Virus record (IMG/VR): IMGVR_UViG_3300008113_000328
Coordinates: 1 to 57,665 of that record
Reading direction: 5' to 3' (one strand)
Length of the DNA: 57,665 nucleotides
Origin: a virus
Taxonomy: Duplodnaviria; Caudoviricetes
Part shown: in pieces, positions 1 through 57,665 of the stretch
Layout: every line of letters begins with the position of its first letter
Numbering within the stretch: the stretch's first letter is position 1
Made by a program: the position numbers and the translations under genes
Notes under the pieces: model-generated
Seen by the model: only the letters and a program-made list of their open reading frames with translations
What the model was told of the DNA's origin: nothing
The model's database searches: none

Positions 1-3000
1 ATATGCCGAGCGGATACACGGACGTGCTGTATCACAGCGCATAGTTGGCACTGATGGTGGTATGATTATCTACGACTCATCCAACAAGCCTGTTGCTATT
101 CTGATAAATGATGAGGTGTCAGACCCTACTACTTTTCCACACGAAGTATGGCACGCAATCTTCTTCAAAGCGTTTGGTAATAACCCTGAATTATTCAAAG
201 AGTTTCAAGACAGAACCCGTCAGATTCTACTTGACAATGGCTATGATGAAATCGTAAATCAGTTAGATACATTTGTTGAGACTGATGAATATCAAGAGTC
301 AGACACACAGGCTGAGGAGTGGATGGTTCAACTTGGCGGTGCTTTAACGGCATCAGGAATTGACGCTAAGAATTTGAATCAAAGGTCAAAGACATTGCTT
401 GAGCAAATCAAAAATCTGTTCAATCAGTTTGCGATGAGGATTGCAGGTCAACCTATATTCTTGGAGGACGCTACTCCTGAGGATGTACTTGACTTTATGG
501 TATCCATCTCCGACCGTATGGCACGAGGAGAGAGCATAGCTGAGTTCTTTAAAGAACAAGAGCAGAAGCAGACGCAGGGTGCAGGGCCACGAGTAAGTAA
601 GCAAATCGTTGGAGAAAATGCAAGGCTAACAGAACAGGTCAAGGCTGACCTAAATGTTGCTAAGCAAATGGAAGCAGCGGGGAAAAATGTTAGAACTATA
701 CGACTTGCAACAGGATGGGAAAAAGGTATTGATGGAAAGTGGAGGTATGAGACTCCTGACAATATACCATTCTTAAAAGATACGGTTAGTCAGATAAAAC
801 AAATCATAGAGGAAGAAGATATTCAAGAGGGCGTTTCTCAAAAAGCAAACTATTTCTTGCCCTCTGAGTTAATCTCACTATACCCTGAACTAAAGGATTT
901 GACCATACAGTTTGATAGAGAGTTTTCTCCAAACAAACACGAAGGTTCATATAGTCCAAAAAAAAATAAAATAGTTGTAAGTTTTGGGGATAACGTATCT
1001 ATTGAAGATAGGGTTTCTACATTGCTTCACGAGATTCAACACGCAATACAGGAGATAGAAGGCTTTGCTAAAGGAGGGTCGCCTTCTGAGATGACAACAG
1101 CTAACGAAGTTGTTCAAAGTTTAGCGTCTCCAATAAATCTTCCAAACCTAACTAAGGAAGAGAAAACAATTGCACGACAGAAAACAAAAGAGAGGGGAAT
1201 ACGCTTTAGTCAAGTATTTTATTATGACGTTATAAGCGATGACCCAATTGTTCTTGAAGATGCAATAGAAAGGCTTGAGGTATTAAATGAAATATCTCCA
1301 AATGAAGCGTATGAAAAACTAATTCAAGCCCTTGACCTCAGACTTATGGAGATGGGTGGTCAAGATGTTGCGCTTGAAAAATATATGCGACTTGCAGGGG
1401 AAGTAGAGGCTCGCAATGTTGAGACTCGTATGAATATGACACCCAAGCAACGCAGACAATTCCCTCTACAAGAAACTGAAGACCGTGAAAGAAGAGAGCA
1501 AGTAATAAAGAAGTCTACAGGAAAGACAGGGTTTGATGTTGAATCCATTGCTTCTGCTATTAAGGACTATGACAGGAATCAAGAAGGATACTATGTAGGC
1601 AAAGAACCTTCTTTATTCCCTCAAATCGAAAAGTTAGATAAGGAAATACAGGGCAAAGAATTTTATGGATACCATAGCTCTAAGTCCAACTTCAACGACC
1701 AATACAGTAAAGGGCCAATAGACCCGCAATACGAAGAAGCTATATTGGAATCGTATCAAACATACATTGCCGAGTATGATGACAATGTTGTAAATGAAGA
1801 TTACGAAGCGATGGCTTCCGAATTGGAGGATAATGGTTTTGGTTTTACGTTTGTATCAACTCAAGGACCATTAATGGTTAGCAATAAATACAAGTATGGA
1901 GATAACTTGTACAAGATATATGGTGATGAAGACGTATTGAAATTAGACGATGCTAATGAGTTAAATGCTGATATAATAGTATCTCAAAAACCCTTGTACT
2001 TTAAACGAGTAAAGGACGCTTATGATATTGCTGAGGAATATGTAAAGGCAAAAGAGAATAACTCTAATCCTGAGTTAGTAAAAATTGTCGAAGGTGTAAT
2101 TGGAGTTAATGGTTCTAACATAAAGAAGTCTAAAGGCGAAACAGGGTTTAAAGAAGTTGCTCCTAAAGCTGAAAGTCTAAAGAACATTGACGTAAAACTT
2201 ATCCGCACACTTAGTCGTGCAGGTAAGCGAGTATCAAAAGGCTTAGCCGTATATACAAAGGATAAAAAGAAAGTAGTTGAAGAAGCTCCTGAACTATCGC
2301 TTCAGTATGTAAAAGAAAATGCGCCTAAGCTATTTATCAGTAACGCCAACCTTATAAAGAACTACCCCATTATAAAGGGAGTAAAAGAGTTTGGCAACAT
2401 AACTACCGCTGAACAGGCACAGGAAGTATACGACATCTTTACCCGTCAGATTGCAGATAACCTGAAGTATCTGATGGATAACTTTAGAGAAGACCTGCGT
2501 GATATTGCAACGCTATGGTATGACGGAGCAAACATATTGGCTCAGAACCTTGGCAAGCAGTACGGCATTACAACCGAACAAGCGGCAGGTATGATAGCAT
2601 CATTGTCACCGCAAAAGGATTGGTATCAGAACGTGCGTCTTGCCGAGTTGGTAATGATGGCATTCAAGGACAATCCGGTGATGACTGATGAGATGATTGC
2701 CAAGCAAAAAGAAATATCAGCCAAGGGTTTAGAAAAATATGAAAAGGCAGCTGCTAAAGCTGAGGCTTCTTACAAGAAAAGCCGTTCAAATAAACGCGCT
2801 GAAAAATTAAGAGAGGAAAAGAAAAAGTTAGAAGAAGTAAAAACAAAGAATGACAAGGTTATAGCAGACCTTGCCAAATATGTTGGCACAGATATGAACA
2901 CTGCGCCCGACTATCTCAAGCCATATTACGCTCGCCTATATCACGAAATAAATACAACGAAGGACTACAACATTCTTAGCCCTGATGGAAACGTGCTTGG

Positions 3001-5386
3001 CATTGCAAAGAAAAAGGGAGGAGAAAATGCAAAGGTTGCTTGGGGTTCATATACTGAGATAGGAAAAGCTGTAGATATCTACCTTGATGGAAGCCAAGAG
3101 AATATCACAAGGACTCTTGGTGAGATGCACAAGATTCGCAACTTCTACAACAACATCATTGACCCAATGTCCCCTGATAAGGACGTGACAATGGATACCC
3201 ACGCTGTAGCCGCTGCATTATTATTGCCTTTGTCAGGAGAAGCAAAACAAGTAAAGGCTAACTTTGGTACAGGCACAGCAAACTCAGCCCCTCTTGGTAT
3301 TAAAGGATTGTACTATGCATTTGCTGAAGGGTACAACTTAGCTGCTGAGGAATCAGGACTCTTACCACGACAGGTACAGAGTATTACTTGGGAGGCAGTC
3401 CGTGGTTTATTCACGGATGACTTTAAAAGAAATGCCAAGAAGGTTGCAGAAATCAATGGCATAGTAAACGATTACGCAAATAAAAAAATCACATTAGATG
3501 AATCAAGAAAAAAAATCTTTGAATCCGCAGGAGGAATCAACACCCCAAGTTGGGCAGGTGGACCTCTTCAGGAAGGGCTTGGAGAAAATGTTGAACAAAA
3601 AAGTGTCGGAGGAGGAAGCAAACGAGTTGGACTTGGTGCTGTCGGGACTGAGCGGGGAAAGCCAAGAGTAAAGAAATCTAAGGCGAGTCCTGAGGGTGCA
3701 TTCCTTTTCAGAACAGAAGAGAACGCCAACATCGGATTCCAATACGACACCGATAAGGTAGCGCGTGAGCGTTTTAATATCTACAGGTTGGAGAAGATAG
3801 GCGCAGGTAGCGACCGTGTTGTGTTTGACTTGGGTGACGGAAAGGTTCTCAAGGTTGCCAAGACTGCACGTGGTCTTGAGCAAAACATTTATGAGGGTGA
3901 CGCATACAACAGCGTGATTCCAACAGTATATGAACGTGGCCTTAACTATGTCGTAACTGAAAAGGCAGACCCACTCCGTGCAAACAATATGGTTCCCGTG
4001 TACAATGAGGATGGTGACCAAATAGGTGAGGCACGTGCAGCGGATATGATTAATGATTTGGAAGGCTTCATTCAAAAAGACTTTAATAATCACACAACAG
4101 AACTGCAAGATGTGCTGATGAAGTACGGACTGCAAGACATCATAAACTATGACGTATTATGGCCTGACTTTGCTGCAATGCGCAATTGGGGATACAAAGA
4201 CGGTATGCCATTGCACGTTGATGGAGGTACGTTTGGCGGTGTAGATATGCTCAAGTCTCGACCAACAGCAAGTCTAACAGACCCTGAGTTCAAAGAGATA
4301 TATGAAAGAAGCAAGAAAGCTAAGAAAGAGTTTGGTGATACTGACGAATACGTTAAGTTCCAAAAGACAGGCAAGACAGGATATGAGGAAGTAACAAAGA
4401 TTGCTCAGCGTTACAACGTGAACACTCAAGGCTTCGCGCCTAAGCAAGTTAATGATGCAGCAATGAGAAAAGAACTTGCACCGTTTGGTTTCTCAGTGAA
4501 GCGTGCAAGAGTGGACGAGCAGGGCAGAGGCGGTGGTGTGTTTATCATAGATGGCAACGGACGATTCTATAATCCGTTCTCACCTAAGGTGAAGAAGATG
4601 GACCTTAGCGGTGGTAGATTCTTTAATGAAGAAGATAACATCGCTAACATCCCCGGGTATGACCGATTGATTACCGAGATAGAAGGTATCATTCAAAGAG
4701 GAAAGACGAGAGGCGCAGCACCCGACCGTATAATGCAGGGTGTGATGAACTACGTGATGACCTCTGCCGTTTATGAGAGAGCCAATGACGTGCAGCGTGA
4801 GCAGATGGTTCGCAATATCCAAACTGAATTTGGAAAGCGATTGAAGTCAGCACCATCAGTTGGAAGATTGCTCGGCACTATCAAGGACATCAAGAAGATT
4901 ACACTTACCGAGAAAGAACTCCTCAAGCAACAGATAAAGAGTTTGGCAAGAGGAGCAAGAACATCTATCGCTGCTTGGAGAGCGGCAAGCAGAGAACTTG
5001 TCAAAGAGATAGACGAACTCAGACTATCAGGAAAGGTTACTACTAAGCAGGTGTCTTCAATAATTAAGAGATTCGCTAACGTCAATATGTTCAACGAAGA
5101 TTCAGTAGATAAGTTCGTTGATTATATGGTTAAGGTATTTGAGGATGCCAACTACGCAGAGAAGATTGACCGCGCACGCAGAATGTTGCCAACTGCTAAG
5201 AGAAACATCCGCACTAAAATTGGTATCGCTGAAGCAGCGGGTCCACTATTGCAGCAGATGTTTGCCATTAACCCAAGCCTCATCCCTGATGCGGTATTGG
5301 ATAAGTATCTGTCGCTCGTTGAGATGTTCGGTGAGAAGGCGACCGTACTTAAACTTGGTGAAGTAACCAATGTGATTGCAACGTAA
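1..5386 (+). CDS. Giant modular internal-virion / polyvalent protein, 5'-truncated (HExxH zincin-like motifs, LPD23-like domain, kinase-like and other modules)
   Basis: Frame is open from position 2, upstream of the ATG at 62. Motifs HEVWHA, TGWEKGIDGKWRYE, LLHEIQHAIQEIEGFAKGGSP and IGAGSDRVVF..VLKVAK. In circular order it follows the ejection-protein genes. Confidence 0.7.
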   Translation, partial: YAERIHGRAVSQRIVGTDGGMIIYDSSNKPVAILINDEVSDPTTFPHEVWHAIFFKAFGNNPELFKEFQDRTRQILLDNGYDEIVNQLDTFVETDEYQESDTQAEEWMVQLGGALTASGIDAKNLNQRSKTLLEQIKNLFNQFAMRIAGQPIFLEDATPEDVLDFMVSISDRMARGESIAEFFKEQEQKQTQGAGPRVSKQIVGENARLTEQVKADLNVAKQMEAAGKNVRTIRLATGWEKGIDGKWRYETPDNIPFLKDTVSQIKQIIEEEDIQEGVSQKANYFLPSELISLYPELKDLTIQFDREFSPNKHEGSYSPKKNKIVVSFGDNVSIEDRVSTLLHEIQHAIQEIEGFAKGGSPSEMTTANEVVQSLASPINLPNLTKEEKTIARQKTKERGIRFSQVFYYDVISDDPIVLEDAIERLEVLNEISPNEAYEKLIQALDLRLMEMGGQDVALEKYMRLAGEVEARNVETRMNMTPKQRRQFPLQETEDRERREQVIKKSTGKTGFDVESIASAIKDYDRNQEGYYVGKEPSLFPQIEKLDKEIQGKEFYGYHSSKSNFNDQYSKGPIDPQYEEAILESYQTYIAEYDDNVVNEDYEAMASELEDNGFGFTFVSTQGPLMVSNKYKYGDNLYKIYGDEDVLKLDDANELNADIIVSQKPLYFKRVKDAYDIAEEYVKAKENNSNPELVKIVEGVIGVNGSNIKKSKGETGFKEVAPKAESLKNIDVKLIRTLSRAGKRVSKGLAVYTKDKKKVVEEAPELSLQYVKENAPKLFISNANLIKNYPIIKGVKEFGNITTAEQAQEVYDIFTRQIADNLKYLMDNFREDLRDIATLWYDGANILAQNLGKQYGITTEQAAGMIASLSPQKDWYQNVRLAELVMMAFKDNPVMTDEMIAKQKEISAKGLEKYEKAAAKAEASYKKSRSNKRAEKLREEKKKLEEVKTKNDKVIADLAKYVGTDMNTAPDYLKPYYARLYHEINTTKDYNILSPDGNVLGIAKKKGGENAKVAWGSYTEIGKAVDIYLDGSQENITRTLGEMHKIRNFYNNIIDPMSPDKDVTMDTHAVAAALLLPLSGEAKQVKANFGTGTANSAPLGIKGLYYAFAEGYNLAAEESGLLPRQVQSITWEAVRGLFTDDFKRNAKKVAEINGIVNDYANKKITLDESRKKIFESAGGINTPSWAGGPLQEGLGENVEQKSVGGGSKRVGLGAVGTERGKPRVKKSKASPEGAFLFRTEENANIGFQYDTDKVARERFNIYRLEKIGAGSDRVVFDLGDGKVLKVAKTARGLEQNIYEGDAYNSVIPTVYERGLNYVVTEKADPLRANNMVPVYNEDGDQIGEARAADMINDLEGFIQKDFNNHTTELQDVLMKYGLQDIINYDVLWPDFAAMRNWGYKDGMPLHVDGGTFGGVDMLKSRPTASLTDPEFKEIYERSKKAKKEFGDTDEYVKFQKTGKTGYEEVTKIAQRYNVNTQGFAPKQVNDAAMRKELAPFGFSVKRARVDEQGRGGGVFIIDGNGRFYNPFSPKVKKMDLSGGRFFNEEDNIANIPGYDRLITEIEGIIQRGKTRGAAPDRIMQGVMNYVMTSAVYERANDVQREQMVRNIQTEFGKRLKSAPSVGRLLGTIKDIKKITLTEKELLKQQIKSLARGARTSIAAWRAASRELVKEIDELRLSGKVTTKQVSSIIKRFANVNMFNEDSVDKFVDYMVKVFEDANYAEKIDRARRMLPTAKRNIRTKIGIAEAAGPLLQQMFAINPSLIPDAVLDKYLSLVEMFGEKATVLKLGEVTNVIAT

Positions 5387-8300
5387 CGGCAAGTTAGATT
5401 ACGCGGCCACACTTGCACAGATGCAGGAGCAGAACGTCATCACAGAAGAGGATGCCAAGCTGATGCAGAAGTACAAGAACCTCATCCTGCCCAAAATTCA
5501 AAAGCCTGAGATGACTGAGGCTGAGATTGAGCAGGAGAAGAACGTACTAATCTCAGTGATTAACTCATTGGATGTGGATGACGGCAGGTTGCCAACAAGA
5601 GATGAGCGAACCTTGGCGAAAGAACTAAAGGCATTATTGAAGCCCGAGATTCTAAAGCAGTTGACCATTCCTCAGTTGAAGAATGTGATAAAGCTGATTG
5701 ACAACATCAACAATGGATACTTGCCTCACTACGCTGAGTTGACTGTTGAGAGACTTGACTCGTTTAAGAACTCAAAAGATTTGGTTGAAGCTGTAGAATC
5801 AGCCAAGCCATTGTCATTTACAAAAATATATGCGAGACTAAAGTCTGTACTCACAAGAAAGAACGCAACGCTTGAGATGATTAGACGCAGTCCGTTGTAC
5901 TACATCGACCAAGTCTTTGGTGACTTCAAGACTAAAAAGATTTTCGATGCCGTGTTCAAAGGAGTTGCCGAGGCTCAGGCTTTGTTTGATTCTGAGATGA
6001 ACAAAATAAACAAGAAGTTGGACGAAGCTCACGAGGCAGTAAACAAATCATTCAAGTACGATTCAAACAAATCACTTATGTCTTCATTCAAGATGATGAC
6101 GTATATGTTGCAACTTGAATACGAGAGCAATCCAAACAACAAGGAAGTGCACCCTGTTTCAAAAGTACTGAAGGCTACCATCAAACATATTGATAACGGC
6201 AAGTCTAAGTATGGAGATAGAGAGGCCAATATGCTGCAAGAGATTCTTGATAAGTATACTACAGATGGAGAGATTGACATCAACAGATTGTATGATTCAT
6301 TCAATCCGGCAGAGAAGAAAGCTATCAAGACTATTCAAGAACTTAACGAGTCATTGCGTGACAAGGCTGTATACACTGCTGCTGTTATCCGTGGCGATAG
6401 GATTAACCCGCTCAACAACTATGTTCACCACTATGTGATGCACGAGTATGCTCCTGACAATAACGCTACAGGAACTCAGACAGCCGATGAGTACAACAAT
6501 TCAATGCGCCCATCTACCCGTGCTCAATCTCTCATCGAGAGAACAAGAGTGGTATCACCAATGAACTTTGATGTGTTCGCATCCGCTCAGCGTGGAGCGA
6601 AGTTCGTTCTCTTGGATTATACTATGACCAAGCCAATACGCACAGCGCGTAAGACACTGAGCCAAACGCAGATTAAATTGGAAGAGCAAGGCCGTGTCCC
6701 AAAAGAACAGCGTGAAGTATTCAATGCTATTGATGCAGCGTTTGATGAAGCGGTAAGAAATGTACTGACCAATAACTTTATCACTGACTCAGTTCTTGAG
6801 GAGGCTGTAAACTTTATATCAAAGACAGGATACCGAGCAATCCTTGCGAGCGTACCAAGGTTCATTGCTGAATTGTCATCCAACATTGGCTTTGTTATGA
6901 TATCAGACCCTAAGGGTTTTGCCAATGGTATGAAGTACAAGTCAATAGTAATGTCTCCATCAGCAGTAAGTGTGTTGGATAACGTGGGTAGTAAGCAGAC
7001 GACTCGTCTATTCCACGGTGATACACTGAGCGGACGATTGATTGACAGGTCTATTATCAGTCAGTCAAGCGGTGTCAAGGGCGCAGCAGCTAAGAATGAT
7101 GTGGCTAATGTGGCTAACGCCATCTATAATATGTCGCTCAAGAAGTATAAGAACGCTGTCGAGTTATTAGCCGATGGTCTTATCTCTACTCCTGATAAAA
7201 TAGTTATGCGTCCACTTTGGTTTGGTACGTTTGCTACTGAGTTCAAGAGTCAGACAGGACAAGAGGTTAACTTTGATAAGATAGCATCCAACGATGAGGC
7301 GTATATGAACGAGCACAAGGAAGCCATCAAAAATGCAAAGGACAAAGCAGACGAGAGAACAACACTCGCGGGTGCTACTGACAATGCATTTATGGGTATG
7401 CTTAAAGGAACATCGAAGCCGAATCAAAGCGCATTCATTAAAGCCTTCAACAACTTTAATAACTTTATGACTCGCTTCGCCATCTATGAATACACCACTG
7501 CACGTCAAGGTATATATGCTGCGATGGGTAACGGTACTCTATCAAGAAAAGAAGGAATTGCATTGCTTGCTGCCGTTACAACAAGGATGACAACTTATAC
7601 TTTGCTGTCTACTTTATTGGGTAATGGTATGCTCAGTCTGTTTGCTGATGACGATGAAGAGGATGAGAAGTCATTTATGCAGAAGTTCTCTCAGTCACTT
7701 GCATCAACAGCGACAGGACTTGTTCTTGGACGTGACTTTGGAAACGCAACAAAGAGTATGATTAACTACGGTGTTGAAGAAATGAATGAGAAGTTCTTGA
7801 CGGGATTGCGTGAGGGTGACTATGACCCATACAAAGATGCCATCTCGTACTCTATCATTCCAAAAGAACGCAAGGGTCATAGGACAAATCTCACTGACTT
7901 TATCACTCAGATGGGTGGCTCATTTGGCCCTGCCCTCAAGACCGCTGACCTTATTGCACGCAAGATGTTTGAGGCTCCAAAGAAAGAGGAAGCCGCTATC
8001 GAGAGAGGTAAGCAAGAGACTCAGGTGAGGATACCGCTTGAAGTATTGGGTCACTTGGGATACGTTCCGCTATACAAGGACATCCGTAAGATTGTGATGG
8101 ACCAAATGTATAAAGACCTTGAGAACGCTGACAAGAAAGTGAAGGATAAAAAGCAAGCCGAGAAAGAAATGCTTCACGGATATGAGAACAAGACTGATAT
8201 GAAGCGTTACAATCCTGAACTTTACGAACAGGTCTTTGGTGAAAAGTCCCCCGGCTATGATGCTGAACAGGCCAAGCGAAAGATTGAGAAGGAGAAGGAA

Positions 8301-8447
8301 GACTTGGAGCGTAGAAGAAAGGATGAGTTATACGATTACACGCCAAAGAAAACACAGGAGAAGTCAGGTGGTTTTGGAAGCAAGCAGTTTGGAGAAGGTA
8401 CTAAGAAGCAGTCGGGAGGATTTGGAAGCAAGAAGTTTGGAGAGTGA
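5376..8447 (+). CDS. Large helical virion protein, probably the C-terminal part of the giant protein (frame break near 5380)
   Basis: 1023-aa ORF with a TTG start overlapping the upstream stop, no leader, and composition continuous with the upstream ORF. Confidence 0.6.
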   Translation: MQRNGKLDYAATLAQMQEQNVITEEDAKLMQKYKNLILPKIQKPEMTEAEIEQEKNVLISVINSLDVDDGRLPTRDERTLAKELKALLKPEILKQLTIPQLKNVIKLIDNINNGYLPHYAELTVERLDSFKNSKDLVEAVESAKPLSFTKIYARLKSVLTRKNATLEMIRRSPLYYIDQVFGDFKTKKIFDAVFKGVAEAQALFDSEMNKINKKLDEAHEAVNKSFKYDSNKSLMSSFKMMTYMLQLEYESNPNNKEVHPVSKVLKATIKHIDNGKSKYGDREANMLQEILDKYTTDGEIDINRLYDSFNPAEKKAIKTIQELNESLRDKAVYTAAVIRGDRINPLNNYVHHYVMHEYAPDNNATGTQTADEYNNSMRPSTRAQSLIERTRVVSPMNFDVFASAQRGAKFVLLDYTMTKPIRTARKTLSQTQIKLEEQGRVPKEQREVFNAIDAAFDEAVRNVLTNNFITDSVLEEAVNFISKTGYRAILASVPRFIAELSSNIGFVMISDPKGFANGMKYKSIVMSPSAVSVLDNVGSKQTTRLFHGDTLSGRLIDRSIISQSSGVKGAAAKNDVANVANAIYNMSLKKYKNAVELLADGLISTPDKIVMRPLWFGTFATEFKSQTGQEVNFDKIASNDEAYMNEHKEAIKNAKDKADERTTLAGATDNAFMGMLKGTSKPNQSAFIKAFNNFNNFMTRFAIYEYTTARQGIYAAMGNGTLSRKEGIALLAAVTTRMTTYTLLSTLLGNGMLSLFADDDEEDEKSFMQKFSQSLASTATGLVLGRDFGNATKSMINYGVEEMNEKFLTGLREGDYDPYKDAISYSIIPKERKGHRTNLTDFITQMGGSFGPALKTADLIARKMFEAPKKEEAAIERGKQETQVRIPLEVLGHLGYVPLYKDIRKIVMDQMYKDLENADKKVKDKKQAEKEMLHGYENKTDMKRYNPELYEQVFGEKSPGYDAEQAKRKIEKEKEDLERRRKDELYDYTPKKTQEKSGGFGSKQFGEGTKKQSGGFGSKKFGE

Positions 8448-8834
8448 TTAAACGAATCGAATGTACTTGAATGAGCGTTGCTTATCATAGTACACCATCA
8501 TCTCATCACCATCAAACTTTATATCGCCAATAAGTTTGTCTGCCTTGCCGTAGATAATCCCATCCTCGCAAGACCATATGACTACAGGGGCAAGACGCTT
8601 GTCAATTAACTTGACAAGTTTCTTTGCTGATATGGGCAGCGGGTATGCGTTTCTTATTGTCCTGATTCTACCACTTATCTCCGCGTATGCGATGAGGTTC
8701 TTGTTCTTGTCAAAGATTTTGTAGTCAACATCTGACGCATCAAGTTTCTGATACGTGCCACCGAAAGTATTCACGAATACCTCGATGGCTTTCTTCTGTA
8801 TTCGTTTCTCTTCTTCTGTTTCAAAAGTCATCAT
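8448..8834 (-). CDS. Hypothetical protein, possible PD-(D/E)XK-fold
   Basis: 128-aa ORF; DVDY..AYAEI resembles a degenerate PD-(D/E)XK motif; overlaps the upstream gene. Confidence 0.45.
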   Translation of the reverse strand: MMTFETEEEKRIQKKAIEVFVNTFGGTYQKLDASDVDYKIFDKNKNLIAYAEISGRIRTIRNAYPLPISAKKLVKLIDKRLAPVVIWSCEDGIIYGKADKLIGDIKFDGDEMMVYYDKQRSFKYIRFV

Positions 8835-9003
8835 CAGGGATAGATTTTAGTATTAGTTTCATTTCCATTATCAGGAACTTGATGTCTGTTTCCACTGACT
8901 CAAAGTTCCTATCTACCAAGGATTCATATACGTTGTTCATCACCGAGTGGTATTCACCAATGCGGAACGCTAACCGCTCCGCTCTTTTATTTTCCTCTTC
9001 CAT
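8821..9003 (-). CDS. Hypothetical protein
   Basis: 60-aa ATG ORF tightly packed in the minus-strand operon. Confidence 0.6.
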   Translation of the reverse strand: MEEENKRAERLAFRIGEYHSVMNNVYESLVDRNFESVETDIKFLIMEMKLILKSIPDDDF

Positions 9004-9015
9004 TTCATATAGTTT

Positions 9016-9543
9016 TTATTGCGTAAGTCCGTTAAACATTTCGCGTATCTTTTTTTCAACGAGTTCTTCTTTTCCATAATGAGTTCTTTCTTCGATTAGA
9101 TTTATAATTTTATTTATTCGCTTTGTCTTCTTCACCTTCTCATCCAACTCACGTGATAGCATCTTATTTTCTGCTGTCAATCCGTATACTTTTTCTTTGA
9201 GTACATCCAATTGCTCTGATAAATTACCTTCAGAGTTTTGGGTTTCGATTGGTTGTATTTCTCCTAAAAATAAAGCCTTGCATTCAAAGTATTTCTTTTC
9301 CAAGAATCTATCCTGCATAAAGATATTAGATGCACATCTAACGTAGTAGATAATTGTGGCGTGGTCTCTATTAAGAGAGCGAGCAATAGACTCGTGTGTA
9401 TATCCACGCTCACGTAATATCTTAGCATATACAAGGCGAGCATTGACATAGTCTCTCTTTCTTGTATTGGTATTCAGGTCAAGCCCAAACTTTTTATTGA
9501 CTATGACTTTTAGTTGAATCATTTCAGGTTCTATCTGTCTCAT
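9016..9543 (-). CDS. DnaA domain IV-like helix-turn-helix protein with coiled-coil C-terminus
   Basis: RKRDYVNAR...SIARSLNRDHATIIY matches the DnaA C-terminal signature (R..v.aR...iG..f.RDHtTV.y). Confidence 0.7.
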   Translation of the reverse strand: MRQIEPEMIQLKVIVNKKFGLDLNTNTRKRDYVNARLVYAKILRERGYTHESIARSLNRDHATIIYYVRCASNIFMQDRFLEKKYFECKALFLGEIQPIETQNSEGNLSEQLDVLKEKVYGLTAENKMLSRELDEKVKKTKRINKIINLIEERTHYGKEELVEKKIREMFNGLTQ

Positions 9544-9787
9544 TGTTTTCTCCTTTGTAAATTTCTGTTTTTAATCCGTGTTCATTAAGTTCTTTTATCC
9601 TAAACTCTTGCAGCTTTGATAGCCTACCATTGGGTTGCTTCACCTCAATGAATAGAACGTCAGCATTCTTGGGTATCGCTATCAGGTCAGGGATTCCATT
9701 CTTGTTGGTGTTAATCAACTTGATTACGTAGTAACCCTCAGCTTCTAGTTGCTTAATCCTCTTGGTCTGTATCTGTTGTTCTTTCAT
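9524..9787 (-). CDS. VRR-NUC domain nuclease
   Basis: GIPDLIAI..FIEVKQPNGRLSKLQEFRIKEL; adjacent to a SNF2-like helicase, as is typical. Confidence 0.85.
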   Translation of the reverse strand: MKEQQIQTKRIKQLEAEGYYVIKLINTNKNGIPDLIAIPKNADVLFIEVKQPNGRLSKLQEFRIKELNEHGLKTEIYKGENNETDRT

Positions 9788-9853
9788 TTACTTGCTTTAG
9801 TGTGTCATAAAGTACAACGGATATAATCAAAAAGAGAATTGATAGTATACACA

Positions 9854-10171
9854 TCATATCGTATTATGATTTGTTATTTGTATTTGCTCGGTCAGTTCCT
9901 CAATTGATTCTCTGATATGGTATGAGTCATAGATGAGTTGATGCAAGTCATTCAAGTCTCCCTTGCGTATAGCGAATCGCTTTGCCAAGAAGTACTCGAA
10001 GGGTGCGCACGACTCGTCCAAGTTTATCTCAACAAGTTGAACAGCGAGCTGCTTCTGTGGCCTGATGAACTGAGCAAACATTATCGTGTACTCCTTTCCT
10101 TTCTCTACCCATTTTTCCTGTGGAATTTTGGATGGTCTGTCTTTGTCATTGACGCATATGCATTTAATCAT
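9854..10171 (-). CDS. Hypothetical protein
   Basis: 105-aa ATG ORF overlapping the helicase stop. Confidence 0.6.
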   Translation of the reverse strand: MIKCICVNDKDRPSKIPQEKWVEKGKEYTIMFAQFIRPQKQLAVQLVEINLDESCAPFEYFLAKRFAIRKGDLNDLHQLIYDSYHIRESIEELTEQIQITNHNTI

Positions 10172-11636
10172 TAGTCATTGCTTTTTTAAAGTGTGAAACT
10201 GTATAGTCTTTCTTCTTAGTAACCGCCTTGTATATGTCCTGCTCAATGCCGCCCTTGGTGAACACCCAATACACGTTGTTCGCAGGTCTGTCCTTCGTAG
10301 TCATCCTGTCCTTGCTCTGCCAATAACTTGTTGCACTGAAGTCAATGTTGTAGTACACCAAGAACTCAGCTTGCTTGAGCGAGATACCCTCCCTGCCCGA
10401 GACAATCTGAAGAGCGATGTTCTTATCGGTGTCTTCAAAGACACTCAGTTCAGTTGTCAATGCATCACCGAATACCTGCTTCAATGCGTTGAGTTCTTCC
10501 TTGAACTTGTAGAAGATTCCAATCTTCTTGCCCTTGAATTTCCTCTTAATGAACTCAGCCTTGGTGGTATCTATTACCATCGAGTTGCCGCTTTCAAACT
10601 TGACCGTGCCCGAGTATATCTGATGCAGCTTCATCATCAACTTAACAGGAGTGTCAGCCAATATCACCTCATCTCTTCCCTCAATCACCAACTCTTTCTT
10701 GAGACGATTAGCTAATGAATAAGTTGACTGCCTCATCTCAACCTCAAGTATCTCCTCAGTAGTTGTGGTTACAAACCCTGCCTGAGCCTGAGTGTAGCTA
10801 ATGGTATATGGCTTCATCACCTCAAGTATATCCTCGCTACCCTTAGAGTAATCCTTAATGACCAATCCGTTGATTCTTTTCTCTCGAACCTTAACGTACT
10901 TGTCACAGAACCTGTAGAAGTTTTGGAACTCAGCGAATGGATTACCCGGTATGCCGTACACCTGATGGTACATCTGAGAATACGACTCAGGCGTTGGTGT
11001 CCCCGACAGAAGGATGACCATTGGCTTGTGCTTTCTGATTAGGTCTTTTACCATTAGCGCACGCTGACTTGGCTTAGGGAATGCGCCTATGCTATGCGCC
11101 TCATCACAGATAATCAAGTCCCATTTAATGCTTGAGTCAATCGTATGCAGACTCTCGTAGTTGATGATGTGCAAGTTGTAGGTTGGACTCAGCAAGTTAT
11201 AGTCCCGCTCAATAGATTCTATTGCCTTCTTCTTTGTTATGAACAGGACGTTGTTAGCATTCATCTTCTGAGAGATGCCAAGGCTTGTTAGTGTCTTGCC
11301 CGTGCGCACCTCCATCGCAAGATAAAGAAACCTATACTTTGAAAGTATGACAGAACCCTTGAGAATGATTTCTTTTTGATAATCCCTTAGCATTAACTTA
11401 CTCTCCCTTTCTACATCCTGCTCGTGCAGTTTCTTATAGTACTCACAACTGCGAAGTATTCGGTCGATAGTTTCCCTGTCTGTCTTGTGCTTGGGAACCT
11501 CAACTATTTTTACCTGCTTGCCCCTTCCTTCTTTTACCTGCTTGGTTGCTAACACTACTTGTTTCATAAGTTCGCACTCTTTCCACATATACAGGTTGCT
11601 TGTACCTGATACTCGTTCAATGATATCCTCTTTCAT
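10164..11636 (-). CDS. SF2 (SNF2-like) DEAH helicase
   Basis: LRDYQ Q-motif, MEVRTGKT, ICDEAH, LSGTP, GREGISL, QSKDR. The core starts at ATG 11393, after an ~80-aa N-terminal extension. Confidence 0.9.
   Translation of the reverse strand: MKEDIIERVSGTSNLYMWKECELMKQVVLATKQVKEGRGKQVKIVEVPKHKTDRETIDRILRSCEYYKKLHEQDVERESKLMLRDYQKEIILKGSVILSKYRFLYLAMEVRTGKTLTSLGISQKMNANNVLFITKKKAIESIERDYNLLSPTYNLHIINYESLHTIDSSIKWDLIICDEAHSIGAFPKPSQRALMVKDLIRKHKPMVILLSGTPTPESYSQMYHQVYGIPGNPFAEFQNFYRFCDKYVKVREKRINGLVIKDYSKGSEDILEVMKPYTISYTQAQAGFVTTTTEEILEVEMRQSTYSLANRLKKELVIEGRDEVILADTPVKLMMKLHQIYSGTVKFESGNSMVIDTTKAEFIKRKFKGKKIGIFYKFKEELNALKQVFGDALTTELSVFEDTDKNIALQIVSGREGISLKQAEFLVYYNIDFSATSYWQSKDRMTTKDRPANNVYWVFTKGGIEQDIYKAVTKKKDYTVSHFKKAMTND
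10429..10444. repeat. 16-bp near-palindrome inside the helicase CDS
   Basis: Exact GTGTCTTCAAAGACAC on + (antisense to the helicase mRNA). Confidence 0.85.
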
Positions 11637-11968
11637 TTAATTAATCTTTTATTGCATTTAGCACATTTCATTTTCTTAGTATACTCTGCTATCTCAGGAC
11701 ACTCGCAATCGCAAGACTCAATCTTAGATGTGCCATCCTCATTAAAGTTCTTGGACATATACTCACTGATTGCAAGGCAGTGCTCATACATCTCCTGCTG
11801 TTGGAAGTAGTACATTATAAAGTTGAGTGCCTCAATACTTATCTCCTCATCAGGGATATGAGAAAAAAGCGGTACGCCCGAATCCATTATCTCGTCAATG
11901 GTAAACGCTTCGGTGATTACATTGTATGAGTTAAGCATAGCAATGTGTATCTTCTGTTGCTCCGTCAT
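11633..11968 (-). CDS. Hypothetical protein with C-terminal Cys cluster
   Basis: ATG at 11968 overlaps the primase TAA (TAATG coupling); CDCEC..CAKC. Confidence 0.6.
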   Translation of the reverse strand: MTEQQKIHIAMLNSYNVITEAFTIDEIMDSGVPLFSHIPDEEISIEALNFIMYYFQQQEMYEHCLAISEYMSKNFNEDGTSKIESCDCECPEIAEYTKKMKCAKCNKRLIK

Positions 11969-14391
11969 TAGTCTATGTTTGTTTGGTTTTGAAATTCTGA
12001 ATCCTGTTTTTTCTTGATGATAATCCAACGCCCTGATTGGTCGCGTCCTTCCTCAGGCATTGTACCCTCCTTGAACATAGCGTAAGATACTAACCACTTA
12101 TAGAACCTTGTTCTGCTGATGGTCATCTTAGACTTAGGCCCGTAGTCAGGATACTCCTCAATGAAGTTATAGTACAGGTCGTTCTTGTATAGACGGATGC
12201 CTGAGTCAAGTACAACATTGCGCTCTTGATTATCGACAAGACCACACCATTCGATAAACTCGTGGCAAGTCTCTGCTGATAGCTGACGAACCTTGAGGTT
12301 AACGAACTTGGACTTGACCAATCCCGTGCGGAGGTATGACTTGAGACATCCAATCATATAGTTGTCGAAGTCGCACCAATCGTCATCATTCCAATCACCG
12401 AACATCAACTTTCCAAACTCATCTAGCGGAGTGAAGTCTTTCCTGTAGTACTGATGTAGTTCAAGTTCCCACTTGCGTCTAGCGAATGAGTTACCTGCAC
12501 CCTTAATTGCATAGTTGGTAGTGATGGCAATCTTCGGTGACTTGCTAAATGGAATCTTGATTGCATCCTTGTTCTTCTTCTCGAGTGTCAACCCCTCAGT
12601 TACCACAGAGAACAGACGCTCGAAGTCGAAGTGTTTCTTCACGTCATCAAAGCAGAGTATCTGCGTGTCGGCAGACACAAGTTGGTACGCGAATGAACGC
12701 TCAAAGGTGAACGACTTACCATCAATCACCACAAGTTTCTTCAGGTTGCTCAGCGCGTTCATCAGAAGTCCCTTGCCTGTACCACCCTCAGGGTTGTCGC
12801 TAATCACCTCATCGTTTAAGATGATGGCAGGGCAGAACGATAGGTTCTTATACCCGTGCATCAGGAATCCGATGGTGCTCTCCATAGACCTGACCCTGCT
12901 CTCGTCACCGCCATTGATGTTGACAACGAGCTGCTTGAAGTCGCACCTGCCCGTCACCTCACAGATGCTGAAGACCCTATCTATCACGTGGTCTTTCCAC
13001 ACGTAACCGCCAAGGTCGAGGTAGTCGATTGGTGTTACCTCGTCCTTTGTAATCTTCACCGCGCAGTTCTTGTAGTATAGGTACGAGCAGTCTTTGTTGT
13101 CGGCAATGAAGTAGATGTCTATGGTAGACAGCATTGACAAGAACTCTTCCTTGAAGAACCTCGTGTTGTCTGCAAAGTAGTTGTATACGGATATGTCATC
13201 CAACTCAAGCAGGTGCGCAAGCACGAAGTCCTTTATCTCTTTCTCTGATGTGTGGTCGATGAGGTTGTTGGTTACCTTAACGAACACGTAGTTCTTACCA
13301 CCCTCGGGGCAGTACTTGTAGAACCCATTGTCTTCCAAGAACTGCTTGAACAGGATGTGGATTATCTTGATGACTCCCTTATCGTTCTTAGTCCAAAAGG
13401 TTTGCTTGGCGTTCTCTTCCTCGACCTTGTTCAGGACTGATTCAATTACCTCACTATCCAAGTTAGAGTCTTGCAGTTGGTAGCGTATCTCTTTTTTTGA
13501 TACGCCCCTCCGCAACTTAGCTTTGATTTGATTGACCCTCTCCTCGTCCTCGTAGTACTTAGTTCCGAAGTTTGCCGTGTGCTTGTACGCTGAGTCAATT
13601 GTTGTTGCAATCTCACGTGTGGTGAAGTCTTCGGTAGCGTATTGGTTGAGCACGTATGATGCAAGACCCTTGTTGATTCCAAAGTCATTGAACGCCATCG
13701 CAAGTACGTATGCGTTCTGATTCCTCTGCCCCTCATACATCGGGTATTTCTTTGTCCACCACTTTACGAGGATATCCACAATCTTATTCTCGTCAGTGAT
13801 TGGGATAGTCGGTTGGTCTTTGACCTTACTCACCTCATTGTACTCAGCCTCCTCAATCGTGTCCCATATGGACGAGTTCTCGTTGACGTGGATGAGTGGG
13901 TCGTATGACTCGTAACATACACGGCTCAGGTTCTTGCTCGTCTTGTCGAAGTACGGAGAGTTGAAGTGTTTCTCAAGTGAGTTGAAATAGTTGGTGTGGT
14001 TCTCGGGGTCAGCAGGTATCTTGACGAGAGCCTTGAGACCATTGCCTGATGGTGAGATGAATACGCTGAACACGTACTTGCTCTTGCTCAGGTTCTCCTT
14101 GTCCTGTAGTAGTTCCTTCTGCTTGGTGTACCCATCGAAGTCCAAACAGATTAGACCTGAGTGCTCGATGATTGCGCTGTCTGAACGCTTGTTGAACTTA
14201 CCACTGAAGCAGATGGCAGGCAGTTGCTTCTTCATCTCGTTGCGCTCGGGCTTCCGCTTCTCTGCGCGGATGCGCTTGACCAAGTCTTTGCTTGCCCCGT
14301 CCTTGATGCGCTCAAGTATCTTGTGTACCTCTCTGAAGAAAGGTGTGTCCGTGTCACGGATGTTCTGAAAGATGGTTATCGTGCCGTTCAT
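11968..14391 (-). CDS. Primase-helicase (VirE-N/BT4734-like N-terminus, PriCT-like region, SF3/D5-like P-loop ATPase)
   Basis: KKQLPAICFSG, HSGLICLDFD, FISPSGNGLK, GQRNQNAY, GGTGKGLL, LCFDDV, ITTNY. Confidence 0.85.
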   Translation of the reverse strand: MNGTITIFQNIRDTDTPFFREVHKILERIKDGASKDLVKRIRAEKRKPERNEMKKQLPAICFSGKFNKRSDSAIIEHSGLICLDFDGYTKQKELLQDKENLSKSKYVFSVFISPSGNGLKALVKIPADPENHTNYFNSLEKHFNSPYFDKTSKNLSRVCYESYDPLIHVNENSSIWDTIEEAEYNEVSKVKDQPTIPITDENKIVDILVKWWTKKYPMYEGQRNQNAYVLAMAFNDFGINKGLASYVLNQYATEDFTTREIATTIDSAYKHTANFGTKYYEDEERVNQIKAKLRRGVSKKEIRYQLQDSNLDSEVIESVLNKVEEENAKQTFWTKNDKGVIKIIHILFKQFLEDNGFYKYCPEGGKNYVFVKVTNNLIDHTSEKEIKDFVLAHLLELDDISVYNYFADNTRFFKEEFLSMLSTIDIYFIADNKDCSYLYYKNCAVKITKDEVTPIDYLDLGGYVWKDHVIDRVFSICEVTGRCDFKQLVVNINGGDESRVRSMESTIGFLMHGYKNLSFCPAIILNDEVISDNPEGGTGKGLLMNALSNLKKLVVIDGKSFTFERSFAYQLVSADTQILCFDDVKKHFDFERLFSVVTEGLTLEKKNKDAIKIPFSKSPKIAITTNYAIKGAGNSFARRKWELELHQYYRKDFTPLDEFGKLMFGDWNDDDWCDFDNYMIGCLKSYLRTGLVKSKFVNLKVRQLSAETCHEFIEWCGLVDNQERNVVLDSGIRLYKNDLYYNFIEEYPDYGPKSKMTISRTRFYKWLVSYAMFKEGTMPEEGRDQSGRWIIIKKKQDSEFQNQTNID

Positions 14392-14552
14392 ATGTCGATT
14401 TTATGATAGATTTTTTTTAGCTAAGTGACTGACCCATAGTATCTATGTCTTTTATGTCAATTTTTTAATTAAAATAATAATAATAAAAAAAAGAGAGAGA
14501 AGAGAAGTATATATAGAGAGATAGGGGTCTTTGTCTTGGCATCTTTGACATT
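14391..14552. other. AT-rich region with TATGTC repeats; candidate replication origin A
   Basis: Repeated TATGTC(G/A/T), an AAT tract, a purine tract, TATATAGAG and an inverted TTGACAT; directly upstream of the primase-helicase gene. Confidence 0.4.
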
Positions 14553-14562
14553 GGTTAGAGCC

Positions 14563-14587
14563 AAAAAAAGGGGGATGTTCTCCCCCT
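14563..14587 (-). terminator. Intrinsic terminator after the SSB-like gene
   Basis: Minus strand AGGGGGA-GAACA-TCCCCCT followed by a U-run. Confidence 0.75.
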
Positions 14588-14607
14588 ATTTTGGGTTAAC
14601 TCATTGA

Positions 14608-14916
14608 TTAGAAAGGTAGTTCCTCTTCCTCCTCGCTTGTCTGCTTGGGCTTAGGACTTGCTTTCGCTGTGGGTTTTTCCGACACCTTTGGTTCAGCCTT
14701 GGCTGCGCTCTTAGGTTCGTAGGTGTCCAACTCAAGGTAGTAGTTACCACTACGCGCTTGTTTGACATTGAGGTTTGTCCATCCTCCCTTCTCGTGTTTC
14801 TTGAGAAAGGCGATAGCCTCATCCACTTTCATTGATAGTCTACCGACAACGAAGTCGGGTGCATTCTCGCTACGCTTGAACGAGAATCCGTCTGCAAAGA
14901 TTTTCTCTTCTGCCAT
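14608..14916 (-). CDS. Putative single-stranded DNA-binding protein
   Basis: Small beta-rich core, low-complexity linker and acidic tail EEEEELPF like the SSB C-terminal DDDIPF; lies next to the exonuclease and Sak genes. Confidence 0.6.
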   Translation of the reverse strand: MAEEKIFADGFSFKRSENAPDFVVGRLSMKVDEAIAFLKKHEKGGWTNLNVKQARSGNYYLELDTYEPKSAAKAEPKVSEKPTAKASPKPKQTSEEEEELPF

Positions 14917-14934
14917 TTGAATTGATTTTTGTTT

Positions 14935-14988
14935 GCCCCAATCTGTTTGTTAACTGAGCAATGAATCCTTGGGGCTGAACTCATTACT
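14935..14988 (-). promoter_or_regulatory. H-type RNA pseudoknot in the 5' leader of the SSB-like gene
   Basis: S1 AGUAAUGAGUUC/GGAUUCAUUGCU (12 bp incl. G-U), L1 a single A, S2 GCCCCAA/UUGGGGC (7 bp), L3 15 nt; ends 18 nt before the ATG. Confidence 0.65.
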
Positions 14989-14994
14989 TAGTGG

Positions 14995-15010
14995 GTGTCT
15001 TTAAAGACAC
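14995..15010. repeat. Perfect-palindrome variant GTGTCTTTAAAGACAC at the 3' end of the tRNA-like element
   Basis: Lies 3 nt past the discriminator base. Confidence 0.85.
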
Positions 15011-15013
15011 TTG

Positions 15014-15106
15014 TAGTCAGGACAGGACTCGAACCTGTAAAAAGGTAGGCTATGTACACTTGCCGTTTGAAGAACACTTGCAATTACCCATTTCTGCCAC
15101 CTGACT
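15014..15106 (-). tRNA. tRNA-like element / pseudo-tRNA with unassignable anticodon
   Basis: Acceptor AGTCAGG/CCTGACT+A, D-like arm TGGCAGAAATGGGTAATTGC and a perfect T arm ACAGG-TTCGAGT-CCTGT. The central region does not form a canonical anticodon arm. Confidence 0.6.
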
Positions 15107-15108
15107 AT

Positions 15109-15210
15109 TTAGAAGAGGGAGGGGTAGCTATCCCCTCCGATTGAATTACTGACCACACTCAGAAGTTACTCGAGTCGTTCTGAGCGCAGAGGTTCTGTTC
15201 ACTCTTCCAA
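15109..15210 (-). ncRNA. Structured RNA (three-way junction) immediately 5' of the tRNA-like element
   Basis: Closing stem UUGGAAGAG/CUCUUCUAA, arm CUGCGCUCAGAA/UUCUGAGUGUGG and hairpin GGAGGGG/CCCCUCC; the G-U pairs favour the minus strand. Confidence 0.45.
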
Positions 15211-15215
15211 ATTTA

Positions 15216-15956
15216 TTAATCTAATGTCTCGTCAATGTAGTAGTTGATGATGTCATCCGTTGGGTTCTCACCGAAGTACTTGTTGTACACCTCGATGGCA
15301 CGGGCAACTTTCATCTCACCACCCTTGATAAAGTTCTCAGTTGGTCTGAACACACCAAGCTGTCCTGTCTCCTTGTCTACCACGTAGAACACGAGCGGCT
15401 TGCCAAACAACTGCTGATAGATGTAGCACTGAGAGTCGTAGTTGTACGCCTTAGCTGACCACTTGAACTTGTTGATGTCTGAGGTGGTCTTCAGGTCAAT
15501 GATGCAGTCAGCTGTTACGATGTCGGCCTTACCCTTCCACATCATCCCCTGTATCTCACCTACCGATGGCAACTCATACTGATTGCCTTCCTGATATATC
15601 TCATCATAGAACGTGATGTTCCCCTTCATCAAGGACACAAGATGCTCCACCTCCTCGACCTCCTTCTTCAGCATACAGAACGGCAGGTTGTGGGTCTCGC
15701 AGTAGTTTTTGTACTCCTTGGTGTTACGTGTGGTCACGTCCACGAACTTGACATCCTTCGCCTTCTCAGGTTCAATCATTAGCTGATGGAAGTACCTGCC
15801 CTCCATAAATGATTTGTTATCCTCACGTGGCTTGCCAAAGTTCTTAGGGTTGGTCAGCAGTGTGCCGATGTCTGAGTTGGATAAGTACTCCTTGCCAACT
15901 CCGTTGTAGTATTCGTAGTCATCCTTCAATGACTCAATGATTGATGTGTTACTCAT
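15216..15956 (-). CDS. RecE/ExoVIII-like PD-(D/E)XK exonuclease
   Basis: YLSNSDI, GRYFHQLMIEP, WKGKADIV..IIDLKTT, YNYDSQCYIY. Confidence 0.85.
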   Translation of the reverse strand: MSNTSIIESLKDDYEYYNGVGKEYLSNSDIGTLLTNPKNFGKPREDNKSFMEGRYFHQLMIEPEKAKDVKFVDVTTRNTKEYKNYCETHNLPFCMLKKEVEEVEHLVSLMKGNITFYDEIYQEGNQYELPSVGEIQGMMWKGKADIVTADCIIDLKTTSDINKFKWSAKAYNYDSQCYIYQQLFGKPLVFYVVDKETGQLGVFRPTENFIKGGEMKVARAIEVYNKYFGENPTDDIINYYIDETLD

Positions 15957-15960
15957 ATGA

Positions 15961-16563
15961 TTAAGCGTTGATTAAGTTAGTGATTTCCTTCTTTACTGCG
16001 GCTGATAGCTTATACTTTCTACCAAGCTGTTGGGTAATCTTATTAACACCCAATTGTTTATTGGCAGCAACGTACTGCACCACCTTGTTCCACGTTGGTG
16101 ACTGAGTGTCAACAGCCAAGTCAGCTAACGCAGGGGCAGGTGCTGCCTCCTGTGTGGTTGTCATCTCGGGCATATCCTCCCCTGTCCACAGGCTGAGTCC
16201 GAGTCCGTGCATTGCGATAGCCTTAGCTGTTGAACGCTGAATAGTTTTGTTCACGTCCATCGCGCTAATCTTCTCAAGCGGAATCGCATTGTTGCGGTAG
16301 TCCATCACGGGCAGGTAGTCGATGTGCTCAAGTCCGTTAACGATGATGCCCACCTTCACGTATGCTGTCTTGCCATCGGTGAAGTAGTTGAACCCTGTGT
16401 GGTCGTGCTCATAGACCTTGCGCTGTGCATCAGGGTAGATATGTTTGAGCATAGCCCAAGCATTCGCCCACGATAGGTAGTCAAGATTACCCTTGCGCTC
16501 TATCTTTTCCTTGACATTGATTGATGATAGTGTGCTGAACACTGATTGATTTGATTGTGACAT
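15961..16563 (-). CDS. sak: Sak/Rad52-like single-strand annealing protein
   Basis: LSSINVKEKIERKGNLDYLSWANAW..LPVMDYRNNAI..DVNKTIQRSTAKAIAMHGLGL. Confidence 0.85.
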   Translation of the reverse strand: MSQSNQSVFSTLSSINVKEKIERKGNLDYLSWANAWAMLKHIYPDAQRKVYEHDHTGFNYFTDGKTAYVKVGIIVNGLEHIDYLPVMDYRNNAIPLEKISAMDVNKTIQRSTAKAIAMHGLGLSLWTGEDMPEMTTTQEAAPAPALADLAVDTQSPTWNKVVQYVAANKQLGVNKITQQLGRKYKLSAAVKKEITNLINA

Positions 16564-16577
16564 ATGATGATTAAGTT

Positions 16578-16880
16578 TTAGATTGATACTGATTTACTGA
16601 TTTCTTTTACGAGGTGGCGGTAGTCTATGTCTCGCTCGACCTTCTTCTCTACAGAGTTAATCCCGTGTATGATTGAGGAGTGCTGAATGTCGTAGCCATT
16701 CTCCTTCAAATACTTTTGGATATAGGTTATCTGTATGTGGCGAATTGAACATAGGAAGTACAACAGGTGTCTTGCATCAGCTAGGTCTCTGCGTTTGTTC
16801 TTAGAGAACAACTCTTCCCTGCTTATCCGTGCCTGTTCAACAACCTTCTCAACGTACTGATTAAAAACATCTTGCTTCAT
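16578..16880 (-). CDS. Second DnaA domain IV-like HTH protein
   Basis: FSKNKRRDLADARHLLYFLC...HSSIIHGINSVE. Confidence 0.65.
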   Translation of the reverse strand: MKQDVFNQYVEKVVEQARISREELFSKNKRRDLADARHLLYFLCSIRHIQITYIQKYLKENGYDIQHSSIIHGINSVEKKVERDIDYRHLVKEISKSVSI

Positions 16881-16900
16881 TTCGATTGGATTTTATGGTA

Positions 16901-16908
16901 CAAAGATA
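16901..16908 (-). promoter_or_regulatory. Bacteroidota -7 promoter element (TATCTTTG)
   Basis: TAnnTTTG about 20 nt upstream of the ATG at 16880. Confidence 0.6.
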
Positions 16909-16944
16909 GTCAATATGTGTATCATTTGTACATTTATTTAATAA

Positions 16945-17202
16945 TTATTTTAACTTGTTTATAACTTTCTCAGCGTACAGATACCACAGCGCAGACTCAA
17001 CCGCGTCAAGTACTTTGTGTTGTATCTCACGCTTGCCCTTCTTGATATAGAAGTCGTTTGATTTAAGCACCTGTATGATGAAGTCGTGTGTGTACATCAC
17101 AACCTCCGCGCAGTTTGGGTTCAGCTTTACATTGGGGTTCTCCTTCAGATATACCGCAATCGGGGTGACCCTTCCCGTCTTTACAAAGTCTTCAAATTTC
17201 AT
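16945..17202 (-). CDS. Hypothetical protein
   Basis: 85-aa ATG ORF coupled to the upstream gene. Confidence 0.6.
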   Translation of the reverse strand: MKFEDFVKTGRVTPIAVYLKENPNVKLNPNCAEVVMYTHDFIIQVLKSNDFYIKKGKREIQHKVLDAVESALWYLYAEKVINKLK

Positions 17203-17420
17203 CTTCTTGTTTTGTGTTTAAATGATAGTGATACAATCAAAGCACCCAAGACTACAATTATCATTAGCCAAAAGGTGTCGAGTAGAATTGCCTTGAGTAG
17301 GGACGATGGGCTTTCAGCCTCATCAATCAGGTTAAGCATAGCCCTCACTGAATAACCTGCAATAATGATGTAGATTAATCCGAGGAACAGAGCCTCGTAA
17401 ACTTTTAGAATCTTATTCAT
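17199..17420 (-). CDS. Small two-TM membrane protein
   Basis: Two hydrophobic stretches and a basic C-terminus. Confidence 0.6.
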   Translation of the reverse strand: MNKILKVYEALFLGLIYIIIAGYSVRAMLNLIDEAESPSSLLKAILLDTFWLMIIVVLGALIVSLSFKHKTRR

Positions 17421-17431
17421 TGTATATTGGT

Positions 17432-17836
17432 TTAGATGATTGACCTTCTTTCCACCTTGTATATCTCATATCCACCTGCCCTTCGCAAGCACTCGATGGC
17501 TTCCTCCTCAGTTATCACGGGCAATGTTTTGAACACAACCTTGTTAGTACTGAGCACAGCCTCGCCATTCTTTTTGTCGTTGTACAGGCTCATCGTTTTG
17601 CGATGCTCTTTAAAAAACACAGACAGCTGTTTAGTTGACAAGGGTTCAGGGGCAATCCAATTGTAGTGTCCCTTTGAAGAGGACACAATCCAATTGAGTT
17701 TGCGAAGTGTGACAAAGACCTTGGCATCAACCCTTGCTTTCTTGCGAATCTCATCGAGGTTGAATGTCTTTAAGCGTGAGCATTCTTTTAATAGGAGAGT
17801 CCATCTCTCCTCGGCTTGTTTACTTACTTGTCTCAT
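17432..17836 (-). CDS. Hypothetical protein (start revised to ATG 17836)
   Basis: A-rich leader AAATTAAATCTAATCAAATG; the longer ORF call would run through the ribozyme. Confidence 0.6.
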   Translation of the reverse strand: MRQVSKQAEERWTLLLKECSRLKTFNLDEIRKKARVDAKVFVTLRKLNWIVSSSKGHYNWIAPEPLSTKQLSVFFKEHRKTMSLYNDKKNGEAVLSTNKVVFKTLPVITEEEAIECLRRAGGYEIYKVERRSII

Positions 17837-17859
17837 TTGATTAGATTTAATTTGAGTTA

Positions 17860-17910
17860 CCCGTTTCATCCTTTCGGAATCATCAGCTGAGGCACACACC
17901 TCAGTACGGG
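17860..17910 (-). ncRNA. Type III hammerhead ribozyme HHR-1
   Basis: CCCG-UA^CUGAGG-UGUGUG-CCUCAG-CUGAUGA-UUCC-GAAA-GGAU-GAAA-CGGG; predicted cut 17905/17904. Confidence 0.92.
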
Positions 17911-17913
17911 GGA

Positions 17914-17929
17914 GTGTCTTTGAAGACAC
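17914..17929. repeat. 16-bp near-palindrome GTGTCTTCAAAGACAC (sense on -)
   Basis: Exact copy, immediately 5' of HHR-1. Confidence 0.9.
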
Positions 17930-17938
17930 CCCCTGTGA

Positions 17939-19000
17939 TTAGCTGTAGGTTATAATCTCTGACTGAGAGAACCATCCATTACAACCAAGGCAGTGGTAGT
18001 GGTTGAACCCATCGAACTCCAAGTCGTGGTAGCAGTCTATACAGATTGGCTTCTTGGACTCATCAGCAAAGTCAAAGTCAAACTCAGTAGTCTCGTGCTC
18101 GTAGTCATACTTGCTGTCGAATAGTTCATAGTTCTTGGCAGGGGTTGGCTTCTTCCAATGTTGCTCATAGCTTTTGTGCAACTTGGCTCCGCCCTCTATG
18201 TCCTTGCCGTTGAAGTATATCCAACAGGTGAGCACACGCTTCTTCATCTGAATCTGAATCTGCTTGCGCACATACCAACGTGGGTGACCCTCGAGTCTGT
18301 CCAACTCTTCAAGCGTCTCTGAGTTTACCTTGAACACATCCACGTCCACGTTGTACCCAATACCCTTCTTCTCAATTAGGTACGGCAGTCCGCTAACAAC
18401 GAGCGGATACCTGTCCTTGGTTTGTCCTGCGCCAAGGTATCCTGCTGAGCGCAGGTAGTGGTAGTAGTTTGAGTTGCCCTTCTTGAGCGTGCCGTACACC
18501 GCGACCAAGTGTTCCTCAAGCACGTTGTCCTTAGAGAACCATATGCCATCGCGCTGTGTCCACAGGTGCTTGTTGTAAATCTGATAGGTGCGGTTGCGTG
18601 TGTTGATGGTAACGAAACGGCAGGGGTGCTTCTCGAGTTCTGCCTTCCACGTGTGACGAGGTATCTCGCCAAGCGATATAGCCAACGCCTTGGTGTCTGA
18701 TATCTGCGCATTGCCTAGCCCGTAGATAGTTCCGTTCATCATAAGCCACTCCTTTGAGTTAGCACCACACTCAAATGGATGAGTGTTCTCCCTGTTAATT
18801 GCACCGATGGTAGCGTATCGGAAGTGAGCAATGAACGGACGCTTGGTATCTAGCTGTCTGTATTCCTTGGACTCGTGATAGGTAACCTCAAAGGTGTCGA
18901 GCCAAATGATGCCGAGTCCGTGAGGGTTGATACGCGCTGATGATTTGGCGACACTTACAGGCAGTCGCATACCCTTTTGTTTGATGATGATTACACACAT
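17939..19000 (-). CDS. Class II glutamine amidotransferase (Ntn) fused to a gamma-glutamylcyclotransferase domain and a C-terminal Zn ribbon
   Basis: MCVI N-terminal Cys, NPHGLG, HFRYATIG..NTHPF, MMNG, SDT; VAVYGTLKKG..LDRLEGHP; CIDC..CLGC. Start set at ATG 19000. Confidence 0.85.
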   Translation of the reverse strand: MCVIIIKQKGMRLPVSVAKSSARINPHGLGIIWLDTFEVTYHESKEYRQLDTKRPFIAHFRYATIGAINRENTHPFECGANSKEWLMMNGTIYGLGNAQISDTKALAISLGEIPRHTWKAELEKHPCRFVTINTRNRTYQIYNKHLWTQRDGIWFSKDNVLEEHLVAVYGTLKKGNSNYYHYLRSAGYLGAGQTKDRYPLVVSGLPYLIEKKGIGYNVDVDVFKVNSETLEELDRLEGHPRWYVRKQIQIQMKKRVLTCWIYFNGKDIEGGAKLHKSYEQHWKKPTPAKNYELFDSKYDYEHETTEFDFDFADESKKPICIDCYHDLEFDGFNHYHCLGCNGWFSQSEIITYS

Positions 19001-19059
19001 AGTGATTAGATTTATGGGCATCGTACTAAACGAAGAACCCTGATTGAACTGATTTTGCA

Positions 19060-19091
19060 CAAAGGTACGACAATCTTTAGACAATGTCAAG
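19060..19091 (-). promoter_or_regulatory. Repeated early promoter (-33 CTTG, 20-nt spacer, TACCTTTG)
   Basis: Homologous to the promoters at 21270 and 22809. Confidence 0.7.
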
Positions 19092-19099
19092 TAAAATCT

Positions 19100-19261
19100 T
19101 TATGACGAACTCCGTGCTATTGATAGCAGGTCAGCCCTATCTTGCAGTTCCTTCTTTAGTTTGAGTAGCATCGGCATTGTTTCCTCGTAGGTTATCTTGC
19201 CATCGTCAAACTGCTTTGATAGATTTCTCATATCGTCAATCATATCTTCCATTGTCCTCAT
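19100..19261 (-). CDS. Small hypothetical protein
   Basis: MRTMEDMIDDMRNLSK..., 53 aa, following the upstream stop. Confidence 0.5.
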   Translation of the reverse strand: MRTMEDMIDDMRNLSKQFDDGKITYEETMPMLLKLKKELQDRADLLSIARSSS

Positions 19262-19268
19262 CGCCTGC

Positions 19269-19517
19269 CTAATGTGTTGAGGTAGACACCCATTCCTTGG
19301 GGCTGACTTTCTCCTCCTTTGTTTCTCTGTAGCTGAGGTAGTCTGTGATGTAGTCATCAATTGCTTCGGTCTGACTGCCATAGTCACGCTCCCAAATCTT
19401 TCGCTTGATAGACAGGCCATCATTCTCCTCAGTGATATACACGCTGAATATCTCGCATTTGTTTCTTGAGATGGGGTCTACATATTCTTCGACCCTAAAG
19501 ATAAGTTCTGTTGTCAT
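19269..19517 (-). CDS. Hypothetical protein
   Basis: 82-aa ATG ORF with an A-rich leader. Confidence 0.6.
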   Translation of the reverse strand: MTTELIFRVEEYVDPISRNKCEIFSVYITEENDGLSIKRKIWERDYGSQTEAIDDYITDYLSYRETKEEKVSPKEWVSTSTH

Positions 19518-19534
19518 ATGAATTTTTGATTTAA

Positions 19535-19825
19535 TTAGTCAGGAAATTTCTCTTCGTCATTGTCATCCAAGTACATCTCCCACCCCGATGGCTCGTCAAA
19601 GAACAGGCGTAGCTGATGCATCTCTGTGTCAATGTCCTCGGCATCGTAGAAGTGTGAGGTCTCTGCCCAATCGAAGAACTCAGCACGCTCACCCCTCTCC
19701 ATTGCGTGGAAGAGGTGGCGAGCCTGTGCCTTTTGTCCGTTGGCAATACTCTCGATGATGTACTCGAAGTACTCTTCTGCGGAATCAAATCCGTAGTCTT
19801 GAATTAGTTTCTGTAGTGCTCCCAT
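19535..19825 (-). CDS. Acidic hypothetical protein
   Basis: 96-aa ATG ORF tightly packed in the operon. Confidence 0.6.
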   Translation of the reverse strand: MGALQKLIQDYGFDSAEEYFEYIIESIANGQKAQARHLFHAMERGERAEFFDWAETSHFYDAEDIDTEMHQLRLFFDEPSGWEMYLDDNDEEKFPD

Positions 19826-19827
19826 AG

Positions 19828-20208
19828 TTATCCAAATATAGTTTCGTTAAAGAATACTTGTTGAAGAATCACGTCAGCCGTAACGGCATCATCATTCTCG
19901 TTGATGGCATCCATCAGGTGACGAATGTCTGTGTTCTGTACTCGCTCGTGTACATCCTGCATCGTAATGGTTCGGGTGTACTCGCCCTCGTATCCAATGT
20001 CAACCAAGGTCAGGCTGTTGCCGTCTTTGAGGATTTGGATTAGCGTATCCTCGTGACAGGGTGACGTTAGTTTCTTAGACGCATCAACGTAGTCTTTGCG
20101 CTTGTAAGTTAGGTCGAGGTCATATCCACACTCTATGTATGCAAGTCCGTTGCACAGAGCGGTGTGGAATAGTTCCTCTGATTCTTGTGGGGTCAGTGTT
20201 ACTTTCAT
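19828..20208 (-). CDS. Hypothetical protein
   Basis: 126-aa ATG ORF. Confidence 0.65.
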   Translation of the reverse strand: MKVTLTPQESEELFHTALCNGLAYIECGYDLDLTYKRKDYVDASKKLTSPCHEDTLIQILKDGNSLTLVDIGYEGEYTRTITMQDVHERVQNTDIRHLMDAINENDDAVTADVILQQVFFNETIFG

Positions 20209-20213
20209 CGTGA

Positions 20214-20621
20214 TTAGTTTTTGGGTTTATAATTTCCTTCAGCGAGGTGGTCAATCTCATTGTTCACATCCTCGATTGTCCTGTCGATTGCATCGGTCAG
20301 CAGTTCGTATGCCTCGAGTTCACTGCACTCGTACTTGTCCATCACATCGCTCACGTGCCATAGGCTTTCAGCGTGGTAGCCGTTCCTTCTCAGTGCCTGT
20401 TTTATTTCCTTGTTGGTGTATAGGAAGCCCACGTCAATGCCGATTGGGTTGCCTCTCTCGAGTGCCTCATTCAACTGCTCCTGCGTTTCGATGAGTGACT
20501 CTGAGTCATCATCGTGCAGTTCATAGATTGACAGTGCGCCTGAACTTAGTAGTTCCTTTGCCGCGTAGGTTACGATGCACCACACGTAGCCATCGTCTGT
20601 TACTTTGATTTTGTGTGACAT
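20214..20621 (-). CDS. Hypothetical protein
   Basis: 135-aa ATG ORF 19 nt downstream of HHR-2. Confidence 0.65.
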   Translation of the reverse strand: MSHKIKVTDDGYVWCIVTYAAKELLSSGALSIYELHDDDSESLIETQEQLNEALERGNPIGIDVGFLYTNKEIKQALRRNGYHAESLWHVSDVMDKYECSELEAYELLTDAIDRTIEDVNNEIDHLAEGNYKPKN

Positions 20622-20640
20622 AAAATTGATTGTGTTAGTT

Positions 20641-20691
20641 TCCGTTTCATCCTTTTGGAATCATCAGTCGGGACACTCATCCCGATACGGA
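20641..20691 (-). ncRNA. Type III hammerhead ribozyme HHR-2
   Basis: UCCG-UA^UCGGGA-UGAGUG-UCCCGA-CUGAUGA-UUCC-AAAA-GGAU-GAAA-CGGA; cut 20686/20685. Confidence 0.92.
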
Positions 20692-20694
20692 GCA

Positions 20695-20710
20695 GTGTCT
20701 TTGAAGACAC
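20695..20710. repeat. 16-bp near-palindrome
   Basis: Exact copy 5' of HHR-2, extended by GCG/UGC pairing on the minus strand. Confidence 0.9.
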
Positions 20711-20727
20711 CGCCCCTAACACACACA

Positions 20728-21234
20728 TTAAACAACTAACACCATATCTTCCCTGAGGTTGAAGTACAAGGGCGTATCTATCCCGTCAAACAGCACGTTG
20801 TATCTGAACAGGGAGCCGTCCTCGAACTCAATACGATTAACCTTGCGCCCACTCTTCGCCTCAATCAACAGCCTTGCACCCTCGAGCACAGGGGTTGCTT
20901 CCCACTTTAGCTTTCTCTTCTCATTGTACAGGCGGTAAAGCGTGTAGCTATCCACTTTGTTGAACGACTCAGCCATCGGGCACAACCACTCGAGCGCATC
21001 CATTATCATACTCGGATAAAGACTATCCTTGTCCCAATCCTTTATGTACTGCTTGCATCCTTCCAATTCATACCACATATACTTATCGAACAGGGTTGGC
21101 CTGTCTTGATAGTAGACACTCACCCAATGCCCGTCATCTTCATTGCGGTAGATACTGACCACACCACCATCTTCCGTCAGGATATTAACCTCATCGTTGT
21201 TGAGGATTTCAACTGCGTAATTCATTTTAACCAT
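20728..21234 (-). CDS. Hypothetical protein
   Basis: 168-aa ATG ORF downstream of the promoter at 21270. Confidence 0.65.
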   Translation of the reverse strand: MVKMNYAVEILNNDEVNILTEDGGVVSIYRNEDDGHWVSVYYQDRPTLFDKYMWYELEGCKQYIKDWDKDSLYPSMIMDALEWLCPMAESFNKVDSYTLYRLYNEKRKLKWEATPVLEGARLLIEAKSGRKVNRIEFEDGSLFRYNVLFDGIDTPLYFNLREDMVLVV

Positions 21235-21269
21235 TGTGATAATTGTTAGAAGTTTGAACTAATTTTGCG

Positions 21270-21315
21270 CAAAGATACGACAACGAATGAACGATGTCAA
21301 ATAAAGTTATCAACA
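21270..21315 (-). promoter_or_regulatory. Repeated early promoter TGTTGATAAC-TTTA-TTTG-N20-TATCTTTG
   Basis: Canonical Bacteroidota -33/-7 geometry plus an upstream DnaA-box-like TTATCAACA. Confidence 0.75.
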
Positions 21316-21471
21316 GGGGTACTCCCCGTACACCTTGAAGTAACACTCTTCGCAGTCAGCGTCAGTGCCTTCGGTGTTGTCGATACACTCTTGCAGTAGT
21401 ATCTCTTTGTCAAATTCTGATGCCGCCCATATGCCCACGGCAAATACAACGGCAAGGATTACTTTCTTCAT
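21310..21471 (-). CDS. Small membrane-anchored/secreted Cys-containing peptide (53 aa, not in ORF track)
   Basis: MKKVILAVVFAVGIWAASEFDKEILLQECIDNTEGTDADCEECYFKVYGEYPC; ATGA overlap with the upstream stop. Confidence 0.55.
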   Translation of the reverse strand: MKKVILAVVFAVGIWAASEFDKEILLQECIDNTEGTDADCEECYFKVYGEYPC

Positions 21472-21656
21472 TGCTGTGCTGTTTTAGTTGGTGATTGAAC
21501 TGCCTTTGATGTGAGGTAGATTAGCTTGTCAACGAGGTCGAACTCAGCCTGTGTCACAGGCTCAGGTAGGAACAGCGCGTCCAATACGACTTTGTCCATA
21601 TGAACGAAGTCAATCTTTGTCTCATCGAATGAGAACGTGATGGTTACTTGTGTCAT
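21468..21656 (-). CDS. Hypothetical protein (start revised to ATG 21656)
   Basis: MTQVTITFSF...; TAATG coupling to the upstream lipoprotein gene. Confidence 0.55.
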   Translation of the reverse strand: MTQVTITFSFDETKIDFVHMDKVVLDALFLPEPVTQAEFDLVDKLIYLTSKAVQSPTKTAQQ

Positions 21657-21838
21657 TAGCTTGGGAAGTTTAGGGTTCTGTAGTTCTGTTTGCAACCCTT
21701 GAAGTTGGGGTTGTGGTCGTGACGGAAGTTTCCGTGGCTCCGACTCTTTGATTGCTTTGTTCTGTAGGCTTGGTGCTGTGAACCACAGCTTTGGAACAGG
21801 ACAGCGATTGCTGTCAGGATTGTGATTGCTTTTCTCAT
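21656..21838 (-). CDS. Small lipoprotein
   Basis: MRKAITILTAIAVLFQS-C lipobox-type signal peptide. Confidence 0.6.
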   Translation of the reverse strand: MRKAITILTAIAVLFQSCGSQHQAYRTKQSKSRSHGNFRHDHNPNFKGCKQNYRTLNFPS

Positions 21839-22032
21839 TTGCGTGGAAGTATTTCAAAGTAAGATGGTTTGTAAAACTTGTGATTCACCCAAGGGTAGAC
21901 AGCCTCTGTCCATTCTCTGTCGTTGATACGCTCGTGGATAGACGGGTAGCTTAACACCTTGGTCTTGATGAGGGTCACAAGCATTGGTGCGCCCTCGTAA
22001 CGGAACCTGCCGTAGTAAGTTGGTGTGCTCAT
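21835..22032 (-). CDS. Hypothetical protein
   Basis: 65-aa ORF coupled on both sides. Confidence 0.55.
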   Translation of the reverse strand: MSTPTYYGRFRYEGAPMLVTLIKTKVLSYPSIHERINDREWTEAVYPWVNHKFYKPSYFEILPRK

Positions 22033-22346
22033 TATTGTGGGGTTTGGATTACTTGATAGTTCTCGATTAGAAAGTCGTTGTACTCGAACTTGCCTGTCTT
22101 GATGAACTCAAGAATCTCAGGCTCGTAGGCGTACTCAATGACACACTCCTCGAAGTACAGGGTGTACATCGCCAAGCCCGTGTCATCGTCCTGACCCTCG
22201 TAGACAATCGTGCCCTCGTCCTGTAACTCTAAGAACAGGACACGTGCCGCGTTGTCGTTCATCTTTTCGATACTCACAAAGCCTTCGCTCTGTGCCTTTG
22301 ATTGCAGTGCAATGAACATCATTGCCGAAATGAATAGTGCTTTCAT
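22032..22346 (-). CDS. Secreted acidic protein
   Basis: Signal peptide MKALFISAMMFIALQSKA/Q with Bacteroidota-type Gln at +1; directly downstream of HHR-3. Confidence 0.6.
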   Translation of the reverse strand: MKALFISAMMFIALQSKAQSEGFVSIEKMNDNAARVLFLELQDEGTIVYEGQDDDTGLAMYTLYFEECVIEYAYEPEILEFIKTGKFEYNDFLIENYQVIQTPQ

Positions 22347-22370
22347 TTGTGATTAGATTAAATTAGATTT

Positions 22371-22419
22371 CCGTTTCGTTCTTTTGAACTCATCAGGTAG
22401 GACACTCATCCTACTACGG
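22371..22419 (-). ncRNA. Type III hammerhead ribozyme HHR-3
   Basis: CCG-UA^GUAGGA-UGAGUG-UCCUAC-CUGAUGA-GUUC-AAAA-GAAC-GAAA-CGG; cut 22415/22414. Confidence 0.93.
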
Positions 22420-22421
22420 GA

Positions 22422-22437
22422 GTGTCTTTGAAGACAC
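22422..22437. repeat. 16-bp near-palindrome
   Basis: Exact copy 5' of HHR-3. Confidence 0.9.
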
Positions 22438-22451
22438 TCACGCTTTGCTCA

Positions 22452-22592
22452 TCAGCTTGCTTGAAGTACCGACTCAATTACCTTCATCATCCCATATCCC
22501 TCAGCCTTCTCGTTGGAGTTACCCAAGTCGATTAGTTCTTGTGCCTGCTCTTCTAGTTCCGCAAGTAGCTTGCTTAATTTTTGATTCTTCAT
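22452..22592 (-). CDS. Small hypothetical protein (46 aa, not in ORF track)
   Basis: MKNQKLSKLLAELEEQAQELIDLGNSNEKAEGYGMMKVIESVLQAS fills the gap between the upstream stop and the hairpin. Confidence 0.55.
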   Translation of the reverse strand: MKNQKLSKLLAELEEQAQELIDLGNSNEKAEGYGMMKVIESVLQAS

Positions 22593-22597
22593 AGTGA

Positions 22598-22777
22598 TTA
22601 GTGTTTAGGGTTTGACTCGAATGTGACTGCGACAATAGACAGCAGTGAAAGAAGACCGCACAGGTATCCTAACCATACCGCTACGCCAATGTTTAAGGTG
22701 TGACCGATTGAAATAACAACCATTGAAAGGGCTGTCATTACTGCGCAAACAAGCGCGATGTGTTTTGTGTGTGACAT
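22598..22777 (-). CDS. Small two-TM membrane protein (start revised)
   Basis: MSHTKHIALVCAVMTAL...; downstream of the promoter at 22809. Confidence 0.55.
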   Translation of the reverse strand: MSHTKHIALVCAVMTALSMVVISIGHTLNIGVAVWLGYLCGLLSLLSIVAVTFESNPKH

Positions 22778-22808
22778 AGATTTAAGTATTAAATGAACTA
22801 ATTTTCGA

Positions 22809-22854
22809 CAAAGGTACGACATTGAATAGACAATGTCAAATAAAGTTATGAACA
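22809..22854 (-). promoter_or_regulatory. Repeated early promoter TGTTCATAAC-TTTA-TTTG-N20-TACCTTTG
   Basis: Homolog of the 21270 and 19060 promoters. Confidence 0.75.
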
Positions 22855-22893
22855 CCCTGTTGTTTGTGGCTTCAGGGTGCTCATAGCTGTGCA

Positions 22894-23151
22894 CTACCAC
22901 TGCACAGGTCGTGGTGCTGTTGCGTGGTACTTTGAGCCACTCGCCTCAGGGTTCAGGCTCATATCGTGCTGTGCATTCTCAAGCCACTGCGCAAACTCAA
23001 GCATAAGCATTGCAAAGGCAGTGTCGTTGTGGCACTCAAGACGCACGACAAGTACGTCTGAGTCGTTAATAATTTGGTGTCCGTCAACCTTGCGCTCGTT
23101 GATGAAAGCGTGAAACATAGGTGACCAATCGAGGAAATAAGTACGTGTCAT
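22894..23151 (-). CDS. Hypothetical protein
   Basis: 85-aa ATG ORF downstream of HHR-4. Confidence 0.55.
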   Translation of the reverse strand: MTRTYFLDWSPMFHAFINERKVDGHQIINDSDVLVVRLECHNDTAFAMLMLEFAQWLENAQHDMSLNPEASGSKYHATAPRPVQW

Positions 23152-23179
23152 TTGTGTGACTGAATTAAGTTATGTGTGT

Positions 23180-23233
23180 TCCTGTTTCGTCCTTCGTGGA
23201 CTCATCAGCACAGGCAACTACCTGTGGACAGGA
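23180..23233 (-). ncRNA. Type III hammerhead ribozyme HHR-4
   Basis: UCCUG-UC^CACAGG-UAGUUG-CCUGUG-CUGAUGA-GUCC-ACGAA-GGAC-GAAA-CAGGA; GUC site, cut 23227/23226. Confidence 0.95.
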
Positions 23234-23239
23234 GGGCAG

Positions 23240-23255
23240 GTGTCTTTGAAGACAC
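23240..23255. repeat. 16-bp near-palindrome
   Basis: Exact copy 5' of HHR-4. Confidence 0.9.
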
Positions 23256-23268
23256 CGCCCCTGTGCGC

Positions 23269-23493
23269 TCAATTGAGCGTCATCAAAAAGTACTTTGAGC
23301 GACCGCGCCACTCACCATACTGCTTGTCAATTTCGTAGGCGAATACGCTCAGTACAAGTGTGCGCTCAGCCCCGTACATAGTCACGTACTGCGACTGCTC
23401 TTCGCCCTCGTTAGTCCAAATTTCTACGCCCTCACCAAGGCGTACTACCTGTTCGTCTGTGATTTCAGTCAGATTGAATTTTTCAAAGTTCAT
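23269..23493 (-). CDS. Hypothetical protein flanked by HHR-5 and HHR-4
   Basis: 74-aa ATG ORF with an A/C-rich leader. Confidence 0.6.
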   Translation of the reverse strand: MNFEKFNLTEITDEQVVRLGEGVEIWTNEGEEQSQYVTMYGAERTLVLSVFAYEIDKQYGEWRGRSKYFLMTLN

Positions 23494-23516
23494 AACGTGT
23501 GTGTTTTTAAGGTTTG

Positions 23517-23565
23517 CCGTTTCGTCCTTTTGGACTCATCAGACAGGGCACTCACCCTGTTACGG
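23517..23565 (-). ncRNA. Type III hammerhead ribozyme HHR-5
   Basis: CCG-UA^ACAGGG-UGAGUG-CCCUGU-CUGAUGA-GUCC-AAAA-GGAC-GAAA-CGG; cut 23561/23560. Confidence 0.95.
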
Positions 23566-23573
23566 GAGGGGCA

Positions 23574-23589
23574 GTGTCCTTGAAGACAC
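23574..23589. repeat. 16-bp near-palindrome, one-base variant
   Basis: GTGTCCTTGAAGACAC (A-U changed to G-U on the minus strand), 5' of HHR-5. Confidence 0.85.
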
Positions 23590-23603
23590 CACCCCTGCTT
23601 CCC

Positions 23604-24494
23604 TTAGTACCTCGGGAGGTACTGACGGATGCTCTCAGACACCGCGCCCGTGTCGATGAACTTTTGAAAGTCAACCGCAAGGTTCAGCACCTTCATCGCC
23701 TTTGTAGTGTCCCCGTTGTACATTAGAACTACAAGCGGTGAAATGTGCTTCAGGAACGTCTTTGTAGTAGTGTTCGGGGCTGTGATTGCCACGTTCACCA
23801 CCTCGTACATTAACTCGTAGCGTCTCATCAACTGCTTCACGCTCTCGAATCGGCTCACCACACGAAACTCGAGCACGTTGCCCTTGTTTAAGGCCACTTG
23901 ATATTTGTGGTGATAGCGCAAGTGCTGTCCAATGTCCATAGCTGTATGCATACGCAGGTTGTGGTTGCAAAAGTCATTTTTGAGGCGGTTGCGGAACAGC
24001 GCGTAAATAATGCCCGAATACTTGCGCACGGCTGTGTTGATTTCATCGCCTGTCATCCCTTCGACACCGATAGTCATATGACCACCGCAACGGCTGTCAG
24101 ACGGGCTGTATTGGTCTTCGATAATGTAACGGGCTTTGTGCATCATATCGTACACCTTTGTGCGCCACTGACCCTGTGGGAGCAAAGGCAGGATGTGGCT
24201 CACAGCCTCGTAGCCGCACGATGCATCACGCTCGAAGCCGCAAAACAACTCGTACTCACGCACCGAATTGCGGTGCAATTGGTTCTTTTCAACCTCAATG
24301 CCGATAGTGAAACGGCTTGCAATAGCCCCGTTGATGAGGGCAAAATTGTCGCGCTGTTGACGTGGCTTGAGTCCTGCAATGTCTATGCGGTGACGTGTCA
24401 CGCTCAATTTGTTTGGTGCAGGCTTGTAGTGGTATGAGTGAACTACGCCACGAGCGTGCTCGCCTGTCAATCTGTATTGGATACCTGTGTTCAT
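23604..24494 (-). CDS. Putative amidoligase (COOH-NH2 ligase family)
   Basis: RFTIGIEVE, RDASCGYEAVS, CGGHMTIG, VLEFRV motif order; co-occurs with the GATase-GGCT gene. Confidence 0.7.
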   Translation of the reverse strand: MNTGIQYRLTGEHARGVVHSYHYKPAPNKLSVTRHRIDIAGLKPRQQRDNFALINGAIASRFTIGIEVEKNQLHRNSVREYELFCGFERDASCGYEAVSHILPLLPQGQWRTKVYDMMHKARYIIEDQYSPSDSRCGGHMTIGVEGMTGDEINTAVRKYSGIIYALFRNRLKNDFCNHNLRMHTAMDIGQHLRYHHKYQVALNKGNVLEFRVVSRFESVKQLMRRYELMYEVVNVAITAPNTTTKTFLKHISPLVVLMYNGDTTKAMKVLNLAVDFQKFIDTGAVSESIRQYLPRY

Positions 24495-24518
24495 TGTGTG
24501 TGTGGTTTTAAGTGGGCA

Positions 24519-24534
24519 GTGTCTTTGAAGACAC
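24519..24534. repeat. 16-bp near-palindrome in an extended hairpin, no ribozyme
   Basis: GGGCGGTGTCTTCAAAGACACTGCCC on the minus strand, intergenic. Confidence 0.9.
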
Positions 24535-24552
24535 CGCCCTGTTTATGATTGT

Positions 24553-25206
24553 TTATTGGTTAACTGCGTATTTCACTTTGGTGGTGAACAGGCGAATAGC
24601 CTCTAACACTGCGTCCTTGTCAGCAGTGGTGTGAATAGCCCCGTCTGTATCGATTCGCACAGCTATGTTAGCCCCTTCGGGGTTCTTGAAAGTGAATGAA
24701 AATACCACCTGTGGACGCACCTCAATTGCAGGCTCTTCGCCTTCGCCTTCGCCCTCTTCACCGCCTTCGCCTGTTCCACTGCTCTCTTGTCCCTGTTCCA
24801 AAGCCTTAGCGAACTTATTGAGAGCCTCAATACTGCGAACAGGCTTCTCGCCTGTGCTCTCAGCCTCATCGCACTTTGCGTTGAACGTCTCAATCACCTC
24901 AGCAGGTAGTTCACCTGCCTTGACTAGCTTGCAGAAAAACGACTTCTTGTATCCAAACACCTTTTCGCCAAGGGCTTCCTTAGTGAACGTCACGCCCTCC
25001 TCTTCGCACAGGGCTTTACCCTCTGCGCTGTTCACCCAAGCCCAAGCCTGTGCCGACAGCTTTGCCATACTCAGAGTGTTCTCAAACGTCTTCTTCTCAG
25101 CCTTAGCCATAGTGCGCTGTAAGGCTGTCACCTGTTGCAGGTTCATACCTGCCTTAACCTGTGGATTGCTGAGGAACGATGCCTCAATTGATAGTAAATT
25201 GCTCAT
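24553..25206 (-). CDS. Hypothetical protein, first gene of the early operon
   Basis: 217-aa ATG ORF with a Gly/Glu linker. Confidence 0.7.
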   Translation of the reverse strand: MSNLLSIEASFLSNPQVKAGMNLQQVTALQRTMAKAEKKTFENTLSMAKLSAQAWAWVNSAEGKALCEEEGVTFTKEALGEKVFGYKKSFFCKLVKAGELPAEVIETFNAKCDEAESTGEKPVRSIEALNKFAKALEQGQESSGTGEGGEEGEGEGEEPAIEVRPQVVFSFTFKNPEGANIAVRIDTDGAIHTTADKDAVLEAIRLFTTKVKYAVNQ

Positions 25207-25266
25207 AAAGTGTTGATTTTGAATGTGTTATGTTATTTTATAGCTCCCGTTCGTCGGTTGCCGTGG

Positions 25267-25274
25267 CAAATATA
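25267..25274 (-). promoter_or_regulatory. -7 element TATATTTG heading the early operon
   Basis: TAnnTTTG about 60 nt upstream of ATG 25206; a TTATCAACA box lies at about 25327-25335. Confidence 0.55.
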
Positions 25275-25335
25275 GTGTATTCCTTGTCTATTTCGATACA
25301 CTCAAGTGTGAATAAATGTGAACAAGTTATCAACA

Positions 25336-25660
25336 GGCTGATTTGTTTGCGCCTGTAAAGGGTTGCAGGGGCGTAGCCCTCTGTCATCGGGCGTGCTCAG
25401 TGTCTTTGAGGACACTTCTACAGGGGCGGAGGAGGAGCGGAGGGCAGGTGACAGGGGCGAACAGCTGTGCGGGACAGGTGCACCGCCCTGCGCTATGCAG
25501 GGCAGTGCTACGGGGCTACAGGCGGCTACAGGATGACAGGGCGAAAAGCCAAAAACCTCACAGGGGCGCACCGAAATCTGACCCCCACCCCTTTGCCAGA
25601 GAGCCGTTTCCGCGCGGGGGGTGGCGCGCGTGCCGTGGGGGGTTACCCCAACACTACTAC
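25336..25660. other. GC-rich non-coding divergence region with ACAGG(G) repeats and a palindrome variant at 25400-25415
   Basis: No credible ORF; high G+C relative to its flanks; lies between the leftward and rightward transcription units. Confidence 0.5.
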
Positions 25661-25709
25661 CATCTAATAATTTTGATTACCTTTGTTGTGTACTAAAAAA
25701 ATTACTACT

Positions 25710-25967
25710 ATGAAAATGAAACTGAATGTAGGTAACAGTGTTTACCAAGGAGGTTATAACGGTGGAGGCTCGGGCTTGACCGTTAAGAATGGTCGTTTGA
25801 TTAACAATGCTCCTGACGGTCGTATGGGAATCACTAAGATTGCTGATACGGTAAAGGAGATGAAGCGTAATCAGAAGATTGATATGCAGACTCAGGCTAT
25901 TCTTCGTGCTGAGGCTATTGAGAAGATGAACGAGATGATGGGTGGGGAGTGCAGCGAGTGTGATTAA
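25710..25967 (+). CDS. Hypothetical protein
   Basis: ATG 25710 downstream of TACCTTTG (25678-25685). Confidence 0.6.
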   Translation: MKMKLNVGNSVYQGGYNGGGSGLTVKNGRLINNAPDGRMGITKIADTVKEMKRNQKIDMQTQAILRAEAIEKMNEMMGGECSECD

Positions 25968-25991
25968 GTAAATTTCTAAACTTTTAATACG

Positions 25992-26153
25992 ATGGTAAAC
26001 AAAGAGCAAGTGCTTGGATTGATTCGTCACGCTTTGACTTTTGTCGGAGGTTGTTTGGTGGCGAATGGTATTTTGACTGACTCTATGTCTGCGGATATAG
26101 TTGGGTCTTGTATGGCTTTGATTGGAACTATTTGGTCCTTGATTGTGAAATGA
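25992..26153 (+). CDS. Small two-TM holin-like membrane protein (53 aa, not in ORF track)
   Basis: MVNKEQVLGLIRHALTFVGGCLVANG...IGTIWSLIVK. Confidence 0.6.
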   Translation: MVNKEQVLGLIRHALTFVGGCLVANGILTDSMSADIVGSCMALIGTIWSLIVK

Positions 26154-26176
26154 TAGTTGCTATGGTTTAGTGTTTG

Positions 26177-26207
26177 AAAAGGGGAGACTAACGAGTCTCC
26201 CTTTTTT
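26177..26207 (+). terminator. Intrinsic terminator (possibly bidirectional)
   Basis: AAAAG-GGGAGACT-AACG-AGTCTCCC-TTTTTT. Confidence 0.8.
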
Positions 26208-26390
26208 ATGATAGATAATCGACATTACTATGTCATTTTTATGTTTGTTTTTTTATAGCTAACTTATTGATTATTATTATTTATGTCGATTATGTCGATT
26301 TTAAGAGAAGTTTCTAATATATAAAATAATAATAAAAGGAGGGAAAATATATATATATATAGGGACGAAGAAGATTGACATTTCGTCATT
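26208..26390. other. AT-rich region with TATGTC repeats; candidate origin B
   Basis: Same ordered motifs as 14391-14552. Confidence 0.4.
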
Positions 26391-26447
26391 GCTCTTGTTT
26401 CTTTGTAAAGGTGGTGTATATTTGCCCTAACAATTAAATCCAATCAA

Positions 26448-28064
26448 ATGATAGACAATCAAGGTTACTCTCCCAAGGACTTACGTTTTGGTTCTGATGG
26501 GCGAGACAAATTAATTAGGGGTGTCACTAAGATGGCCCGGGCGGTAAAGAGTACACTTGGGCCTAACGGCAACACTGTACTGATAGAGTCGCCAACTCAC
26601 ACACACGGTATTACGGTAACGAAGGATGGTGTCACGGTAGCCAAGGCGGTTGACCTGATGGACCCTACTGAGAACCTTGCGGTTCGGATGATGAAGGAGG
26701 CGGCAGACCGCACGGCTACATCAGCGGGTGATGGTACGACAACGGCCATTGTGTTGACTGAGGCTCTTGTGCTTGGTGGTGTTGAGCATATTACTGAGAA
26801 GCATAATCGGACGCAGGTGTTGCGTCATATGGTGGAGATATCGGACAAGGTGGTGGAGAAGTTAAAGAAGAAGAGCAAGAAGCTATCGAGTTCAATGCTT
26901 CTTGACGTGGCTACTATCTCATCTAACAATGACAAGGAGATTGGCAGTATCATCGCAAAGGTTTATAAGGAGGTTGGCAAGAATGGTATTGTAACTGTTG
27001 AGAAGTCACAGACATCTGAGACGTATTCGGAGACGACCTTGGGTTTGAAGTTTGACCGTGGGTATTTGTCTCCGTTGTTTATCAACAACCACAAGAAGGA
27101 CGAGTGTGTGTTTGAGGATGTGATGGTCTTGGTTGCTGATATGGAGATATCGAACATCTTGCAGATTGAGAACGTGCTCAAGCCAATTATCACTGAGGGG
27201 AAGAAGTTATTGATTATCTCTCCCTGCAATATGAATGTGGTAAACACGCTTGCGGCAAACGTGATGAAGGGTAATCTGAAAGTATGTGTTGTGCCACCGC
27301 CCAACTTTGGATACAAGCAGCACGAGCTGATGCAGGACATTGCTTTGAGTGTTGGTGCTACATACTTTAGTGAGAAGACGGGTGACGACTTGAGCCTTAT
27401 TAATTATGGTTGTCTTGGTCACGCGGCTAAGGTGATTGTGTCGAAGGACAAGACGGTGATACTGAAGTCTGAGGCTCGTGTAAATGCTGATGCTATAGCT
27501 GAGCGAGTGAGTGAGCTATGGGCTGCTCACGCGGTAGCTAAGAAGAAGTCTGACAAAGATTTCTTGTTGGAGCGTATTGCGTCATTGACGGGTGGCATCG
27601 GTGTCATCTTTGTTGGTGGGAATACTGACCTTGAGCAGAAGGAGTTGTATGACCGTGTGGATGATGCGGTATGTGCTGTTCGTTCTGCACTTGAGGAGGG
27701 CATTGTGCCGGGGGCAGGTAAAGCTTTGTTTGAGTTTAATCTGAATGAGTTCTTATCAGACAATTCTACCAATGAGTACAAGGCTGCCATTAAGATTATG
27801 CAGTCGGCACTTGAGGCTCCGCTCACTCAGATTCTTGAGAACGCGGGACTGTGTATGACCAATGTGTATGGTGGTAGAATGAAAGAGGGTGAGGGGTATA
27901 ATGTGAAGACGGGGGAGATTGGTGACCTCATTGAGATGGGTGTTATTGACCCGACTAAGGTTACACGTAGTGCTCTTCAGAACGCGGTGAGTGTGGCGAC
28001 AACTATCCTTAGCACAAATGCAATCATTACGATGGCTCGTAGTTATGAGGAGGCCGCGCTATGA
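26448..28064 (+). CDS. groEL: Chaperonin GroEL
   Basis: TLGPNG, VTKDGVTVAK, AGDGTTTA, FDRGYLSP, EEGIVPGAG, GVIDPTKVTRSALQNA. Confidence 0.97.
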   Translation: MIDNQGYSPKDLRFGSDGRDKLIRGVTKMARAVKSTLGPNGNTVLIESPTHTHGITVTKDGVTVAKAVDLMDPTENLAVRMMKEAADRTATSAGDGTTTAIVLTEALVLGGVEHITEKHNRTQVLRHMVEISDKVVEKLKKKSKKLSSSMLLDVATISSNNDKEIGSIIAKVYKEVGKNGIVTVEKSQTSETYSETTLGLKFDRGYLSPLFINNHKKDECVFEDVMVLVADMEISNILQIENVLKPIITEGKKLLIISPCNMNVVNTLAANVMKGNLKVCVVPPPNFGYKQHELMQDIALSVGATYFSEKTGDDLSLINYGCLGHAAKVIVSKDKTVILKSEARVNADAIAERVSELWAAHAVAKKKSDKDFLLERIASLTGGIGVIFVGGNTDLEQKELYDRVDDAVCAVRSALEEGIVPGAGKALFEFNLNEFLSDNSTNEYKAAIKIMQSALEAPLTQILENAGLCMTNVYGGRMKEGEGYNVKTGEIGDLIEMGVIDPTKVTRSALQNAVSVATTILSTNAIITMARSYEEAAL

Positions 28065-28306
28065 TTGACAAGATAATTGAGGCTTACCCTGAGGAGGTGT
28101 TCTTGAAAGCAAATGGTTTTGATGATGCTATCATCGGAGTTGACGAAAGCAGTATGCGTCTTATCTACTCTGAGTTGAAGTGCATTGACATCTTGCAAAA
28201 CGAGCACGATATGACATCTATTGATGCGATTGAATATTTTGAGCATAACGTAAAGTGCGCATACGTAGGGGAGCATACTCCGATATGGTGCGCTGATATG
28301 ATTTAA
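28061..28306 (+). CDS. Hypothetical phage protein
   Basis: ANGFDDAIIG..DAIEYFEHNVKCAYVGEHTPIW; ATGA overlap with groEL. Confidence 0.7.
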   Translation: MIDKIIEAYPEEVFLKANGFDDAIIGVDESSMRLIYSELKCIDILQNEHDMTSIDAIEYFEHNVKCAYVGEHTPIWCADMI

Positions 28307-28311
28307 GAAAA

Positions 28312-28569
28312 ATGAAACCAATAGGAAAATACATTGTCGTTGTTACGACAGAGGAGGAAGTGAAGACCGAGTCAGGATTAATCTTGTCGGGAGATGACGT
28401 GAATCAGTTTCGCTACAAACGTGGTGTTGTGGTTGAGCCGGGAACTGAAGTGGCTAATATAAAGAAAGGAGACAAGATTTATTTTGATAAGGCGCATAGC
28501 TTCGCAATGATTATCAATGACAATCAATACACCATCATTCGCGAGTCTGATGTCGTTGTTGTCGAGTAA
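28312..28569 (+). CDS. groES: Co-chaperonin GroES
   Basis: MKPIG..KTESGLILS..IKKGDKIYF..IIRESDVV. Confidence 0.93.
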   Translation: MKPIGKYIVVVTTEEEVKTESGLILSGDDVNQFRYKRGVVVEPGTEVANIKKGDKIYFDKAHSFAMIINDNQYTIIRESDVVVVE

Positions 28570-28978
28570 AGGCGTTCATCTCTTTAATCATATTTCTATA
28601 GACCTTGTCTGTGTAGTTTACTTTACGGAGGAACATAGGATTGTGATTGTTACTAACGGGGATTTCTTCCCCGTTTAGTTTTTGATAGATTGAGTGTACC
28701 ATTCTTGATGCTTTGTATGAGAGTTGGTATACGGTACGTCTGTTGCCTACTTTCTTTCTGAAGGATTGAATCCAACCATCTTTGAGTAGGCGGTTGAATC
28801 TCTTCACGTCCCAACTAAGCAGTTCATCGAACTCATCAAATTTTCCCTTGTCAAAGTATTTTTCTGAGTAGAGGAAAAGGATTATGTCGAGGTCAGCTTG
28901 ACTTAGCTTGTATTTTGCCTTGACGAAGTATCTGATTACACGCCAATACTTTAAATAATCGGGGGCAGTTTTTTTCAT
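28535..28978 (-). CDS. Putative winged-helix DNA-binding protein
   Basis: Lone antisense ORF with a strong leader; LSQADLDIILFL..RLLKDGWI..YQLSYKA resembles a MarR-type wHTH. Confidence 0.55.
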   Translation of the reverse strand: MKKTAPDYLKYWRVIRYFVKAKYKLSQADLDIILFLYSEKYFDKGKFDEFDELLSWDVKRFNRLLKDGWIQSFRKKVGNRRTVYQLSYKASRMVHSIYQKLNGEEIPVSNNHNPMFLRKVNYTDKVYRNMIKEMNAFTRQQRHQTRE

Positions 28979-29020
28979 TTGATTAGATTTGATTACATTT
29001 GTAAAGCAAAATTATAGGAT

Positions 29021-29416
29021 ATGTCTCTTCTTACAAATAGAAAAAGCAGAACTACAGACCCTGAGCTTCCTAAGAAGGCTGCGCCTGCTAAGCCGGGAGA
29101 AGTGTATGTTACAAAAGAGAAGGTTGACTTTGGTGTTAACGCAAGACGCAATATGACTGATGACAAAGATAAGCGTATGGCGGCATCGGGCTATATACCT
29201 GAGGTGGATGAAAAAGGAAACAGGACGGGTGCTTATACGGTGAATAGGAACAGGCAACCAACTCGAGAGACTGTAACAAAGCCTAAGCCTGCTCCTGAGC
29301 CTAAGGGCAGACCATCCGCTCCTGTTATGCAAGCAGACCAAAAAAAGTCTACAGGTCAGAAGCAAGTTGCAAAGAGGGTTTGGGATGATGAGAAGAAACA
29401 ATGGAAAATGGTTTAA
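29021..29416 (+). CDS. Basic low-complexity protein
   Basis: ATG after TACATTTG (28994-29001); N-terminus MSLLTNRK. Confidence 0.65.
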   Translation: MSLLTNRKSRTTDPELPKKAAPAKPGEVYVTKEKVDFGVNARRNMTDDKDKRMAASGYIPEVDEKGNRTGAYTVNRNRQPTRETVTKPKPAPEPKGRPSAPVMQADQKKSTGQKQVAKRVWDDEKKQWKMV

Positions 29417-29426
29417 TATCTAACAT

Positions 29427-29696
29427 ATGTCACTACTTACAAACAGAAAGAAATCATCTGCTCCTTGTCCTGACTGCAAACTCAGTATGACAGAGGATGG
29501 AATGTATAAGTATGGCTCTGAGACTACGGGCTATAAAACATCTTCAGATAGAGAAACAGCAAAAAAGAAACATCAGCAAGCATATCCCGATTCTTACAAG
29601 CCAAAGATGGAGATGCCCAATGACGTTAAGCAGTCTTACAAGGCTGCAATGGACACCTCTTCTACTCCTATGAAGATGCCTACTTTAAAAAAGTAA
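29427..29696 (+). CDS. Small basic protein
   Basis: Shares the N-terminus MSLLTNRK with the upstream gene. Confidence 0.65.
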   Translation: MSLLTNRKKSSAPCPDCKLSMTEDGMYKYGSETTGYKTSSDRETAKKKHQQAYPDSYKPKMEMPNDVKQSYKAAMDTSSTPMKMPTLKK

Positions 29697-29726
29697 TTTT
29701 GATTACATTTGTATAAACCAAAAGAT

Positions 29727-30017
29727 ATGAAAAAAACAGGTGACCCATTAAAAAAAGTAGAGACTAATAAGTCTTCAGCTGATGCTACCAACGTAAGTAT
29801 GAATGTTCCTAAAGCACCAATCCGTGAAAGGATAAGCAACATCCCGAATCGTTTTCAAGAGAAACAACAAGAGCAGATACGTATGCTACAAGAACGTGGA
29901 TATATGCCTATGTATAAAAGCGATGGTAAGGGTGGGATGATGTTGGAGGGATATGCTCCTCGAGGAAAGAATTTTGCTGTAGAGGCTCAAGAGAACAGAA
30001 TGAAGAAATATAAATAA
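29727..30017 (+). CDS. Small basic protein
   Basis: ATG 29727 after TACATTTG (29704-29711). Confidence 0.6.
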   Translation: MKKTGDPLKKVETNKSSADATNVSMNVPKAPIRERISNIPNRFQEKQQEQIRMLQERGYMPMYKSDGKGGMMLEGYAPRGKNFAVEAQENRMKKYK

Positions 30018-30156
30018 TATGGCAAGGAAGTCTTCTGACGTAAATCTAAACTATACTCTCGACAGTGTGTTCGGGAGAAAGAGTGGCATGACTAACGGCT
30101 ATCTTGGGTGACCAAGATGTAAATCAGTATTTAAAACCAAAAACAAAAAAGAAAAA

Positions 30157-30324
30157 ATGAAGTCAACTCCAAATCTCCCTGCATCATCACGTATGCAGAT
30201 GCCAAGTGGTGGTGGGTCAGTTAAGGCTCCTGCTAAAAAAGGCGCAGCTTCTGCCGATGTAAAATCAGCAGGCGAATCAGGCGGCCTAATCAAGAAAAAA
30301 AGCAAAATGAAAATGAAAAAATAA
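30157..30324 (+). CDS. Small Lys-rich peptide (55 aa)
   Basis: MKSTPNLPASSRMQ...KKKSKMKMKK, read manually; A-rich leader. Confidence 0.5.
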   Translation: MKSTPNLPASSRMQMPSGGGSVKAPAKKGAASADVKSAGESGGLIKKKSKMKMKK

Positions 30325-30325
30325 A

Positions 30326-30499
30326 ATGGGAAAGAAGTCAGGTTTAATTGAAAACGCTGTAGAGGAGACTGCTCCTTCTGCAAAAGATTCTGTAAAAGAA
30401 ACTCCTAAGGCTGAAACTCCTGTCGTTGAAACTCCTAAGCAAGAAACTACGATAGCGGGTTATCCAAGTCGTGATTTCAAACATCGTTTCAATGGCTGA
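30326..30499 (+). CDS. Small peptide with ETPK repeats (57 aa)
   Basis: MGKKSGLIENAVEE...; read manually, packed between neighbours. Confidence 0.45.
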   Translation: MGKKSGLIENAVEETAPSAKDSVKETPKAETPVVETPKQETTIAGYPSRDFKHRFNG

Positions 30500-30782
30500 T
30501 AAGTCAAAGATGAAATGTAACCGTCCTGTTCCCTCGGATAGACCGGGGAAGAAGAAGATGGTTAAAGCCTGTTCCAATGGGGAGGAGAAACTCCTCCACT
30601 TTGGAGCAAAGGGCTATGGCAATAACTATTCAGCCGCAGCCCGAAAAAGTTTCAAGGCTCGTCACAGTTGTGATACAGCCACTGATAAGTTGACTCCACG
30701 CTATTGGGCCTGTAAGAATTTATGGGCAGGTCCGGGTGGAGCGACAACATCGAATCCTTCTAATCGAAAAGGGAAGTACTGA
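30492..30782 (+). CDS. Basic phage protein
   Basis: RPGKKKMVKAC..HFGAKGY..ARKSFKARHSCD..PRYWAC. Confidence 0.65.
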   Translation: MADKSKMKCNRPVPSDRPGKKKMVKACSNGEEKLLHFGAKGYGNNYSAAARKSFKARHSCDTATDKLTPRYWACKNLWAGPGGATTSNPSNRKGKY

Positions 30783-31120
30783 TGAAAGACGCTTGCTACA
30801 AAAAGGTAAAAGCACAGTACGATGTTTTTCCATCGGCAAGAGCTTCCCAAGCTATTGCAAAATGTAGGAAGGCTTCAGGCAATGTAAGAAAAACGGAAGA
30901 GGGTACATCTCTCAAGCGTTGGGAGAAAGAGAAGTGGGTTGATACTCGCACGGGTAAAGCCTGTGGTGCAGGTGGCAAGAACGAGTATTGCAGACCTACA
31001 ACAAGAGTGTCTTCAAAGACACCGAAAACAAAGTCAGAGATTTCACCATCTCAGTTAGCTTCCAAGAAAGCGGAGAAGTCTCGTGTTGGAATGGGTAGAA
31101 AAGTTTCCAAAATAAATTAG
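30782..31120 (+). CDS. Basic phage protein (DUF5872-like); contains a palindrome copy at 31007-31022
   Basis: KDACYKKVKA..FPSARAS..LKRWEKEKWVD..YCRP. Confidence 0.65.
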   Translation: MKDACYKKVKAQYDVFPSARASQAIAKCRKASGNVRKTEEGTSLKRWEKEKWVDTRTGKACGAGGKNEYCRPTTRVSSKTPKTKSEISPSQLASKKAEKSRVGMGRKVSKIN

Positions 31121-31132
31121 TACATTTGCGAT

Positions 31133-31288
31133 ATGAGTAAGTTTAGTAAACTAAGTGCTAAGATTCAGCAGAAGCAGGGTATTAGCAAGCAGAGTGCAGA
31201 CGCTATCACGGCTACTATTGGTCGTAAGAAATATGGAGCTAAGAAGTTTCAAGAGATGGCTACTGCGGGACGCAAAAAATCCAAATAG
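31133..31288 (+). CDS. Small basic peptide (51 aa)
   Basis: MSKFSKLSAKIQQKQG..IGRKKYGAKKFQ; TACATTTG at 31121. Confidence 0.55.
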   Translation: MSKFSKLSAKIQQKQGISKQSADAITATIGRKKYGAKKFQEMATAGRKKSK

Positions 31289-31291
31289 AAT

Positions 31292-31474
31292 ATGAAGATT
31301 ACTTATTTAGGAAAGAGCCGAGGACTTGGTGATACTGTTGCCAAGATAACTGAGGCGACAGGTATTAAGAAAGTGGTAGATACAATTGCTGAGGCGACAG
31401 GGACTGACTGCGGTTGTTCCAAGCGTCAAGAGAAATTAAATGAAATGTTCCCTTATAATAACGAAGAAAAATGA
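31292..31474 (+). CDS. Small phage protein
   Basis: GLGDTVAKITEATGIK..DCGCSKRQEKLN. Confidence 0.6.
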   Translation: MKITYLGKSRGLGDTVAKITEATGIKKVVDTIAEATGTDCGCSKRQEKLNEMFPYNNEEK

Positions 31475-31743
31475 GCGCACAAAAACTGCAAGCTAATAGA
31501 GCTGCCGTAATAACTCCAAGTAATACAAAGAACATTGTACCACCTTGGGTCAATGTAGATGAAGATTCTCTTCCTGAGGTTGGTTGTCTTTTGTACATTG
31601 GAGGAACGGGTAATGTAAGAGTTCTTACAACAGGCAATGATGACGTAACCTTTACTGCTGTTGCTGCGGGATTCTTTCCTGTTCAAGTAGTTCGAGTTTT
31701 TGCCACAGGTACAACTGCAACCAACATAATAGGTCTTTGGTAA
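31471..31743 (+). CDS. Head-spike base / decoration protein-like
   Basis: AVITPS..LYIGGTGNVRV..FFPVQVVRVFATGTTATNIIGLW resembles the RcGTA spike-base family. Confidence 0.6.
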   Translation: MSAQKLQANRAAVITPSNTKNIVPPWVNVDEDSLPEVGCLLYIGGTGNVRVLTTGNDDVTFTAVAAGFFPVQVVRVFATGTTATNIIGLW

Positions 31744-31744
31744 G

Positions 31745-32479
31745 ATGGCTTTATTTTTAAATTGTAATACGGGGGCAAGTGGTTTGTTACCATCACCAAG
31801 TTTTAATGGTATATATTCAACTTGCGTGGTAACTATTCAAGGAAATCTTACTACAAATACTCCGGGAGGTGAAACAATAGTAAACATTAATGTTGTTCAG
31901 AACACTATAGGCGTTAATAATTTACAGTTTGATGGTGTTCCTGTAAGTTTTCCGTATACTGTAGACCCTTTAAATCCTACTGTATTTTCATTTGATATTA
32001 CACCATCAGGAAGTCCGGGAAATTTTGATTTTATCAGGATTAATTTTAGTACTACAATCGGTGGTGGTTCCGGCTTTGATTACGACATAACTGAATTAGA
32101 TATTCAAGATAGTATTACGATAGCTAACAATACGCTTCCTCTTGACTTTGGTAGTGTAGAAGTTGGCAGTTCTTCTCTTCCTGTTTCATTTGTAATAAAC
32201 AACGAGTCTATTTATAGATATAATTACACTTTATCAAGTGATAGTGGTGATATAACTTTTAACATAGGCAGCGCATCTCTTTTTCCAAGAACTAATTATA
32301 CTGATGTAGCAACTTGGACTCCTAAATCTGCTTATGACCTTAGTGCTTTTGCAATATTCTGTGATACTGACTGTGGTCAAGCCCTTTATGTTTTATTGGG
32401 AGAATCTACCGAGCCTCCTCCTCCTGTTGGCGGAGCATCTGCTAAAAAACTAATCATATCCAATAGCATTTCAATATAG
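31745..32479 (+). CDS. Ig-like beta-sandwich virion spike/fibre protein
   Basis: Beta-rich; LDFGSVEVGSSS..FVINN motif; follows the spike-base gene. Confidence 0.45.
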   Translation: MALFLNCNTGASGLLPSPSFNGIYSTCVVTIQGNLTTNTPGGETIVNINVVQNTIGVNNLQFDGVPVSFPYTVDPLNPTVFSFDITPSGSPGNFDFIRINFSTTIGGGSGFDYDITELDIQDSITIANNTLPLDFGSVEVGSSSLPVSFVINNESIYRYNYTLSSDSGDITFNIGSASLFPRTNYTDVATWTPKSAYDLSAFAIFCDTDCGQALYVLLGESTEPPPPVGGASAKKLIISNSISI

Positions 32480-32518
32480 AACATCTTATTAATATCTACT
32501 GAAAAACAAAGAAACAAG

Positions 32519-32716
32519 ATGGTACATTTTGACGATATAAAGGTGTTAGGTGCTAACACTATATGTATGGTCTTAGCTAAGATTCAGAATATGAACGATT
32601 CCCTGCAAGCCATTTTGTTTTTTGCTACGATTGCATATACCGTTGTAAGGACAGTCAACGAGATAAATAAATTAAAGAAAGATGGCAAAGCAGATAGCAA
32701 CAACGACCCGAGCTAA
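32519..32716 (+). CDS. Small membrane protein, holin candidate
   Basis: Hydrophobic segment; immediately upstream of the endolysin. Confidence 0.5.
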   Translation: MVHFDDIKVLGANTICMVLAKIQNMNDSLQAILFFATIAYTVVRTVNEINKLKKDGKADSNNDPS

Positions 32717-32816
32717 TATCAAGATTAGAAGAAAAGGTGTTCACGCAAAGACTCAGTCGAGTCATTTAAAGTCAAGTAAGTTATACAAAAAGAAATATAA
32801 AGGTCAAGGACGATGA
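32682..32816 (+). CDS. Small basic peptide (44 aa)
   Basis: MAKQ..RRKGVHAKTQSS..KLYKKKYKGQGR; ATGA overlap with the endolysin. Confidence 0.55.
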   Translation: MAKQIATTTRANIKIRRKGVHAKTQSSHLKSSKLYKKKYKGQGR

Positions 32817-33277
32817 CTACAGGACAGATAGTAAAAAAGTACGGTGCTCCTAACGTGACGGGAGAAGGGTACTTGGTTAGCATAAATCTTCCATATCCTA
32901 TGCGTCTTGCTTGGGATAAAGACACTACCGTAAATAGAATGCGTTGCCATAAGTTAGTGGCTAATAATTTTATGTTAGTGTTTAATGACTTGCTTTTTCA
33001 CTACGGGTATGAGCGTATAAAAGAGTTAGGCATTGACCTTTTTGGTGGATGCTTTAGCTATCGTAAGATGAGAACAGGCTCTGCTTGGTCATTGCACTCT
33101 TGGGGAATAGCAATTGACTTAGACCCTGCAAGAAATACTCTTAGTGAGACAAAAGCAACCGCTCGATTCGCGAAGCCTGAATACAAGGCTATGATAGATA
33201 TCTTCTATAAGCACGGATTCATTTCATTAGGCCGTGAAAAGAACTTTGATTGGATGCACTTTGAAATAAAAGAGTAA
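32813..33277 (+). CDS. Endolysin, M15 family peptidase
   Basis: SYRKMR, SLHSWGIAIDLD and DWMHFE zinc motifs. Confidence 0.88.
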   Translation: MTTGQIVKKYGAPNVTGEGYLVSINLPYPMRLAWDKDTTVNRMRCHKLVANNFMLVFNDLLFHYGYERIKELGIDLFGGCFSYRKMRTGSAWSLHSWGIAIDLDPARNTLSETKATARFAKPEYKAMIDIFYKHGFISLGREKNFDWMHFEIKE

Positions 33278-33732
33278 TGCCTGAGAAAAAAAAGTTTAGA
33301 GACACCCGTGTCGGGAAGTTTCTTATGACGAAATCACCCAAAGTATTAGACATTGTGGGTGATTTGCTGCCAAGTAGTGGTGTTTTAGGCGTAGCCAAAA
33401 ACCTTATTAACCTTTCTGAGGACTTATCTCAGGAAGAAAAGGATATGCTCAATGATGAACTTGTGAGAATGATGGAGTTGGAGGTGGCTGATAGAGATTC
33501 TGCTCGTAAGCGTGAGATTGAAATCGCTTCACACGGAAAGTTTGACTTTCTTTTCTACATTACAGGGCTAATAGGGCTATCAGCGTTTTGTTTTATCGTG
33601 TATGCTATAGCATTTTTAAGTATACCTGAGCCAAATAAGGAGATATGGATACATCTTATTGGTATTACTGAGGGTGTAGTGCTGTCTATTTTTGGTTACT
33701 ATTTTGGTAGTGCTATAAAGCGGAATGTTTAG
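33277..33732 (+). CDS. Holin-like membrane protein
   Basis: DRDSARKRE followed by two TM helices ending GYYFGS. Confidence 0.65.
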   Translation: MPEKKKFRDTRVGKFLMTKSPKVLDIVGDLLPSSGVLGVAKNLINLSEDLSQEEKDMLNDELVRMMELEVADRDSARKREIEIASHGKFDFLFYITGLIGLSAFCFIVYAIAFLSIPEPNKEIWIHLIGITEGVVLSIFGYYFGSAIKRNV

Positions 33733-33781
33733 TAAGAAAAAACGCTTATCTTTGTCCAATAACAAAATCAAATCAAATCAA

Positions 33782-34021
33782 ATGAACAAAACTTTTATTA
33801 GTAAGGAAGAACTTACCAAGATTCAAGAGATGAACTCTGACTTCAGTAAAGCAAAGATGGCTATTGGAGATATTGAGCTTCAAAAGCAGGGGCTTATTCG
33901 CCACATTGACGCTATGAAGGCTGAGTTTTCTGAGCACGAAAAGATGCTTATTGAAAAGTACGGTAAGGACTCTGTGATTAATATCCAAACAGGTGAGGTA
34001 ACTCAAAAACAAGACTCGTAA
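33782..34021 (+). CDS. Small coiled-coil protein
   Basis: ATG after an AAATC-repeat leader and TATCTTTG (33747); C-terminal EKYG..INIQTGE. Confidence 0.6.
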   Translation: MNKTFISKEELTKIQEMNSDFSKAKMAIGDIELQKQGLIRHIDAMKAEFSEHEKMLIEKYGKDSVINIQTGEVTQKQDS

Positions 34022-34023
34022 CA

Positions 34024-35415
34024 ATGGCAAAAATTAGTACATATCCTAACGTATCAACTCCTACTCTTTCCGATATGCTTATCGGTACGGAGGTAACTGA
34101 TAACAATGCTACAAAGAACTTTCAGATATCTGATATCCTCGGTTTGATTGGTTCGTTGGGATTGTATGTACCGTATACGGGGGCCACGTCAGATGTAGAC
34201 TTAGGCACGTATCTCATTTTTGCAGGAGGTGGTACTTTTTTTGGTCCTGTGTATCTTGATGATGCGTTATTTGATGGGACAGGAAGCTCGGGAAATGTAG
34301 GTCAAATATTGTCTGCTACCGCTACAGGCACTCAATGGATTGACCCTTCTTCTTTTATTAATCTTCAGGTTACTCTTGACGGTGGTAATACGGCTGATGA
34401 GGACATTATCTTGACAGGAGTGTCTAATAAATTTGAGCAGACGGGTGCTAACTCATTTATCCGTCAAACAGGAATAAGTTCTTTTATTCAACAAACAGGA
34501 GGAACCGCATTTATTTCGCAGTCAGGTGCTAATGCATTTATTAATCAGTCAGGAAATAATGCAAGTATTCTTCAAACGGGAACGGATAGTCTTATCCAAC
34601 AGCAAGGTATTGACTCAGTATTTAGGCAGATAGGTGCTAATGCAAGTATTCAGCAATCAGGTGCTAATTCTTATATCGACCAACAGGGTGCTAATGCATT
34701 TATAACACAGTCAGGTCTTAATTCAATTATTGAGCAAACAGGAAATAATGCTTTTATTACGCAGTCGGGAGCCAATTCATTTATTGAGCAAACAGGGGCT
34801 AATGCAAGCATTCAACAAACAGGGGCCAATGCATATATCTCACAGGCAGGGACCACAGGTTATATTCAGCCTGCTCAGATTTTAGACTCAACATCGTCTT
34901 TAGGGGTAGTAGATGAAGTGCTTGTGTCTCTTGGCCCGGGACTTGGAGTTCAATGGAAAGATAAGAATCAGATAGGGTCTTTTTATGATATCGCAAATCA
35001 AACTCCTGTTGCGGGTGTAGCTGTTCCTATGAGATTTGGAACCAATGATATTACAGGTTTTGGTGTTTCAGTTACTCCTGACATATTTACAAATAGAACT
35101 CAGATTGAAGTAACTACTACAGGGTATTATAACATACAGTTTTCTGCACAGCTTCGTAATGGAGCGGGTGCTGCTGAAGTAGATATATGGTTTCGTAAAA
35201 ACGGTACTGACATTGCTAATTCAAATACCAATGTATCAATGCAGTCAAATAGTTTTCAAGTAGCTTCTTGGAACTATCTTATAAAATTAGACCCCGGTGA
35301 TGTTTTTCAGATTATGTGGACCCAAGATAATTCAGCACTTATATCCGCAGGTCCAATTTCAGCTTTACATCCTGCAACGCCATCAACTATCCTTACTGTA
35401 AATAGAGTTCGTTAA
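34024..35415 (+). CDS. Fibre/spike protein with 16 nonapeptide repeats and a C1q/BclA-like C-terminal domain
   Basis: MAKISTYP N-terminus; Q-x-G-x-N-(A/S)-x-I-x repeats; TTTGYYNIQFSAQL. Confidence 0.65.
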   Translation: MAKISTYPNVSTPTLSDMLIGTEVTDNNATKNFQISDILGLIGSLGLYVPYTGATSDVDLGTYLIFAGGGTFFGPVYLDDALFDGTGSSGNVGQILSATATGTQWIDPSSFINLQVTLDGGNTADEDIILTGVSNKFEQTGANSFIRQTGISSFIQQTGGTAFISQSGANAFINQSGNNASILQTGTDSLIQQQGIDSVFRQIGANASIQQSGANSYIDQQGANAFITQSGLNSIIEQTGNNAFITQSGANSFIEQTGANASIQQTGANAYISQAGTTGYIQPAQILDSTSSLGVVDEVLVSLGPGLGVQWKDKNQIGSFYDIANQTPVAGVAVPMRFGTNDITGFGVSVTPDIFTNRTQIEVTTTGYYNIQFSAQLRNGAGAAEVDIWFRKNGTDIANSNTNVSMQSNSFQVASWNYLIKLDPGDVFQIMWTQDNSALISAGPISALHPATPSTILTVNRVR

Positions 35416-35417
35416 TC

Positions 35418-35645
35418 GTGGATATTAGAAAGATATCGGTTGGTCCTGACTACAAAGGAGGGGCAATGCATTACATTGTTGGGCAAAAAGTGCTTGGCAA
35501 TAGTAATGAGATACGCCATATCAAGTACAATCAACAGCGTGAGTCAATACAGATTTACATCATAAATGAAAAACAAGAGGTAGTTCTTTGGAAAGAGTTC
35601 ACCTCAACCATTCCAATTTCAATCGAATTTAATATAGATTTTTGA
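35418..35645 (+). CDS. Hypothetical protein
   Basis: IRKISVGPDYK..MHYIVGQ; GTG start. Confidence 0.65.
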   Translation: MDIRKISVGPDYKGGAMHYIVGQKVLGNSNEIRHIKYNQQRESIQIYIINEKQEVVLWKEFTSTIPISIEFNIDF

Positions 35646-36208
35646 TGAAGTCACCATTCTACTTTATGGCAAAGCCATTAAAGGGGAAGCGTTACGACAA
35701 CACAAAGGACATAGGTGGAGTAGAGTTTATAGTGAGTACCTCAGAGGAGGACCACAAGTTCTCCAACAGGTATGCTGAGGTTGTTGAGACCCCCTTGGGA
35801 TATTCGGGACCAATTGAACCCGGAGATATCTTGATAGTGCATCACAATGCATTCAAGTTTTACAATGATATAAAAGGCAACCGCAAAAGCGGTCGTAGCT
35901 TTTTTAGAGAAGATATCTTTCTTATAGACTCTGAGCAATTCTTTATGTATAAGAAAGGCGATACTTGGTATGCCTATGATAGATATTGTTTTGTAAAGCC
36001 TATACCCGCGACTGAGTCGTATATCAAGAAGCCTTTTTCTGAGGAGCCGCTGATGGGAATAATGAAATATCCCAACGCTTATCTTTGTAGTCAAGGAGTA
36101 AACGCAGGAGACACTGTATGTTTTGCTCCTGAAACTGAATATGAATTTATCGTAGATGATGAGAAACTATACCGAATCTACGACCACCAAATAACAATTA
36201 AGCTATGA
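35642..36208 (+). CDS. GroES-like fold protein
   Basis: Two GroES-like halves (IEPGDILIVHHN; VNAGDTVCF..EFIVDDEKLY). Confidence 0.5.
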   Translation: MMKSPFYFMAKPLKGKRYDNTKDIGGVEFIVSTSEEDHKFSNRYAEVVETPLGYSGPIEPGDILIVHHNAFKFYNDIKGNRKSGRSFFREDIFLIDSEQFFMYKKGDTWYAYDRYCFVKPIPATESYIKKPFSEEPLMGIMKYPNAYLCSQGVNAGDTVCFAPETEYEFIVDDEKLYRIYDHQITIKL

Positions 36209-36675
36209 ACTTATTATCACTCGATAACATTATTAGAGACCCAAAGGCATATGTTGAAGACATTTTTAAATATGACTTTCAAGATATATTTGATGGAGAG
36301 CGTACATTTAAAAATATACAACCAAGAGATGACGATGAGTTTTCTCGGACCGTATCAATAATTTTTCCTAATTACACTGTGAAGTGGAACTTTATACGTA
36401 AGTCTCCTTTAAATCAAGAAGAGCCAAACTTTATTCATTCAGACGAGATGATGGGTGACTTTACTGTTATCCTTTATCTCAACGAGACTCATCCTGAGAA
36501 TGACGGCACAACAATATACGATGAGAATAAAAAACCATTGTGTACTGTGTACTCAAAATTCAATCGAATGATTGCGTTCAACTCAGACGCTCCTCACTCT
36601 CGAAACATTTATGAGAACTTTGGAAGTGGCAATGAGGCTCGTTTGATTCAAGTAATCTTTTTAGAGGAAAAGTAA
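36205..36675 (+). CDS. 2OG-Fe(II) oxygenase-like protein
   Basis: IHSD..VILYLN..GTTIY..FNRMIAF..PHS..RLIQVIF (HxD..H..R). Confidence 0.7.
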   Translation: MNLLSLDNIIRDPKAYVEDIFKYDFQDIFDGERTFKNIQPRDDDEFSRTVSIIFPNYTVKWNFIRKSPLNQEEPNFIHSDEMMGDFTVILYLNETHPENDGTTIYDENKKPLCTVYSKFNRMIAFNSDAPHSRNIYENFGSGNEARLIQVIFLEEK

Positions 36676-36676
36676 T

Positions 36677-36958
36677 ATGGACAGCAAAGAGATGAAGCTG
36701 AAAATTATTGCTGCCGCAGAGAAAGCGGTTGAGCAATTGATAAAGGTTGCTGAGGAAGAAATCATTAAGCCTCATAGTGAGGATGAGTTAGCTGCTGATA
36801 GATTGAAGAATGCGGCTGCAACAAAGCGGTTGGCAATCTTTGATGCATTTGAGATACTCAATAGGATAGAAACAGAAAGAGATAGTCTTAATGATATAGC
36901 TAAAGGCATAAGTAAAACTGAAACTAAACAGGGATTTGCAGAGCGAAGGTCTAAATAA
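36677..36958 (+). CDS. Putative terminase small subunit
   Basis: Helical 93-aa ORF directly before the large terminase (positional inference). Confidence 0.5.
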   Translation: MDSKEMKLKIIAAAEKAVEQLIKVAEEEIIKPHSEDELAADRLKNAAATKRLAIFDAFEILNRIETERDSLNDIAKGISKTETKQGFAERRSK

Positions 36959-39185
36959 CTCATTGTATTTTACGGTCCGTGACCTAATACCCAACCCTGT
37001 TCTTTTAAAAAAGAATAAGGCAAAGACTTGGGCATATGGTTATGACGAGAAGTATGACGTTGTAGTAATCTCCAAGACGGGAGAGATAGGTCAGATAATA
37101 AATGTATCGGGCCTTAATATCGCTTTGCCTGCCCAACCTAAGGAGTGTCTTCAAAGACACTCAAAACCATCTGAGCAGTATTGGGAGAGGCAAGAGTTGC
37201 CAAAAGAACTTGCGAAGATTCAGTCTATCTTTCATTGGAATGAGAAACCTAAAGAGTTTAAGGATAGATGGGTTGACTACATCGAGAAAGAGTTTGACTA
37301 TAGAGAGGAAGGATTTTGGTTTATGAACAACGGGAAGCCCTGTTATATTACAGGTGCTCACTATATGTACCTTCAGTGGTCAAGCATTGACGTTGGATAT
37401 CCTGACTTTAGAGAGGCCAATCGAATCTTCTTTTTGTTTTGGGAGGCGTGCAAAGCTGACCCAAGAGCATTTGGAATGATATATCTCAAGATTAGACGTT
37501 CAGGATTTTCCTTTATGGCTTCGTCTGAATGTGTAAACATTGGTACGCTCGCTCGTGATGCACGTGTAGGAATATTATCTAAGACGGGTGCGGATGCAAA
37601 GAAGATGTTTACAGATAAGGTTGTACCCATCAATAGTAGACTTCCATTCTTTTTCAGACCTATTATGGATGGTATGGATAAGCCAAAGACCGAGTTGGCG
37701 TTCCGCGTGCCTGCCTCCAAGATTACAAAAAAGAATATGTATGAGTCTTCTGATGATGAGATAGAGGGATTAGATACCACTATAGATTGGAAGAACACAG
37801 AAGAGAACTCTTATGACGGAGAGAAGTTAGCTTTCTTGGCTCACGATGAGTCGGGCAAGTGGGTCAAGCCAAATAACATCCTAAACAATTGGCGCGTAAC
37901 TAAGACCTGTTTGCGTTTGGGTAGTAAGATAATCGGAAAGTGTATGATGGGTTCTACCTCTAATGCTTTGAGCAAGGGGGGTGATAACTTTAAAAAACTG
38001 TATGAGGATTCCCACATAGGGATACGTAACGCCAATGGTCAGACCAAAAGTGGAATGTACTCGTTGTTTATTCCAATGGAGTGGAATATGGAAGGCTTCA
38101 TTGATATACACGGGATGCCTGTATTTAGAAAGCCTGAAGAAAGGGTAAGAGGAGTAGATGGCAATTGGATTAGTAATGGTGCTATAGATTATTGGGAGGC
38201 TGAGGTTGATTCGCTCAAGCACGACTCAGATGCACTCAATGAATTTTATCGTCAGTTCCCAAGAACAGAATCCCACGCATTTCGTGATGAGAGCAAGCAA
38301 GCCCTGTTTAACCTAACTAAAATATATCAGCAGATTGACTACAACGATTCTTTGATAATAGACCAACACGTAACTCGTGGCAGCTTTATGTGGAAGGACG
38401 GAATCAAGGATACGCAGGTTATATTTATGCCTGATAAGCGTGGGCGTTTTGCAATTACGTGGGTTCCTCCAAAGCAGATGCAAAACAATGTGCACCTGCG
38501 CAATGGTATTAAGTATCCCGGCAATGAGCACTTAGGCTCGTTTGGGTGTGACTCATATGATATCTCTGCTGTTGTGGATGGAAGGGGGTCGAATGGTTCT
38601 CTTCACGGAATGACTAAGTTCCATATGGATGAGGCTCCTATAAACGAGTTCTTTTTGGAATACATTGCTCGACCACAAACGGCTGAGATATTTTTTGAAG
38701 AGGTTCTTATGGCTTGTGTATTTTATGGTATGCCTATCTTGGCGGAGAATAACAAGCCTCGTTTACTATACCACTTTAAGAATAGAGGATATCGTGGGTT
38801 CTGTATGAATAGGCCCGATAAACAATATGCTAAACTATCTAAGACTGAGCGTGAACTTGGAGGCATACCTAACTCATCTGAGGATGTAAAGCAGGCTCAC
38901 GCTGCTGCGATAGAGTCGTATATTGAGAAGTTTATTGGTATGGATTTATCAGGTGCTTATAGAGATTCCGATGAGATGGGGTCTATGTTATTTACAAGAA
39001 CACTTGAGGATTGGGCTAAGTTTGATATTAACGATAGAACTAAGTTCGATGCATCTATCAGTTCGGGACTAGCTATTATGGCTAACCAAAAACATCTTTA
39101 TATGCCTGAGAAAAAAGAATCCAAAATAAGTATTAACTTCGCAAGGTACAAGAATGACGGAAACACAAGTCAATTGATTCGATGA
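36936..39185 (+). CDS. terL: Terminase large subunit (contains a palindrome copy at 37145-37160)
   Basis: KIRRSGFS Walker-A-like motif, LAHDESGK Walker B, MGST, FGCDSYD nuclease, AENN; start codon uncertain. Confidence 0.85.
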   Translation: MQSEGLNNSLYFTVRDLIPNPVLLKKNKAKTWAYGYDEKYDVVVISKTGEIGQIINVSGLNIALPAQPKECLQRHSKPSEQYWERQELPKELAKIQSIFHWNEKPKEFKDRWVDYIEKEFDYREEGFWFMNNGKPCYITGAHYMYLQWSSIDVGYPDFREANRIFFLFWEACKADPRAFGMIYLKIRRSGFSFMASSECVNIGTLARDARVGILSKTGADAKKMFTDKVVPINSRLPFFFRPIMDGMDKPKTELAFRVPASKITKKNMYESSDDEIEGLDTTIDWKNTEENSYDGEKLAFLAHDESGKWVKPNNILNNWRVTKTCLRLGSKIIGKCMMGSTSNALSKGGDNFKKLYEDSHIGIRNANGQTKSGMYSLFIPMEWNMEGFIDIHGMPVFRKPEERVRGVDGNWISNGAIDYWEAEVDSLKHDSDALNEFYRQFPRTESHAFRDESKQALFNLTKIYQQIDYNDSLIIDQHVTRGSFMWKDGIKDTQVIFMPDKRGRFAITWVPPKQMQNNVHLRNGIKYPGNEHLGSFGCDSYDISAVVDGRGSNGSLHGMTKFHMDEAPINEFFLEYIARPQTAEIFFEEVLMACVFYGMPILAENNKPRLLYHFKNRGYRGFCMNRPDKQYAKLSKTERELGGIPNSSEDVKQAHAAAIESYIEKFIGMDLSGAYRDSDEMGSMLFTRTLEDWAKFDINDRTKFDASISSGLAIMANQKHLYMPEKKESKISINFARYKNDGNTSQLIR

Positions 39186-41617
39186 AAGATATAGAAATCA
39201 ACATACTGTCTACAAGCTTCCCAAGTCAGTTTGCTACTGATGCAGAAAAAGAATCAGATGCATTTGGGCTTCAAGTTGGACAAGCCATTCAATATGAATG
39301 GTTCAGAAAGGATGGAACCTCTTGTAGATATTATAATCAGTGGCGTGATTTCCATAGACTCCGTCTCTATGCTCGTGGAGAACAAGGCACGGCTAAATAC
39401 AAAAATGAATTAGCTATTGATGGTGACTTATCTTATCTCAATTTAGATTGGACACCTGTTCCTGTTATACCAAAGTTTGTAGATATCGTAGTTAACGGTA
39501 TGTCAGACCGAATGTTTAAAGTGAAGGCGTATGCACAAGATGCTATGTCTCAGGCTAAGCGTAGTAAATATCAGGAGATGATTGAAACTCAGATGGCAGG
39601 TAAGCCTGTACTTGAGAAGATTCAAGAACTGACAGGAGCTAATCCATTTATGGTTGAGCCTGATGAGTTGCCTGAAAGTGATGATGAGTTGTCATTGTAT
39701 ATGCAGCTCAACTACAAACCCGCTATCGAGATAGCAGAGGAAGAAGCAATCAATACAATCTTTGACGAGAATCATTATCAAGACACACGTAAAAGACTTG
39801 ACTATGATAGCACCGTATTGGGTATAGCTGTTTGTAAGCACGAGTTCTTGCAAGGTACGGGAGTTAAGATTTCATACGTAGACCCTGCAAATATTGTATA
39901 CAGTTATACTGAAGACCCATATTTCAAAGATTGTTTTTATTGGGGTGAGATTAAAACTGTACCGCTTACTGAGCTGTATAAGATTGACCAATCACTCACT
40001 GCTGAAGACCTTAAGGAGATATCTCAATATAGTCAAGGATGGTATGACTACTACAACGTAGCAAGATTCTACGAGAACAGCGTATTCTTTAGAGACACTT
40101 GTACTTTGATGTACTTCAACTACAAGACCACCAAGAAGATTGTATACAAGAAGAAGAGACTTGACAATGGTGGTACACGTGTAATTGAAAAAGATGATAC
40201 GTTCAACCCTCCAACTGAAATGATGGAGGAGGGCAACTTTGAAAAGATTGAAAAGACAATTGACGTATGGTATGAGGGAATTATGGTTATGGGAACCAAC
40301 ATCCTTTTGAAATGGGAGTTGGCTCATAATATGGTTCGACCTAAGTCAGCTTCTCAGCACGCGCTTCCTAATTATTTTGCTTGTGCTCCTCGTATGTACA
40401 AGGGTGTTATTGAATCGTTGGTTCGCAGGATGATTCCATTTGCTGACCTTATTCAAATCACCCACTTAAAGTTGCAGCAAGTTATTGCGCGTGTAGTTCC
40501 TGATGGTGTGTTCATTGATGCTGATGGCTTGAATGAGGTAGACCTTGGCACGGGCAATGCGTACAATCCCGAGGACGCACTTCGTTTGTATTTCCAAACG
40601 GGTAGTGTTATTGGACGCAGCTTTACACAAGATGGTGATTTCAATAACGCCCGTGTCCCTATCACTCAGTTAACATCTAATTCAGGAGCGGCCAAGACTC
40701 AAATGTTGATTGCTAATTACAATCACTATATGGATATGATTAGAACAGTAACGGGTCTTAACGAAGCCCGGGATGGTTCTACTCCTGACCCACATTCATT
40801 GGTTGGTCTTCAAAAGTTAGCAGCCTTAAATTCAAACACGGCTACTCGTCATATTCTTGAGAGTGGATTGAATATCTATCGCTCATTAGCAGAGGCGATT
40901 ACTTATCGTATATCTGATATCTTGGAGTATGCTGACTTTAAAGAAGAGTTTATAAATCAGATAGGTCGATTTAATGTATCTATTCTTGGAGACATATCAG
41001 ACTTGTACATATATGACTTTGGAATCTTCATTGAAGTTTCACCTGACGAGGAACAGAAGGCTCAGCTTGAACAGAACATTCAGATGGCATTATCTAAGGG
41101 TGACATCAATCTTGAGGACGCAATTGATATCCGTGAGATAAAGAATATAAAGCTTGCTAATCAACTCCTCAAGTTAAAGCGAACTAAGAAAGAGCAACGT
41201 GAAGAGAAGATGGCTATGCAAAAGCAGGCAATGATTGCTCAGCAACAGTTTAAGTCTCAGGAGTTGGCATCGCAAGTTGCAATGCAAAAGATACAGGCAG
41301 AAGCACAAGCTAAGATGCAAATTAAACAGGCTGAGATTGCTTTTGAAATTGAGAAGATGAAGCAAGAGGCCGCAATGAAATCTCAACTTATGGCTCAGGA
41401 GTTTAACTACAATATGCAGTTAGGCTCTATGGAGACATCAAGTTTGACACAGCGAGAGAAAGAAAAAGAAGATGCTAAGGCCAAACGTATTAGTATTCAG
41501 AACACTCAGCAATCTAAATTGATTAATCAAAGAAAGAACAATCTTCCTCCAATGAACTTTGAGTCTAATGAGGATAGCTTAGATGGGTTTGATTTGGCTG
41601 AGTTTTCACCTCGATAA
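39182..41617 (+). CDS. Portal protein
   Basis: 811 aa after terL; podovirus-portal-like with a C-terminal Q/E/K-rich coiled-coil barrel. Confidence 0.8.
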   Translation: MKDIEINILSTSFPSQFATDAEKESDAFGLQVGQAIQYEWFRKDGTSCRYYNQWRDFHRLRLYARGEQGTAKYKNELAIDGDLSYLNLDWTPVPVIPKFVDIVVNGMSDRMFKVKAYAQDAMSQAKRSKYQEMIETQMAGKPVLEKIQELTGANPFMVEPDELPESDDELSLYMQLNYKPAIEIAEEEAINTIFDENHYQDTRKRLDYDSTVLGIAVCKHEFLQGTGVKISYVDPANIVYSYTEDPYFKDCFYWGEIKTVPLTELYKIDQSLTAEDLKEISQYSQGWYDYYNVARFYENSVFFRDTCTLMYFNYKTTKKIVYKKKRLDNGGTRVIEKDDTFNPPTEMMEEGNFEKIEKTIDVWYEGIMVMGTNILLKWELAHNMVRPKSASQHALPNYFACAPRMYKGVIESLVRRMIPFADLIQITHLKLQQVIARVVPDGVFIDADGLNEVDLGTGNAYNPEDALRLYFQTGSVIGRSFTQDGDFNNARVPITQLTSNSGAAKTQMLIANYNHYMDMIRTVTGLNEARDGSTPDPHSLVGLQKLAALNSNTATRHILESGLNIYRSLAEAITYRISDILEYADFKEEFINQIGRFNVSILGDISDLYIYDFGIFIEVSPDEEQKAQLEQNIQMALSKGDINLEDAIDIREIKNIKLANQLLKLKRTKKEQREEKMAMQKQAMIAQQQFKSQELASQVAMQKIQAEAQAKMQIKQAEIAFEIEKMKQEAAMKSQLMAQEFNYNMQLGSMETSSLTQREKEKEDAKAKRISIQNTQQSKLINQRKNNLPPMNFESNEDSLDGFDLAEFSPR

Positions 41618-41665
41618 AAGATTGAAAAATTTGTTGTAAGTTTGTAACCAATAAAATTAAATCTA

Positions 41666-42763
41666 ATGCAATTTAAAGAAGTAAGGGTAATTGACACAGG
41701 AGACACCAAGGGTGTAGCAGAGAAAGAAGCTGAATTACTTGCTAAGCACGAAGCTGCGCAAGTAGATGCTGAAGCAAATGCGGTAGTACAAGCAGAAGAG
41801 CCGCCTGCAAATGCGGACTCTCAGTTGCCCGAGCTAAAAGAAGAAGACGTTCTTTCATATATTGGAAAAAGATACAATAAGCAAATCAACTCTTTTGATG
41901 AGTTGATGGCTGAACGTCAGCAGGCAGAACAGATGCCTGAAGACGTAGCCGCTTATATGAAATTTAAGAAGGAGACAGGTCGTGGATTCGATGACTTTAT
42001 CAAACTGAATAAAGATTACGATTCTATGGACGCTGATATCCTTCTAAAAGAATACCTTTCCTCTACACAAGAGGGACTTGATGCCGAAGACATTGAGGCT
42101 TTGATGGATGATTATAGATATGATGAAGACCTTGATGATGAATCGCGAGTTAAAAAGGTAAAGATTGAGAGAAAGAAAACTATTGCTGAGGCAAAGAAAT
42201 TCTTTAACACTCAAAAGGAAAAGTACAAGATACCCCTTGAGTCAAGTGCGGTTGGTGTTCCTGCTGAGGATAAAGAAGAGTATGAAGCGTTCAAGCAGTA
42301 TATAGGCAAGGCGAAGACCATAGAGGAGGAGAACAACCGTAAGCGTCAATGGTTTGACCAAAAAACGGACGAGGTGTTTAGCGGAGAGTTCAAAGGTTTT
42401 GAGTTCAACGTGAATGACCGAAAGTTCAAATTTTCTCCCGGAGACGCTGCTGAGTTGAAGAAAGTCCAATCAACTCCTGCGAACTTTATTAATAAGTTCT
42501 TGGATGAAAATGGATTGATGAAAGACGCAGCAGGCTACCATAGGTCGTTAGCTATTGCTATGCACCCCGACAAGTTCGCCAAGTACTTCTATGAGCAAGG
42601 ATTGGCAGACGCAACTGATGATGTTGCCCGTAAGATTAAGAATGTAAATATGTCTGAACGGAAAGCTCCTGAGGTTACGTCAACTAATAGTGGGTTTCAG
42701 GTGAAAGCGGTCAACCCTGATTCCGGAAGGAAACTAAAAATCCGTAGTGCAAAACGAATTTAA
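41666..42763 (+). CDS. Capsid scaffolding protein
   Basis: Acidic, helical, between portal and capsid genes. Confidence 0.65.
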   Translation: MQFKEVRVIDTGDTKGVAEKEAELLAKHEAAQVDAEANAVVQAEEPPANADSQLPELKEEDVLSYIGKRYNKQINSFDELMAERQQAEQMPEDVAAYMKFKKETGRGFDDFIKLNKDYDSMDADILLKEYLSSTQEGLDAEDIEALMDDYRYDEDLDDESRVKKVKIERKKTIAEAKKFFNTQKEKYKIPLESSAVGVPAEDKEEYEAFKQYIGKAKTIEEENNRKRQWFDQKTDEVFSGEFKGFEFNVNDRKFKFSPGDAAELKKVQSTPANFINKFLDENGLMKDAAGYHRSLAIAMHPDKFAKYFYEQGLADATDDVARKIKNVNMSERKAPEVTSTNSGFQVKAVNPDSGRKLKIRSAKRI

Positions 42764-42784
42764 CGAATTTAAAAATTAAACAAA

Positions 42785-44230
42785 ATGGCAGGTTCTATTT
42801 TATCAAACCCTACCTTTTCGCTGCAACCCGCTCCCGAACAGGTGGCTTTACAAACAAATTACATTACTGACTTTGATTTCTTAAATCAGTATCTCCCCGA
42901 TACTTACGAGAAGGAATTTGAGCGTTATGGTAATCGTACAATTGCATCATTCCTCCGTATGGTAGGAGCTGAGATGCCCTCAAACTCTGACCAAATCAAA
43001 TGGGCAGAACAAGGTCGTCTTCACATTAAGTACAGTAACTGTACTACTGCTGCTGCTGCCGGTGCGAGTACAGCTACGTTTCAGGTAAATACTGTAGCGG
43101 GAGCAATTGCAACAGTTGCTATTCGTGTTGGTCAAACTGTAATGATTCAGCAGAACACTACAGGTGTTTTCAACAAAGCTATCGTTACAGCTGTTACTCA
43201 AACAAACACTGCAACAGTAGCAGGTACATTTACTGTAGCTTACTATGAAGCAGGTGGTCAAGCTGCCGCAGGTGCGGGTGCTACGTTTACTGTATTCATT
43301 TATGGTTCTGAGTTCCGTAAAGGAACTAATGGAATGGTTGGTTCTTTGGAAGCTGAAGATGATATCTACAGCAACAGCCCAATCATTATCAAGGACAAGT
43401 ATGCTGTAAACGGTTCCGATATGGCTCAAATCGGTTGGGTTGAGGTAACTACTGAGAATGGTGCTACAGGATATCTTTGGTATCTGAAGAGCGAGCACGA
43501 GACTCGTCTTCGCTTTGAGGACTACCTTGAAACTGCAATGATTGAAGCCGTTCCTGCTGCGTCAGGTTCAGGTGCTGCAACCGCAGGTTTCAAAGGCTCT
43601 GAAGGCATCTTCTATGTAGTTAACAACCGTGGTAACGTATGGGGTGCAGGTACTCCAACTACTCTTGCGGAGTGGGATACCATCGTTCAGCGTTTGGACC
43701 GTCAAGGTGCAATTGAAGAGAACGTAGTATTCGTTAACCGTCAGCTTAGCTTTGACATTGATAATATGTTGGCTACCTTAAACGGTTTCAACGGAGGCTC
43801 TGCCGCAGGTGCTGCATCATTCGGTCTATTCGACAACGACATTAATATGGCGTTGAACCTCGGATTCACAGGATTCCGCAGAGGTTATGACTTCTATAAG
43901 TCAGATTGGAAATACCTTAACGACCCAACAATGCGCGGTGGCTTGAACGCTACTGCTGCAACTGCAACAGGTACTGTAACAGGTCTTCTTGTTCCTGCGG
44001 GTTCTACTTCAGTGTATGACCAAATTATGGGCAAGAACGCTAAGCGTCCATTCCTTCACGTGCGTTACCGCGCATCTGAGGCTGAAGACCGCAGATACAA
44101 GACTTGGATTACAGGTTCTGCGGGAGGTGCTGCTACAAGCGACCTCGATGCAATGGAGGTTAACTTCCTTTCTGAGCGTGCAGTATGTACCTTAGGTGCG
44201 AACAACTTTATCTTGTTCCGCTACGGATAA
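42785..44230 (+). CDS. Major capsid protein
   Basis: 481 aa, high-expression codon bias, follows the scaffold gene and precedes a strong terminator. Confidence 0.8.
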   Translation: MAGSILSNPTFSLQPAPEQVALQTNYITDFDFLNQYLPDTYEKEFERYGNRTIASFLRMVGAEMPSNSDQIKWAEQGRLHIKYSNCTTAAAAGASTATFQVNTVAGAIATVAIRVGQTVMIQQNTTGVFNKAIVTAVTQTNTATVAGTFTVAYYEAGGQAAAGAGATFTVFIYGSEFRKGTNGMVGSLEAEDDIYSNSPIIIKDKYAVNGSDMAQIGWVEVTTENGATGYLWYLKSEHETRLRFEDYLETAMIEAVPAASGSGAATAGFKGSEGIFYVVNNRGNVWGAGTPTTLAEWDTIVQRLDRQGAIEENVVFVNRQLSFDIDNMLATLNGFNGGSAAGAASFGLFDNDINMALNLGFTGFRRGYDFYKSDWKYLNDPTMRGGLNATAATATGTVTGLLVPAGSTSVYDQIMGKNAKRPFLHVRYRASEAEDRRYKTWITGSAGGAATSDLDAMEVNFLSERAVCTLGANNFILFRYG

Positions 44231-44244
44231 TCGTTTTTAAAATG

Positions 44245-44275
44245 GGAGAGTGTCTTCAAAGACACTCTCCTTTTT
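44245..44275 (+). terminator. Intrinsic terminator built on the 16-bp palindrome
   Basis: GGAGAGTGTC-TTCAAA-GACACTCTCC-TTTTT; motif at 44250-44265. Confidence 0.85.
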
Positions 44276-44308
44276 ACTTAATTAAATCAAATTCAATTAA
44301 ATATAGTT

Positions 44309-45052
44309 ATGAAGAATAAAGTTTCTGCCGATAAAGTATATCGACTACTAAATGGAAGTCCGCTTTCTTACACGTTGATATCAAGAAATAACCCTCGGTT
44401 TCCACTGATGTGGTTTGATGAGGAAAAAAACATTAATCGAGTTCTTAGATACGCATCCAATCAAAAGTCTCCATTTGAAGACGAACAAGATGGAAATGTT
44501 ATTTTAGAACCAATAGTTTTTGAAGACGGGATGCTATCTGTTCCAAGAACAAATCCCGTACTACAAGCATTTTTACATTATCATCCCCATAACGGAACCG
44601 TTTTCGTTGAAGTTGATAAAGAGAAAGATGCTATGGCTGAAGTAGAGGATTTGAATATAGAGGTGGATGCATTGATTCAGGCTCGTCAATTGACAATAGA
44701 GCAAATTGAAATGCTTACTCGTGTGTTCTTTGGTAAAGACCCATCGACAGTATCAACAGCTGAATTGAAGAGAGACCTTTTGATTTTTGCAAAAAGGTAT
44801 CCTCAGTCATTCTTAGATACATTGAATGACCCCGAACTTCAATTCCAATCGAAAGTGCGATTGTTCTTTGAGAGCAGCCTGTTGACTCTTAGAAATGGAG
44901 GCAAGGAGATATGGTTTAATACTGCCACTAACAAAAAGAAGATGTGCTCTGTTCCATACGGACAAGAACCATATGAGACGGCAGAGGCATTCTTGAAAAG
45001 TGACGATGGTCTTGATGCGCTTAAAATGCTAGAGACTATGATTGAGAAATAA
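44309..45052 (+). CDS. Hypothetical protein of the structural module
   Basis: 247-aa ATG ORF. Confidence 0.7.
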   Translation: MKNKVSADKVYRLLNGSPLSYTLISRNNPRFPLMWFDEEKNINRVLRYASNQKSPFEDEQDGNVILEPIVFEDGMLSVPRTNPVLQAFLHYHPHNGTVFVEVDKEKDAMAEVEDLNIEVDALIQARQLTIEQIEMLTRVFFGKDPSTVSTAELKRDLLIFAKRYPQSFLDTLNDPELQFQSKVRLFFESSLLTLRNGGKEIWFNTATNKKKMCSVPYGQEPYETAEAFLKSDDGLDALKMLETMIEK

Positions 45053-45099
45053 GGTTTGGATGTGTTATAGTTATTGTGATTAGATGATTAGTTTACTGA

Positions 45100-45132
45100 T
45101 GAGGGAGGGGCTTAGTGCCCCTCTCTTTTTTT
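45100..45132 (+). terminator. Intrinsic terminator
   Basis: GAGGGAGGGGC-TTAGT-GCCCCTCTC-like hairpin followed by a T-run. Confidence 0.6.
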
Positions 45133-45155
45133 AGTATATTTGTAAAAAAGAAGGG

Positions 45156-46109
45156 ATGATAAACTCAGTCAGAAACACAGTCTTATCCGTGCTCAACAAA
45201 AACAACTACGGATATATCTCTCCCTCAGACTTTAACCTATATGCCAAGCAGGCGCAGATGGAGCTGTTTGAGGATTACTTTAGTGACTACAACAAGTCTG
45301 TTGTATATGAAAACCAACGAGTTTCAGGCACTGACTATGCTGATGTCAAGAAAGCAATCACGGAGCTATTAGAGCTTTTCTTGTCTAATAACTTTTTGCA
45401 TCCCGTTATTTCTTCAGCAGGCACACTTACAAATAGGTTCTTTATGCCATCAGATATAACTACAGGTGATAGAGCTTATATGCTTAGCAGAATTATTTAT
45501 TATAATCAGCTGAAGAGTCAAGGCTCTAACACTTTAGTTGTTCCGTTTCAACTTGAAGACTCGGGTGCTTTATTCGTCACTAATGGTGTTGTGGCGGGAG
45601 ATATCGTTACAAATAATGTAAACTTTTTAAGTGCCACCGTATTAGCAGTCATAGGTCAAACTCAGCTGCTATTAGACACTGATATATTTACAGCCACTCC
45701 TGTTACTTACAGTATATTTTCTTCAGTAAGTTTATCGGAAGCAGAGCCTGTAACAGACGGTAAGATAACAGCATTGAGTATATCTCCATTGACTGCTCCG
45801 TCTACAATGTTTCCTGCGTATACATTGAATAGTGAATTTATGGCTACGTATCCATCTATTCTCACGGGATACGGTTCAGTTCGTGCTTCATACTTTAGAT
45901 ATCCTAGAGACCCAAAGTGGACGTTTATTACCTTGGTTAATGGCGAACCTGCCTTTGACCAAACTCAACCTGACTATCAAGACTTTGAACTTCCGCTTGA
46001 GGATGAATATAAACTCGTTATGAAAATCCTTCAGTACTGTGGGATATCTATACGTGAAACTCAAGTTGTTCAATACGCTATGAATCAGGAGCAACAGGCG
46101 AACGCATAA
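45156..46109 (+). CDS. Tail adaptor/ring protein
   Basis: MINSVRNTVLSVLNKNNYGYISPSDFN; position after the capsid module. Confidence 0.6.
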   Translation: MINSVRNTVLSVLNKNNYGYISPSDFNLYAKQAQMELFEDYFSDYNKSVVYENQRVSGTDYADVKKAITELLELFLSNNFLHPVISSAGTLTNRFFMPSDITTGDRAYMLSRIIYYNQLKSQGSNTLVVPFQLEDSGALFVTNGVVAGDIVTNNVNFLSATVLAVIGQTQLLLDTDIFTATPVTYSIFSSVSLSEAEPVTDGKITALSISPLTAPSTMFPAYTLNSEFMATYPSILTGYGSVRASYFRYPRDPKWTFITLVNGEPAFDQTQPDYQDFELPLEDEYKLVMKILQYCGISIRETQVVQYAMNQEQQANA

Positions 46110-46134
46110 TTAATCGTGAACAAATAACTTTCTA

Positions 46135-47058
46135 ATGGCCTATATATCTCAATATCAATACTATGCCAATAATGGCAACGTGCCCGAGGATGCCAATTGG
46201 GGCAGCTATCAGTATGTTAGTCTTCAAGACATTGTGACTAACTTCATATTGATGTACTCAGGGAACCATTCTCTTGTAAATAATGAGGAGCGGTATAAGA
46301 TTTTGTTCCACGCTAAGAGAGCAATACAGGAGCTAAACTACGATGCGTTCAAAGAGATTAAGGTATTAGAACTAACTGTTGCTGAGAATTTAAAGTTTGT
46401 GCTTCCATCTGACTATGTGAATTGGGTTCGCATATCTCTTTATAAAAATGGATATCTACGTCCATTGAGTGAGAATATACAGGCGTTGTCATCAGATGCT
46501 TATCTTCAGGATAACAATGGTAAGATTCTATTTGACATCAATGGAAACATTTTGAAACCCGCAGATTCAATGATTGATTATGATAGACTTCACAAGTTAA
46601 AGAAGAGTATCTACCTCAATCAAGGTAATCAATTTCACGGTCAGATGGGATGGTGTGTAGATGGGAATTGGTACTTTGATTACGCTATTGGTGCTGCATT
46701 TGGCTTGAACACAGAGACAGCAAACTTCAATCCTACATTCAACATAGATAAAAAAGCAGGTGTTATAAACTTTGACTCAAGTATGGTCAATGAGTTATGC
46801 ATCCTTGAGTATGTGTCTGATGGTATGGAGAATGGAGATAACTCGTTAATTACAGTCAATAAATTGTTTGAGCAGTATATCTATGCTGCCATTAAATATG
46901 AGATTCTAAACTCTAAATTTGGTGTTCAAGAATATGTAGTGGCACGTGCTCGTAAAGAGAAAGCGGCACTGCTTCGCAATGCTAAGATTAGAATAAGCAA
47001 TATCCACCCCGGACGATTGCTGATGAACTTACGTGGTATGGATAAGACAATCAAATAA
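46135..47058 (+). CDS. Tail adaptor/ring protein 2
   Basis: FHAKRAIQELNYD..LPSDYVNWVRIS; position in the tail module. Confidence 0.6.
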   Translation: MAYISQYQYYANNGNVPEDANWGSYQYVSLQDIVTNFILMYSGNHSLVNNEERYKILFHAKRAIQELNYDAFKEIKVLELTVAENLKFVLPSDYVNWVRISLYKNGYLRPLSENIQALSSDAYLQDNNGKILFDINGNILKPADSMIDYDRLHKLKKSIYLNQGNQFHGQMGWCVDGNWYFDYAIGAAFGLNTETANFNPTFNIDKKAGVINFDSSMVNELCILEYVSDGMENGDNSLITVNKLFEQYIYAAIKYEILNSKFGVQEYVVARARKEKAALLRNAKIRISNIHPGRLLMNLRGMDKTIK

Positions 47059-47059
47059 T

Positions 47060-50000
47060 ATGGCAAACATTACGAGGAATTTCATAAGAGGTAGAATGAA
47101 TAAGGTCGTTGATGAACGACTTGTTCCTGACGGAGAATACATAGATGCTATGAATATCCGAATGGGTTCTACTGAAAATTCCGAGATAGGAGTAATAGAG
47201 AACACAAAAGGAAATGAACCCCTTACTGCTCTCTCATATACTGATGGAACTCCATTAAGTACTGAGGCCGTGTGCATAGGTGCTATTGATGATAGTGCTA
47301 ATGAAACTATTTATTGGTTTGTTCACGACCCTAACTTTTCTATTGGAGCAACAGGAAAGCTTGACTTGATTGTATCATTCAACGTGCTGACAAACATACT
47401 TACGTATCACGTGATTAGTATTGATGATGGCACAGGTGTCAACACTACTCTGAACTTTAATCCAAGCTACCTGATAACAGGCGTTGACATAGTTTCAAAT
47501 CTTTTATTTTTTACTGATAACTATAACGCTCCGCGCTTTATCAATATAAAGAAAGGATACGCTAATCCGAACGCACTCAATATTGACTTTAACGGTTTAC
47601 CATCTCAGTTAGCTGAGGCCATTCTTGTTATAAAGCAACCACCTATAGAGTCGCCTACCATACAGCCAATTGTTACAGGGGGTCAGAACAACTATCTTGA
47701 AACTCGATTTATTTGTTTTGCTTATCGCTATCGTTATGCTGATGGCGAATATTCAGCAACATCTCAATGGTCTGAACCCGCCTTTATACCTAATAGCTTT
47801 GCATTTGATTTGACAAGTTACTTGAATATTGGTATGACCAATTCTTGTAACGCAGCAAACATTACTTACTATACGGGAGGTCCGCTTGTTGTTGGCATAG
47901 ACTTGTTGTTTAAACAAGCTGATAATAATATCATTAAAGTTATTGAGAAACTTGATAAGTCCGAGTTAGGTATTCCTGACTTCTCTTATCAATCATTTAC
48001 ATTTGACAACAGTAAGATATTTACGGTACTGCCTGAAACTGAGATACTACGTCTTTACGATAATGTACCGCGATTTGCCAAAGCGCAAACCATTATGGGC
48101 AATAGGCTTATGTATGGTAACTATATTGAGGGATATGACCTTATTGATTTATATGGCAATCCAACTCGATTAGAATATCAAACTCAATTGGTAACTCAGA
48201 CGGTTGGTAATTCAGACATACCCGATGGGACGCTAAGCGGTTCATATTTAATAGACACTCCAACAACTGTAGCAAATTCAATTGTAACAATTGATTTGAC
48301 AGGATTAGACCTTACAGTTGGTTCTTCAATCAGCTTAGATGTAACAATCCTGCATAATTCTTTTAGTGGTCAAGCACCTTTCCCAACTGCAACAACTGCT
48401 GAAACTTCATTTGTTTTTTCATTTATATTACCAACATCATATACATCCGTATATGAAATGGCTACAAGTATAGAGTTTCAAGATATAGTTGGAACAGCTG
48501 CTAACATTAAACCTGTATATAGTGCTGTTGTTGGAGCTGAAACATCTTGTGATGGAACCACATTTACAGACCAAGTTAACTGTAATATCCCAAACACATT
48601 AGCAACTCCTAATGCCGTAAGCAGTGTAACAAAATTTGCAAGCGGAATAGCTGCCGTTAATGAACCAATAAAGATTTTAACATCACCAAGTAGCAACTTA
48701 ATTGGACTTCAATTTATTGCTATGCAATACGTTGATAATGTTACCGCTCCAACTCAGACTGTTTACGAATACTATAAAGTAACTTTCGCTGAAGCGGTTT
48801 ATCAAAAAATTGCATCCCCAAGAAGTCTTCATAGTAATCGTGGTTATGAGATAGGTATTGTTTATATGGATGAGTTTAATCGAGCGACAACAGCATTGGT
48901 TAGTCCATACAATACTGAGCACGTCCCTTGTGGATATTCAGCAAGTCAAAACTCTATATCTGTAAATATACCTATATCGCAACGCGCTCCCGCTTGGGCT
49001 AAACGATATAAGTTTGTTTGCAAGGCTGATGCAGAAGGATACGAGACAATATATACCAATTTGTTTTTTACGGACCCCAATACTAATGAGACATACTTCC
49101 TTCTTGAGGGAGAAAACACGAGAAAGGTAGAGCCGGGAGATAGACTTATTGTGAAAAGAGACACGGGAGGTCCAACTCAAAATTGTATATATGCTACTGT
49201 TCTTGAAAAAGAAGCAAAGTCAGCAAATTTTATTTCGGGAGTAGCTGCCCCCGCGGGAGTTTATATGAAGATAAATCCCAATGCATTTCAAGTTACTCAA
49301 AGCGAAAACGCAGTTATAACTTATGGTAGTCTAACTCAGGATGAAAATGACTCAGGAGAATATCCTCGACTATATTATCCAATGAATATTCCCGACCCAT
49401 CAACCGCGGGGATGTATATAGATTACACAGTTCCCGCAGGCAGTAGAGTCGAAATAAACATAAGATGGCAGCGATTAGGCCCGGGAGATGGAAATAGAAA
49501 ATGTGAGAGAAGGATTTATAATCTAAACGTAACACTCACTTCTTCTGCAAGCTATGACAATATGTATGATTGGTTTGTTGGTGAAAATGTTCAACTTGTT
49601 TTGAATGATGGAACCTATGAAGTTGGAGATGGTCAATGCGTTCCAACAAATGTATTTATATCCGGCATAGCTACTTCTCCGCCTAGCTTTGGAGATTTAT
49701 GTACAAACTTTCTTCAATTTGCTAGGAATACATCAAGCAATCAATTAGCACTTGTTATATCGGGAACCGTAAGATGCAATGGAGGTACAAGTCAGGATAA
49801 GCGCAGGTCTTCTGTTACTGCTGAGATTATTGTATACCGAGCAGATAACACCTTAATATTTGAGACTGAGCCACTCGATACATTACCTGATGTGTTTTTT
49901 GAAAATGATTTATCGTTCTCAATTGACTCACAAGGAAACCATCTTGGTAATGTAGCAGCAGGTGATATTGACCAAGACATAGCGGGAGGAATCGCAGGAT

Positions 50001-52615
50001 ATATACAGACAGGATTCTTTAATTGTTTTTGTTTTGGCAATGGAGCAGAGTCATATAAGATTCGTGATTCAATAATTGGAAGAACTTTTAACTTAGGTAA
50101 TCGAGTGACCTCTGTATCTGCTCAGGATTACAAAGAAGCAAGTCGATTCGCTGATATTACATATAGCGGTGTATATAACCAAGAGACCAATGTAAATAAA
50201 CTTAATGAGTTTAACTTGGGCTTGGTTAACTTTAAAAACTTAGAGACATCGTTTGGCCCTATTCAAAAAATGGATGGTAGGGAAACAGATATACTTGTTC
50301 TTCAAGAGGACAAAATATCATACGTATTAGCAGACAAAAACTTATTGTCTGATTCTACGGGAGGTGGTACAATTTCTTCTGTGCCTGAAGTTCTTGGGAC
50401 TCAGATTGCTCGTATTGATAAGTATGGTATTAGTTCTAATCCCGAGAGTTACATTCAATGGGGGTATGATAAATATTTTACGGATATAAAAAGAGGAGCT
50501 GTGCTTATGTTAAGAGGAAACTCTCCATCAGAACAGCTAACCGTAATATCTGAATCTAATATGAGAACGTGGTTTAGGGACACGTTTATTACCCATCCAA
50601 ACAATCAAATGCTTGGAGCCTTTGACCCATATATGAACGAATACGTTTTATGTGTAACAGATAGAGAACTTCCAAGTAATCCCGAGTGTCTCGCTTGTGG
50701 CATCACTCAAGCATTTACATTAATAGGTGAGTCCGTTGGGAATACAGTTAATTACTGTGTAGAACTTGGAGCACTCGTAGGAGATGTTGCTTTTTCTTGG
50801 ATAGTGTCCTCTGTTAGTCCCGGTTCTTTATTCAGCATACAGGTTACTTATAATGGCAATACCTACTCTTCAGGTCTTACATCGGTAGACGGTCAAATTG
50901 ACTTCTTTAAAGGATTAATTAATGTTCAGACCGCTGAAATTACAATCACCTATTTAGGTGACATTGTTTTAAATGTAACGGCTCAATGTCCGCAAGCTGT
51001 AGAATTAAACATTGTTGAAGTTGTTTTAACAAGTGATGTTGATTCAGGGAAAAGTATTCACACCCAATATAGATATACTCAAGGACCATTTATAGGACCG
51101 CTTCAATCAAACTCTGTTTTGTTTCAAAGCAGTCCAATCAATCCAATTGTTTCAAGATACAATATAACAACAGGCTATGTTGGAACAGGTTCGTTTCCTC
51201 CTGAATTAAGCACATTTACTATTCAAACTAATCAGATTTCACCTGACAACTATGTGTTTAATCCGACATCAGACAACTTTAAATATCTAAGAAGCAACGT
51301 ATACTATGCAAATACCCCTTCTCAGATAAATGCATTGATTGCCGCATCTTCATACGCAACGCCTATAACAGGTGGACCTATTATTTATACTGCTGACTTT
51401 ATAGTTCCTTCATCTTCATTAGGTAACTATTTATATTTGATTTGGGACCTTAGACAATCAATAGCTAAAGAGTTGTGTTATACAGATGATAGTGCTGAAG
51501 TACCTACTATATTGTGTTGCGAGTGTGCTCCTTGCGATGAGAATTGTGTTAGTTTGGTTTTCACAAACGAGTCATCGGAGAATGAGGCTCAGATATACTT
51601 ACCATTAGGATTATGCGCTCAAAAAATACCTGTTACAATAACATTAGACCCATCTGAAACTACTGCGCCAATATGTATAGACAATGCTCAGTATCAGATT
51701 TCATTTGGAAGTGTAAGTGTAGATATTATCGAATGTGGATGTGTGCCGTGCACAGAGAATTGTACAGAGTATGCCATATATACACAAGAAGAGGATTCAA
51801 AAATTGGTTACACGGACTGTGATGGTAATCCTGTTACAAACTATACCATTCTTTCAGAAAGCATTACATTGATTTGTGTTGAGACAGGCTCTGCACCGCC
51901 AATATTTGAAACAGGAAGTGGTATTATTCAAGCTACAAACAGCTGTGGCTGTTGCGCTACCCCTAATCCTTGCATAACCTTTTTGATAACTGATTTGACA
52001 GGAGAAGGGTATGCATTCACTTACAATGATTGTAGTAATGATGTTCAGTCTGTAACGCTTGGCCCAAATGAATCAATAGAGATATGCGGACTTGCTTCTA
52101 ATTTATTTGACGGTCAAACACCATTTGATTATACAGAAGCATCAATATCTATTTCGGATACTTGTGCCTGTTTAGTTCCTTGCCCTGAGACTTGTCAGAG
52201 CTACACAGTTGTTTGCGAAGGAACTGTTTGCAATGGAGCATCAGGAAATTATATTGATTGCAATGGAGACCCACAAACATTTACAATAAACAAAGGTCAA
52301 TCATTAACTCTTTGCTGCCCTATAGGAAATGCTCCAACTATTACCCCGGAAGGTAGTGTCTATATAGCATCAACTTGTGGATGTTGTACTCCTACTTGTC
52401 AAACTTATAAAGTAACTTTTGCAGGAACAACAGCTCAAGATTATAGCATAGCATATAGAGATTGCAGTAATACGTTTACAGTAGACAACTATCCTGCGGG
52501 AGCACAAGTTATTTATGTATGCTCTTATGTTAACACTGTCCCCGGAATTAGTGGAAGTCTTGACATTATTGATTGGACTGTTGAATTAACTGACGGCTGC
52601 GGCTGTGGATTTTAA
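47060..52615 (+). CDS. Tail nozzle/stabilization protein with a Cys-rich C-terminal extension
   Basis: MANITRNFIRGRMNKVVDERLVPDGEYIDAMN start; beta-propeller-like body; C-terminal YxDC repeats. Confidence 0.7.
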   Translation: MANITRNFIRGRMNKVVDERLVPDGEYIDAMNIRMGSTENSEIGVIENTKGNEPLTALSYTDGTPLSTEAVCIGAIDDSANETIYWFVHDPNFSIGATGKLDLIVSFNVLTNILTYHVISIDDGTGVNTTLNFNPSYLITGVDIVSNLLFFTDNYNAPRFINIKKGYANPNALNIDFNGLPSQLAEAILVIKQPPIESPTIQPIVTGGQNNYLETRFICFAYRYRYADGEYSATSQWSEPAFIPNSFAFDLTSYLNIGMTNSCNAANITYYTGGPLVVGIDLLFKQADNNIIKVIEKLDKSELGIPDFSYQSFTFDNSKIFTVLPETEILRLYDNVPRFAKAQTIMGNRLMYGNYIEGYDLIDLYGNPTRLEYQTQLVTQTVGNSDIPDGTLSGSYLIDTPTTVANSIVTIDLTGLDLTVGSSISLDVTILHNSFSGQAPFPTATTAETSFVFSFILPTSYTSVYEMATSIEFQDIVGTAANIKPVYSAVVGAETSCDGTTFTDQVNCNIPNTLATPNAVSSVTKFASGIAAVNEPIKILTSPSSNLIGLQFIAMQYVDNVTAPTQTVYEYYKVTFAEAVYQKIASPRSLHSNRGYEIGIVYMDEFNRATTALVSPYNTEHVPCGYSASQNSISVNIPISQRAPAWAKRYKFVCKADAEGYETIYTNLFFTDPNTNETYFLLEGENTRKVEPGDRLIVKRDTGGPTQNCIYATVLEKEAKSANFISGVAAPAGVYMKINPNAFQVTQSENAVITYGSLTQDENDSGEYPRLYYPMNIPDPSTAGMYIDYTVPAGSRVEINIRWQRLGPGDGNRKCERRIYNLNVTLTSSASYDNMYDWFVGENVQLVLNDGTYEVGDGQCVPTNVFISGIATSPPSFGDLCTNFLQFARNTSSNQLALVISGTVRCNGGTSQDKRRSSVTAEIIVYRADNTLIFETEPLDTLPDVFFENDLSFSIDSQGNHLGNVAAGDIDQDIAGGIAGYIQTGFFNCFCFGNGAESYKIRDSIIGRTFNLGNRVTSVSAQDYKEASRFADITYSGVYNQETNVNKLNEFNLGLVNFKNLETSFGPIQKMDGRETDILVLQEDKISYVLADKNLLSDSTGGGTISSVPEVLGTQIARIDKYGISSNPESYIQWGYDKYFTDIKRGAVLMLRGNSPSEQLTVISESNMRTWFRDTFITHPNNQMLGAFDPYMNEYVLCVTDRELPSNPECLACGITQAFTLIGESVGNTVNYCVELGALVGDVAFSWIVSSVSPGSLFSIQVTYNGNTYSSGLTSVDGQIDFFKGLINVQTAEITITYLGDIVLNVTAQCPQAVELNIVEVVLTSDVDSGKSIHTQYRYTQGPFIGPLQSNSVLFQSSPINPIVSRYNITTGYVGTGSFPPELSTFTIQTNQISPDNYVFNPTSDNFKYLRSNVYYANTPSQINALIAASSYATPITGGPIIYTADFIVPSSSLGNYLYLIWDLRQSIAKELCYTDDSAEVPTILCCECAPCDENCVSLVFTNESSENEAQIYLPLGLCAQKIPVTITLDPSETTAPICIDNAQYQISFGSVSVDIIECGCVPCTENCTEYAIYTQEEDSKIGYTDCDGNPVTNYTILSESITLICVETGSAPPIFETGSGIIQATNSCGCCATPNPCITFLITDLTGEGYAFTYNDCSNDVQSVTLGPNESIEICGLASNLFDGQTPFDYTEASISISDTCACLVPCPETCQSYTVVCEGTVCNGASGNYIDCNGDPQTFTINKGQSLTLCCPIGNAPTITPEGSVYIASTCGCCTPTCQTYKVTFAGTTAQDYSIAYRDCSNTFTVDNYPAGAQVIYVCSYVNTVPGISGSLDIIDWTVELTDGCGCGF

Positions 52616-52628
52616 AACTTAAACGAAT

Positions 52629-53579
52629 ATGCCTACATTTTTTATAAACGGAACAAGTCTATCGAACTCAACTGCTGTGTTCTTAGACTCTGAACAATTA
52701 ATATGCGCTCCTGATGGATACTATTCAGATGGAGTAATTACACGTGAACAAGTTGGATGCGCTTTGCTTCCTCAAAATTCGTGTCCTTCTTGTGAAGTTA
52801 ACTGCCCTGCCTCGGATTTAGCTGTTAGCGCATCACCAAGAGCAGTTTTTTATATGTCTATAAATGTAGGAACAGGGACAGGAGTAGTATTAGTTAGGTT
52901 TAATCCTCGCTATGAGCCTGATGGAATCATTGCTGAATATAATGGCTTTTATTATAATCAGCTTAGCTCACCTGTTTACGGATACTTTGCTGCCCCAAGT
53001 AATCTGCCGGTTTTTGTTGGGAACTCAGGTTTTTGCAGTTGCCCAACTATTGGAACATCGGGATGTACATATTCATTGGCAAAACGTGAATGGAATGGGA
53101 CTACATTTGTGACTGTCCCCGGTATTGAAACAATAAATGTTGTTAGTACACAGGTATCAAATGCAGCAGGCCCTGTGGGATTTTGTGTAATGGTTATTCC
53201 TAAGACTATACCATCTGTAACAACAGTAAATATACGCGCATATATTACGTGTCCGGGTAGTCTTTTTGATATATCTGTAGGATGCGTTCAGCCGCTTCAG
53301 ACATTTCAAGCGTCCGACAGAGTGTTTTCGCCTTTACAACCGGGATATTGTGGATTGTCTCCATTTACAAATACTTTTTATGTAGCAAAGGTTGCCCTTA
53401 ATCCACCCTTTCCATATATTGCCGAGAATGATTGGGTATTTCAAGATATGAATGGAGAAGTTAAACTTGCAGATGGGTATTATAGAACAAATAATATCGT
53501 ATCTACTCCTCTTTTTCCAAAAGATACTATATATGTACAGAATGGAGTTGTTGTAGCCATTACACAAGAGTGTCCATAA
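52629..53579 (+). CDS. Cys-containing tail-associated protein
   Basis: APDGYYSDG / LADGYY motifs; beta-rich. Confidence 0.55.
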   Translation: MPTFFINGTSLSNSTAVFLDSEQLICAPDGYYSDGVITREQVGCALLPQNSCPSCEVNCPASDLAVSASPRAVFYMSINVGTGTGVVLVRFNPRYEPDGIIAEYNGFYYNQLSSPVYGYFAAPSNLPVFVGNSGFCSCPTIGTSGCTYSLAKREWNGTTFVTVPGIETINVVSTQVSNAAGPVGFCVMVIPKTIPSVTTVNIRAYITCPGSLFDISVGCVQPLQTFQASDRVFSPLQPGYCGLSPFTNTFYVAKVALNPPFPYIAENDWVFQDMNGEVKLADGYYRTNNIVSTPLFPKDTIYVQNGVVVAITQECP

Positions 53580-53580
53580 T

Positions 53581-54402
53581 ATGAGTTATACACTAACATA
53601 TGACCAAGGAGTAGACGGATGGGTGTCCTTCTACTCTTACTATCCCGATTGGATGATTGGGATGAACAACTACTTCTATACCTTTAAGGGTGGTGACCTA
53701 TACCGTCATAACGTCAACCCTCTTCGTAATACTTTCTATGAGCAGTGGTGGACCAAGGTGGGAACACCTGCTGAAGCATTCAAGCCAAGCACACTTCAGA
53801 GCGTGTTCAATGTGTCTCCGCTTGAGAACAAACTATTTAAGACTATAAACTTAGAAGGAGATGCGTCTTGGGATGTTCAGCTAAGTACTGACTTACAGAA
53901 CTCAGGATTTATCAATAGTTCTTGGTTTGAAAAAAAGGAAGCATCTTGGTATGCGTTTGTTCGCAATTCGGGAACTATTCCTGCTGACCCAAGTGAGTAT
54001 CCACTTAGAAGCCTAAATGGTATTGGTGCTTGCTCAGGTGTCTTAGGTGGTGGTACAACTATTACCTTCTCAATAGTGCCTCTGATATCGTTCAGCAACA
54101 TCAGTATTGGCGACTATATTTATTGGGCTACGCTTCCATCAACTGCACTAACACTTGGCGGACGGGTGACTGCAATCAATACCAACTATCCCGCAGGAAT
54201 AAACGAACTCGTAATAAACATAACCATTCCGGGGACAATACCCGTGTCAGCGGCAGGTGATTACATCCTGTTTATTAAGGGTGCTGTAGCTGAGTCTCAC
54301 GGTGTATTGGGTCACTATTGTGTATTTGATATGCAGAACTCATCAAGCGATAAGGTTGAGTTGTTTGCGGTTGAGAGTGAGGTGATGAAGAGTTTCCCAT
54401 AA
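53581..54402 (+). CDS. Tail protein resembling a nozzle C-terminal segment
   Basis: TLTYDQGVDGWVSFYSYYP..KLFKTINLEG..ELFAVESEVMKS. Confidence 0.55.
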   Translation: MSYTLTYDQGVDGWVSFYSYYPDWMIGMNNYFYTFKGGDLYRHNVNPLRNTFYEQWWTKVGTPAEAFKPSTLQSVFNVSPLENKLFKTINLEGDASWDVQLSTDLQNSGFINSSWFEKKEASWYAFVRNSGTIPADPSEYPLRSLNGIGACSGVLGGGTTITFSIVPLISFSNISIGDYIYWATLPSTALTLGGRVTAINTNYPAGINELVINITIPGTIPVSAAGDYILFIKGAVAESHGVLGHYCVFDMQNSSSDKVELFAVESEVMKSFP

Positions 54403-54423
54403 ATTTAATACCTTTGTGCGTAT

Positions 54424-54837
54424 ATGGATTCTCTAATTGTACGACCACTAAACGAAGATGATTACGAACATATTCTTATGGAATGGTGGAGGCAGTGGGG
54501 ATGGAGAGCACCTATGCGTGATTTTCTCCCTGACAATGGCGCAGGTGGTATAATGATAATGGATGGAGACGTTCCTGTATGCGCAGGATTTATGTACCTA
54601 ACCAATTCAAAAGTAGCTTGGGTAGATTGGATTATATCTAACCGAGAGTACAATGAAAGAGACAAGAGAAAGAAGGCTATTAAGTTGTTGGTCGATTCGT
54701 TGACTAACATATGTAAAAGCTCAGGTGCTAAGTATGCATATGCATTGATTAAAAATGAAAGTTTAATTAAAACATATGAGGACGTTGGATACTTTAAAGG
54801 CGACTCATATTCACACGAAATGATAAAACCATTATAA
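54424..54837 (+). CDS. GNAT-like acetyltransferase (virion assembly)
   Basis: VRPLNEDDY..PVCAGF..AWVDWIIS..; lies between tail and ejection genes as in T7-like gene order. Confidence 0.55.
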   Translation: MDSLIVRPLNEDDYEHILMEWWRQWGWRAPMRDFLPDNGAGGIMIMDGDVPVCAGFMYLTNSKVAWVDWIISNREYNERDKRKKAIKLLVDSLTNICKSSGAKYAYALIKNESLIKTYEDVGYFKGDSYSHEMIKPL

Positions 54838-54838
54838 T

Positions 54839-55522
54839 ATGGCAGCAGCAACGACAGTAATAGCGGGAATAGGATTAGCAGTTACCGCAGGGACAACAGT
54901 AGCAAGCTTTGTTCAAGCATCAAAGCAACGCAAGCTTATGGAGCAGGCAAATGCCGATGCCGATAAAGCAATGGCTGAGGCTAGAGAAAAACTCAATGTC
55001 AACTTTTATGACCAATTAGCTGTTCAAAAAGAACCATACGAATTAGAACGTGAGGCTCTTCTTTCTGCGGGTGCTCAAGCTATTCAAGCGGGGGTTGAGA
55101 GTGGAAGAGGGGCAGCTGCTACTGCGGGTAGAGTTCAGATGGCTCAGAACGAATCGCAGGCAGGTATTCGCACCGCGATGGGTGAGGAGTTAAGTAATCT
55201 TGCTAAGCTTAGTGCAGCTGAGGAATCTCGCCTTCGGGATATTGGTGTTCAGTTAGACCTTGAAGAAGTTGCCTTAGGTGCTCAGCAAAAAGCATTGGGT
55301 GGTATGGAGTTTAGCCCTGAAGAGTTTGCTAAGTTTGAATCATTAGGAAAAACACCAAGGACCGATGGATTTAGCAGTTTAGACTTTCAACAGATAGGTG
55401 GAATGGACAAGTCTCAATATAAAAACTTTTTGAAGACGCTAAGCCCTAAGCAACAGCAAATGTTGTTCACAAATCCTCAGTACTTACAATCAATGTCAGA
55501 GTATAATCCATTCGCTATATAA
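54839..55522 (+). CDS. Internal virion (ejection) protein
   Basis: Hydrophobic Ala/Gly N-terminus followed by Ala/Gln-rich helices. Confidence 0.6.
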   Translation: MAAATTVIAGIGLAVTAGTTVASFVQASKQRKLMEQANADADKAMAEAREKLNVNFYDQLAVQKEPYELEREALLSAGAQAIQAGVESGRGAAATAGRVQMAQNESQAGIRTAMGEELSNLAKLSAAEESRLRDIGVQLDLEEVALGAQQKALGGMEFSPEEFAKFESLGKTPRTDGFSSLDFQQIGGMDKSQYKNFLKTLSPKQQQMLFTNPQYLQSMSEYNPFAI

Positions 55523-55533
55523 ACAATAATTAG

Positions 55534-57327
55534 ATGCCAACATACTACAAATACGCAGAAAGAGAAGCCGACAGTTACGTTGATTGGGGGGCTATTGGAA
55601 AGAGTATGTCTGATATGCTCTTGGAGAAGGACAAAATCCGTAACGAGAAAAGGGCAGCAATTGACGAAGCATCACGACAGTTCGGTGAGGTATTGGCTAA
55701 TGCCCCACAGGGTGAGCATAAAGCTGCTCGTGAGATGGCATTGGAATATGCGAGCAATGCTTCTCAGTTTATGCGGATGCAAGACGTTCTGTTGAAGTCA
55801 GGGCAATTGGATTTAAGGGATTACACAATTGCGCGTCAAAATATATTGGATGATACTGAGCGAGCATTCAAAATGAATGAGGCGTATCAGAAGATGTTCA
55901 AGGAGAAGATGGAGAGATATAAAAACAAGGAGTCTTCTTATTATGAAGTACAAGGAATGGAGCGTGTAGAAGGATTTGGTAACTTTAGTCAGTCAGGTCT
56001 TTGGATTAACCCAACTACAGGCAAGGTCAGTGTTGCAATGAAAGACTTGCAAAAAGTCAATGGTCAGGATGTTTATGTTATGGCTGAGAACCCAAATAAT
56101 ATGACATCTATTGACGCTATCAATGGTCTTATCCTTGGTCAATGGGATAGATATGATTCAGAGGCTGCCACTACTGCTTTAGCCGAGATGAATGGAAAGC
56201 AGATACAGTCAATGATGAGTAGCGGAGCAATTACCAAGATAGAGGACATCCTTCAAAAACCCGACTATATTAACGCTGAAACAAACTATATAAACGCTGC
56301 GCTTGGTGGTGATGATTCATTTGATAGGGTTTCTCTTTTGACCGACTCAATGGTTCAAGCCCCTAATGGAAAGCAGTATAGGTTTACTCGTGATGAGGCT
56401 GATGCCAAGGCAAATCCTGAGGCTATCCTTATGAAGATAGACCCTGCATCAGGACAGGAGACTCCACAAATCTCAGATGAGCAGATGAAAGATTCAACTG
56501 AGTGGATGAGAACACGCGCAAGGTCAAAGTACGACTACGAGAAGACAATAACTCAGAAGCAACAGCGACAGGCTCAGTATGCCCCTGAATATGTGTATGA
56601 GAGAGGAGATAGAGCAGCGCAACAAGAAGCTGAAGCAGGGTCTTGGAACGCAATTCTTATGGCTCAAACCGCGCAGGAAAAGAAGAACGCAGCTGAGGCC
56701 GTGCTTGCATCTCCGGGGGCACAAGCAAGAGGATTAATTGGCGTTGAGATAAATGATGAAACAGGAACAGTAGCATTCACATATGCCGACCCCGCAAAAA
56801 ATACTGTATTTGATATAGCCCCGGGCGGTGTTCCAATCAGCCTTGAAGAATGGGCCAAGAAAGGCGCAGAGATTCACGGAATATCTGACCAACAAAAAGC
56901 AATTAGAGCGGGTGGATTCTATGGTAAAGAACCGTCTACTGATTTCAAGGGAGTTAGGGCTAAACGTCAAGGGCCAACTGCAACTGCAACTACAACAGGG
57001 AACATAACTCCTGACCAAGCAAAAGCTATGGCTAAAACGGATACCGCTTCAATAAGTCAATCAATTATAGTAGATGACCCTGATACAACGGTTGCTAATT
57101 TAGAAGCGAAGTATGGTAAATATGGGTTTACATTTACGCCATCTCCGGGGGTAATGGATGATGAAGTAATTATTACTCCTTTGGCGGGAGGTGAGCCGAA
57201 AACATTTAATATTGATGACTTGGGAGACGCAGCTAATATAGCTGCATTTATCGTACAAAATGCAACGTCAGGATTTATCAACTCTCAAACTCCCGGTGCA
57301 GGAGATGGTATATTTGAACCTCAATAA
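55534..57327 (+). CDS. Internal virion (ejection) protein
   Basis: 597-aa helical protein; VDWGAIG N-terminal motif; position. Confidence 0.55.
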   Translation: MPTYYKYAEREADSYVDWGAIGKSMSDMLLEKDKIRNEKRAAIDEASRQFGEVLANAPQGEHKAAREMALEYASNASQFMRMQDVLLKSGQLDLRDYTIARQNILDDTERAFKMNEAYQKMFKEKMERYKNKESSYYEVQGMERVEGFGNFSQSGLWINPTTGKVSVAMKDLQKVNGQDVYVMAENPNNMTSIDAINGLILGQWDRYDSEAATTALAEMNGKQIQSMMSSGAITKIEDILQKPDYINAETNYINAALGGDDSFDRVSLLTDSMVQAPNGKQYRFTRDEADAKANPEAILMKIDPASGQETPQISDEQMKDSTEWMRTRARSKYDYEKTITQKQQRQAQYAPEYVYERGDRAAQQEAEAGSWNAILMAQTAQEKKNAAEAVLASPGAQARGLIGVEINDETGTVAFTYADPAKNTVFDIAPGGVPISLEEWAKKGAEIHGISDQQKAIRAGGFYGKEPSTDFKGVRAKRQGPTATATTTGNITPDQAKAMAKTDTASISQSIIVDDPDTTVANLEAKYGKYGFTFTPSPGVMDDEVIITPLAGGEPKTFNIDDLGDAANIAAFIVQNATSGFINSQTPGAGDGIFEPQ

Positions 57328-57346
57328 CCTAAGATAGTTTTATACA

Positions 57347-57665
57347 ATGGATAAAGTAGAGCAGTTATACAATCTATATTTAAATAGCGGAATCATTACA
57401 TCTGCAACCTCATTGGATATGTTCAGAGCAGCAAATGCTCAACAGCAATCTCAGTTGTATGACTTAGGAAAACAGAGGAATCTGTTTCAATCTACTGACC
57501 TGCCTACCTTTCAATCTGCTTGGACAGGCGCAGCACCAATGGCAGCTCCTGCTCAGCCTCAAGAAGAGGTAAAAAAAAAAGAAGAATCCGTTACTACGGA
57601 ATTACCTGTGGCAGGTTCTTTATCGGGGTCGCAGTTGCCTCAAGAACCCGTTAAACCACAGCCTG
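57347..57665 (+). CDS. 3'-truncated ORF, probably the N-terminus of the giant virion protein
   Basis: MDKVEQLYNLYL...EEVKKKEES..., open to the window end. Confidence 0.55.
   Translation, partial: MDKVEQLYNLYLNSGIITSATSLDMFRAANAQQQSQLYDLGKQRNLFQSTDLPTFQSAWTGAAPMAAPAQPQEEVKKKEESVTTELPVAGSLSGSQLPQEPVKPQP

Follow-up and report, generated by a model that had tools for sequence, protein, structure and literature searches.

A dispersed 16-bp palindrome of uncultured phages looks like a regulator-binding site and also makes hairpins ahead of self-cutting ribozymes

Closest described systems

The IncP plasmid RK2 carries 12 OB sites, and a parS site has 16 bp. At the RNA level, the 3' stem-loop of histone mRNA (the SLBP system) is a conserved 16-nt stem-loop a few nt upstream of the endonucleolytic cut that yields the mature 3' end. 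The RNase III sites of phage T7 and the REP elements, about ten intergenic hairpins per genome, define or stabilize message 3' ends; they are extragenic and recognized by shape.

KorB, its OB sites and long-range silencing are treated in PMC11790492. Clustered hammerheads that flank genes in phages and prophages are the subject of Perreault et al. 2011 (PMC3088659), where the ribozymes, type III hammerheads between the genes of an operon, are taken to divide a long transcript into messages of gene length.

The DNA analysed here, called the window, is the complete virus record IMGVR_UViG_3300008113_000328 (57,665 b; CheckV 95%). Its palindrome family is similar to the KorB OB sites of RK2 and to ParB-parS in that about a dozen short palindromes are dispersed over one replicon, some of them promoter-distant or intragenic. 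In KorB/ParB systems, the gene of a dimeric helix-turn-helix reader lies among the sites, and the gene of the window's candidate, P0001, is likewise sited; judging from models, P0001 also has their order of domains, a flexible linker joining the DNA-binding domain to a small C-terminal one. In contrast to KorB/ParB, P0001 is without a ParB/Srx CTPase domain or detectable sequence similarity, no ParA partner was seen, the replicon is apparently a lytic phage, and the sites double as RNA hairpins beside ribozymes.

The likeness to the histone stem-loop is an analogy of working, a 16-nt stem-loop shortly upstream of a cut, whereas here a ribozyme cuts and the word is also found within coding sequence and in a spacer that is apparently untranscribed. 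Unlike the T7 RNase III sites and REP elements, the family shows frozen coding copies and a genome-wide arm switch; no RAYT-type transposase was noticed. As in the clusters covered in PMC3088659, a single operon has several type III hammerheads between its genes, and the phage group of the PaP3-type hammerhead tested there shares 47 nt with positions 20643-20689 of the window. Different from that account, nearly every ribozyme here is preceded by an invariant hairpin word, which also occurs without ribozymes and in coding genes; what PMC3088659 says of the clusters describes no such partner.

Positions of the palindrome

The palindrome (consensus GTGTC-TTYRAA-GACAC) occurs 12 times in the record, at each of the positions listed in a preliminary description of the same DNA, nine times exactly and three times with one base changed (14995, C8>T; 23574, A11>G; 25400, T6>C). 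The contention that this exceeds chance holds as well: with up to 2 mismatches, 22 strand-matches were found versus 0.06 expected from 100 dinucleotide shuffles (shuffle maximum 1), and the family is the most repeated 12-mer family in the record. The contexts given for the helicase, DUF5872, terminase and capsid-terminator copies, and the right-arm spacings (5.6, 6.1 and 7.1 kb), were likewise correct.

10429..10444, plus strand: exact; antisense within the SNF2-type helicase ORF 10164-11636 (minus strand)
14995..15010, either strand: TTTAAA centre, a perfect palindrome; 3 nt past the 3' end of a tRNA-like gene
17914..17929, minus strand: exact; tip of a 10-bp RNA hairpin, 9 nt past the stop of ORF 17939-19090
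20695..20710, minus strand: exact; tip of a 12-bp RNA hairpin
22422..22437, minus strand: exact; precedes a hammerhead
23240..23255, minus strand: exact; precedes a hammerhead
23574..23589, minus strand: A11>G, giving a U-G pair; precedes a hammerhead
24519..24534, minus strand: exact; tip of an 11-bp hairpin without ribozyme, 18 nt past the stop of the P0001 gene and 24 nt ahead of the following ATG
25400..25415, minus strand: T6>C; in GC-rich non-coding DNA, 209 nt ahead of the P0001 ATG
31007..31022, plus strand: exact; within the DUF5872 ORF 30782-31120, coding for V-S-S-K-T
37145..37160, plus strand: exact; within the large terminase ORF 36936-39185, coding for C-L-Q-R-H
44250..44265, plus strand: exact; tip of a 12-bp hairpin followed by UUUUU, 19 nt past the capsid-like ORF 42785-44230

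Intergenic copies lie 9-19 nt past stop codons, at many successive junctions of one operon, and the hairpin at 44250 with its U-run is the intrinsic terminator of the capsid-like ORF. Such placement is typical for an RNA element and not needed for an operator.

Most copies had been described as reading TTCAAA in the direction of local transcription; the strand switches are seen in the window, between 10.4-15.0 kb and 25.4-31.0 kb, but the rule is not strict in relatives. These switches would agree with a lagging-strand-template rule and an origin near 26.2 kb, and the phage codes for a resolvase-like endonuclease, a Sak annealing protein and a PD-(D/E)XK nuclease. Both points are in line with a DNA-structure or strand signal, a hairpin or cruciform that would serve replication priming, recombination, nicking or packaging and on which for example the primase-helicase or the small resolvase-like endonuclease (9524-9787) would act. 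We regard such a signal as decidedly unlikely, as these proteins are core and equally present in motif-less relatives, the orientation rule is broken in relatives and the implied replication arms would be very unequal. An arm of 5-7 bp is also poor at cruciform extrusion.

Coding copies and distribution among related phages

On the helicase-sense strand, the helicase copy reads GTGTCTTTGAAGACAC and codes for S-V-F-E-D-T. The site is exact in 40 of the 80 closest helicase relatives and nucleotide-exact in 39 of the 55 that have the same six residues; the DUF5872 site is exact in 35 of 80 relatives (35 of the 45 with the same residues). For the terminase site, exact copies are found in 28 of 80 relatives, GTGTC-N6-GACAC is kept in 37 of 80, and the Leu codon is CTT in 97% of the 30 relatives having Leu there. 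Synonymous sites inside the coding copies are frozen, and the bases immediately outside vary freely; conservation at synonymous positions, proposed in the preliminary description as the check on these copies, favours function.

The 16-mer belongs to a large family of uncultured phages that keep it at the same dozen places, essential genes included. Among 35 records of related ~60 kb phages, which were picked by us, partly for helicase sites without the motif, 21 have 7-13 copies (one as a variant) and 12 have 0-1, counts that are not independent because the records are related to each other. Copies stand at equivalent places in relatives, including inside the terminase, helicase and DUF5872 genes, and the terminase and capsid-terminator copies occur together. 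The terminase tree holds at least 14 changes of motif state, at least 7 of them forced by starred branches, and decayed remnants of the motif are adjacent to motif-bearing sisters. One sublineage has switched every copy to GTCTC..GAGAC at amino-acid cost: in genome G010, GTCTC-N6-GAGAC takes the same places and amino acids of the terminase and helicase are altered, and this variant is present in 105 IMG/VR stretches.

Of 440 sites, 412 have T at position 7 and A at position 10, and 432 have a pyrimidine-purine step at the centre; the dyad symmetry extends to positions that are unable to pair in a hairpin (7/10, with a 2-nt loop). The centre orientation is flipped at equivalent intergenic sites in G010 and G023, and the loop varies within single genomes (G007, G023). 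The all-or-none spread, the frozen synonymous sites, the dyad symmetry and the two-arm switch argue for a sequence-specific reader, probably a dimer.

RNA hairpins and hammerhead ribozymes

At the intergenic copies, the 16-mer is the tip of a longer RNA hairpin that covaries; these hairpins have folding z-scores of -3.7 to -6.7 and abut stem III of the ribozymes. Five minus-strand copies (17914, 20695, 22422, 23240, 23574) lie 7-13 nt upstream of type III hammerhead cleavage sites; the five hammerhead cores directly downstream of the copies had been missed in the preliminary description.

17858..17912, minus strand: type III hammerhead; RF00008 29.5 bits, E 0.03, under the gathering score of 48.5; cleavage triplet GUA, 9 nt past the 16-mer
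20639..20693, minus strand: type III hammerhead; RF00008 35.4 bits
22368..22422, minus strand: type III hammerhead; RF00008 37.2 bits
23181..23233, minus strand: type III hammerhead with triplet GUC; recognized from core and stems, coordinates hand-read from the module; not among the Rfam matches
23514..23568, minus strand: type III hammerhead; RF00008 38.8 bits, E 7e-5

Over 47 nt, the hammerhead at 20639..20693 is 95.7% identical to intergenic DNA of 66 Pseudomonas phage records; that DNA contains a hammerhead core and lies immediately upstream of an early gene.

In 33 hairpin-hammerhead modules, covariation runs through every ribozyme stem and through the extension of the hairpin, with 96.7% of cells paired and 14 pairs in which both sides have changed, while the five outer pairs of the 16-mer are invariant except for one G-C to C-G flip. 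Since the adjoining RNA helices covary and the 16-mer stem does not, a sequence-specific reader is implied. G-U pairs, which had been noted in the extensions, are present in the flanking pairs, the first extension pair being G-U in 13 of the 33 modules. The earlier suggestion of an RNA hairpin, a dimeric DNA site or both gains support in both halves, from the covariation of the hairpins on the one hand and from the dyad and the frozen coding sites on the other.

The motif stands 6-24 nt before the cut in 21 of 26 hammerheads found without reference to it. In 5 of the 26, an unrelated GC-rich hairpin occupies the same slot, so that any hairpin can do that job, and motif-less relatives use other capsid terminators. 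The copies might accordingly be ordinary structural hairpins (terminators, 3' stabilizers) that have no specific reader and are alike by descent, module duplication or gene conversion. This is very improbable and largely refuted by the coding freeze, the G010 switch and the stem invariance: frozen synonymous sites in at least three unrelated genes, an invariant stem beside freely covarying helices, the all-or-none pattern with decay after loss and the coordinated change of all G010 copies, coding ones included, would be left unexplained, and a 16-nt word is presumably too short for gene conversion in coding genes.

A reader acting at the RNA level is possible, though we think it doubtful. A phage or host RNA-binding protein could, like SLBP on histone mRNA, mark or protect message ends on the stem-loop, or could instead control ribozyme cutting, termination or translation, the DNA palindrome being the footprint of the RNA stem. 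The post-stop placement, the covarying extensions with their G-U pairs, the capsid terminator formed by copies in many relatives and the motif ahead of most hammerheads agree with such a reader. The antisense helicase copy and the arm switch (G3-C14>C3-G14) are accounted for no less well by an RNA reader, since the arms are palindromic and the stem is the same in RNA of either strand. T6 and A11 are both changed, to C and G, in 3 of 207 sites, and positions 6/11 are C/G in 6 of 440. Against an RNA reader stand the symmetry kept at the unpairable positions 7/10, the variable loop and the orientation flips. The coding copies, moreover, have no stem extension and fold weakly (-7 to -11.5 kcal/mol), no transcript is predicted to cover the conserved copy at 25400, which lies ~140 nt ahead of the early -7 box, and P0001 is closer to DNA-binding than to RNA-binding domains.

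A candidate reader

The protein that tracks the motif is P0001, the best candidate for the putative reader. TAnnTTTG is the Bacteroidota-type -7 consensus, and a box of this type precedes its gene.

24553..25206, minus strand: P0001, 217 aa, candidate reader; first gene after a Bacteroidota-type promoter
25267..25274, minus strand: -7 box TATATTTG (TAnnTTTG type), 68 nt before the P0001 ATG

In 6 further genomes (G001, G003, G004, G007, G008, G014), too, the P0001 ATG is preceded by a box of this type. The gene is bracketed by copies; the upstream one lies at -209 to -273 from the ATG in 7 genomes, the window included, and at -54 in G023. The binders proposed earlier are not supported: both the winged-helix protein 28535-28978 and the DnaA-IV-like proteins are encoded by core genes that motif-less relatives have too.

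Of the 21 motif-rich records, 20 have a P0001 homolog; none of the 12 motif-poor records has a strong one. G006 has 9 copies and no P0001, whose gene presumably falls at a contig break there; G022 has a distant P0001-like ORF and zero motif. The early genes 23604-24494, 20214-20621 and 17939-19090 travel with P0001 and track the motif almost equally, so the association points to a cassette and not to a single gene.

The models give P0001 a helical N-domain, an acidic Gly/Glu linker and a small C-domain. The predicted homodimer scores 0.48 versus 0.00 for the best control, a mark that 20 of 30 solved homodimers and 1 of 23 single chains attained; the dimer runs have at least 91% of contacts in common and pLDDT of at least 74. 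DNA-binding domains of KorB, Spo0J, SopB and ParB make up 6 of the top 36 structural rows among 48,161 chains, a likeness to ParB/KorB/SopB that is weak (Z 4.2-5.6) and, according to the tool, common for helical proteins. Foldseek gave no match to the P0001 model, with Roquin ROQ-domain rows at noise level, and Pfam, PHROG and PDB gave no sequence match. Immediately ahead of a conserved K-S in the putative recognition helix, 16 GTGTC-type proteins carry Q, K or D, and the 5 GTCTC-type proteins carry N, S, S, G or Q.

The all-or-none pattern with repeated loss would also follow from host switches, if the reader were a protein of a particular Flavobacteriia group, the word being kept or lost with the host and the cassette tracking host range; that a cassette and not one gene co-occurs with the motif would suit this. 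A host reader is nevertheless unlikely, given that, together with the arm switch, P0001 changes where its putative recognition helix begins, and that copies bracket its gene.

Proposed mechanism

The reading we prefer, with a probability of roughly one half, is that of a parS- or operator-like DNA site; between genes, its copies would also have been co-opted as RNA hairpins at cistron ends. The 16-mer would be the recognition site of a phage-encoded, sequence-specific dimeric reader, comparable to a parS or KorB-operator word, occupying about a dozen fixed positions in the double-stranded genome, essential genes included. The computations show the copies and their conservation, how the helices covary, the ribozyme motifs and the co-occurrence with P0001; we infer P0001 as this reader, DNA over RNA reading, and the effect of binding. 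P0001, with its predicted homodimer and ParB/KorB-like helix-turn-helix domain without the CTPase domain, is the most likely one, and binding would most plausibly lead to shut-off or global control of the early operon. Between genes, the word is transcribed and would have gained a second use, flanking pairs extending the stem into a stable hairpin that would end the cistron. After the capsid gene, hairpin and U-run would act as intrinsic terminator; in the early operon, the hairpin may stack on the short stem III of the hammerhead, and ribozyme cutting 7-13 nt downstream would leave the upstream message with a hairpin-capped 3' end.

tRNA-like gene

One further feature, absent from the preliminary description, ends 3 nt before the copy at 14995.

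15013..15106, minus strand: tRNA-like gene, 93-94 nt; Rfam tRNA 37.3 bits (gathering score 29)

ARAGORN reports it as tRNA-???; it has a long variable region and an 8-nt anticodon loop, CUUCAAAC (UCA/UCAA).

Copies of the palindrome in the window

The palindrome GTGTC-TTYRAA-GACAC is repeated in the window far above chance. All 12 copies of GTGTCTTCAAAGACAC reported in the preliminary description are borne out, nine as exact words and three with a one-base difference, and a motif scan at up to two mismatches yields 22 strand-matches compared with 0.06 expected from shuffled sequences. The 16-mer is the most repeated 12-mer family of this whole virus record (57,665 b, 95% complete by estimate). 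Genes point rightward from 1 to 8447, leftward from 8448 to 26030 and rightward again from 26448, and the copies are found in the following contexts:

10429: inside the SNF2-type helicase gene, antisense
14995: 3 nt past a tRNA-like gene
17914, 20695, 22422, 23240 and 23574: each with a hammerhead core on its downstream side in the transcribed sense
24519: between two early genes, at the tip of an 11-bp hairpin that has no ribozyme
25400: within a 300-nt GC-rich non-coding stretch (25360-25660) with CCCCTGT-like repeats
31007: inside the DUF5872 gene
37145: inside the large terminase gene
44250: just past the capsid-like gene

The copy at 44250 is extended by GGGAGA/UCUCC and followed by UUUUU, forming a textbook intrinsic terminator (GC-rich hairpin plus U-run). 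It is the only copy of this type in the window, the other 11 being without a U-run, and the same arrangement is found in many relatives. The first two gene blocks converge stop-to-stop at 8445-8450 without spacer or terminator, so transcription of either block would run on into the other if it is not halted at some other place; rightward read-through past this point would meet its first 16-mer in the helicase gene.

Hammerhead ribozymes downstream of the palindrome

The preliminary description had proposed an RNA hairpin, which holds for these loci, but had overlooked the five hammerheads that follow copies on the minus strand. Their cores consist of a GUA or GUC triplet, a hairpin, CUGAUGA, a second hairpin and GAAAC, and all five have the type III core (CUGAUGA ... 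GAAA and an NUH cleavage triplet). Rfam (RF00008) matches four of them as type III, with 29.5-38.8 bits and E-values of 7e-5 to 0.03; none reaches the gathering threshold of 48.5 bits, and the fifth core is absent from the Rfam list.

Hairpin and ribozyme were aligned as one module in 33 distinct instances from the window and related phages, all chosen for having the motif upstream. Paired cells make up 96.7% of this alignment; shuffles give 79%, and sliding the partners lowers the value to 37-46%. Compensatory two-sided changes are seen in six of six pairs of stem I, three of four of stem II and three of five of stem III, the modules sharing three covarying stems with stem III open. The two pairs flanking the 16-mer covary too, the first being G-U in 13 of the 33 modules, which indicates that the helix runs on into the flanks in the transcribed sense; upon energy folding, a 10-13 bp hairpin directly abuts stem III. 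The alignment indicates that the five hammerheads are real ribozymes of type III, predicted to be self-cleaving, and that the hairpin belongs to their RNA. A search for RNA data sets covering 17001-26000 listed none.

A search blind to the motif found 26 hammerheads in 16 whole genomes. The motif lies 6-24 nt ahead of the cut in 21 of these, and an unrelated GC-rich hairpin occupies the same slot in the remaining five; any hairpin may therefore fill the slot, not necessarily the 16-mer. Next to stem III, which is short (4-5 pairs), these modules regularly have a hairpin. It may stack on stem III and, after cutting, would cap the 3' end of the released upstream message. A type II topology, in which the 16-mer would be part of the ribozyme proper and its hairpin would be stem III, is rejected: GAAA is succeeded by a stem III strand of its own, and Rfam aligns its matches as type III. 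Among the relatives, Rfam gives no hammerhead in G002 (E up to 1) or in G005; a pattern search of G002 yields two candidates, neither with the motif ahead.

Clustered hammerheads between phage genes are already known (Perreault 2011, PMC3088659), and the ribozymes of the window are new members of this known kind. Among the papers listed by a literature search, none ties hammerheads to Flavobacterium or Cellulophaga phages. The hammerhead at 20643-20689 (-) has a counterpart of 95.7% identity over 47 nt in Pseudomonas phages (stretch L200, 1501-1547), a striking identity across phages of unrelated hosts. This counterpart occupies intergenic DNA directly 5' of an early gene in 66 phage records (PaP4, Clew-1, DL54 and others), where the 3' strand of the ribozyme extends into the start codon.

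Conservation within coding genes

Comparison of related phages indicates that the 16-mer is more than a hairpin. Its five outer pairs are invariant in the 33 modules, bar one G-C to C-G flip, while the surroundings covary. The exact word occurs in at least 120 IMG/VR stretches, and in diverged relatives it recurs in the same contexts. For the copies inside genes, the 80 closest relatives each of the terminase, helicase and DUF5872 proteins were picked regardless of the motif, as a guard against ascertainment bias. The terminase site is exact in 28 of 80, and GTGTC-N6-GACAC is kept in 37. Among the 30 relatives that retain Leu, its codon is CTT in 97% (median of other Leu columns, 24%); the Arg codon is AGA in 81% (background, 36%). 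The helicase site is exact in 40 of 80, and 39 of the 55 relatives with the same six residues are identical at the nucleotide level, the figure for control windows of six codons being 1.3% at the median and 29% at most. For DUF5872, 35 of 80 sites are exact, all of them among the 45 relatives that share the residues; where the word is missing, codon choice among synonyms is unrestricted. The third codon positions that adjoin the word are likewise unconstrained (28% and 11% conserved).

A lack of conservation at synonymous positions of the in-gene copies had been named beforehand as what would speak against a function. These positions are frozen within the word and free outside it, so the test came out in favour of function. 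If the word is indeed read by a regulator, synonymous sites of phage core genes would be able to hold regulatory words, which calls for caution in annotation. A text search of the literature found no paper containing either strand of the 16-mer.

Coordinated loss and a switch of the arms

Copy number was compared in 35 related records, hand-chosen and in some cases included because the helicase site lacked the word: 20 hold 7-13 copies, 12 hold none or one, and two incomplete records hold 2-4. The thirty-fifth, G010, has no standard word and carries eight copies of GTCTC-N6-GAGAC at the usual places, including the capsid terminator, the terminase (now S-L-Q-R-D), the helicase (now S-L-F-E-E-T) and a position before a hammerhead. 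This variant occurs in 105 IMG/VR stretches. Among the related records, variant arms were looked for in those other than G015, G019, G026-G028, G032 and G033.

Wherever the terminase copy is present, so is the capsid-terminator copy, and most loci lacking one lack both. The capsid terminators of motif-less phages are unrelated hairpins, and no replacement palindrome was found in motif-less genomes. On a terminase tree (FastTree, motif columns excluded), the motif state changes at least 14 times, at least seven of these changes being forced by well-supported branches, and decayed but recognisable words adjoin intact sisters. Terminase identity is 79-82% in motif-bearing and motif-less genomes alike, and core genes are equally similar. 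Dispersed sites that appear, decay and change together imply a trans-acting, sequence-specific reader.

No informative close isolated phage was found: the best relative is the uncultured record MW202828 (terminase, 81.6%), and phages of Flavobacterium, Cellulophaga and Tenacibaculum reach only 46%. Stretch L026 (IMGVR_UViG_3300044723_002720) has 15 GTGTC-N6-GACAC sites in 14.9 kb, far denser than the window, together with a divergent homolog of the early protein P0001.

A candidate reader protein

When ten motif-bearing and five motif-less whole genomes are compared, only four genes of the window track the motif, all of them early (17939-19090, 20214-20621, 23604-24494 and 24553-25206). The last encodes P0001 (minus strand, 217 aa). 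Of the 21 motif-rich records, 20 contain a homolog of this protein; among the 12 motif-poor records none contains a strong one. The exception, G006, has an ORF of chaperonin size beginning at contig base 626, and probably lacks P0001 because the gene order of the window would put the gene beyond the contig end. The P0001 gene is bracketed by copies and follows a predicted host-type promoter; its homologs, more than 1,182, are unnamed.

The P0001 sequence has no match in Pfam (E up to 10), PHROGs or a PDB profile search, and Foldseek finds nothing for its model. The models (pLDDT 80; 91 for the N-domain alone) comprise nine helices, an acidic Gly/Glu linker and a small C-terminal domain. VIA-align gives weak scores to KorB (1r71, Z 5.4-5.6, rmsd 3.0-3.3 over 86-96 residues; 8qa8, Z 4.7), Spo0J (1vz0, Z 4.9-5.3), SopB (Z 4.1-4.2) and ParB (6s6h, Z 4.2). 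In the exhaustive run of this aligner over 48,161 chains, KorB-operator, Spo0J, KorB, SopB-DNA (twice) and ParB-parS account for six of the top 36 matches, at Z 4.1-5.4. Each of these scores is weak; the recurrence of one small family among matches to a predicted model is notable. The ParB/Srx N-terminal CTPase domain is absent from P0001, a difference from ParB/KorB-type proteins; the N-terminal part is helical and, in the predicted dimer, belongs to the interface. As a homodimer, P0001 scores 0.48 compared with 0.00 for the best control, a mark reached by 20 of 30 solved homodimers and one of 23 single chains; at least 91% of contacts are shared between runs, and pLDDT is at least 74. P0001 is thus predicted to be dimeric.

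Helix 88-98 lies outside the predicted interface. In 16 proteins from GTGTC-type phages, the conserved K-S of this helix is preceded by Q (13), K (2) or D (1); in five from GTCTC-type phages it is preceded by N, S, S, G or Q. The pattern is suggestive, though confounded by relatedness. The ESM Atlas offers DUF3102 at 0.91 with only 136 shared features, a lead and no more; this family is mentioned in three papers, and none of the titles listed is about it. In G022, a complete relative without the motif, a distant P0001-like ORF (41906-42169, L394; E 5e-5, 25% identity) may encode a protein that reads another word, or none. Two genes of the early cassette that accompanies the motif, 17939-19090 (-) and 23604-24494 (-), encode a glutamine-amidotransferase-like plus gamma-glutamyl-cyclotransferase fusion and a protein with amidoligases as its nearest Atlas clusters (0.95-0.96); the two look like a small-molecule or peptide-modification set.

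A proposed site in DNA and a hairpin in RNA

Over 440 distinct sites the consensus is GTSTC-TTYRAA-GASAC. Positions 7 and 10, which a two-base loop would keep from pairing, are T and A in 412 of these; 432 have a pyrimidine-purine step at the centre, and the centres of the arms are 11 bp apart. The central bases differ within genomes such as G007 and G023, and the orientation flips at equivalent sites. In seven genomes, the window included, one copy precedes the P0001 start codon by 209-273 nt; it lies about 140 nt 5' of a TAnnTTTG box, where a transcript is predicted to be absent. We take this box, by its consensus, to be a host-type promoter element. Symmetry at positions 7 and 10, the central step, the spacing of the arms, the flips of the centre and the upstream copy all argue for double-stranded DNA read by a symmetric dimer.

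The main rival explanation is a reader that acts on RNA. Intergenic copies lie 9-19 nt past stop codons at many successive junctions, have covarying extensions and act as terminator or ribozyme partner, all of which would suit such a reader; the symmetry kept at the two unpairable positions and the conserved copy outside the predicted transcript would not. The arm switch and the antisense helicase copy fit DNA and RNA alike, because the arms are self-complementary. The preference for TTCAAA along the direction of transcription, put forward earlier as a sign of RNA reading, is weakened as proof, since the orientation flips in G010 and G023 and the centre in G006 is near-symmetric; the G-U pairs of the extensions are in modest excess only (79, compared with 53 A-C, in all 254 contexts).

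We propose that the 16-mer is a DNA site, transcribed copies of which were recruited as RNA parts. In its fullest form, to which we give about one chance in five, the 16-mer has two readings: a ParB-like early protein governing genome-wide expression or organisation reads it as double-stranded DNA, and as RNA it is the obligatory hairpin partner of the ribozymes. Possibly the same protein also binds the RNA stem-loop and gates cutting and message fate. Word and reader would have evolved together in hundreds of phages, with a complete change of specificity among the outcomes. If true, the histone stem-loop/SLBP system would have a counterpart in phages, with a ribozyme as its basis.

Relation to known systems

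Sites of the ParB/KorB type are alike in being palindromes of 13-16 bp present in several dispersed copies, some within genes. REP/REPIN elements, which are strictly extragenic and come with a RAYT transposase, are rejected: three copies of the window lie in coding sequence, as do four or more site classes in relatives, and no transposase is present among the annotated ORFs scanned. The closest class for the 16-mer system is that of dispersed operator/parS-type sites, of which it would be a variant whose copies also serve as RNA hairpins. Its features are (i) a family-wide palindrome with frozen coding copies; (ii) coordinated loss and one coordinated switch of both arms; (iii) a co-occurring candidate for a ParB-like dimer; and (iv) dual use as the hairpin partner of hammerheads.

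If this holds, hundreds of uncultured phage genomes would form a very large natural data set of a regulator and its dispersed sites, in which sites were lost repeatedly, decayed once lost and, in one clean case, switched specificity. The switch would have rewritten a dozen sites and been paid for by amino-acid changes in essential proteins, and co-evolution of a protein with its nucleic-acid word would be directly testable with a few oligonucleotides and one protein of 217 residues. A DNA operator would also have been recruited as an RNA part, both as the tip of a terminator and as a cap ahead of a hammerhead. For phage hammerheads, the biological role of which is still open (Perreault 2011, PMC3088659), the 16-mer hairpin would provide a defined partner element.

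Further features of the window and its relatives

In the tRNA-like gene at 15013-15106 (-), 93-94 nt long, the acceptor stem and T arm are good, the variable region is long, and the anticodon loop CUUCAAAC has 8 nt (UCA or four-base UCAA); its stretch GUGU(U)CUUCAAAC resembles the 16-mer. No tRNA is found in the relatives G001-G005. A role of this gene as a stop-codon recoder is rejected: TGA terminates 17 of 73 crude ORFs, and TGA read-through opens five extra frames, 315-389 codons long, without lengthening any standard ORF in-frame.

The region 26170-26440 contains an (AT)n run, a hairpin flanked on either side by T-runs, and ATCGACAT repeats, which are also repeated in G007 and G002; together with the GC-rich stretch 25360-25660 it looks like a control or origin region. 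The phage encodes a GroEL-type chaperonin (26448-28064 (+)) and two GroES-like proteins (28312-28569 (+) and 35642-36208 (+)), and in G006, G002 and G023 an ORF of chaperonin size holds its own copy of the palindrome. In the relative G004, five copies of another repeat, about 22 nt long and containing TTGTTGTGCCATAGTTTATTTG, lie within 2 kb (58.4-60.4 kb, L213/L214).

What the first reader, a model, noticed from the sequence alone, without database searches (positions are those of the whole stretch)
17860..23589. Five hammerhead ribozymes punctuate the phage early operon, each in a stop-hairpin-ribozyme-leader cassette
Seen: five intergenic minus-strand elements (17860-17910, 20641-20691, 22371-22419, 23180-23233, 23517-23565). 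Each has the complete hammerhead core (GUA/GUC cleavage triplet, CUGAUGA, GAAA), a 6-bp stem I with a 6-nt U..G loop, and a stem II with an A-rich loop. Stem I sequences all differ but pair perfectly (CUGAGG, UCGGGA, GUAGGA, CACAGG, ACAGGG), which is strong covariation. All five are in the sense of the flanking genes, in the order upstream stop, GTGTCTTCAAAGACAC hairpin, ribozyme, ~20-30 nt A-rich leader, ATG. Established: type III hammerheads self-cleave, leaving a 2',3'-cyclic phosphate and a 5'-OH, and loop I-loop II contacts give physiological activity. Inference: the phage processes its early polycistron without protein, functionally like the RNase III sites of the T7 early region. Upstream pieces get a protective 3' hairpin, and downstream pieces get a structured 5'-OH end that resists 5'-monophosphate-dependent decay. 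I know of no characterised phage system with such an array.
Basis: partly seen in the sequence, partly recalled or inferred. Interest (0 to 1): 0.95.

Follow-up and report, generated by a model that had tools for sequence, protein, structure and literature searches.

The report
Five hammerhead ribozymes between phage genes
Five self-cutting RNA elements (hammerhead ribozymes), each placed directly after a hairpin, sit between early genes of an uncultured phage of Flavobacterium-like bacteria; they look real and conserved, but clusters of this kind in phages were already described in 2011.

Summary
Rfam RF00008 matches all five, but below its curated cut-off. A model built from them finds no sixth copy.

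Relatives give strong support. In 80 related loci there are 142 hammerheads, all in gene sense. 97% of stem cells pair, and 116 of 117 distinct sequences keep the whole core. Against the closest relative, every difference inside stems I and II is a compensatory pair change.

A stable hairpin abuts stem III in most cases. Hammerheads rarely occur without it, though the hairpin often occurs alone.

Cutting early transcripts between genes is the best reading, but I found no RNA data.

The novelty claim fails. Perreault et al. 2011 described, tested in vitro, and interpreted in the same way clustered hammerheads flanking prophage genes. Element E4 is 45/47 identical to the hammerhead of LUZ24-like Pseudomonas phages.

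New here: the hairpin-hammerhead module, its spread through a ~60 kb phage family, its position at the edges of a hypervariable gene region, and strain-level insertions/deletions bounded by it.

The parts
23517..23565 (-). Hammerhead E1 (type III). GUA triplet, cut before 23560. Stem I ACAGGG/CCCUGU, stem II GUCC/GGAC, stem III 4 bp.
   Evidence: 38.8 bits; 80.3 bits
23567..23596 (-). Hairpin in front of E1 (12 bp, core GTGTCTTCAAGGACAC). It ends 1 nt before stem III.
23180..23233 (-). Hammerhead E2. GUC triplet, cut before 23226. Stem I CACAGG/CCUGUG, 5-nt loop II, stem III 5-6 bp.
   Evidence: 23.8 bits, stem I skipped by the Rfam alignment; 68.8 bits; identical in relative L125
23234..23260 (-). 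Hairpin in front of E2. It abuts stem III.
22371..22419 (-). Hammerhead E3. GUA triplet, cut before 22414. Stem I GUAGGA/UCCUAC, stem II GUUC/GAAC.
   Evidence: 37.2 bits; 78.0 bits; two compensatory pair changes in stem II against L125
22420..22439 (-). Hairpin in front of E3. It abuts stem III with no gap.
20641..20691 (-). Hammerhead E4. GUA triplet, cut before 20685. Stem I UCGGGA/UCCCGA. Stem II starts with a U10.1/U11.1 mismatch. 45 of 47 nt are identical to the hammerhead of LUZ24-like Pseudomonas phages.
   Evidence: 35.4 bits; 79.7 bits
20692..20713 (-). Hairpin in front of E4. It abuts stem III. An extended form could compete for the 5' strand of stem III.
17860..17910 (-). Hammerhead E5. 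GUA triplet, cut before 17904. Stem I CUGAGG/CCUCAG. U10.1/U11.1 mismatch. The hammerhead fold appears in the MFE structure.
   Evidence: 29.5 bits; 77.8 bits
17911..17932 (-). Hairpin in front of E5. It abuts stem III.
24519..24534 (-). The same hairpin core between the 217-aa and 296-aa genes, followed directly by leader and ATG with no hammerhead (hairpin-only junction).
22809..22839 (-). Promoter-like element (TTGACAT...TGTCGTAnCTTTG), one of three near-identical copies inside the region.
   Evidence: The reading as a Bacteroidota -33/-7 promoter is recalled, not tested.
21270..21300 (-). Promoter-like element, second copy.
19060..19090 (-). Promoter-like element, third copy, in front of the GGACT-like gene.
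17939..19000 (-). Gene for a 353-aa protein with a gamma-glutamyl cyclotransferase (GGACT) domain, directly upstream of E5. Used as the anchor to fetch 80 related loci.
23604..24494 (-). Conserved 296-aa gene of unknown function, directly upstream of E1. In relatives a hammerhead follows its homolog in 58 of 69 loci.

Best explanation
The five elements are functional type III hammerhead ribozymes. They are transcribed as part of the minus-strand early messages of a ~58 kb phage related to phages of Flavobacteriia. Each sits in an intercistronic gap and cuts the transcript there.

The upstream piece ends in a stable hairpin followed by only 5-7 nt and a 2',3'-cyclic phosphate. The downstream piece begins with a 5'-OH, the folded stem I/II body of the ribozyme, and a 20-29 nt A-rich leader in front of the ATG.

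The hairpin and the ribozyme work as one module. The hairpin abuts stem III, where it can stack on the short 4-6 bp helix, and it becomes the 3' end of the upstream message.

Shown here: identity, conservation, orientation, and the module architecture. Inferred: transcription, cleavage in vivo, and any effect on stability or translation.
For: - **Complete core and three helices in all five**. Rfam RF00008 is the top match for each, and the other 8 matches are noise at E >= 0.87.
- **Relatives.** 80 loci were fetched with the neighbouring GGACT-like protein (46-78% identity). They hold 142 hammerheads, 142 of 142 on the gene strand. Counts per locus: 0 in 8, 1 in 33, 2 in 18, 3 in 11, 4 in 10.
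- **Covariation.** 97.0% of 1746 cells pair and 533 cells change on both sides. Stem I is 99.9% paired with all six pairs covarying. 0 of 500 shuffles reach this, and slid controls give 33-52% pairing.
- **Core.** 116 of 117 distinct sequences keep every strictly conserved position. Variation is confined to N7 (U 96, C 17, A 4) and H17 (C 75, A 38, U 4, never G), which is what the hammerhead tolerates.
- **Orthologous comparison with L125.** Flanking DNA is about 70-77% identical, yet the E2 cassette is 96.8% identical. Every difference inside stems I and II is a compensatory pair change: 2 pairs in E3, 1 in E4, 2 in E5. Core and loops are unchanged.
- **Module.** 87% of 125 contexts have a hairpin of <= -10 kcal/mol in the 42 nt upstream, against 8% of random windows. 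In 100 of 113 contexts the hairpin ends with no gap before stem III.
- **Spacing.** The median distance is 34 nt from the upstream stop to stem III and 25 nt from stem III to the next ATG-ORF.
- **Dependence on the hairpin.** At syntenic junctions a hammerhead without a hairpin is rare (4 of 62, 0 of 34, 0 of 8). A hairpin without a hammerhead is common.
- **Folding.** The hammerhead fold is within 0-3.3 kcal/mol of the MFE in all five, before any tertiary stabilisation.
- **Published precedent.** Clustered prophage hammerheads cleave in vitro and in E. coli, and a U10.1-U11.1 mismatch supports activity (PMC3088659).
Against: - No RNA evidence of any kind. Transcription of the minus strand is inferred only from gene orientation and promoter-like motifs.
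- None of the five reaches Rfam's gathering score.
- E4 and E5 carry the U10.1/U11.1 mismatch at the most conserved stem II pair, which may slow them.
- In the MFE folds of E1, E3 and E4, an extension of the upstream hairpin takes part of the 5' strand of stem III. E2's MFE pairs it elsewhere but ties in energy with the hammerhead fold. Only E5 shows the hammerhead fold outright.
- Three internal promoter-like elements mean several genes may not need cutting to be expressed separately.
- Most gene junctions in the same block have no ribozyme, so this is not a general way of resolving the polycistron.
- The relatives' hammerheads were found with a model built from these five plus one Pseudomonas-phage copy. 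Degenerate copies are therefore under-sampled, and the alignments are fitted to the model, which favours pairing counts.
Confidence: 0.72

Rival explanations
1. The selected function is to remodel the 5' end of the downstream gene, not to separate cistrons. The ribozyme removes whatever lies upstream and gives each gene the same short, 5'-OH, structured leader. This would be a natural counterpart of synthetic ribozyme insulators. It would affect translation or escape from 5'-end-dependent decay.
For: - In the cultured Flavobacterium phage elemoF, the single hammerhead (38.9 bits) lies 13 nt before the ATG of the first gene of the early block. No co-directional gene is annotated upstream of it in the stretch viewed.
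- In LUZ24-like Pseudomonas phages the hammerhead overlaps the start codon of the first rightward gene.
- The leader length is tightly kept: 86 of 127 contexts have an ATG-ORF start 11-40 nt after stem III.
- Perreault et al. report a halovirus hammerhead 13 nt upstream of the first early gene, with the mapped 5' end within 3 nt of the cut.
- In RNA viruses of fungi and plants, self-cleavage in a 5' UTR enables translation (PMC13725137, abstract only).
Against: - In this phage family 117 of 127 hammerheads follow an upstream ORF stop by 21-60 nt, so the dominant position is intercistronic.
- The near-obligatory upstream hairpin is not explained by a purely downstream function.
- The two readings do not exclude each other.
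Confidence: 0.35
2. The hairpin-hammerhead units act mainly as portable gene-boundary repeats. They are short conserved patches at which recombination swaps, inserts or deletes early-gene cassettes. Ribozyme activity keeps each new junction expressible.
For: - The genes between the conserved 296-aa gene (69 of 80 loci) and the GGACT-like gene (80 of 80) have homologs in only 0-13 of 80 relatives.
- The length of that stretch ranges from 91 to 4882 nt.
- Hammerheads sit at its edges: after the 296-aa homolog in 58 of 69 loci and after the GGACT-like gene in 34 of 79. They are found in 0 of 73, 63, 70 and 29 loci after four conserved downstream genes, and 0 of 13 after the 135-aa gene homolog.
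- L125 lacks exactly E1 plus the 74-aa gene.
- Contigs from DNA runs join 23233 to 23569 (1 run) and 23566 to 22422 with the same 5 letters between (3 runs of 3 studies). These are deletions bounded by cassettes.
Against: - The joints come from metagenome contigs laid at 85% likeness with short sides (20-30 nt). The tool warns that such joints often come from other organisms or repeats.
- Breakpoints fall in intergenic DNA for any mechanism. I did not compare ribozyme junctions with other junctions in a controlled way.
- The strict conservation of the catalytic core is not needed for a DNA-level homology patch.
Confidence: 0.2
3. Cleavage is conditional. An extended form of the upstream hairpin sequesters the 5' strand of stem III, so the ribozyme cuts only in a fraction of transcripts or under certain conditions. 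This would tune the ratio of long to short messages.
For: - The MFE structures of E1, E3 and E4 pair part of the CCGU strand into an extension of the hairpin. E2's MFE pairs it with a segment upstream of the hairpin.
- The hammerhead fold costs 0-3.3 kcal/mol more.
- Perreault et al. raise regulated cleavage for phage hammerheads.
Against: - The energy differences are within the error of the model, which ignores the tertiary loop contacts and the core.
- E5, and in energy E2, favour the hammerhead fold.
- I did not test whether the competing pairing is conserved in relatives.
Confidence: 0.1
4. The elements are inactive relics or purely structural RNA or DNA repeats that only resemble hammerheads.
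For: - Scores are below Rfam's gathering cut-off.
- Two of the five have the stem II mismatch.
- There is no RNA evidence.
Against: - 116 of 117 distinct relatives keep all strictly conserved catalytic nucleotides, while N7, H17 and the stems vary freely.
- All are in gene sense.
- Orthologs change only by compensatory pairs.
- The PaP3-phage hammerhead, from the group that carries E4's near-twin, is listed among active variants in PMC3088659 (Figure S6 legend; the figure itself was not seen).
Confidence: 0.04

Closest known systems
Clustered hammerhead ribozymes in prophages (Perreault et al. 2011, PLoS Comput Biol, PMC3088659)
   Same: Several hammerheads in one orientation flank single genes or short gene blocks of phage origin, and the identity of the flanked genes is not constant. 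The authors proposed processing of long phage transcripts into operon- or gene-length mRNAs. They showed cleavage in vitro for three arrangements and in E. coli for one.
   Different: Those are prophages of Clostridium, Azorhizobium and Agrobacterium with mixed hammerhead types. The tested arrangements are described as tandem or triple. In the passages I read, no abutting upstream hairpin is described (figures and supplements not seen). Here there are five type III copies in an uncultured phage with no integrase or lysogeny gene among the 20 proteins I annotated, each joined to a hairpin. Nothing has been tested at the bench.
Hammerhead of LUZ24-like (PaP3-group) Pseudomonas phages
   Same: E4 matches it at 95.7% over 47 nt in 66 Pseudomonas phage records. 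They share stem I, loops, and the U10.1/U11.1 stem II. The PaP3 hammerhead is listed among active core variants in PMC3088659.
   Different: It is a single copy per genome. It lies directly in front of the first rightward gene, with the start codon inside stem III. It has no GC hairpin in front. The host belongs to another phylum. Shared ancestry versus convergence under tight constraints is not resolved.
Rfam RF00008, Hammerhead_3
   Same: Same topology and core. It is the best Rfam family for all five.
   Different: Scores of 23.8-38.8 bits lie below the 48.5-bit gathering cut-off. The causes are a short stem III, a 6-nt loop I treated as an insertion, and a 4-nt loop II (alignments).
RNase III processing sites of the T7 early region (recalled, not checked here)
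   Same: The early polycistron is cut between genes, and the upstream products end in a hairpin.
   Different: A host protein enzyme cuts within the hairpin and leaves 5'-phosphate and 3'-OH ends. Here the RNA would cut itself next to the hairpin and leave 5'-OH and a cyclic phosphate.
Halovirus HF1/HF2 hammerhead variant (HHphage, PMC3088659)
   Same: A hammerhead lies a few nucleotides upstream of an early gene of a lytic virus. A mapped transcript 5' end lies within 3 nt of the cut.
   Different: It is a single copy in an archaeal virus, with a variant architecture and a demand for high salt or Mg2+.
Synthetic ribozyme insulators such as RiboJ (recalled, not checked here)
   Same: A hammerhead plus a hairpin is used to cut off upstream RNA and standardise the 5' leader of a gene.
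   Different: They are engineered, and the hairpin lies downstream of the ribozyme.

Membership tests
Hammerhead ribozyme, type III | Conserved core C3 U4 G5 A6 N7 G8 A9 and G12 A13 A14 | tested here: met
   CUGAUGA and GAAA are present in 5 of 5. In relatives 116 of 117 distinct sequences keep all of these positions.
Hammerhead ribozyme, type III | A15.1-U16.1 pair and cleavage-site nucleotide H17 (not G) | tested here: met
   GUA in 4 and GUC in 1 of 5, with A15.1 and U16.1 in all. In relatives H17 is C 75, A 38, U 4, G 0.
Hammerhead ribozyme, type III | Three helices around the core, stems I and II closed by loops, open ends at stem III | tested here: met
   for the window copies. In one search, 97% of cells pair, 12 of 15 pairs change on both sides, and slid controls give 33-52%.
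Hammerhead ribozyme, type III | G10.1-C11.1 pair at the base of stem II (most conserved stem pair) | tested here: inconclusive
   G-C in E1-E3 and U/U in E4 and E5. In relatives position 11.1 is C 87, U 24, A 6. PMC3088659 section 8 says a U-U mismatch occurs in natural active hammerheads.
Hammerhead ribozyme, type III | Score at or above Rfam RF00008 gathering threshold (48.5 bits) | tested here: not met
   23.8-38.8 bits. No match at gathering in the window. This is a curated cut-off, not a biological feature.
Hammerhead ribozyme, type III | Site-specific self-cleavage giving 2',3'-cyclic phosphate and 5'-OH | not testable with these tools
   No RNA run was listed. Only DNA contigs were laid.
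Hammerhead ribozyme, type III | Loop I-loop II tertiary contact giving activity at low Mg2+ | not tested
   Loop I (UGNGUR-like) and the A-rich loop II are conserved, which fits a contact. No 3D test was done.
Clustered phage hammerheads that process polycistronic mRNA (Perreault 2011) | Two or more hammerheads in one orientation flanking genes of a phage transcription unit | tested here: met
   Five in gene sense within 5.7 kb. Relatives carry 0-5.
Clustered phage hammerheads that process polycistronic mRNA (Perreault 2011) | Cleavage of the long transcript into gene-length pieces | not testable with these tools
   Needs transcription and cleavage assays or end-specific RNA-seq.

The most novel reading that the evidence does not exclude
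The hairpin-plus-hammerhead unit is a portable gene-boundary module with two roles. At the RNA level it ends one message in a protected hairpin and starts the next with a standard 5'-OH leader, so any gene dropped between two units is expressed independently of its neighbours. At the DNA level the conserved ~70 nt units serve as the joints at which early-gene cassettes are gained, lost and swapped. If so, self-cleaving RNA would be the enabling device for the hypervariable host-takeover region of a large family of ~60 kb phages of Flavobacteriia, and perhaps of other phages where the same layout appears with Shine-Dalgarno leaders.
Probability: 0.2. Interest if true: 0.75.

Novelty: new member of a known kind. 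Interest (0 to 1): 0.45.

Why it matters
What hammerheads do in bacteria and phages is still open. The 2019 review PMC6765202 says processing of polycistronic transcripts has been suggested but needs more work.

This phage family offers an unusually clean comparative data set:
- Well over a hundred sense-oriented copies at defined gene junctions.
- A partner hairpin that the ribozyme almost never lacks.
- Three natural states of the same junction: hairpin plus ribozyme, hairpin only, or neither.
- Strain-level indels bounded by the units.

This gives concrete, cheap experiments. There are also cultured entry points: Elemovirus phages of Flavobacterium and LUZ24-like phages of Pseudomonas, each with one copy.

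It also shows that Rfam's Hammerhead_3 cut-off misses this common phage subclass, so phage annotations under-report it.

Tried and rejected
- **RNA evidence.** No RNA holder was listed for window 17000-24600. The single read-laying run could only use DNA contigs, so expression and cleavage ends could not be examined.
- **A sixth copy.** Rejected. With filters off, the model finds only the five (68.8-80.3 bits); the next best hit scores 15.3 bits. The CTGATGA...GAAAC matches at 8818 and 12735 have no stems.
- **Other ribozyme classes in the window.** None reach Rfam gathering.
- **Rfam on two GenBank loci.** At E <= 1 it found no hammerhead in the Clew-1 locus or in MW202828.1. My model scores the Clew-1 copy at 76.9 bits, so that blank reflects Rfam's filters. 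MW202828.1 also has none with my model.
- **blastn with the E3 cassette.** No match among 50,697 phage records.
- **Chance or DNA-repeat explanation.** Rejected on core invariance, compensatory changes and strand bias.
- **Horizontal transfer between this phage and Pseudomonas phages (45/47 identity).** Considered, not claimed. About 34 of the 47 positions are core, loops or stem II, which are near-constant across this subclass. Stem I sequences such as UCGGGA and UCGAGA recur in unrelated contigs.
- **The hairpin as a plain intrinsic terminator.** Unlikely at the ribozyme sites, because no T run follows. The copy at 44250 does have one.
- **Controlled test of breakpoint enrichment at cassettes versus other junctions.** Planned but not run, for lack of reliable gene calls among the very small ORFs.
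- **21 of 127 hammerheads lying inside an ATG-ORF of >= 35 aa on the same strand.** I took these to be spurious ORFs but did not check them.
- **Literature.** Searches for hammerhead with LUZ24 and with Bruynoghevirus returned nothing. Hammerhead ribozyme with Flavobacterium and phage returned two irrelevant papers. Searches gave no paper describing a hairpin-hammerhead cassette or arrays in phages of Bacteroidota. These searches cover only the held library. The supplements of PMC3088659 (alignments, Figures S1-S8) were not seen and may contain related sequences or the PaP3 structure.

Full report
**What is there.**

The window is a single IMG/VR virus record of 57,665 bases, estimated 95% complete. 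On its minus strand, between about 26.0 kb and 8.4 kb, lies a block of mostly small genes of unknown function.

- a 4-6 bp stem III
- a GUA (four copies) or GUC (E2) triplet
- a 6-bp stem I closed by a 6-nt loop
- CUGAUGA
- a 4-bp stem II with a 4-5 nt A-rich loop
- GAAA

Rfam's Hammerhead_3 is the best family for all five, at 38.8, 37.2, 35.4, 29.5 and 23.8 bits. All fall below the 48.5-bit gathering score, so the default Rfam scan of the window reports nothing. The alignments show why: stem III is short, loop I is treated as an insertion, and loop II is shorter than the model's. For E2 the aligner skipped stem I altogether.

The core pattern occurs 8 times against 0.15 expected. A covariance model built from the five plus one Pseudomonas-phage copy, run with filters off, finds the five at 68.8-80.3 bits and nothing else above 15.3 bits. 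There is no sixth copy.

**Is it more than chance?**

The relatives answer this. I used the 353-aa GGACT-domain protein encoded just upstream of E5 as a probe. It fetched 80 related loci from IMG/VR, 46-78% identical, mostly from contigs of about 60 kb. The model finds 142 hammerheads in them, every one on the strand of the gene.

Counts per locus (match plus or minus 7 kb) are 0 in 8, 1 in 33, 2 in 18, 3 in 11 and 4 in 10.

Over the 117 distinct sequences:
- 97.0% of 1746 cells form standard pairs.
- 533 cells change on both sides.
- Stem I is 99.9% paired, with all six pairs covarying.
- No shuffle of 500 reaches these values.
- Sliding the partners gives 33-52% pairing.

The catalytic nucleotides are invariant in 116 of 117. 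Variation is confined to N7 (U 96, C 17, A 4) and H17 (C 75, A 38, U 4, never G), exactly the positions a hammerhead tolerates.

Two caveats apply. The hits were found with a model of these same elements, and the alignment is fitted to that model.

A cleaner test is the closest relative, L125. Its flanking DNA is about 70-77% identical to the window, and it has hammerheads syntenic to E2, E3, E4 and E5.
- The E2 cassette is 96.8% identical.
- Every difference inside stems I and II is a compensatory pair change: two pairs in stem II of E3, one in stem I of E4, two in stem I of E5.
- Core and loops are untouched.

This is the signature of selection for the fold, not for the sequence.

**The hairpin.**

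The 16-mer GTGTCTTCAARGACAC (at most 2 mismatches) has 12 sites in the window against 0.09 matches expected.
- Five sites precede the ribozymes.
- One (24519) sits in a gene junction with no ribozyme.
- One (44250) forms a classical terminator with a T run.
- One adjoins a tRNA.
- One lies at 25400.
- Three lie inside ORFs.

Even so, the coupling to the ribozyme is tight. In 125 distinct contexts from relatives, 87% have a hairpin of -10 kcal/mol or better in the 42 nt upstream, against 8% of random windows. In 100 of 113 the hairpin ends with no gap before stem III. 82 carry the GTGTC...GACAC arms and 37 carry another hairpin, so it is the structure and position that are kept.

- 65 of 98 contexts have such a hairpin, against 50 of 490 controls.
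- 24 of 98 have Shine-Dalgarno-like leaders, so the layout is not limited to phages of Bacteroidota.

At three syntenic junctions in relatives the states are as follows:

| Junction | Hairpin + ribozyme | Hairpin only | Neither | Ribozyme without hairpin |
|---|---|---|---|---|
| After the 296-aa gene | 58 | 5 | 2 | 4 |
| After the GGACT-like gene | 34 | 22 | 23 | 0 |
| After the 217-aa gene | 8 | 20 | 37 | 0 |

The ribozyme therefore seems to be an addition to a hairpin site, and it seems to need the hairpin.

**Layout and transcription units.**

The median distance is 34 nt from the upstream stop to stem III, and 25 nt from stem III to the next ATG-ORF of 35 aa or more. 86 of 127 contexts fall in the 11-40 nt range. 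In the window the leaders are 20-29 nt and A-rich.

The block is not one polycistron. Three near-identical promoter-like elements (TTGACAT...TGTCGTAnCTTTG) lie at 22809-22839, 21270-21300 and 19060-19090 on the same strand. Their resemblance to the Bacteroidota -33/-7 consensus is my recollection, not a test. In the three units these define, a ribozyme follows the first one or two genes. Most junctions in the block have no ribozyme.

**How it most likely works.**

The ribozymes are transcribed within the early messages and cut them. The upstream fragment ends in the hairpin plus the 4-6 nt of the stem III strand and H17, with a cyclic phosphate. Such a short tail behind a strong stem is a poor substrate for 3' exonucleases (established knowledge, recalled).

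The downstream fragment starts with a 5'-OH and the folded ribozyme body, followed by a standard leader.

The zero-gap position would let the hairpin stack on the short stem III and help it form. The hammerhead fold lies within 0-3.3 kcal/mol of the MFE for all five. In E1, E3 and E4 the MFE extends the hairpin into part of the stem III strand, and only E5 shows the hammerhead fold outright. This leaves room for slow or conditional cleavage.

E4 and E5 carry a U10.1/U11.1 mismatch. Perreault et al. note that this occurs in natural hammerheads and supports more activity than other mispairs.

None of the RNA-level steps could be observed. No RNA run was listed.

**Where the ribozymes sit in the genome.**

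The genes between the conserved 296-aa gene (homologs in 69 of 80 loci) and the GGACT-like gene (80 of 80) have homologs in only 0-13 of 80 relatives. That stretch varies from 91 to 4882 nt; the window, at 4604 nt, is near the top.

Hammerheads mark the edges of this variable region:
- after the 296-aa homolog in 58 of 69 loci
- after the GGACT-like gene in 34 of 79
- in 0 of 73, 63, 70 and 29 after four conserved downstream genes, and 0 of 13 after the 135-aa gene homolog

L125 lacks exactly E1 plus the 74-aa gene. DNA contigs from public runs show joints from 23233 to 23569 (one run). They also show joints from 23566 to 22422 with the same five letters between, in three runs of three studies. 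These are deletions whose ends lie in the hairpin/ribozyme repeats.

The joints come from contigs with short sides and are only a hint. Still, they suggest the units also serve as joints for cassette turnover.

**Relation to what is known.**

The array is not unprecedented. Perreault et al. [quoted passage not shown]
- They proposed processing into operon- or gene-length mRNAs.
- They showed the expected products for three tandem arrangements in vitro and for one in E. coli.
- They tested a PaP3 phage hammerhead.

E4 is 95.7% identical over 47 nt to the hammerhead of 66 PaP3/LUZ24-like Pseudomonas phage records. There it lies in front of the first rightward gene, with the ATG inside stem III.

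The phage itself belongs with phages of Flavobacteriia. Its primase/helicase matches MW202828.1 at 79% and Flavobacterium Elemovirus phages at 42%. Elemovirus elemoF carries one hammerhead 13 nt before its first early gene.

Whole-record searches of 26 records gave 0-5 copies; two other records also have five.

The 2019 review PMC6765202 states that the purpose of such ribozymes remains to be defined. My searches found no paper on a hairpin-hammerhead module or on arrays in phages of Bacteroidota. Those searches cover only the held library, and the supplements of the 2011 paper were not seen.

**Verdict.**

This is a new member of a known kind. What it adds is the obligatory abutting hairpin, the family-wide distribution, and the link to a hypervariable gene region.

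Noticed in passing
window 10429-10444 (+), 31007-31022 (+), 37145-37160 (+): The exact 16-mer GTGTCTTCAAAGACAC also occurs inside ORFs. The copy at 10429 is antisense to its gene. An RNA 3'-end role does not explain this. It may be a DNA-level or protein-binding motif of the phage.
   Followed up: partly
window 44250-44265 (+): The same hairpin, with a GC-extended stem and a following T run, forms a canonical intrinsic-terminator-like site after the 481-aa gene (42785-44230).
   Followed up: no
window 19060-19090, 21270-21300, 22809-22839 (-): Three near-identical promoter-like elements lie inside the early block. A fixed-spacing pattern finds exactly three matches against 0 expected. Each is followed about 45-60 nt later by an ATG.
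   Followed up: partly
window 15014-15106 (-): A tRNA-like gene (RF00005, 37.3 bits in a local search; missed by the whole-window scan) has a 32-nt insertion. ARAGORN calls it with an unusual 4-letter anticodon 'tcaa'. A hairpin copy (14995-15010) lies directly beside it.
   Followed up: partly
L049, L055, L081, L084, L086, L160 (IMG/VR loci): Some hammerheads in other contigs are preceded not by a GC hairpin but by a conserved ATCCTRAGYAAGAT...AAACTG motif. In L049 a TAnnTTTG-like promoter motif lies just upstream, so that ribozyme may sit at the very 5' end of a primary transcript.
   Followed up: no
relatives, e.g. L016:2873, L026:9883: 6 of 117 distinct hammerheads have an A10.1/A11.1 mismatch at the base of stem II (CUGAUGA-AGUC...GACA-GAAA). 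This is a variant I did not find discussed in the passages read.
   Followed up: no
window 26448-28064 (+): The phage encodes a GroEL-type chaperonin (Cpn60_TCP1, E 1e-56). The relative MW202828.1 also carries groEL and a co-chaperonin.
   Followed up: no
window 20630-20727 (-): In the E4 cassette, the UGUGUGUGUU run just after the upstream stop can pair with AACUAACACA in the leader, closing the whole cassette in the predicted fold. This may be chance.
   Followed up: no

Follow-up and report, generated by a model that had tools for sequence, protein, structure and literature searches.

The window analysed here, a 57,665-base stretch of phage DNA that makes up an entire IMG/VR record with an estimated completeness of 95%, carries a run of minus-strand genes from about 25,200 to about 8,450, and this leftward stretch is the early region. 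The block encodes the conserved and replication-related proteins listed in Table 1 together with many small ORFs, and five motifs of the hammerhead ribozyme type are placed between its genes within 5.7 kb, all on the minus strand and thus in the sense of the genes. In tblastn searches over 73 viral loci, the 296-aa protein was found in 51, the 217-aa protein in 41 and the 360-aa protein in 62, and most of the small ORFs between the conserved genes matched the closest relative only, or nothing. The idea that the 296-aa protein is an amidoligase found no Pfam support even at E <= 1. A megablast search of positions 17000-26000 against GenBank phages gave no matches.

The terminase encoded in the window shares 48% identity with its counterparts in Flavobacterium, Cellulophaga, Tenacibaculum and Maribacter phages and 84% with that of an uncultured podovirus from spring water. 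Among the 87 records matching in the terminase search, 68 belong to Flavobacterium and 15 to Cellulophaga. Because the relatives by terminase are mostly phages of these two genera, the host is probably a member of the Flavobacteriia, and we regard the phage as probably an uncultured, podovirus-like aquatic phage of lytic type. A search of sequencing runs with positions 17700-23700 listed no RNA run that contains the sequence; the metatranscriptomes returned were from lake water only and entered as same-study runs of the best-matching runs.

Table 1. Features of the early region of the window, with predicted cut sites and model scores of the ribozymes (R1, family-specific model)
Feature	Position	Strand	Remarks
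Conserved 217-aa and 296-aa genes		minus	without family match
360-aa glutamine-amidotransferase/GGACT (GATase/GGACT) gene		minus	
DnaA-like helix-turn-helix proteins		minus	in the minus-strand gene block
Sak annealing protein and PDDEXK exonuclease		minus	in the minus-strand gene block
Primase-helicase-like protein and SNF2 helicase		minus	in the minus-strand gene block
Palindromic hairpin core without ribozyme	24519..24534	minus	between the 217-aa and 296-aa genes
Hairpin 5' of HHR-5	23568..23595	minus	about 8 nt past the stop of the 296-aa gene; 40 nt upstream fold at -22.0 kcal/mol
HHR-5, type III hammerhead	23513..23568	minus	core 23542-23519; GUA site; cut 23561/23560; G10.1-C11.1; Rfam 38.8 bits, E 6.9e-5; R1 75.7 bits
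334-nt unit	23227..23560	minus	ribozyme body, leader of about 24 nt, 74-aa ORF and 3' hairpin
74-aa ORF	23269..23493	minus	homologues in 4 clusters at 69-97% identity
Hairpin 5' of HHR-4	23234..23260	minus	3' end of the 334-nt unit
HHR-4, type III hammerhead	23178..23234	minus	core 23208-23184; GUC site; cut 23227/23226; stem III CUGU/ACAG; absent from Rfam matches at E <= 1; R1 63.5 bits
Promoter-like repeat in the 812-nt unit	22809..22840	minus	within 60-nt direct repeat 22865-22800
Hairpin abutting HHR-3	22420..22439	minus	
HHR-3, type III hammerhead	22367..22422	minus	core 22396-22373; GUA site; cut 22415/22414; Rfam 37.2 bits; R1 76.4 bits
Promoter-like repeat in the 1729-nt unit	21270..21301	minus	within 60-nt direct repeat 21325-21260
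Hairpin 5' of HHR-2	20689..20716	minus	
HHR-2, type III hammerhead	20638..20693	minus	core 20667-20644; GUA site; cut 20686/20685; U10.1-U11.1 mismatch; Rfam 35.4 bits; R1 77 bits
Hairpin 5' of HHR-1	17910..17933	minus	about 5 nt past the stop of the 360-aa GATase/GGACT gene
HHR-1, type III hammerhead	17857..17912	minus	core 17886-17863; GUA site; cut 17905/17904; U10.1-U11.1 mismatch; Rfam 29.5 bits, E 0.03; R1 72.6 bits

The pattern CTGATGA-N8-30-GAAAC gave nine rows in the window against an expectation of 0.33, and none of 100 shuffled sequences reached nine. Six of these rows represent the five distinct hammerhead cores, all on the minus strand, and the other three (8804/8818-8837 and 12735-12765) lack stems. 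All five elements have the core CUGAUGA ... GAAA with a GUH cleavage triplet. The Rfam model RF00008 aligned four of them over their full length with scores of 29.5-38.8 bits, which fall short of its gathering score of 48.5 because stem III and loop 2 are short compared with those of the plant and viroid sequences on which the model is based. A family-specific model run with its filters off found exactly these five in the window at 63.5-77 bits; it was built from 86 members, the window's five among them. Cut sites were placed from the sequence together with the Rfam alignments, and they fall after 23561, 23227, 22415, 20686 and 17905. The first-pass annotation had four of the ribozymes sharing CCGU/ACGG as stem III, and this is what we find, with the ribozyme cut at 23227 carrying CUGU/ACAG. 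Next to the core, three of the five have the pair G10.1-C11.1 and the remaining two a U-U mismatch, and the latter two, HHR-1 and HHR-2, may be slow. U10.1-U11.1 is a known natural form of the hammerhead and is said to be more active than other mispairs in the available text of Perreault et al. 2011 (PMC3088659).

The ribozymes of the window belong to a family. When we searched with a loose pattern consisting of the hairpin core, CUGAUGA and GAAAC, in which stems were not required, matches came from 73 stretches of some 50 IMG/VR contigs (16-65 kb) and from over 143 stretches of metagenome contigs, freshwater and marine. The module pattern had no match in 185,579 species genomes. Among the 67 distinct sequences recovered with the loose pattern, which involved no preselection for stems, 63 had a GUH triplet and all three stems. 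In an alignment of 86 distinct ribozymes, standard pairs occupied 95.7% of the 1290 pair cells, a percentage inflated by a script preselection that required stems, against 70.9% in shuffles and 36-45% when the partners were slid. Changes on both sides of a pair were seen in 368 cells of this alignment against 108 +/- 13 when shuffled, and 12 of the 15 pairs showed compensatory change. Core columns were invariant in all 86 sequences. Three helices surround the core. Loops close stems I and II, and stem III is open, with four solid pairs and a fifth present in 57 of the 86. Judged by sequence and covariation, the motifs are real, and they are set exactly between genes across this phage family.

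A hairpin lies directly 5' of every ribozyme in the window, with GTGTCTTCAA(A/G)GACAC at its top, and the 16-nt palindrome occurs 11 times in the window. The palindrome precedes 67 of the 86 family ribozymes, and about 16 of the other 19 have a different strong hairpin at that place. Where the palindrome is present, the mean folding energy over the upstream 40 nt is -16.5 kcal/mol, and in the 19 ribozymes without it -13.8 kcal/mol, compared with no more than -1.9 and -2.7 kcal/mol for the 40 nt downstream in the two groups. We examined 135 distinct ribozymes that had 400-nt flanks. An upstream ORF was present in every one, with a median distance from stop codon to cut of 39 nt (IQR 36-43). A downstream ORF of at least 40 codons was present in 133, starting at a median of 22 nt past stem III (IQR 20-27) and within 40 nt of stem III in 113 of those 133. 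The module thus runs from a stop codon through a spacer of 5-12 nt and a stable hairpin to the hammerhead, and from there through an unstructured leader, rich in A and C and about 22 nt long, to an ATG. Stop and start codons lie close on both sides, and the module therefore fills the intergenic space.

The number of modules varies from genome to genome. Of the 50 related records, 27 have a completeness of at least 90%. All of them had been found through the module, so that its presence is by construction, and in these 27 we counted 78 ribozymes, with one in three genomes, two in six, three in nine and four in nine. The five of the window are the highest count seen. The 296-aa gene was found in two of the three single-ribozyme relatives checked, and in both the ribozyme directly follows it, which is the position of HHR-5. 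GenBank record MW202828.1, with a terminase 84% identical to that of the window, is without any hammerhead, and the module is therefore dispensable. The cultured Flavobacterium phage elemoE 6-9C has one hammerhead (41 bits) at the start of an operon, immediately before gp59, and Pseudomonas phage phiIBB-PAA2 has one (65 bits) that ends at the start codon of orf01, so that each lies in the leader of a first early gene. With single-copy genomes, and unrelated phages having one hammerhead in a leader, cleavage alone would therefore be useful.

Consecutive cuts had been proposed to delimit RNA units of 334, 812, 1729 and 2781 nt, the shortest holding one 74-aa ORF. Our coordinates give the same lengths (23560-23227, 23226-22415, 22414-20686 and 20685-17905), and an ATG ORF of 74 aa runs from 23493 to 23269. 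The units between the window's ribozymes encode from one to about six ORFs. The 74-aa protein has no Pfam or PHROG match, no relative in viral contigs and no tblastn match in the 73 viral loci. The 334-nt unit is present with both ribozymes in a near-identical phage fragment (L110), where the protein is 97% identical. The closest relative (L051/G034) is without the unit and has the counterpart of HHR-4 directly behind the 296-aa gene. Units of 211-408 nt with a single gene are found repeatedly in the family, 13 of them distinct, and in 10 relatives the small units hold at least six unrelated ORF families.

We consider it likely that the modules cut a polycistronic early transcript into separate linear mRNAs with hairpin 3' ends and 5'-OH ends. 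As the leftward early region is transcribed, each active type III ribozyme would cut itself during synthesis. The RNA upstream of the cut would then end in the hairpin and a few nucleotides with a 2',3'-cyclic phosphate, and would be shielded from 3' exonucleases. The RNA downstream would start with a 5'-OH and the folded body of the ribozyme, presumably a poor entry point for RNases that depend on the 5' end, and the ribozyme fold would keep the leader clear of upstream sequence. Stability and translation of each linear mRNA would be uncoupled from those of its neighbours, and conserved genes and variable cassettes of small genes would thereby be expressed independently. Because stem III is only 4-5 bp, the products would be expected to part fast, making cleavage effectively irreversible. 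The stabilising roles proposed for the hairpin and the 5'-OH follow general knowledge of bacterial RNA decay. From the sequence of the modules and their setting we infer that cleavage takes place in vivo, that it stabilises and insulates the messages and that its products stay linear. Clustered phage hammerheads are described as cutting polycistronic transcripts of about 2 kb into the expected pieces in vitro, and mRNA processing has been proposed as their role, in the available text of two papers (PMC3088659, PMC6765202).

The modules might in addition act in DNA, as short conserved linkers at which recombination adds, drops or swaps gene cassettes. We regard this as possible but rather doubtful, and it is compatible with RNA processing. 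What the closest relative lacks is exactly the block formed by HHR-5, its leader, the 74-aa ORF and the hairpin, and the hairpin plus HHR-4 are about 98% identical to their counterpart there, with flanks at about 50-70%. The occurrence of at least six unrelated ORFs in the small units of 10 relatives and the 11 copies of the 16-nt palindrome in the window also fit such linkers, the phage has genes for a Sak annealing protein and for a PDDEXK exonuclease, and HHR-2 is 95.7% identical over 47 nt to the hammerhead of phages from another host phylum. However, the linker idea draws on one clean indel, and gene content varies inside units too, the interval from HHR-4 to HHR-3 being 812 nt here and 1490 nt in the closest relative (G034). 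Conservation of the module is equally expected under selection at the RNA level.

The first-pass annotation had suggested that ribozyme-bounded units could form discrete or circular mRNAs. The discrete part is supported by ribozymes that are conserved, covarying and placed between stop and start; the circular part is not supported, and several sequence tests lean against it as a selected function. The proposal is that the ends of a cleaved unit are joined by host RtcB or by the reverse reaction of the hammerhead into exonuclease-resistant, translatable circles, most easily where the two ends form a compatible hybrid stem III, and we consider it unlikely. The end chemistry, a 2',3'-cyclic phosphate and a 5'-OH, does suit ligation and is restated in the available text of PMC8782182. 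PMC11592204 mentions neither RtcB nor Tornado. RtcB is common in bacteria, and the Bacteroides control genome was positive for it. However, neither the window nor any of the 50 related records encodes RtcB (PF01139), with control genomes positive in the same search.

To score compatibility, we took the two stem III strands that would meet in a circle, the 5' strand from the downstream ribozyme and the 3' strand from the upstream one, and asked for at least 4 bp. A hybrid stem III of 4-5 bp is possible in three of the four units of the window (334 nt, 4 bp including a G-U; 1729 nt, 5 bp; 2781 nt, 4 bp), and nine of the 13 distinct single-gene units of 211-408 nt are likewise compatible. In contrast, the 812-nt unit reaches 2 bp only and cannot rebuild a ribozyme. 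Consecutive ribozymes do not stand out from others, being compatible in 41 of 62 cases (66%) against 63.0% for all ordered pairs of distinct ribozymes. In the viral set, the 4-bp mark is reached by 31 of 49 distinct consecutive pairs, compared with 63.1% of 8372 ordered pairs of distinct ribozymes. With metagenome loci added, permuted partners give 37.3 +/- 1.9 and 4.4% (0.044) of the permutations reach 41, a figure uncorrected for kinship. No co-evolution between neighbouring ribozymes is visible. The level of end compatibility arises because stem III comes in essentially two flavours, CCGU/ACGG (86 of 170) and CUGU/ACAG (61 of 170).

Folding predictions for the 334-nt unit also speak against circles. 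The hybrid stem III has a predicted probability below 0.01, no rod-like fold is predicted that would sequester the ribozyme, and the minimum free energy of the circular form is calculated to be 5.5 kcal/mol worse than that of the linear form. The predicted fold consists of local hairpins, in which both ends are otherwise locked, under an energy model that ignores hammerhead tertiary structure. In these predictions the 3' CCUGU has as its partner either nucleotides 1-5 (probability about 0.3) or an internal site. In any compatible unit, closure would restore a ribozyme able to reopen the circle, since almost all of the ribozyme stays on the 3' product. Adapters ligated by RtcB were cut off again where the 3' fragment of the ribozyme stays active, according to the available text of PMC8782182.

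The existence of single-ribozyme relatives counts against circles as well, and so do promoter-like repeats inside units (Table 1), from which transcripts would have a ribozyme at one end only. The repeats match what we take to be the Bacteroidota promoter pattern, TTTG-N17-21-TAnnTTTG, and both lie 30-40 nt ahead of a gene start inside their units. Across the 73 viral loci the promoter-like motif has 59 occurrences on the strand of the ribozymes and 16 on the opposite one, counts in which overlapping loci are in part counted twice, and it often lies between two ribozymes. Three kinds of assembled data turned out to be uninformative. Three small metatranscriptome runs of the same study yielded no contigs over 17700-25700, which has no bearing either way on circles. 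Terminal direct repeats were present in none of 17 whole short module-bearing metagenome contigs, and none of 178 ribozyme sites lay within 2 nt of the end of a locus, and for both counts the contigs are probably DNA and say nothing about circles.

The idea of circular products has been put forward before. For phage hammerhead clusters, Perreault et al. 2011 considered products that are circular or spliced and looked for them, and the available text reports that none were detected, with data not shown (PMC3088659). In E. coli, viroid monomers processed by hammerheads gave only "very minor amounts" of circles when no plant tRNA ligase was co-expressed, as stated in the available part of PMC5789856. 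On the other side, the accessible text of Lee et al. (10.1101/2022.07.19.500677) describes circular RNAs from metatranscriptomes that are matched by many CRISPR spacers and carry a ribozyme in one polarity only, and on our own reading these could be transcripts of DNA phages. Our literature search found no report of circular mRNAs from phage hammerhead clusters. It is improbable, in our judgement, that a fraction of the doubly cleaved units is circularized by RtcB or the reverse reaction in infected Flavobacteriia, and the best candidates would be the 334-nt unit and its counterparts of 211-408 nt. If true, this would be the first case of natural circular mRNAs encoded by a phage, giving small early proteins messages that exonucleases cannot attack, and it would matter greatly. 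A minor circular fraction may be compatible with linear products.

It is very improbable that the motifs are decayed or inactive hammerhead-like relics without present function, as the Rfam scores below gathering, the U-U at 10.1/11.1 in two of them and the one relative with none might suggest, since all 86 sequences share an unchanged core, compensatory changes are abundant, placement is exact and the U-U variant is described as natural and cleavage-supporting in the available text of PMC3088659.

Processing into linear mRNAs, the reading we prefer, has precedents, and the arrangement itself is already known; what is new here is a large and tidy hammerhead family of a known kind. Our literature search found no paper in which hammerheads are connected with phages of Flavobacterium or Cellulophaga. 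As a natural case the family is unusually clean, in that a fixed module is repeated one to five times per genome and the punctuation of mRNA stability and translation by ribozymes becomes directly testable, and at least one cultured relative with a single copy of the module (Flavobacterium phage elemoE 6-9C) aids such testing. What hammerheads do biologically in bacteria and phages is still counted among the open questions in the available text of PMC6765202.

The closest parallels are the prophage and phage clusters of Perreault et al. 2011, in which, going by the available text (PMC3088659), several gene-sense hammerheads likewise flank single genes or short blocks of varying identity, processing into gene-length mRNAs was proposed and weak stems III are common. 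Unlike those clusters as described there, all five ribozymes of our window are type III and belong to one sequence family; a hairpin, in most cases with the core GTGTCTTCAAAGACAC, is joined to the 5' side of each, and the next ATG follows after about 22 nt. Their carriers also differ from the prophages of that study, as far as its available text goes, in being uncultured aquatic phages of lytic type, in line with the absence of the module pattern from the 185,579 species genomes.

The hammerhead of the Bruynoghevirus phages (PaP3/LUZ24-like, e.g. phiIBB-PAA2) resembles HHR-2 closely, with 93.6-95.7% identity over 47 nt in the best 40 of 71 records and at least 80% identity in all 71. Like HHR-2, it has a GUA site, the U10.1-U11.1 mismatch and both loops. 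Unlike the ribozymes of the window, it is present in one copy per genome, has no visible palindromic hairpin upstream, overlaps the start codon with its stem III and occurs in phages of another host phylum. Going by the sequence of its relative, the PaP3 ribozyme tested by Perreault et al. was presumably the U-U form. The LUZ24 transcriptome paper (PMC10914365) makes no mention of any ribozyme.

Retrozymes and viroid-like circles share with the units of the window tandem type III hammerheads, 5'-OH and 2',3'-cyclic phosphate ends and, for the shortest unit, a size near 334 nt. As described in the available text of PMC5680766 and PMC7761336, these are non-coding paired rods or branched forms in which the ends are brought together and the ribozyme is hidden, they are closed by tRNA ligase or RtcB, and they need reverse transcription or RNA replication. 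In contrast, the units of the window are coding RNAs of 334-2781 nt with different ribozymes at their ends and no closing structure. The last comparison is with an engineered part. RiboJ is a hammerhead insulator placed before the coding region, where it removes variable 5' context and standardizes expression, and it carries a helper hairpin 3' of the ribozyme. Unlike RiboJ, the module described here is natural, and its hairpin lies 5' of the ribozyme, where it would form the end of the upstream RNA.

In the hammerhead family (170 distinct ribozymes), we observed that the cleavage triplet correlates with the core-adjacent pair at 10.1-11.1. GUC occurs with G-C in 87/170 ribozymes and GUA with G-C in 37; GUA is also found with U-U (33) and once with G-U, while A-A accompanies GUU in 10 ribozymes and GUC in two. 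The members noted for this link from the window are HHR-1 (17857-17912) and HHR-2 (20638-20693), both in A2, our family alignment with related phage contigs. The U-U pair is a hammerhead variant already described (PMC3088659), and we came across no published mention of the A-A pair. The association between triplet and pair may reflect shared descent.

The 16-nt palindrome GTGTCTTCAA(A/G)GACAC is present in 11 copies in the window, of which five are fused to ribozymes, two are on the minus strand without a ribozyme, and three lie within predicted ORFs (one in antisense orientation). At 44250, 3' of the capsid-like gene, the palindrome precedes a T-run, an arrangement that resembles a terminator. 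The palindrome may be a protein-binding site.

The two promoter-like direct repeats fit a Bacteroidota-type promoter consensus; a gene starts 30-40 nt downstream of each, and similar promoter-like motifs recur between the ribozymes of relatives. In the related record MW202828.1, whose annotation also includes GroEL-like and GroES-like chaperonins, a single 574-aa CDS (6311-8035 of its compared locus, L222) corresponds to the 217-aa and 296-aa genes of the window and is immediately followed by the gamma-glutamyl cyclotransferase gene; this record has no hammerhead.

In the divergent region 5' of the early operon there is an island without coding sequence (25380-25700) that has ~65% GC, compared with 42% genome-wide, and contains repeated GCCCCTGT-like words. 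Adjoining it is a stretch of 21-28% GC with short repeats (26150-26450). This part of the window, for which there was no Rfam match, may act as an origin or have a regulatory role.

The tRNA-like gene has a well-formed acceptor and T arm; ~32 nt occupy the position of the anticodon arm, and ARAGORN calls a four-base anticodon, tcaa. Candidate identities are a UCA suppressor, a CAA Leu tRNA, or a degenerate tRNA.

Features of the window and their positions
Feature	Position	Strand	Evidence
Direct repeats, ~60 nt (n=2)	21260-21325, 22800-22865	-	promoter-pattern match
tRNA-like gene	15013-15106	-	Rfam tRNA, 37.3 bits
Conserved 217-aa and 296-aa genes, hairpin between	23604-25206	-	
GroEL-like (Cpn60) chaperonin gene	26448-28064	+	
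GroES-like (Cpn10) chaperonin gene	28312-28569	+	
Palindrome copies	10429, 31007, 37145, 44250	+	
Palindrome copies	17929, 20710, 22437, 23255, 23589, 24534, 25415	-	

Among the 40 listed of 71 matching phage records, HHR-2 (minus strand) is 93.6-95.7% identical over 47 nt, spanning stems and loops, to the hammerhead of Pseudomonas Bruynoghevirus phages (PaP3/LUZ24-like; counterpart at 1087-1142 of the compared locus L221). The hosts of these phages are of a different phylum from the probable host of the window phage, and this near-identity in sequence suggests that a single ribozyme lineage has spread horizontally.
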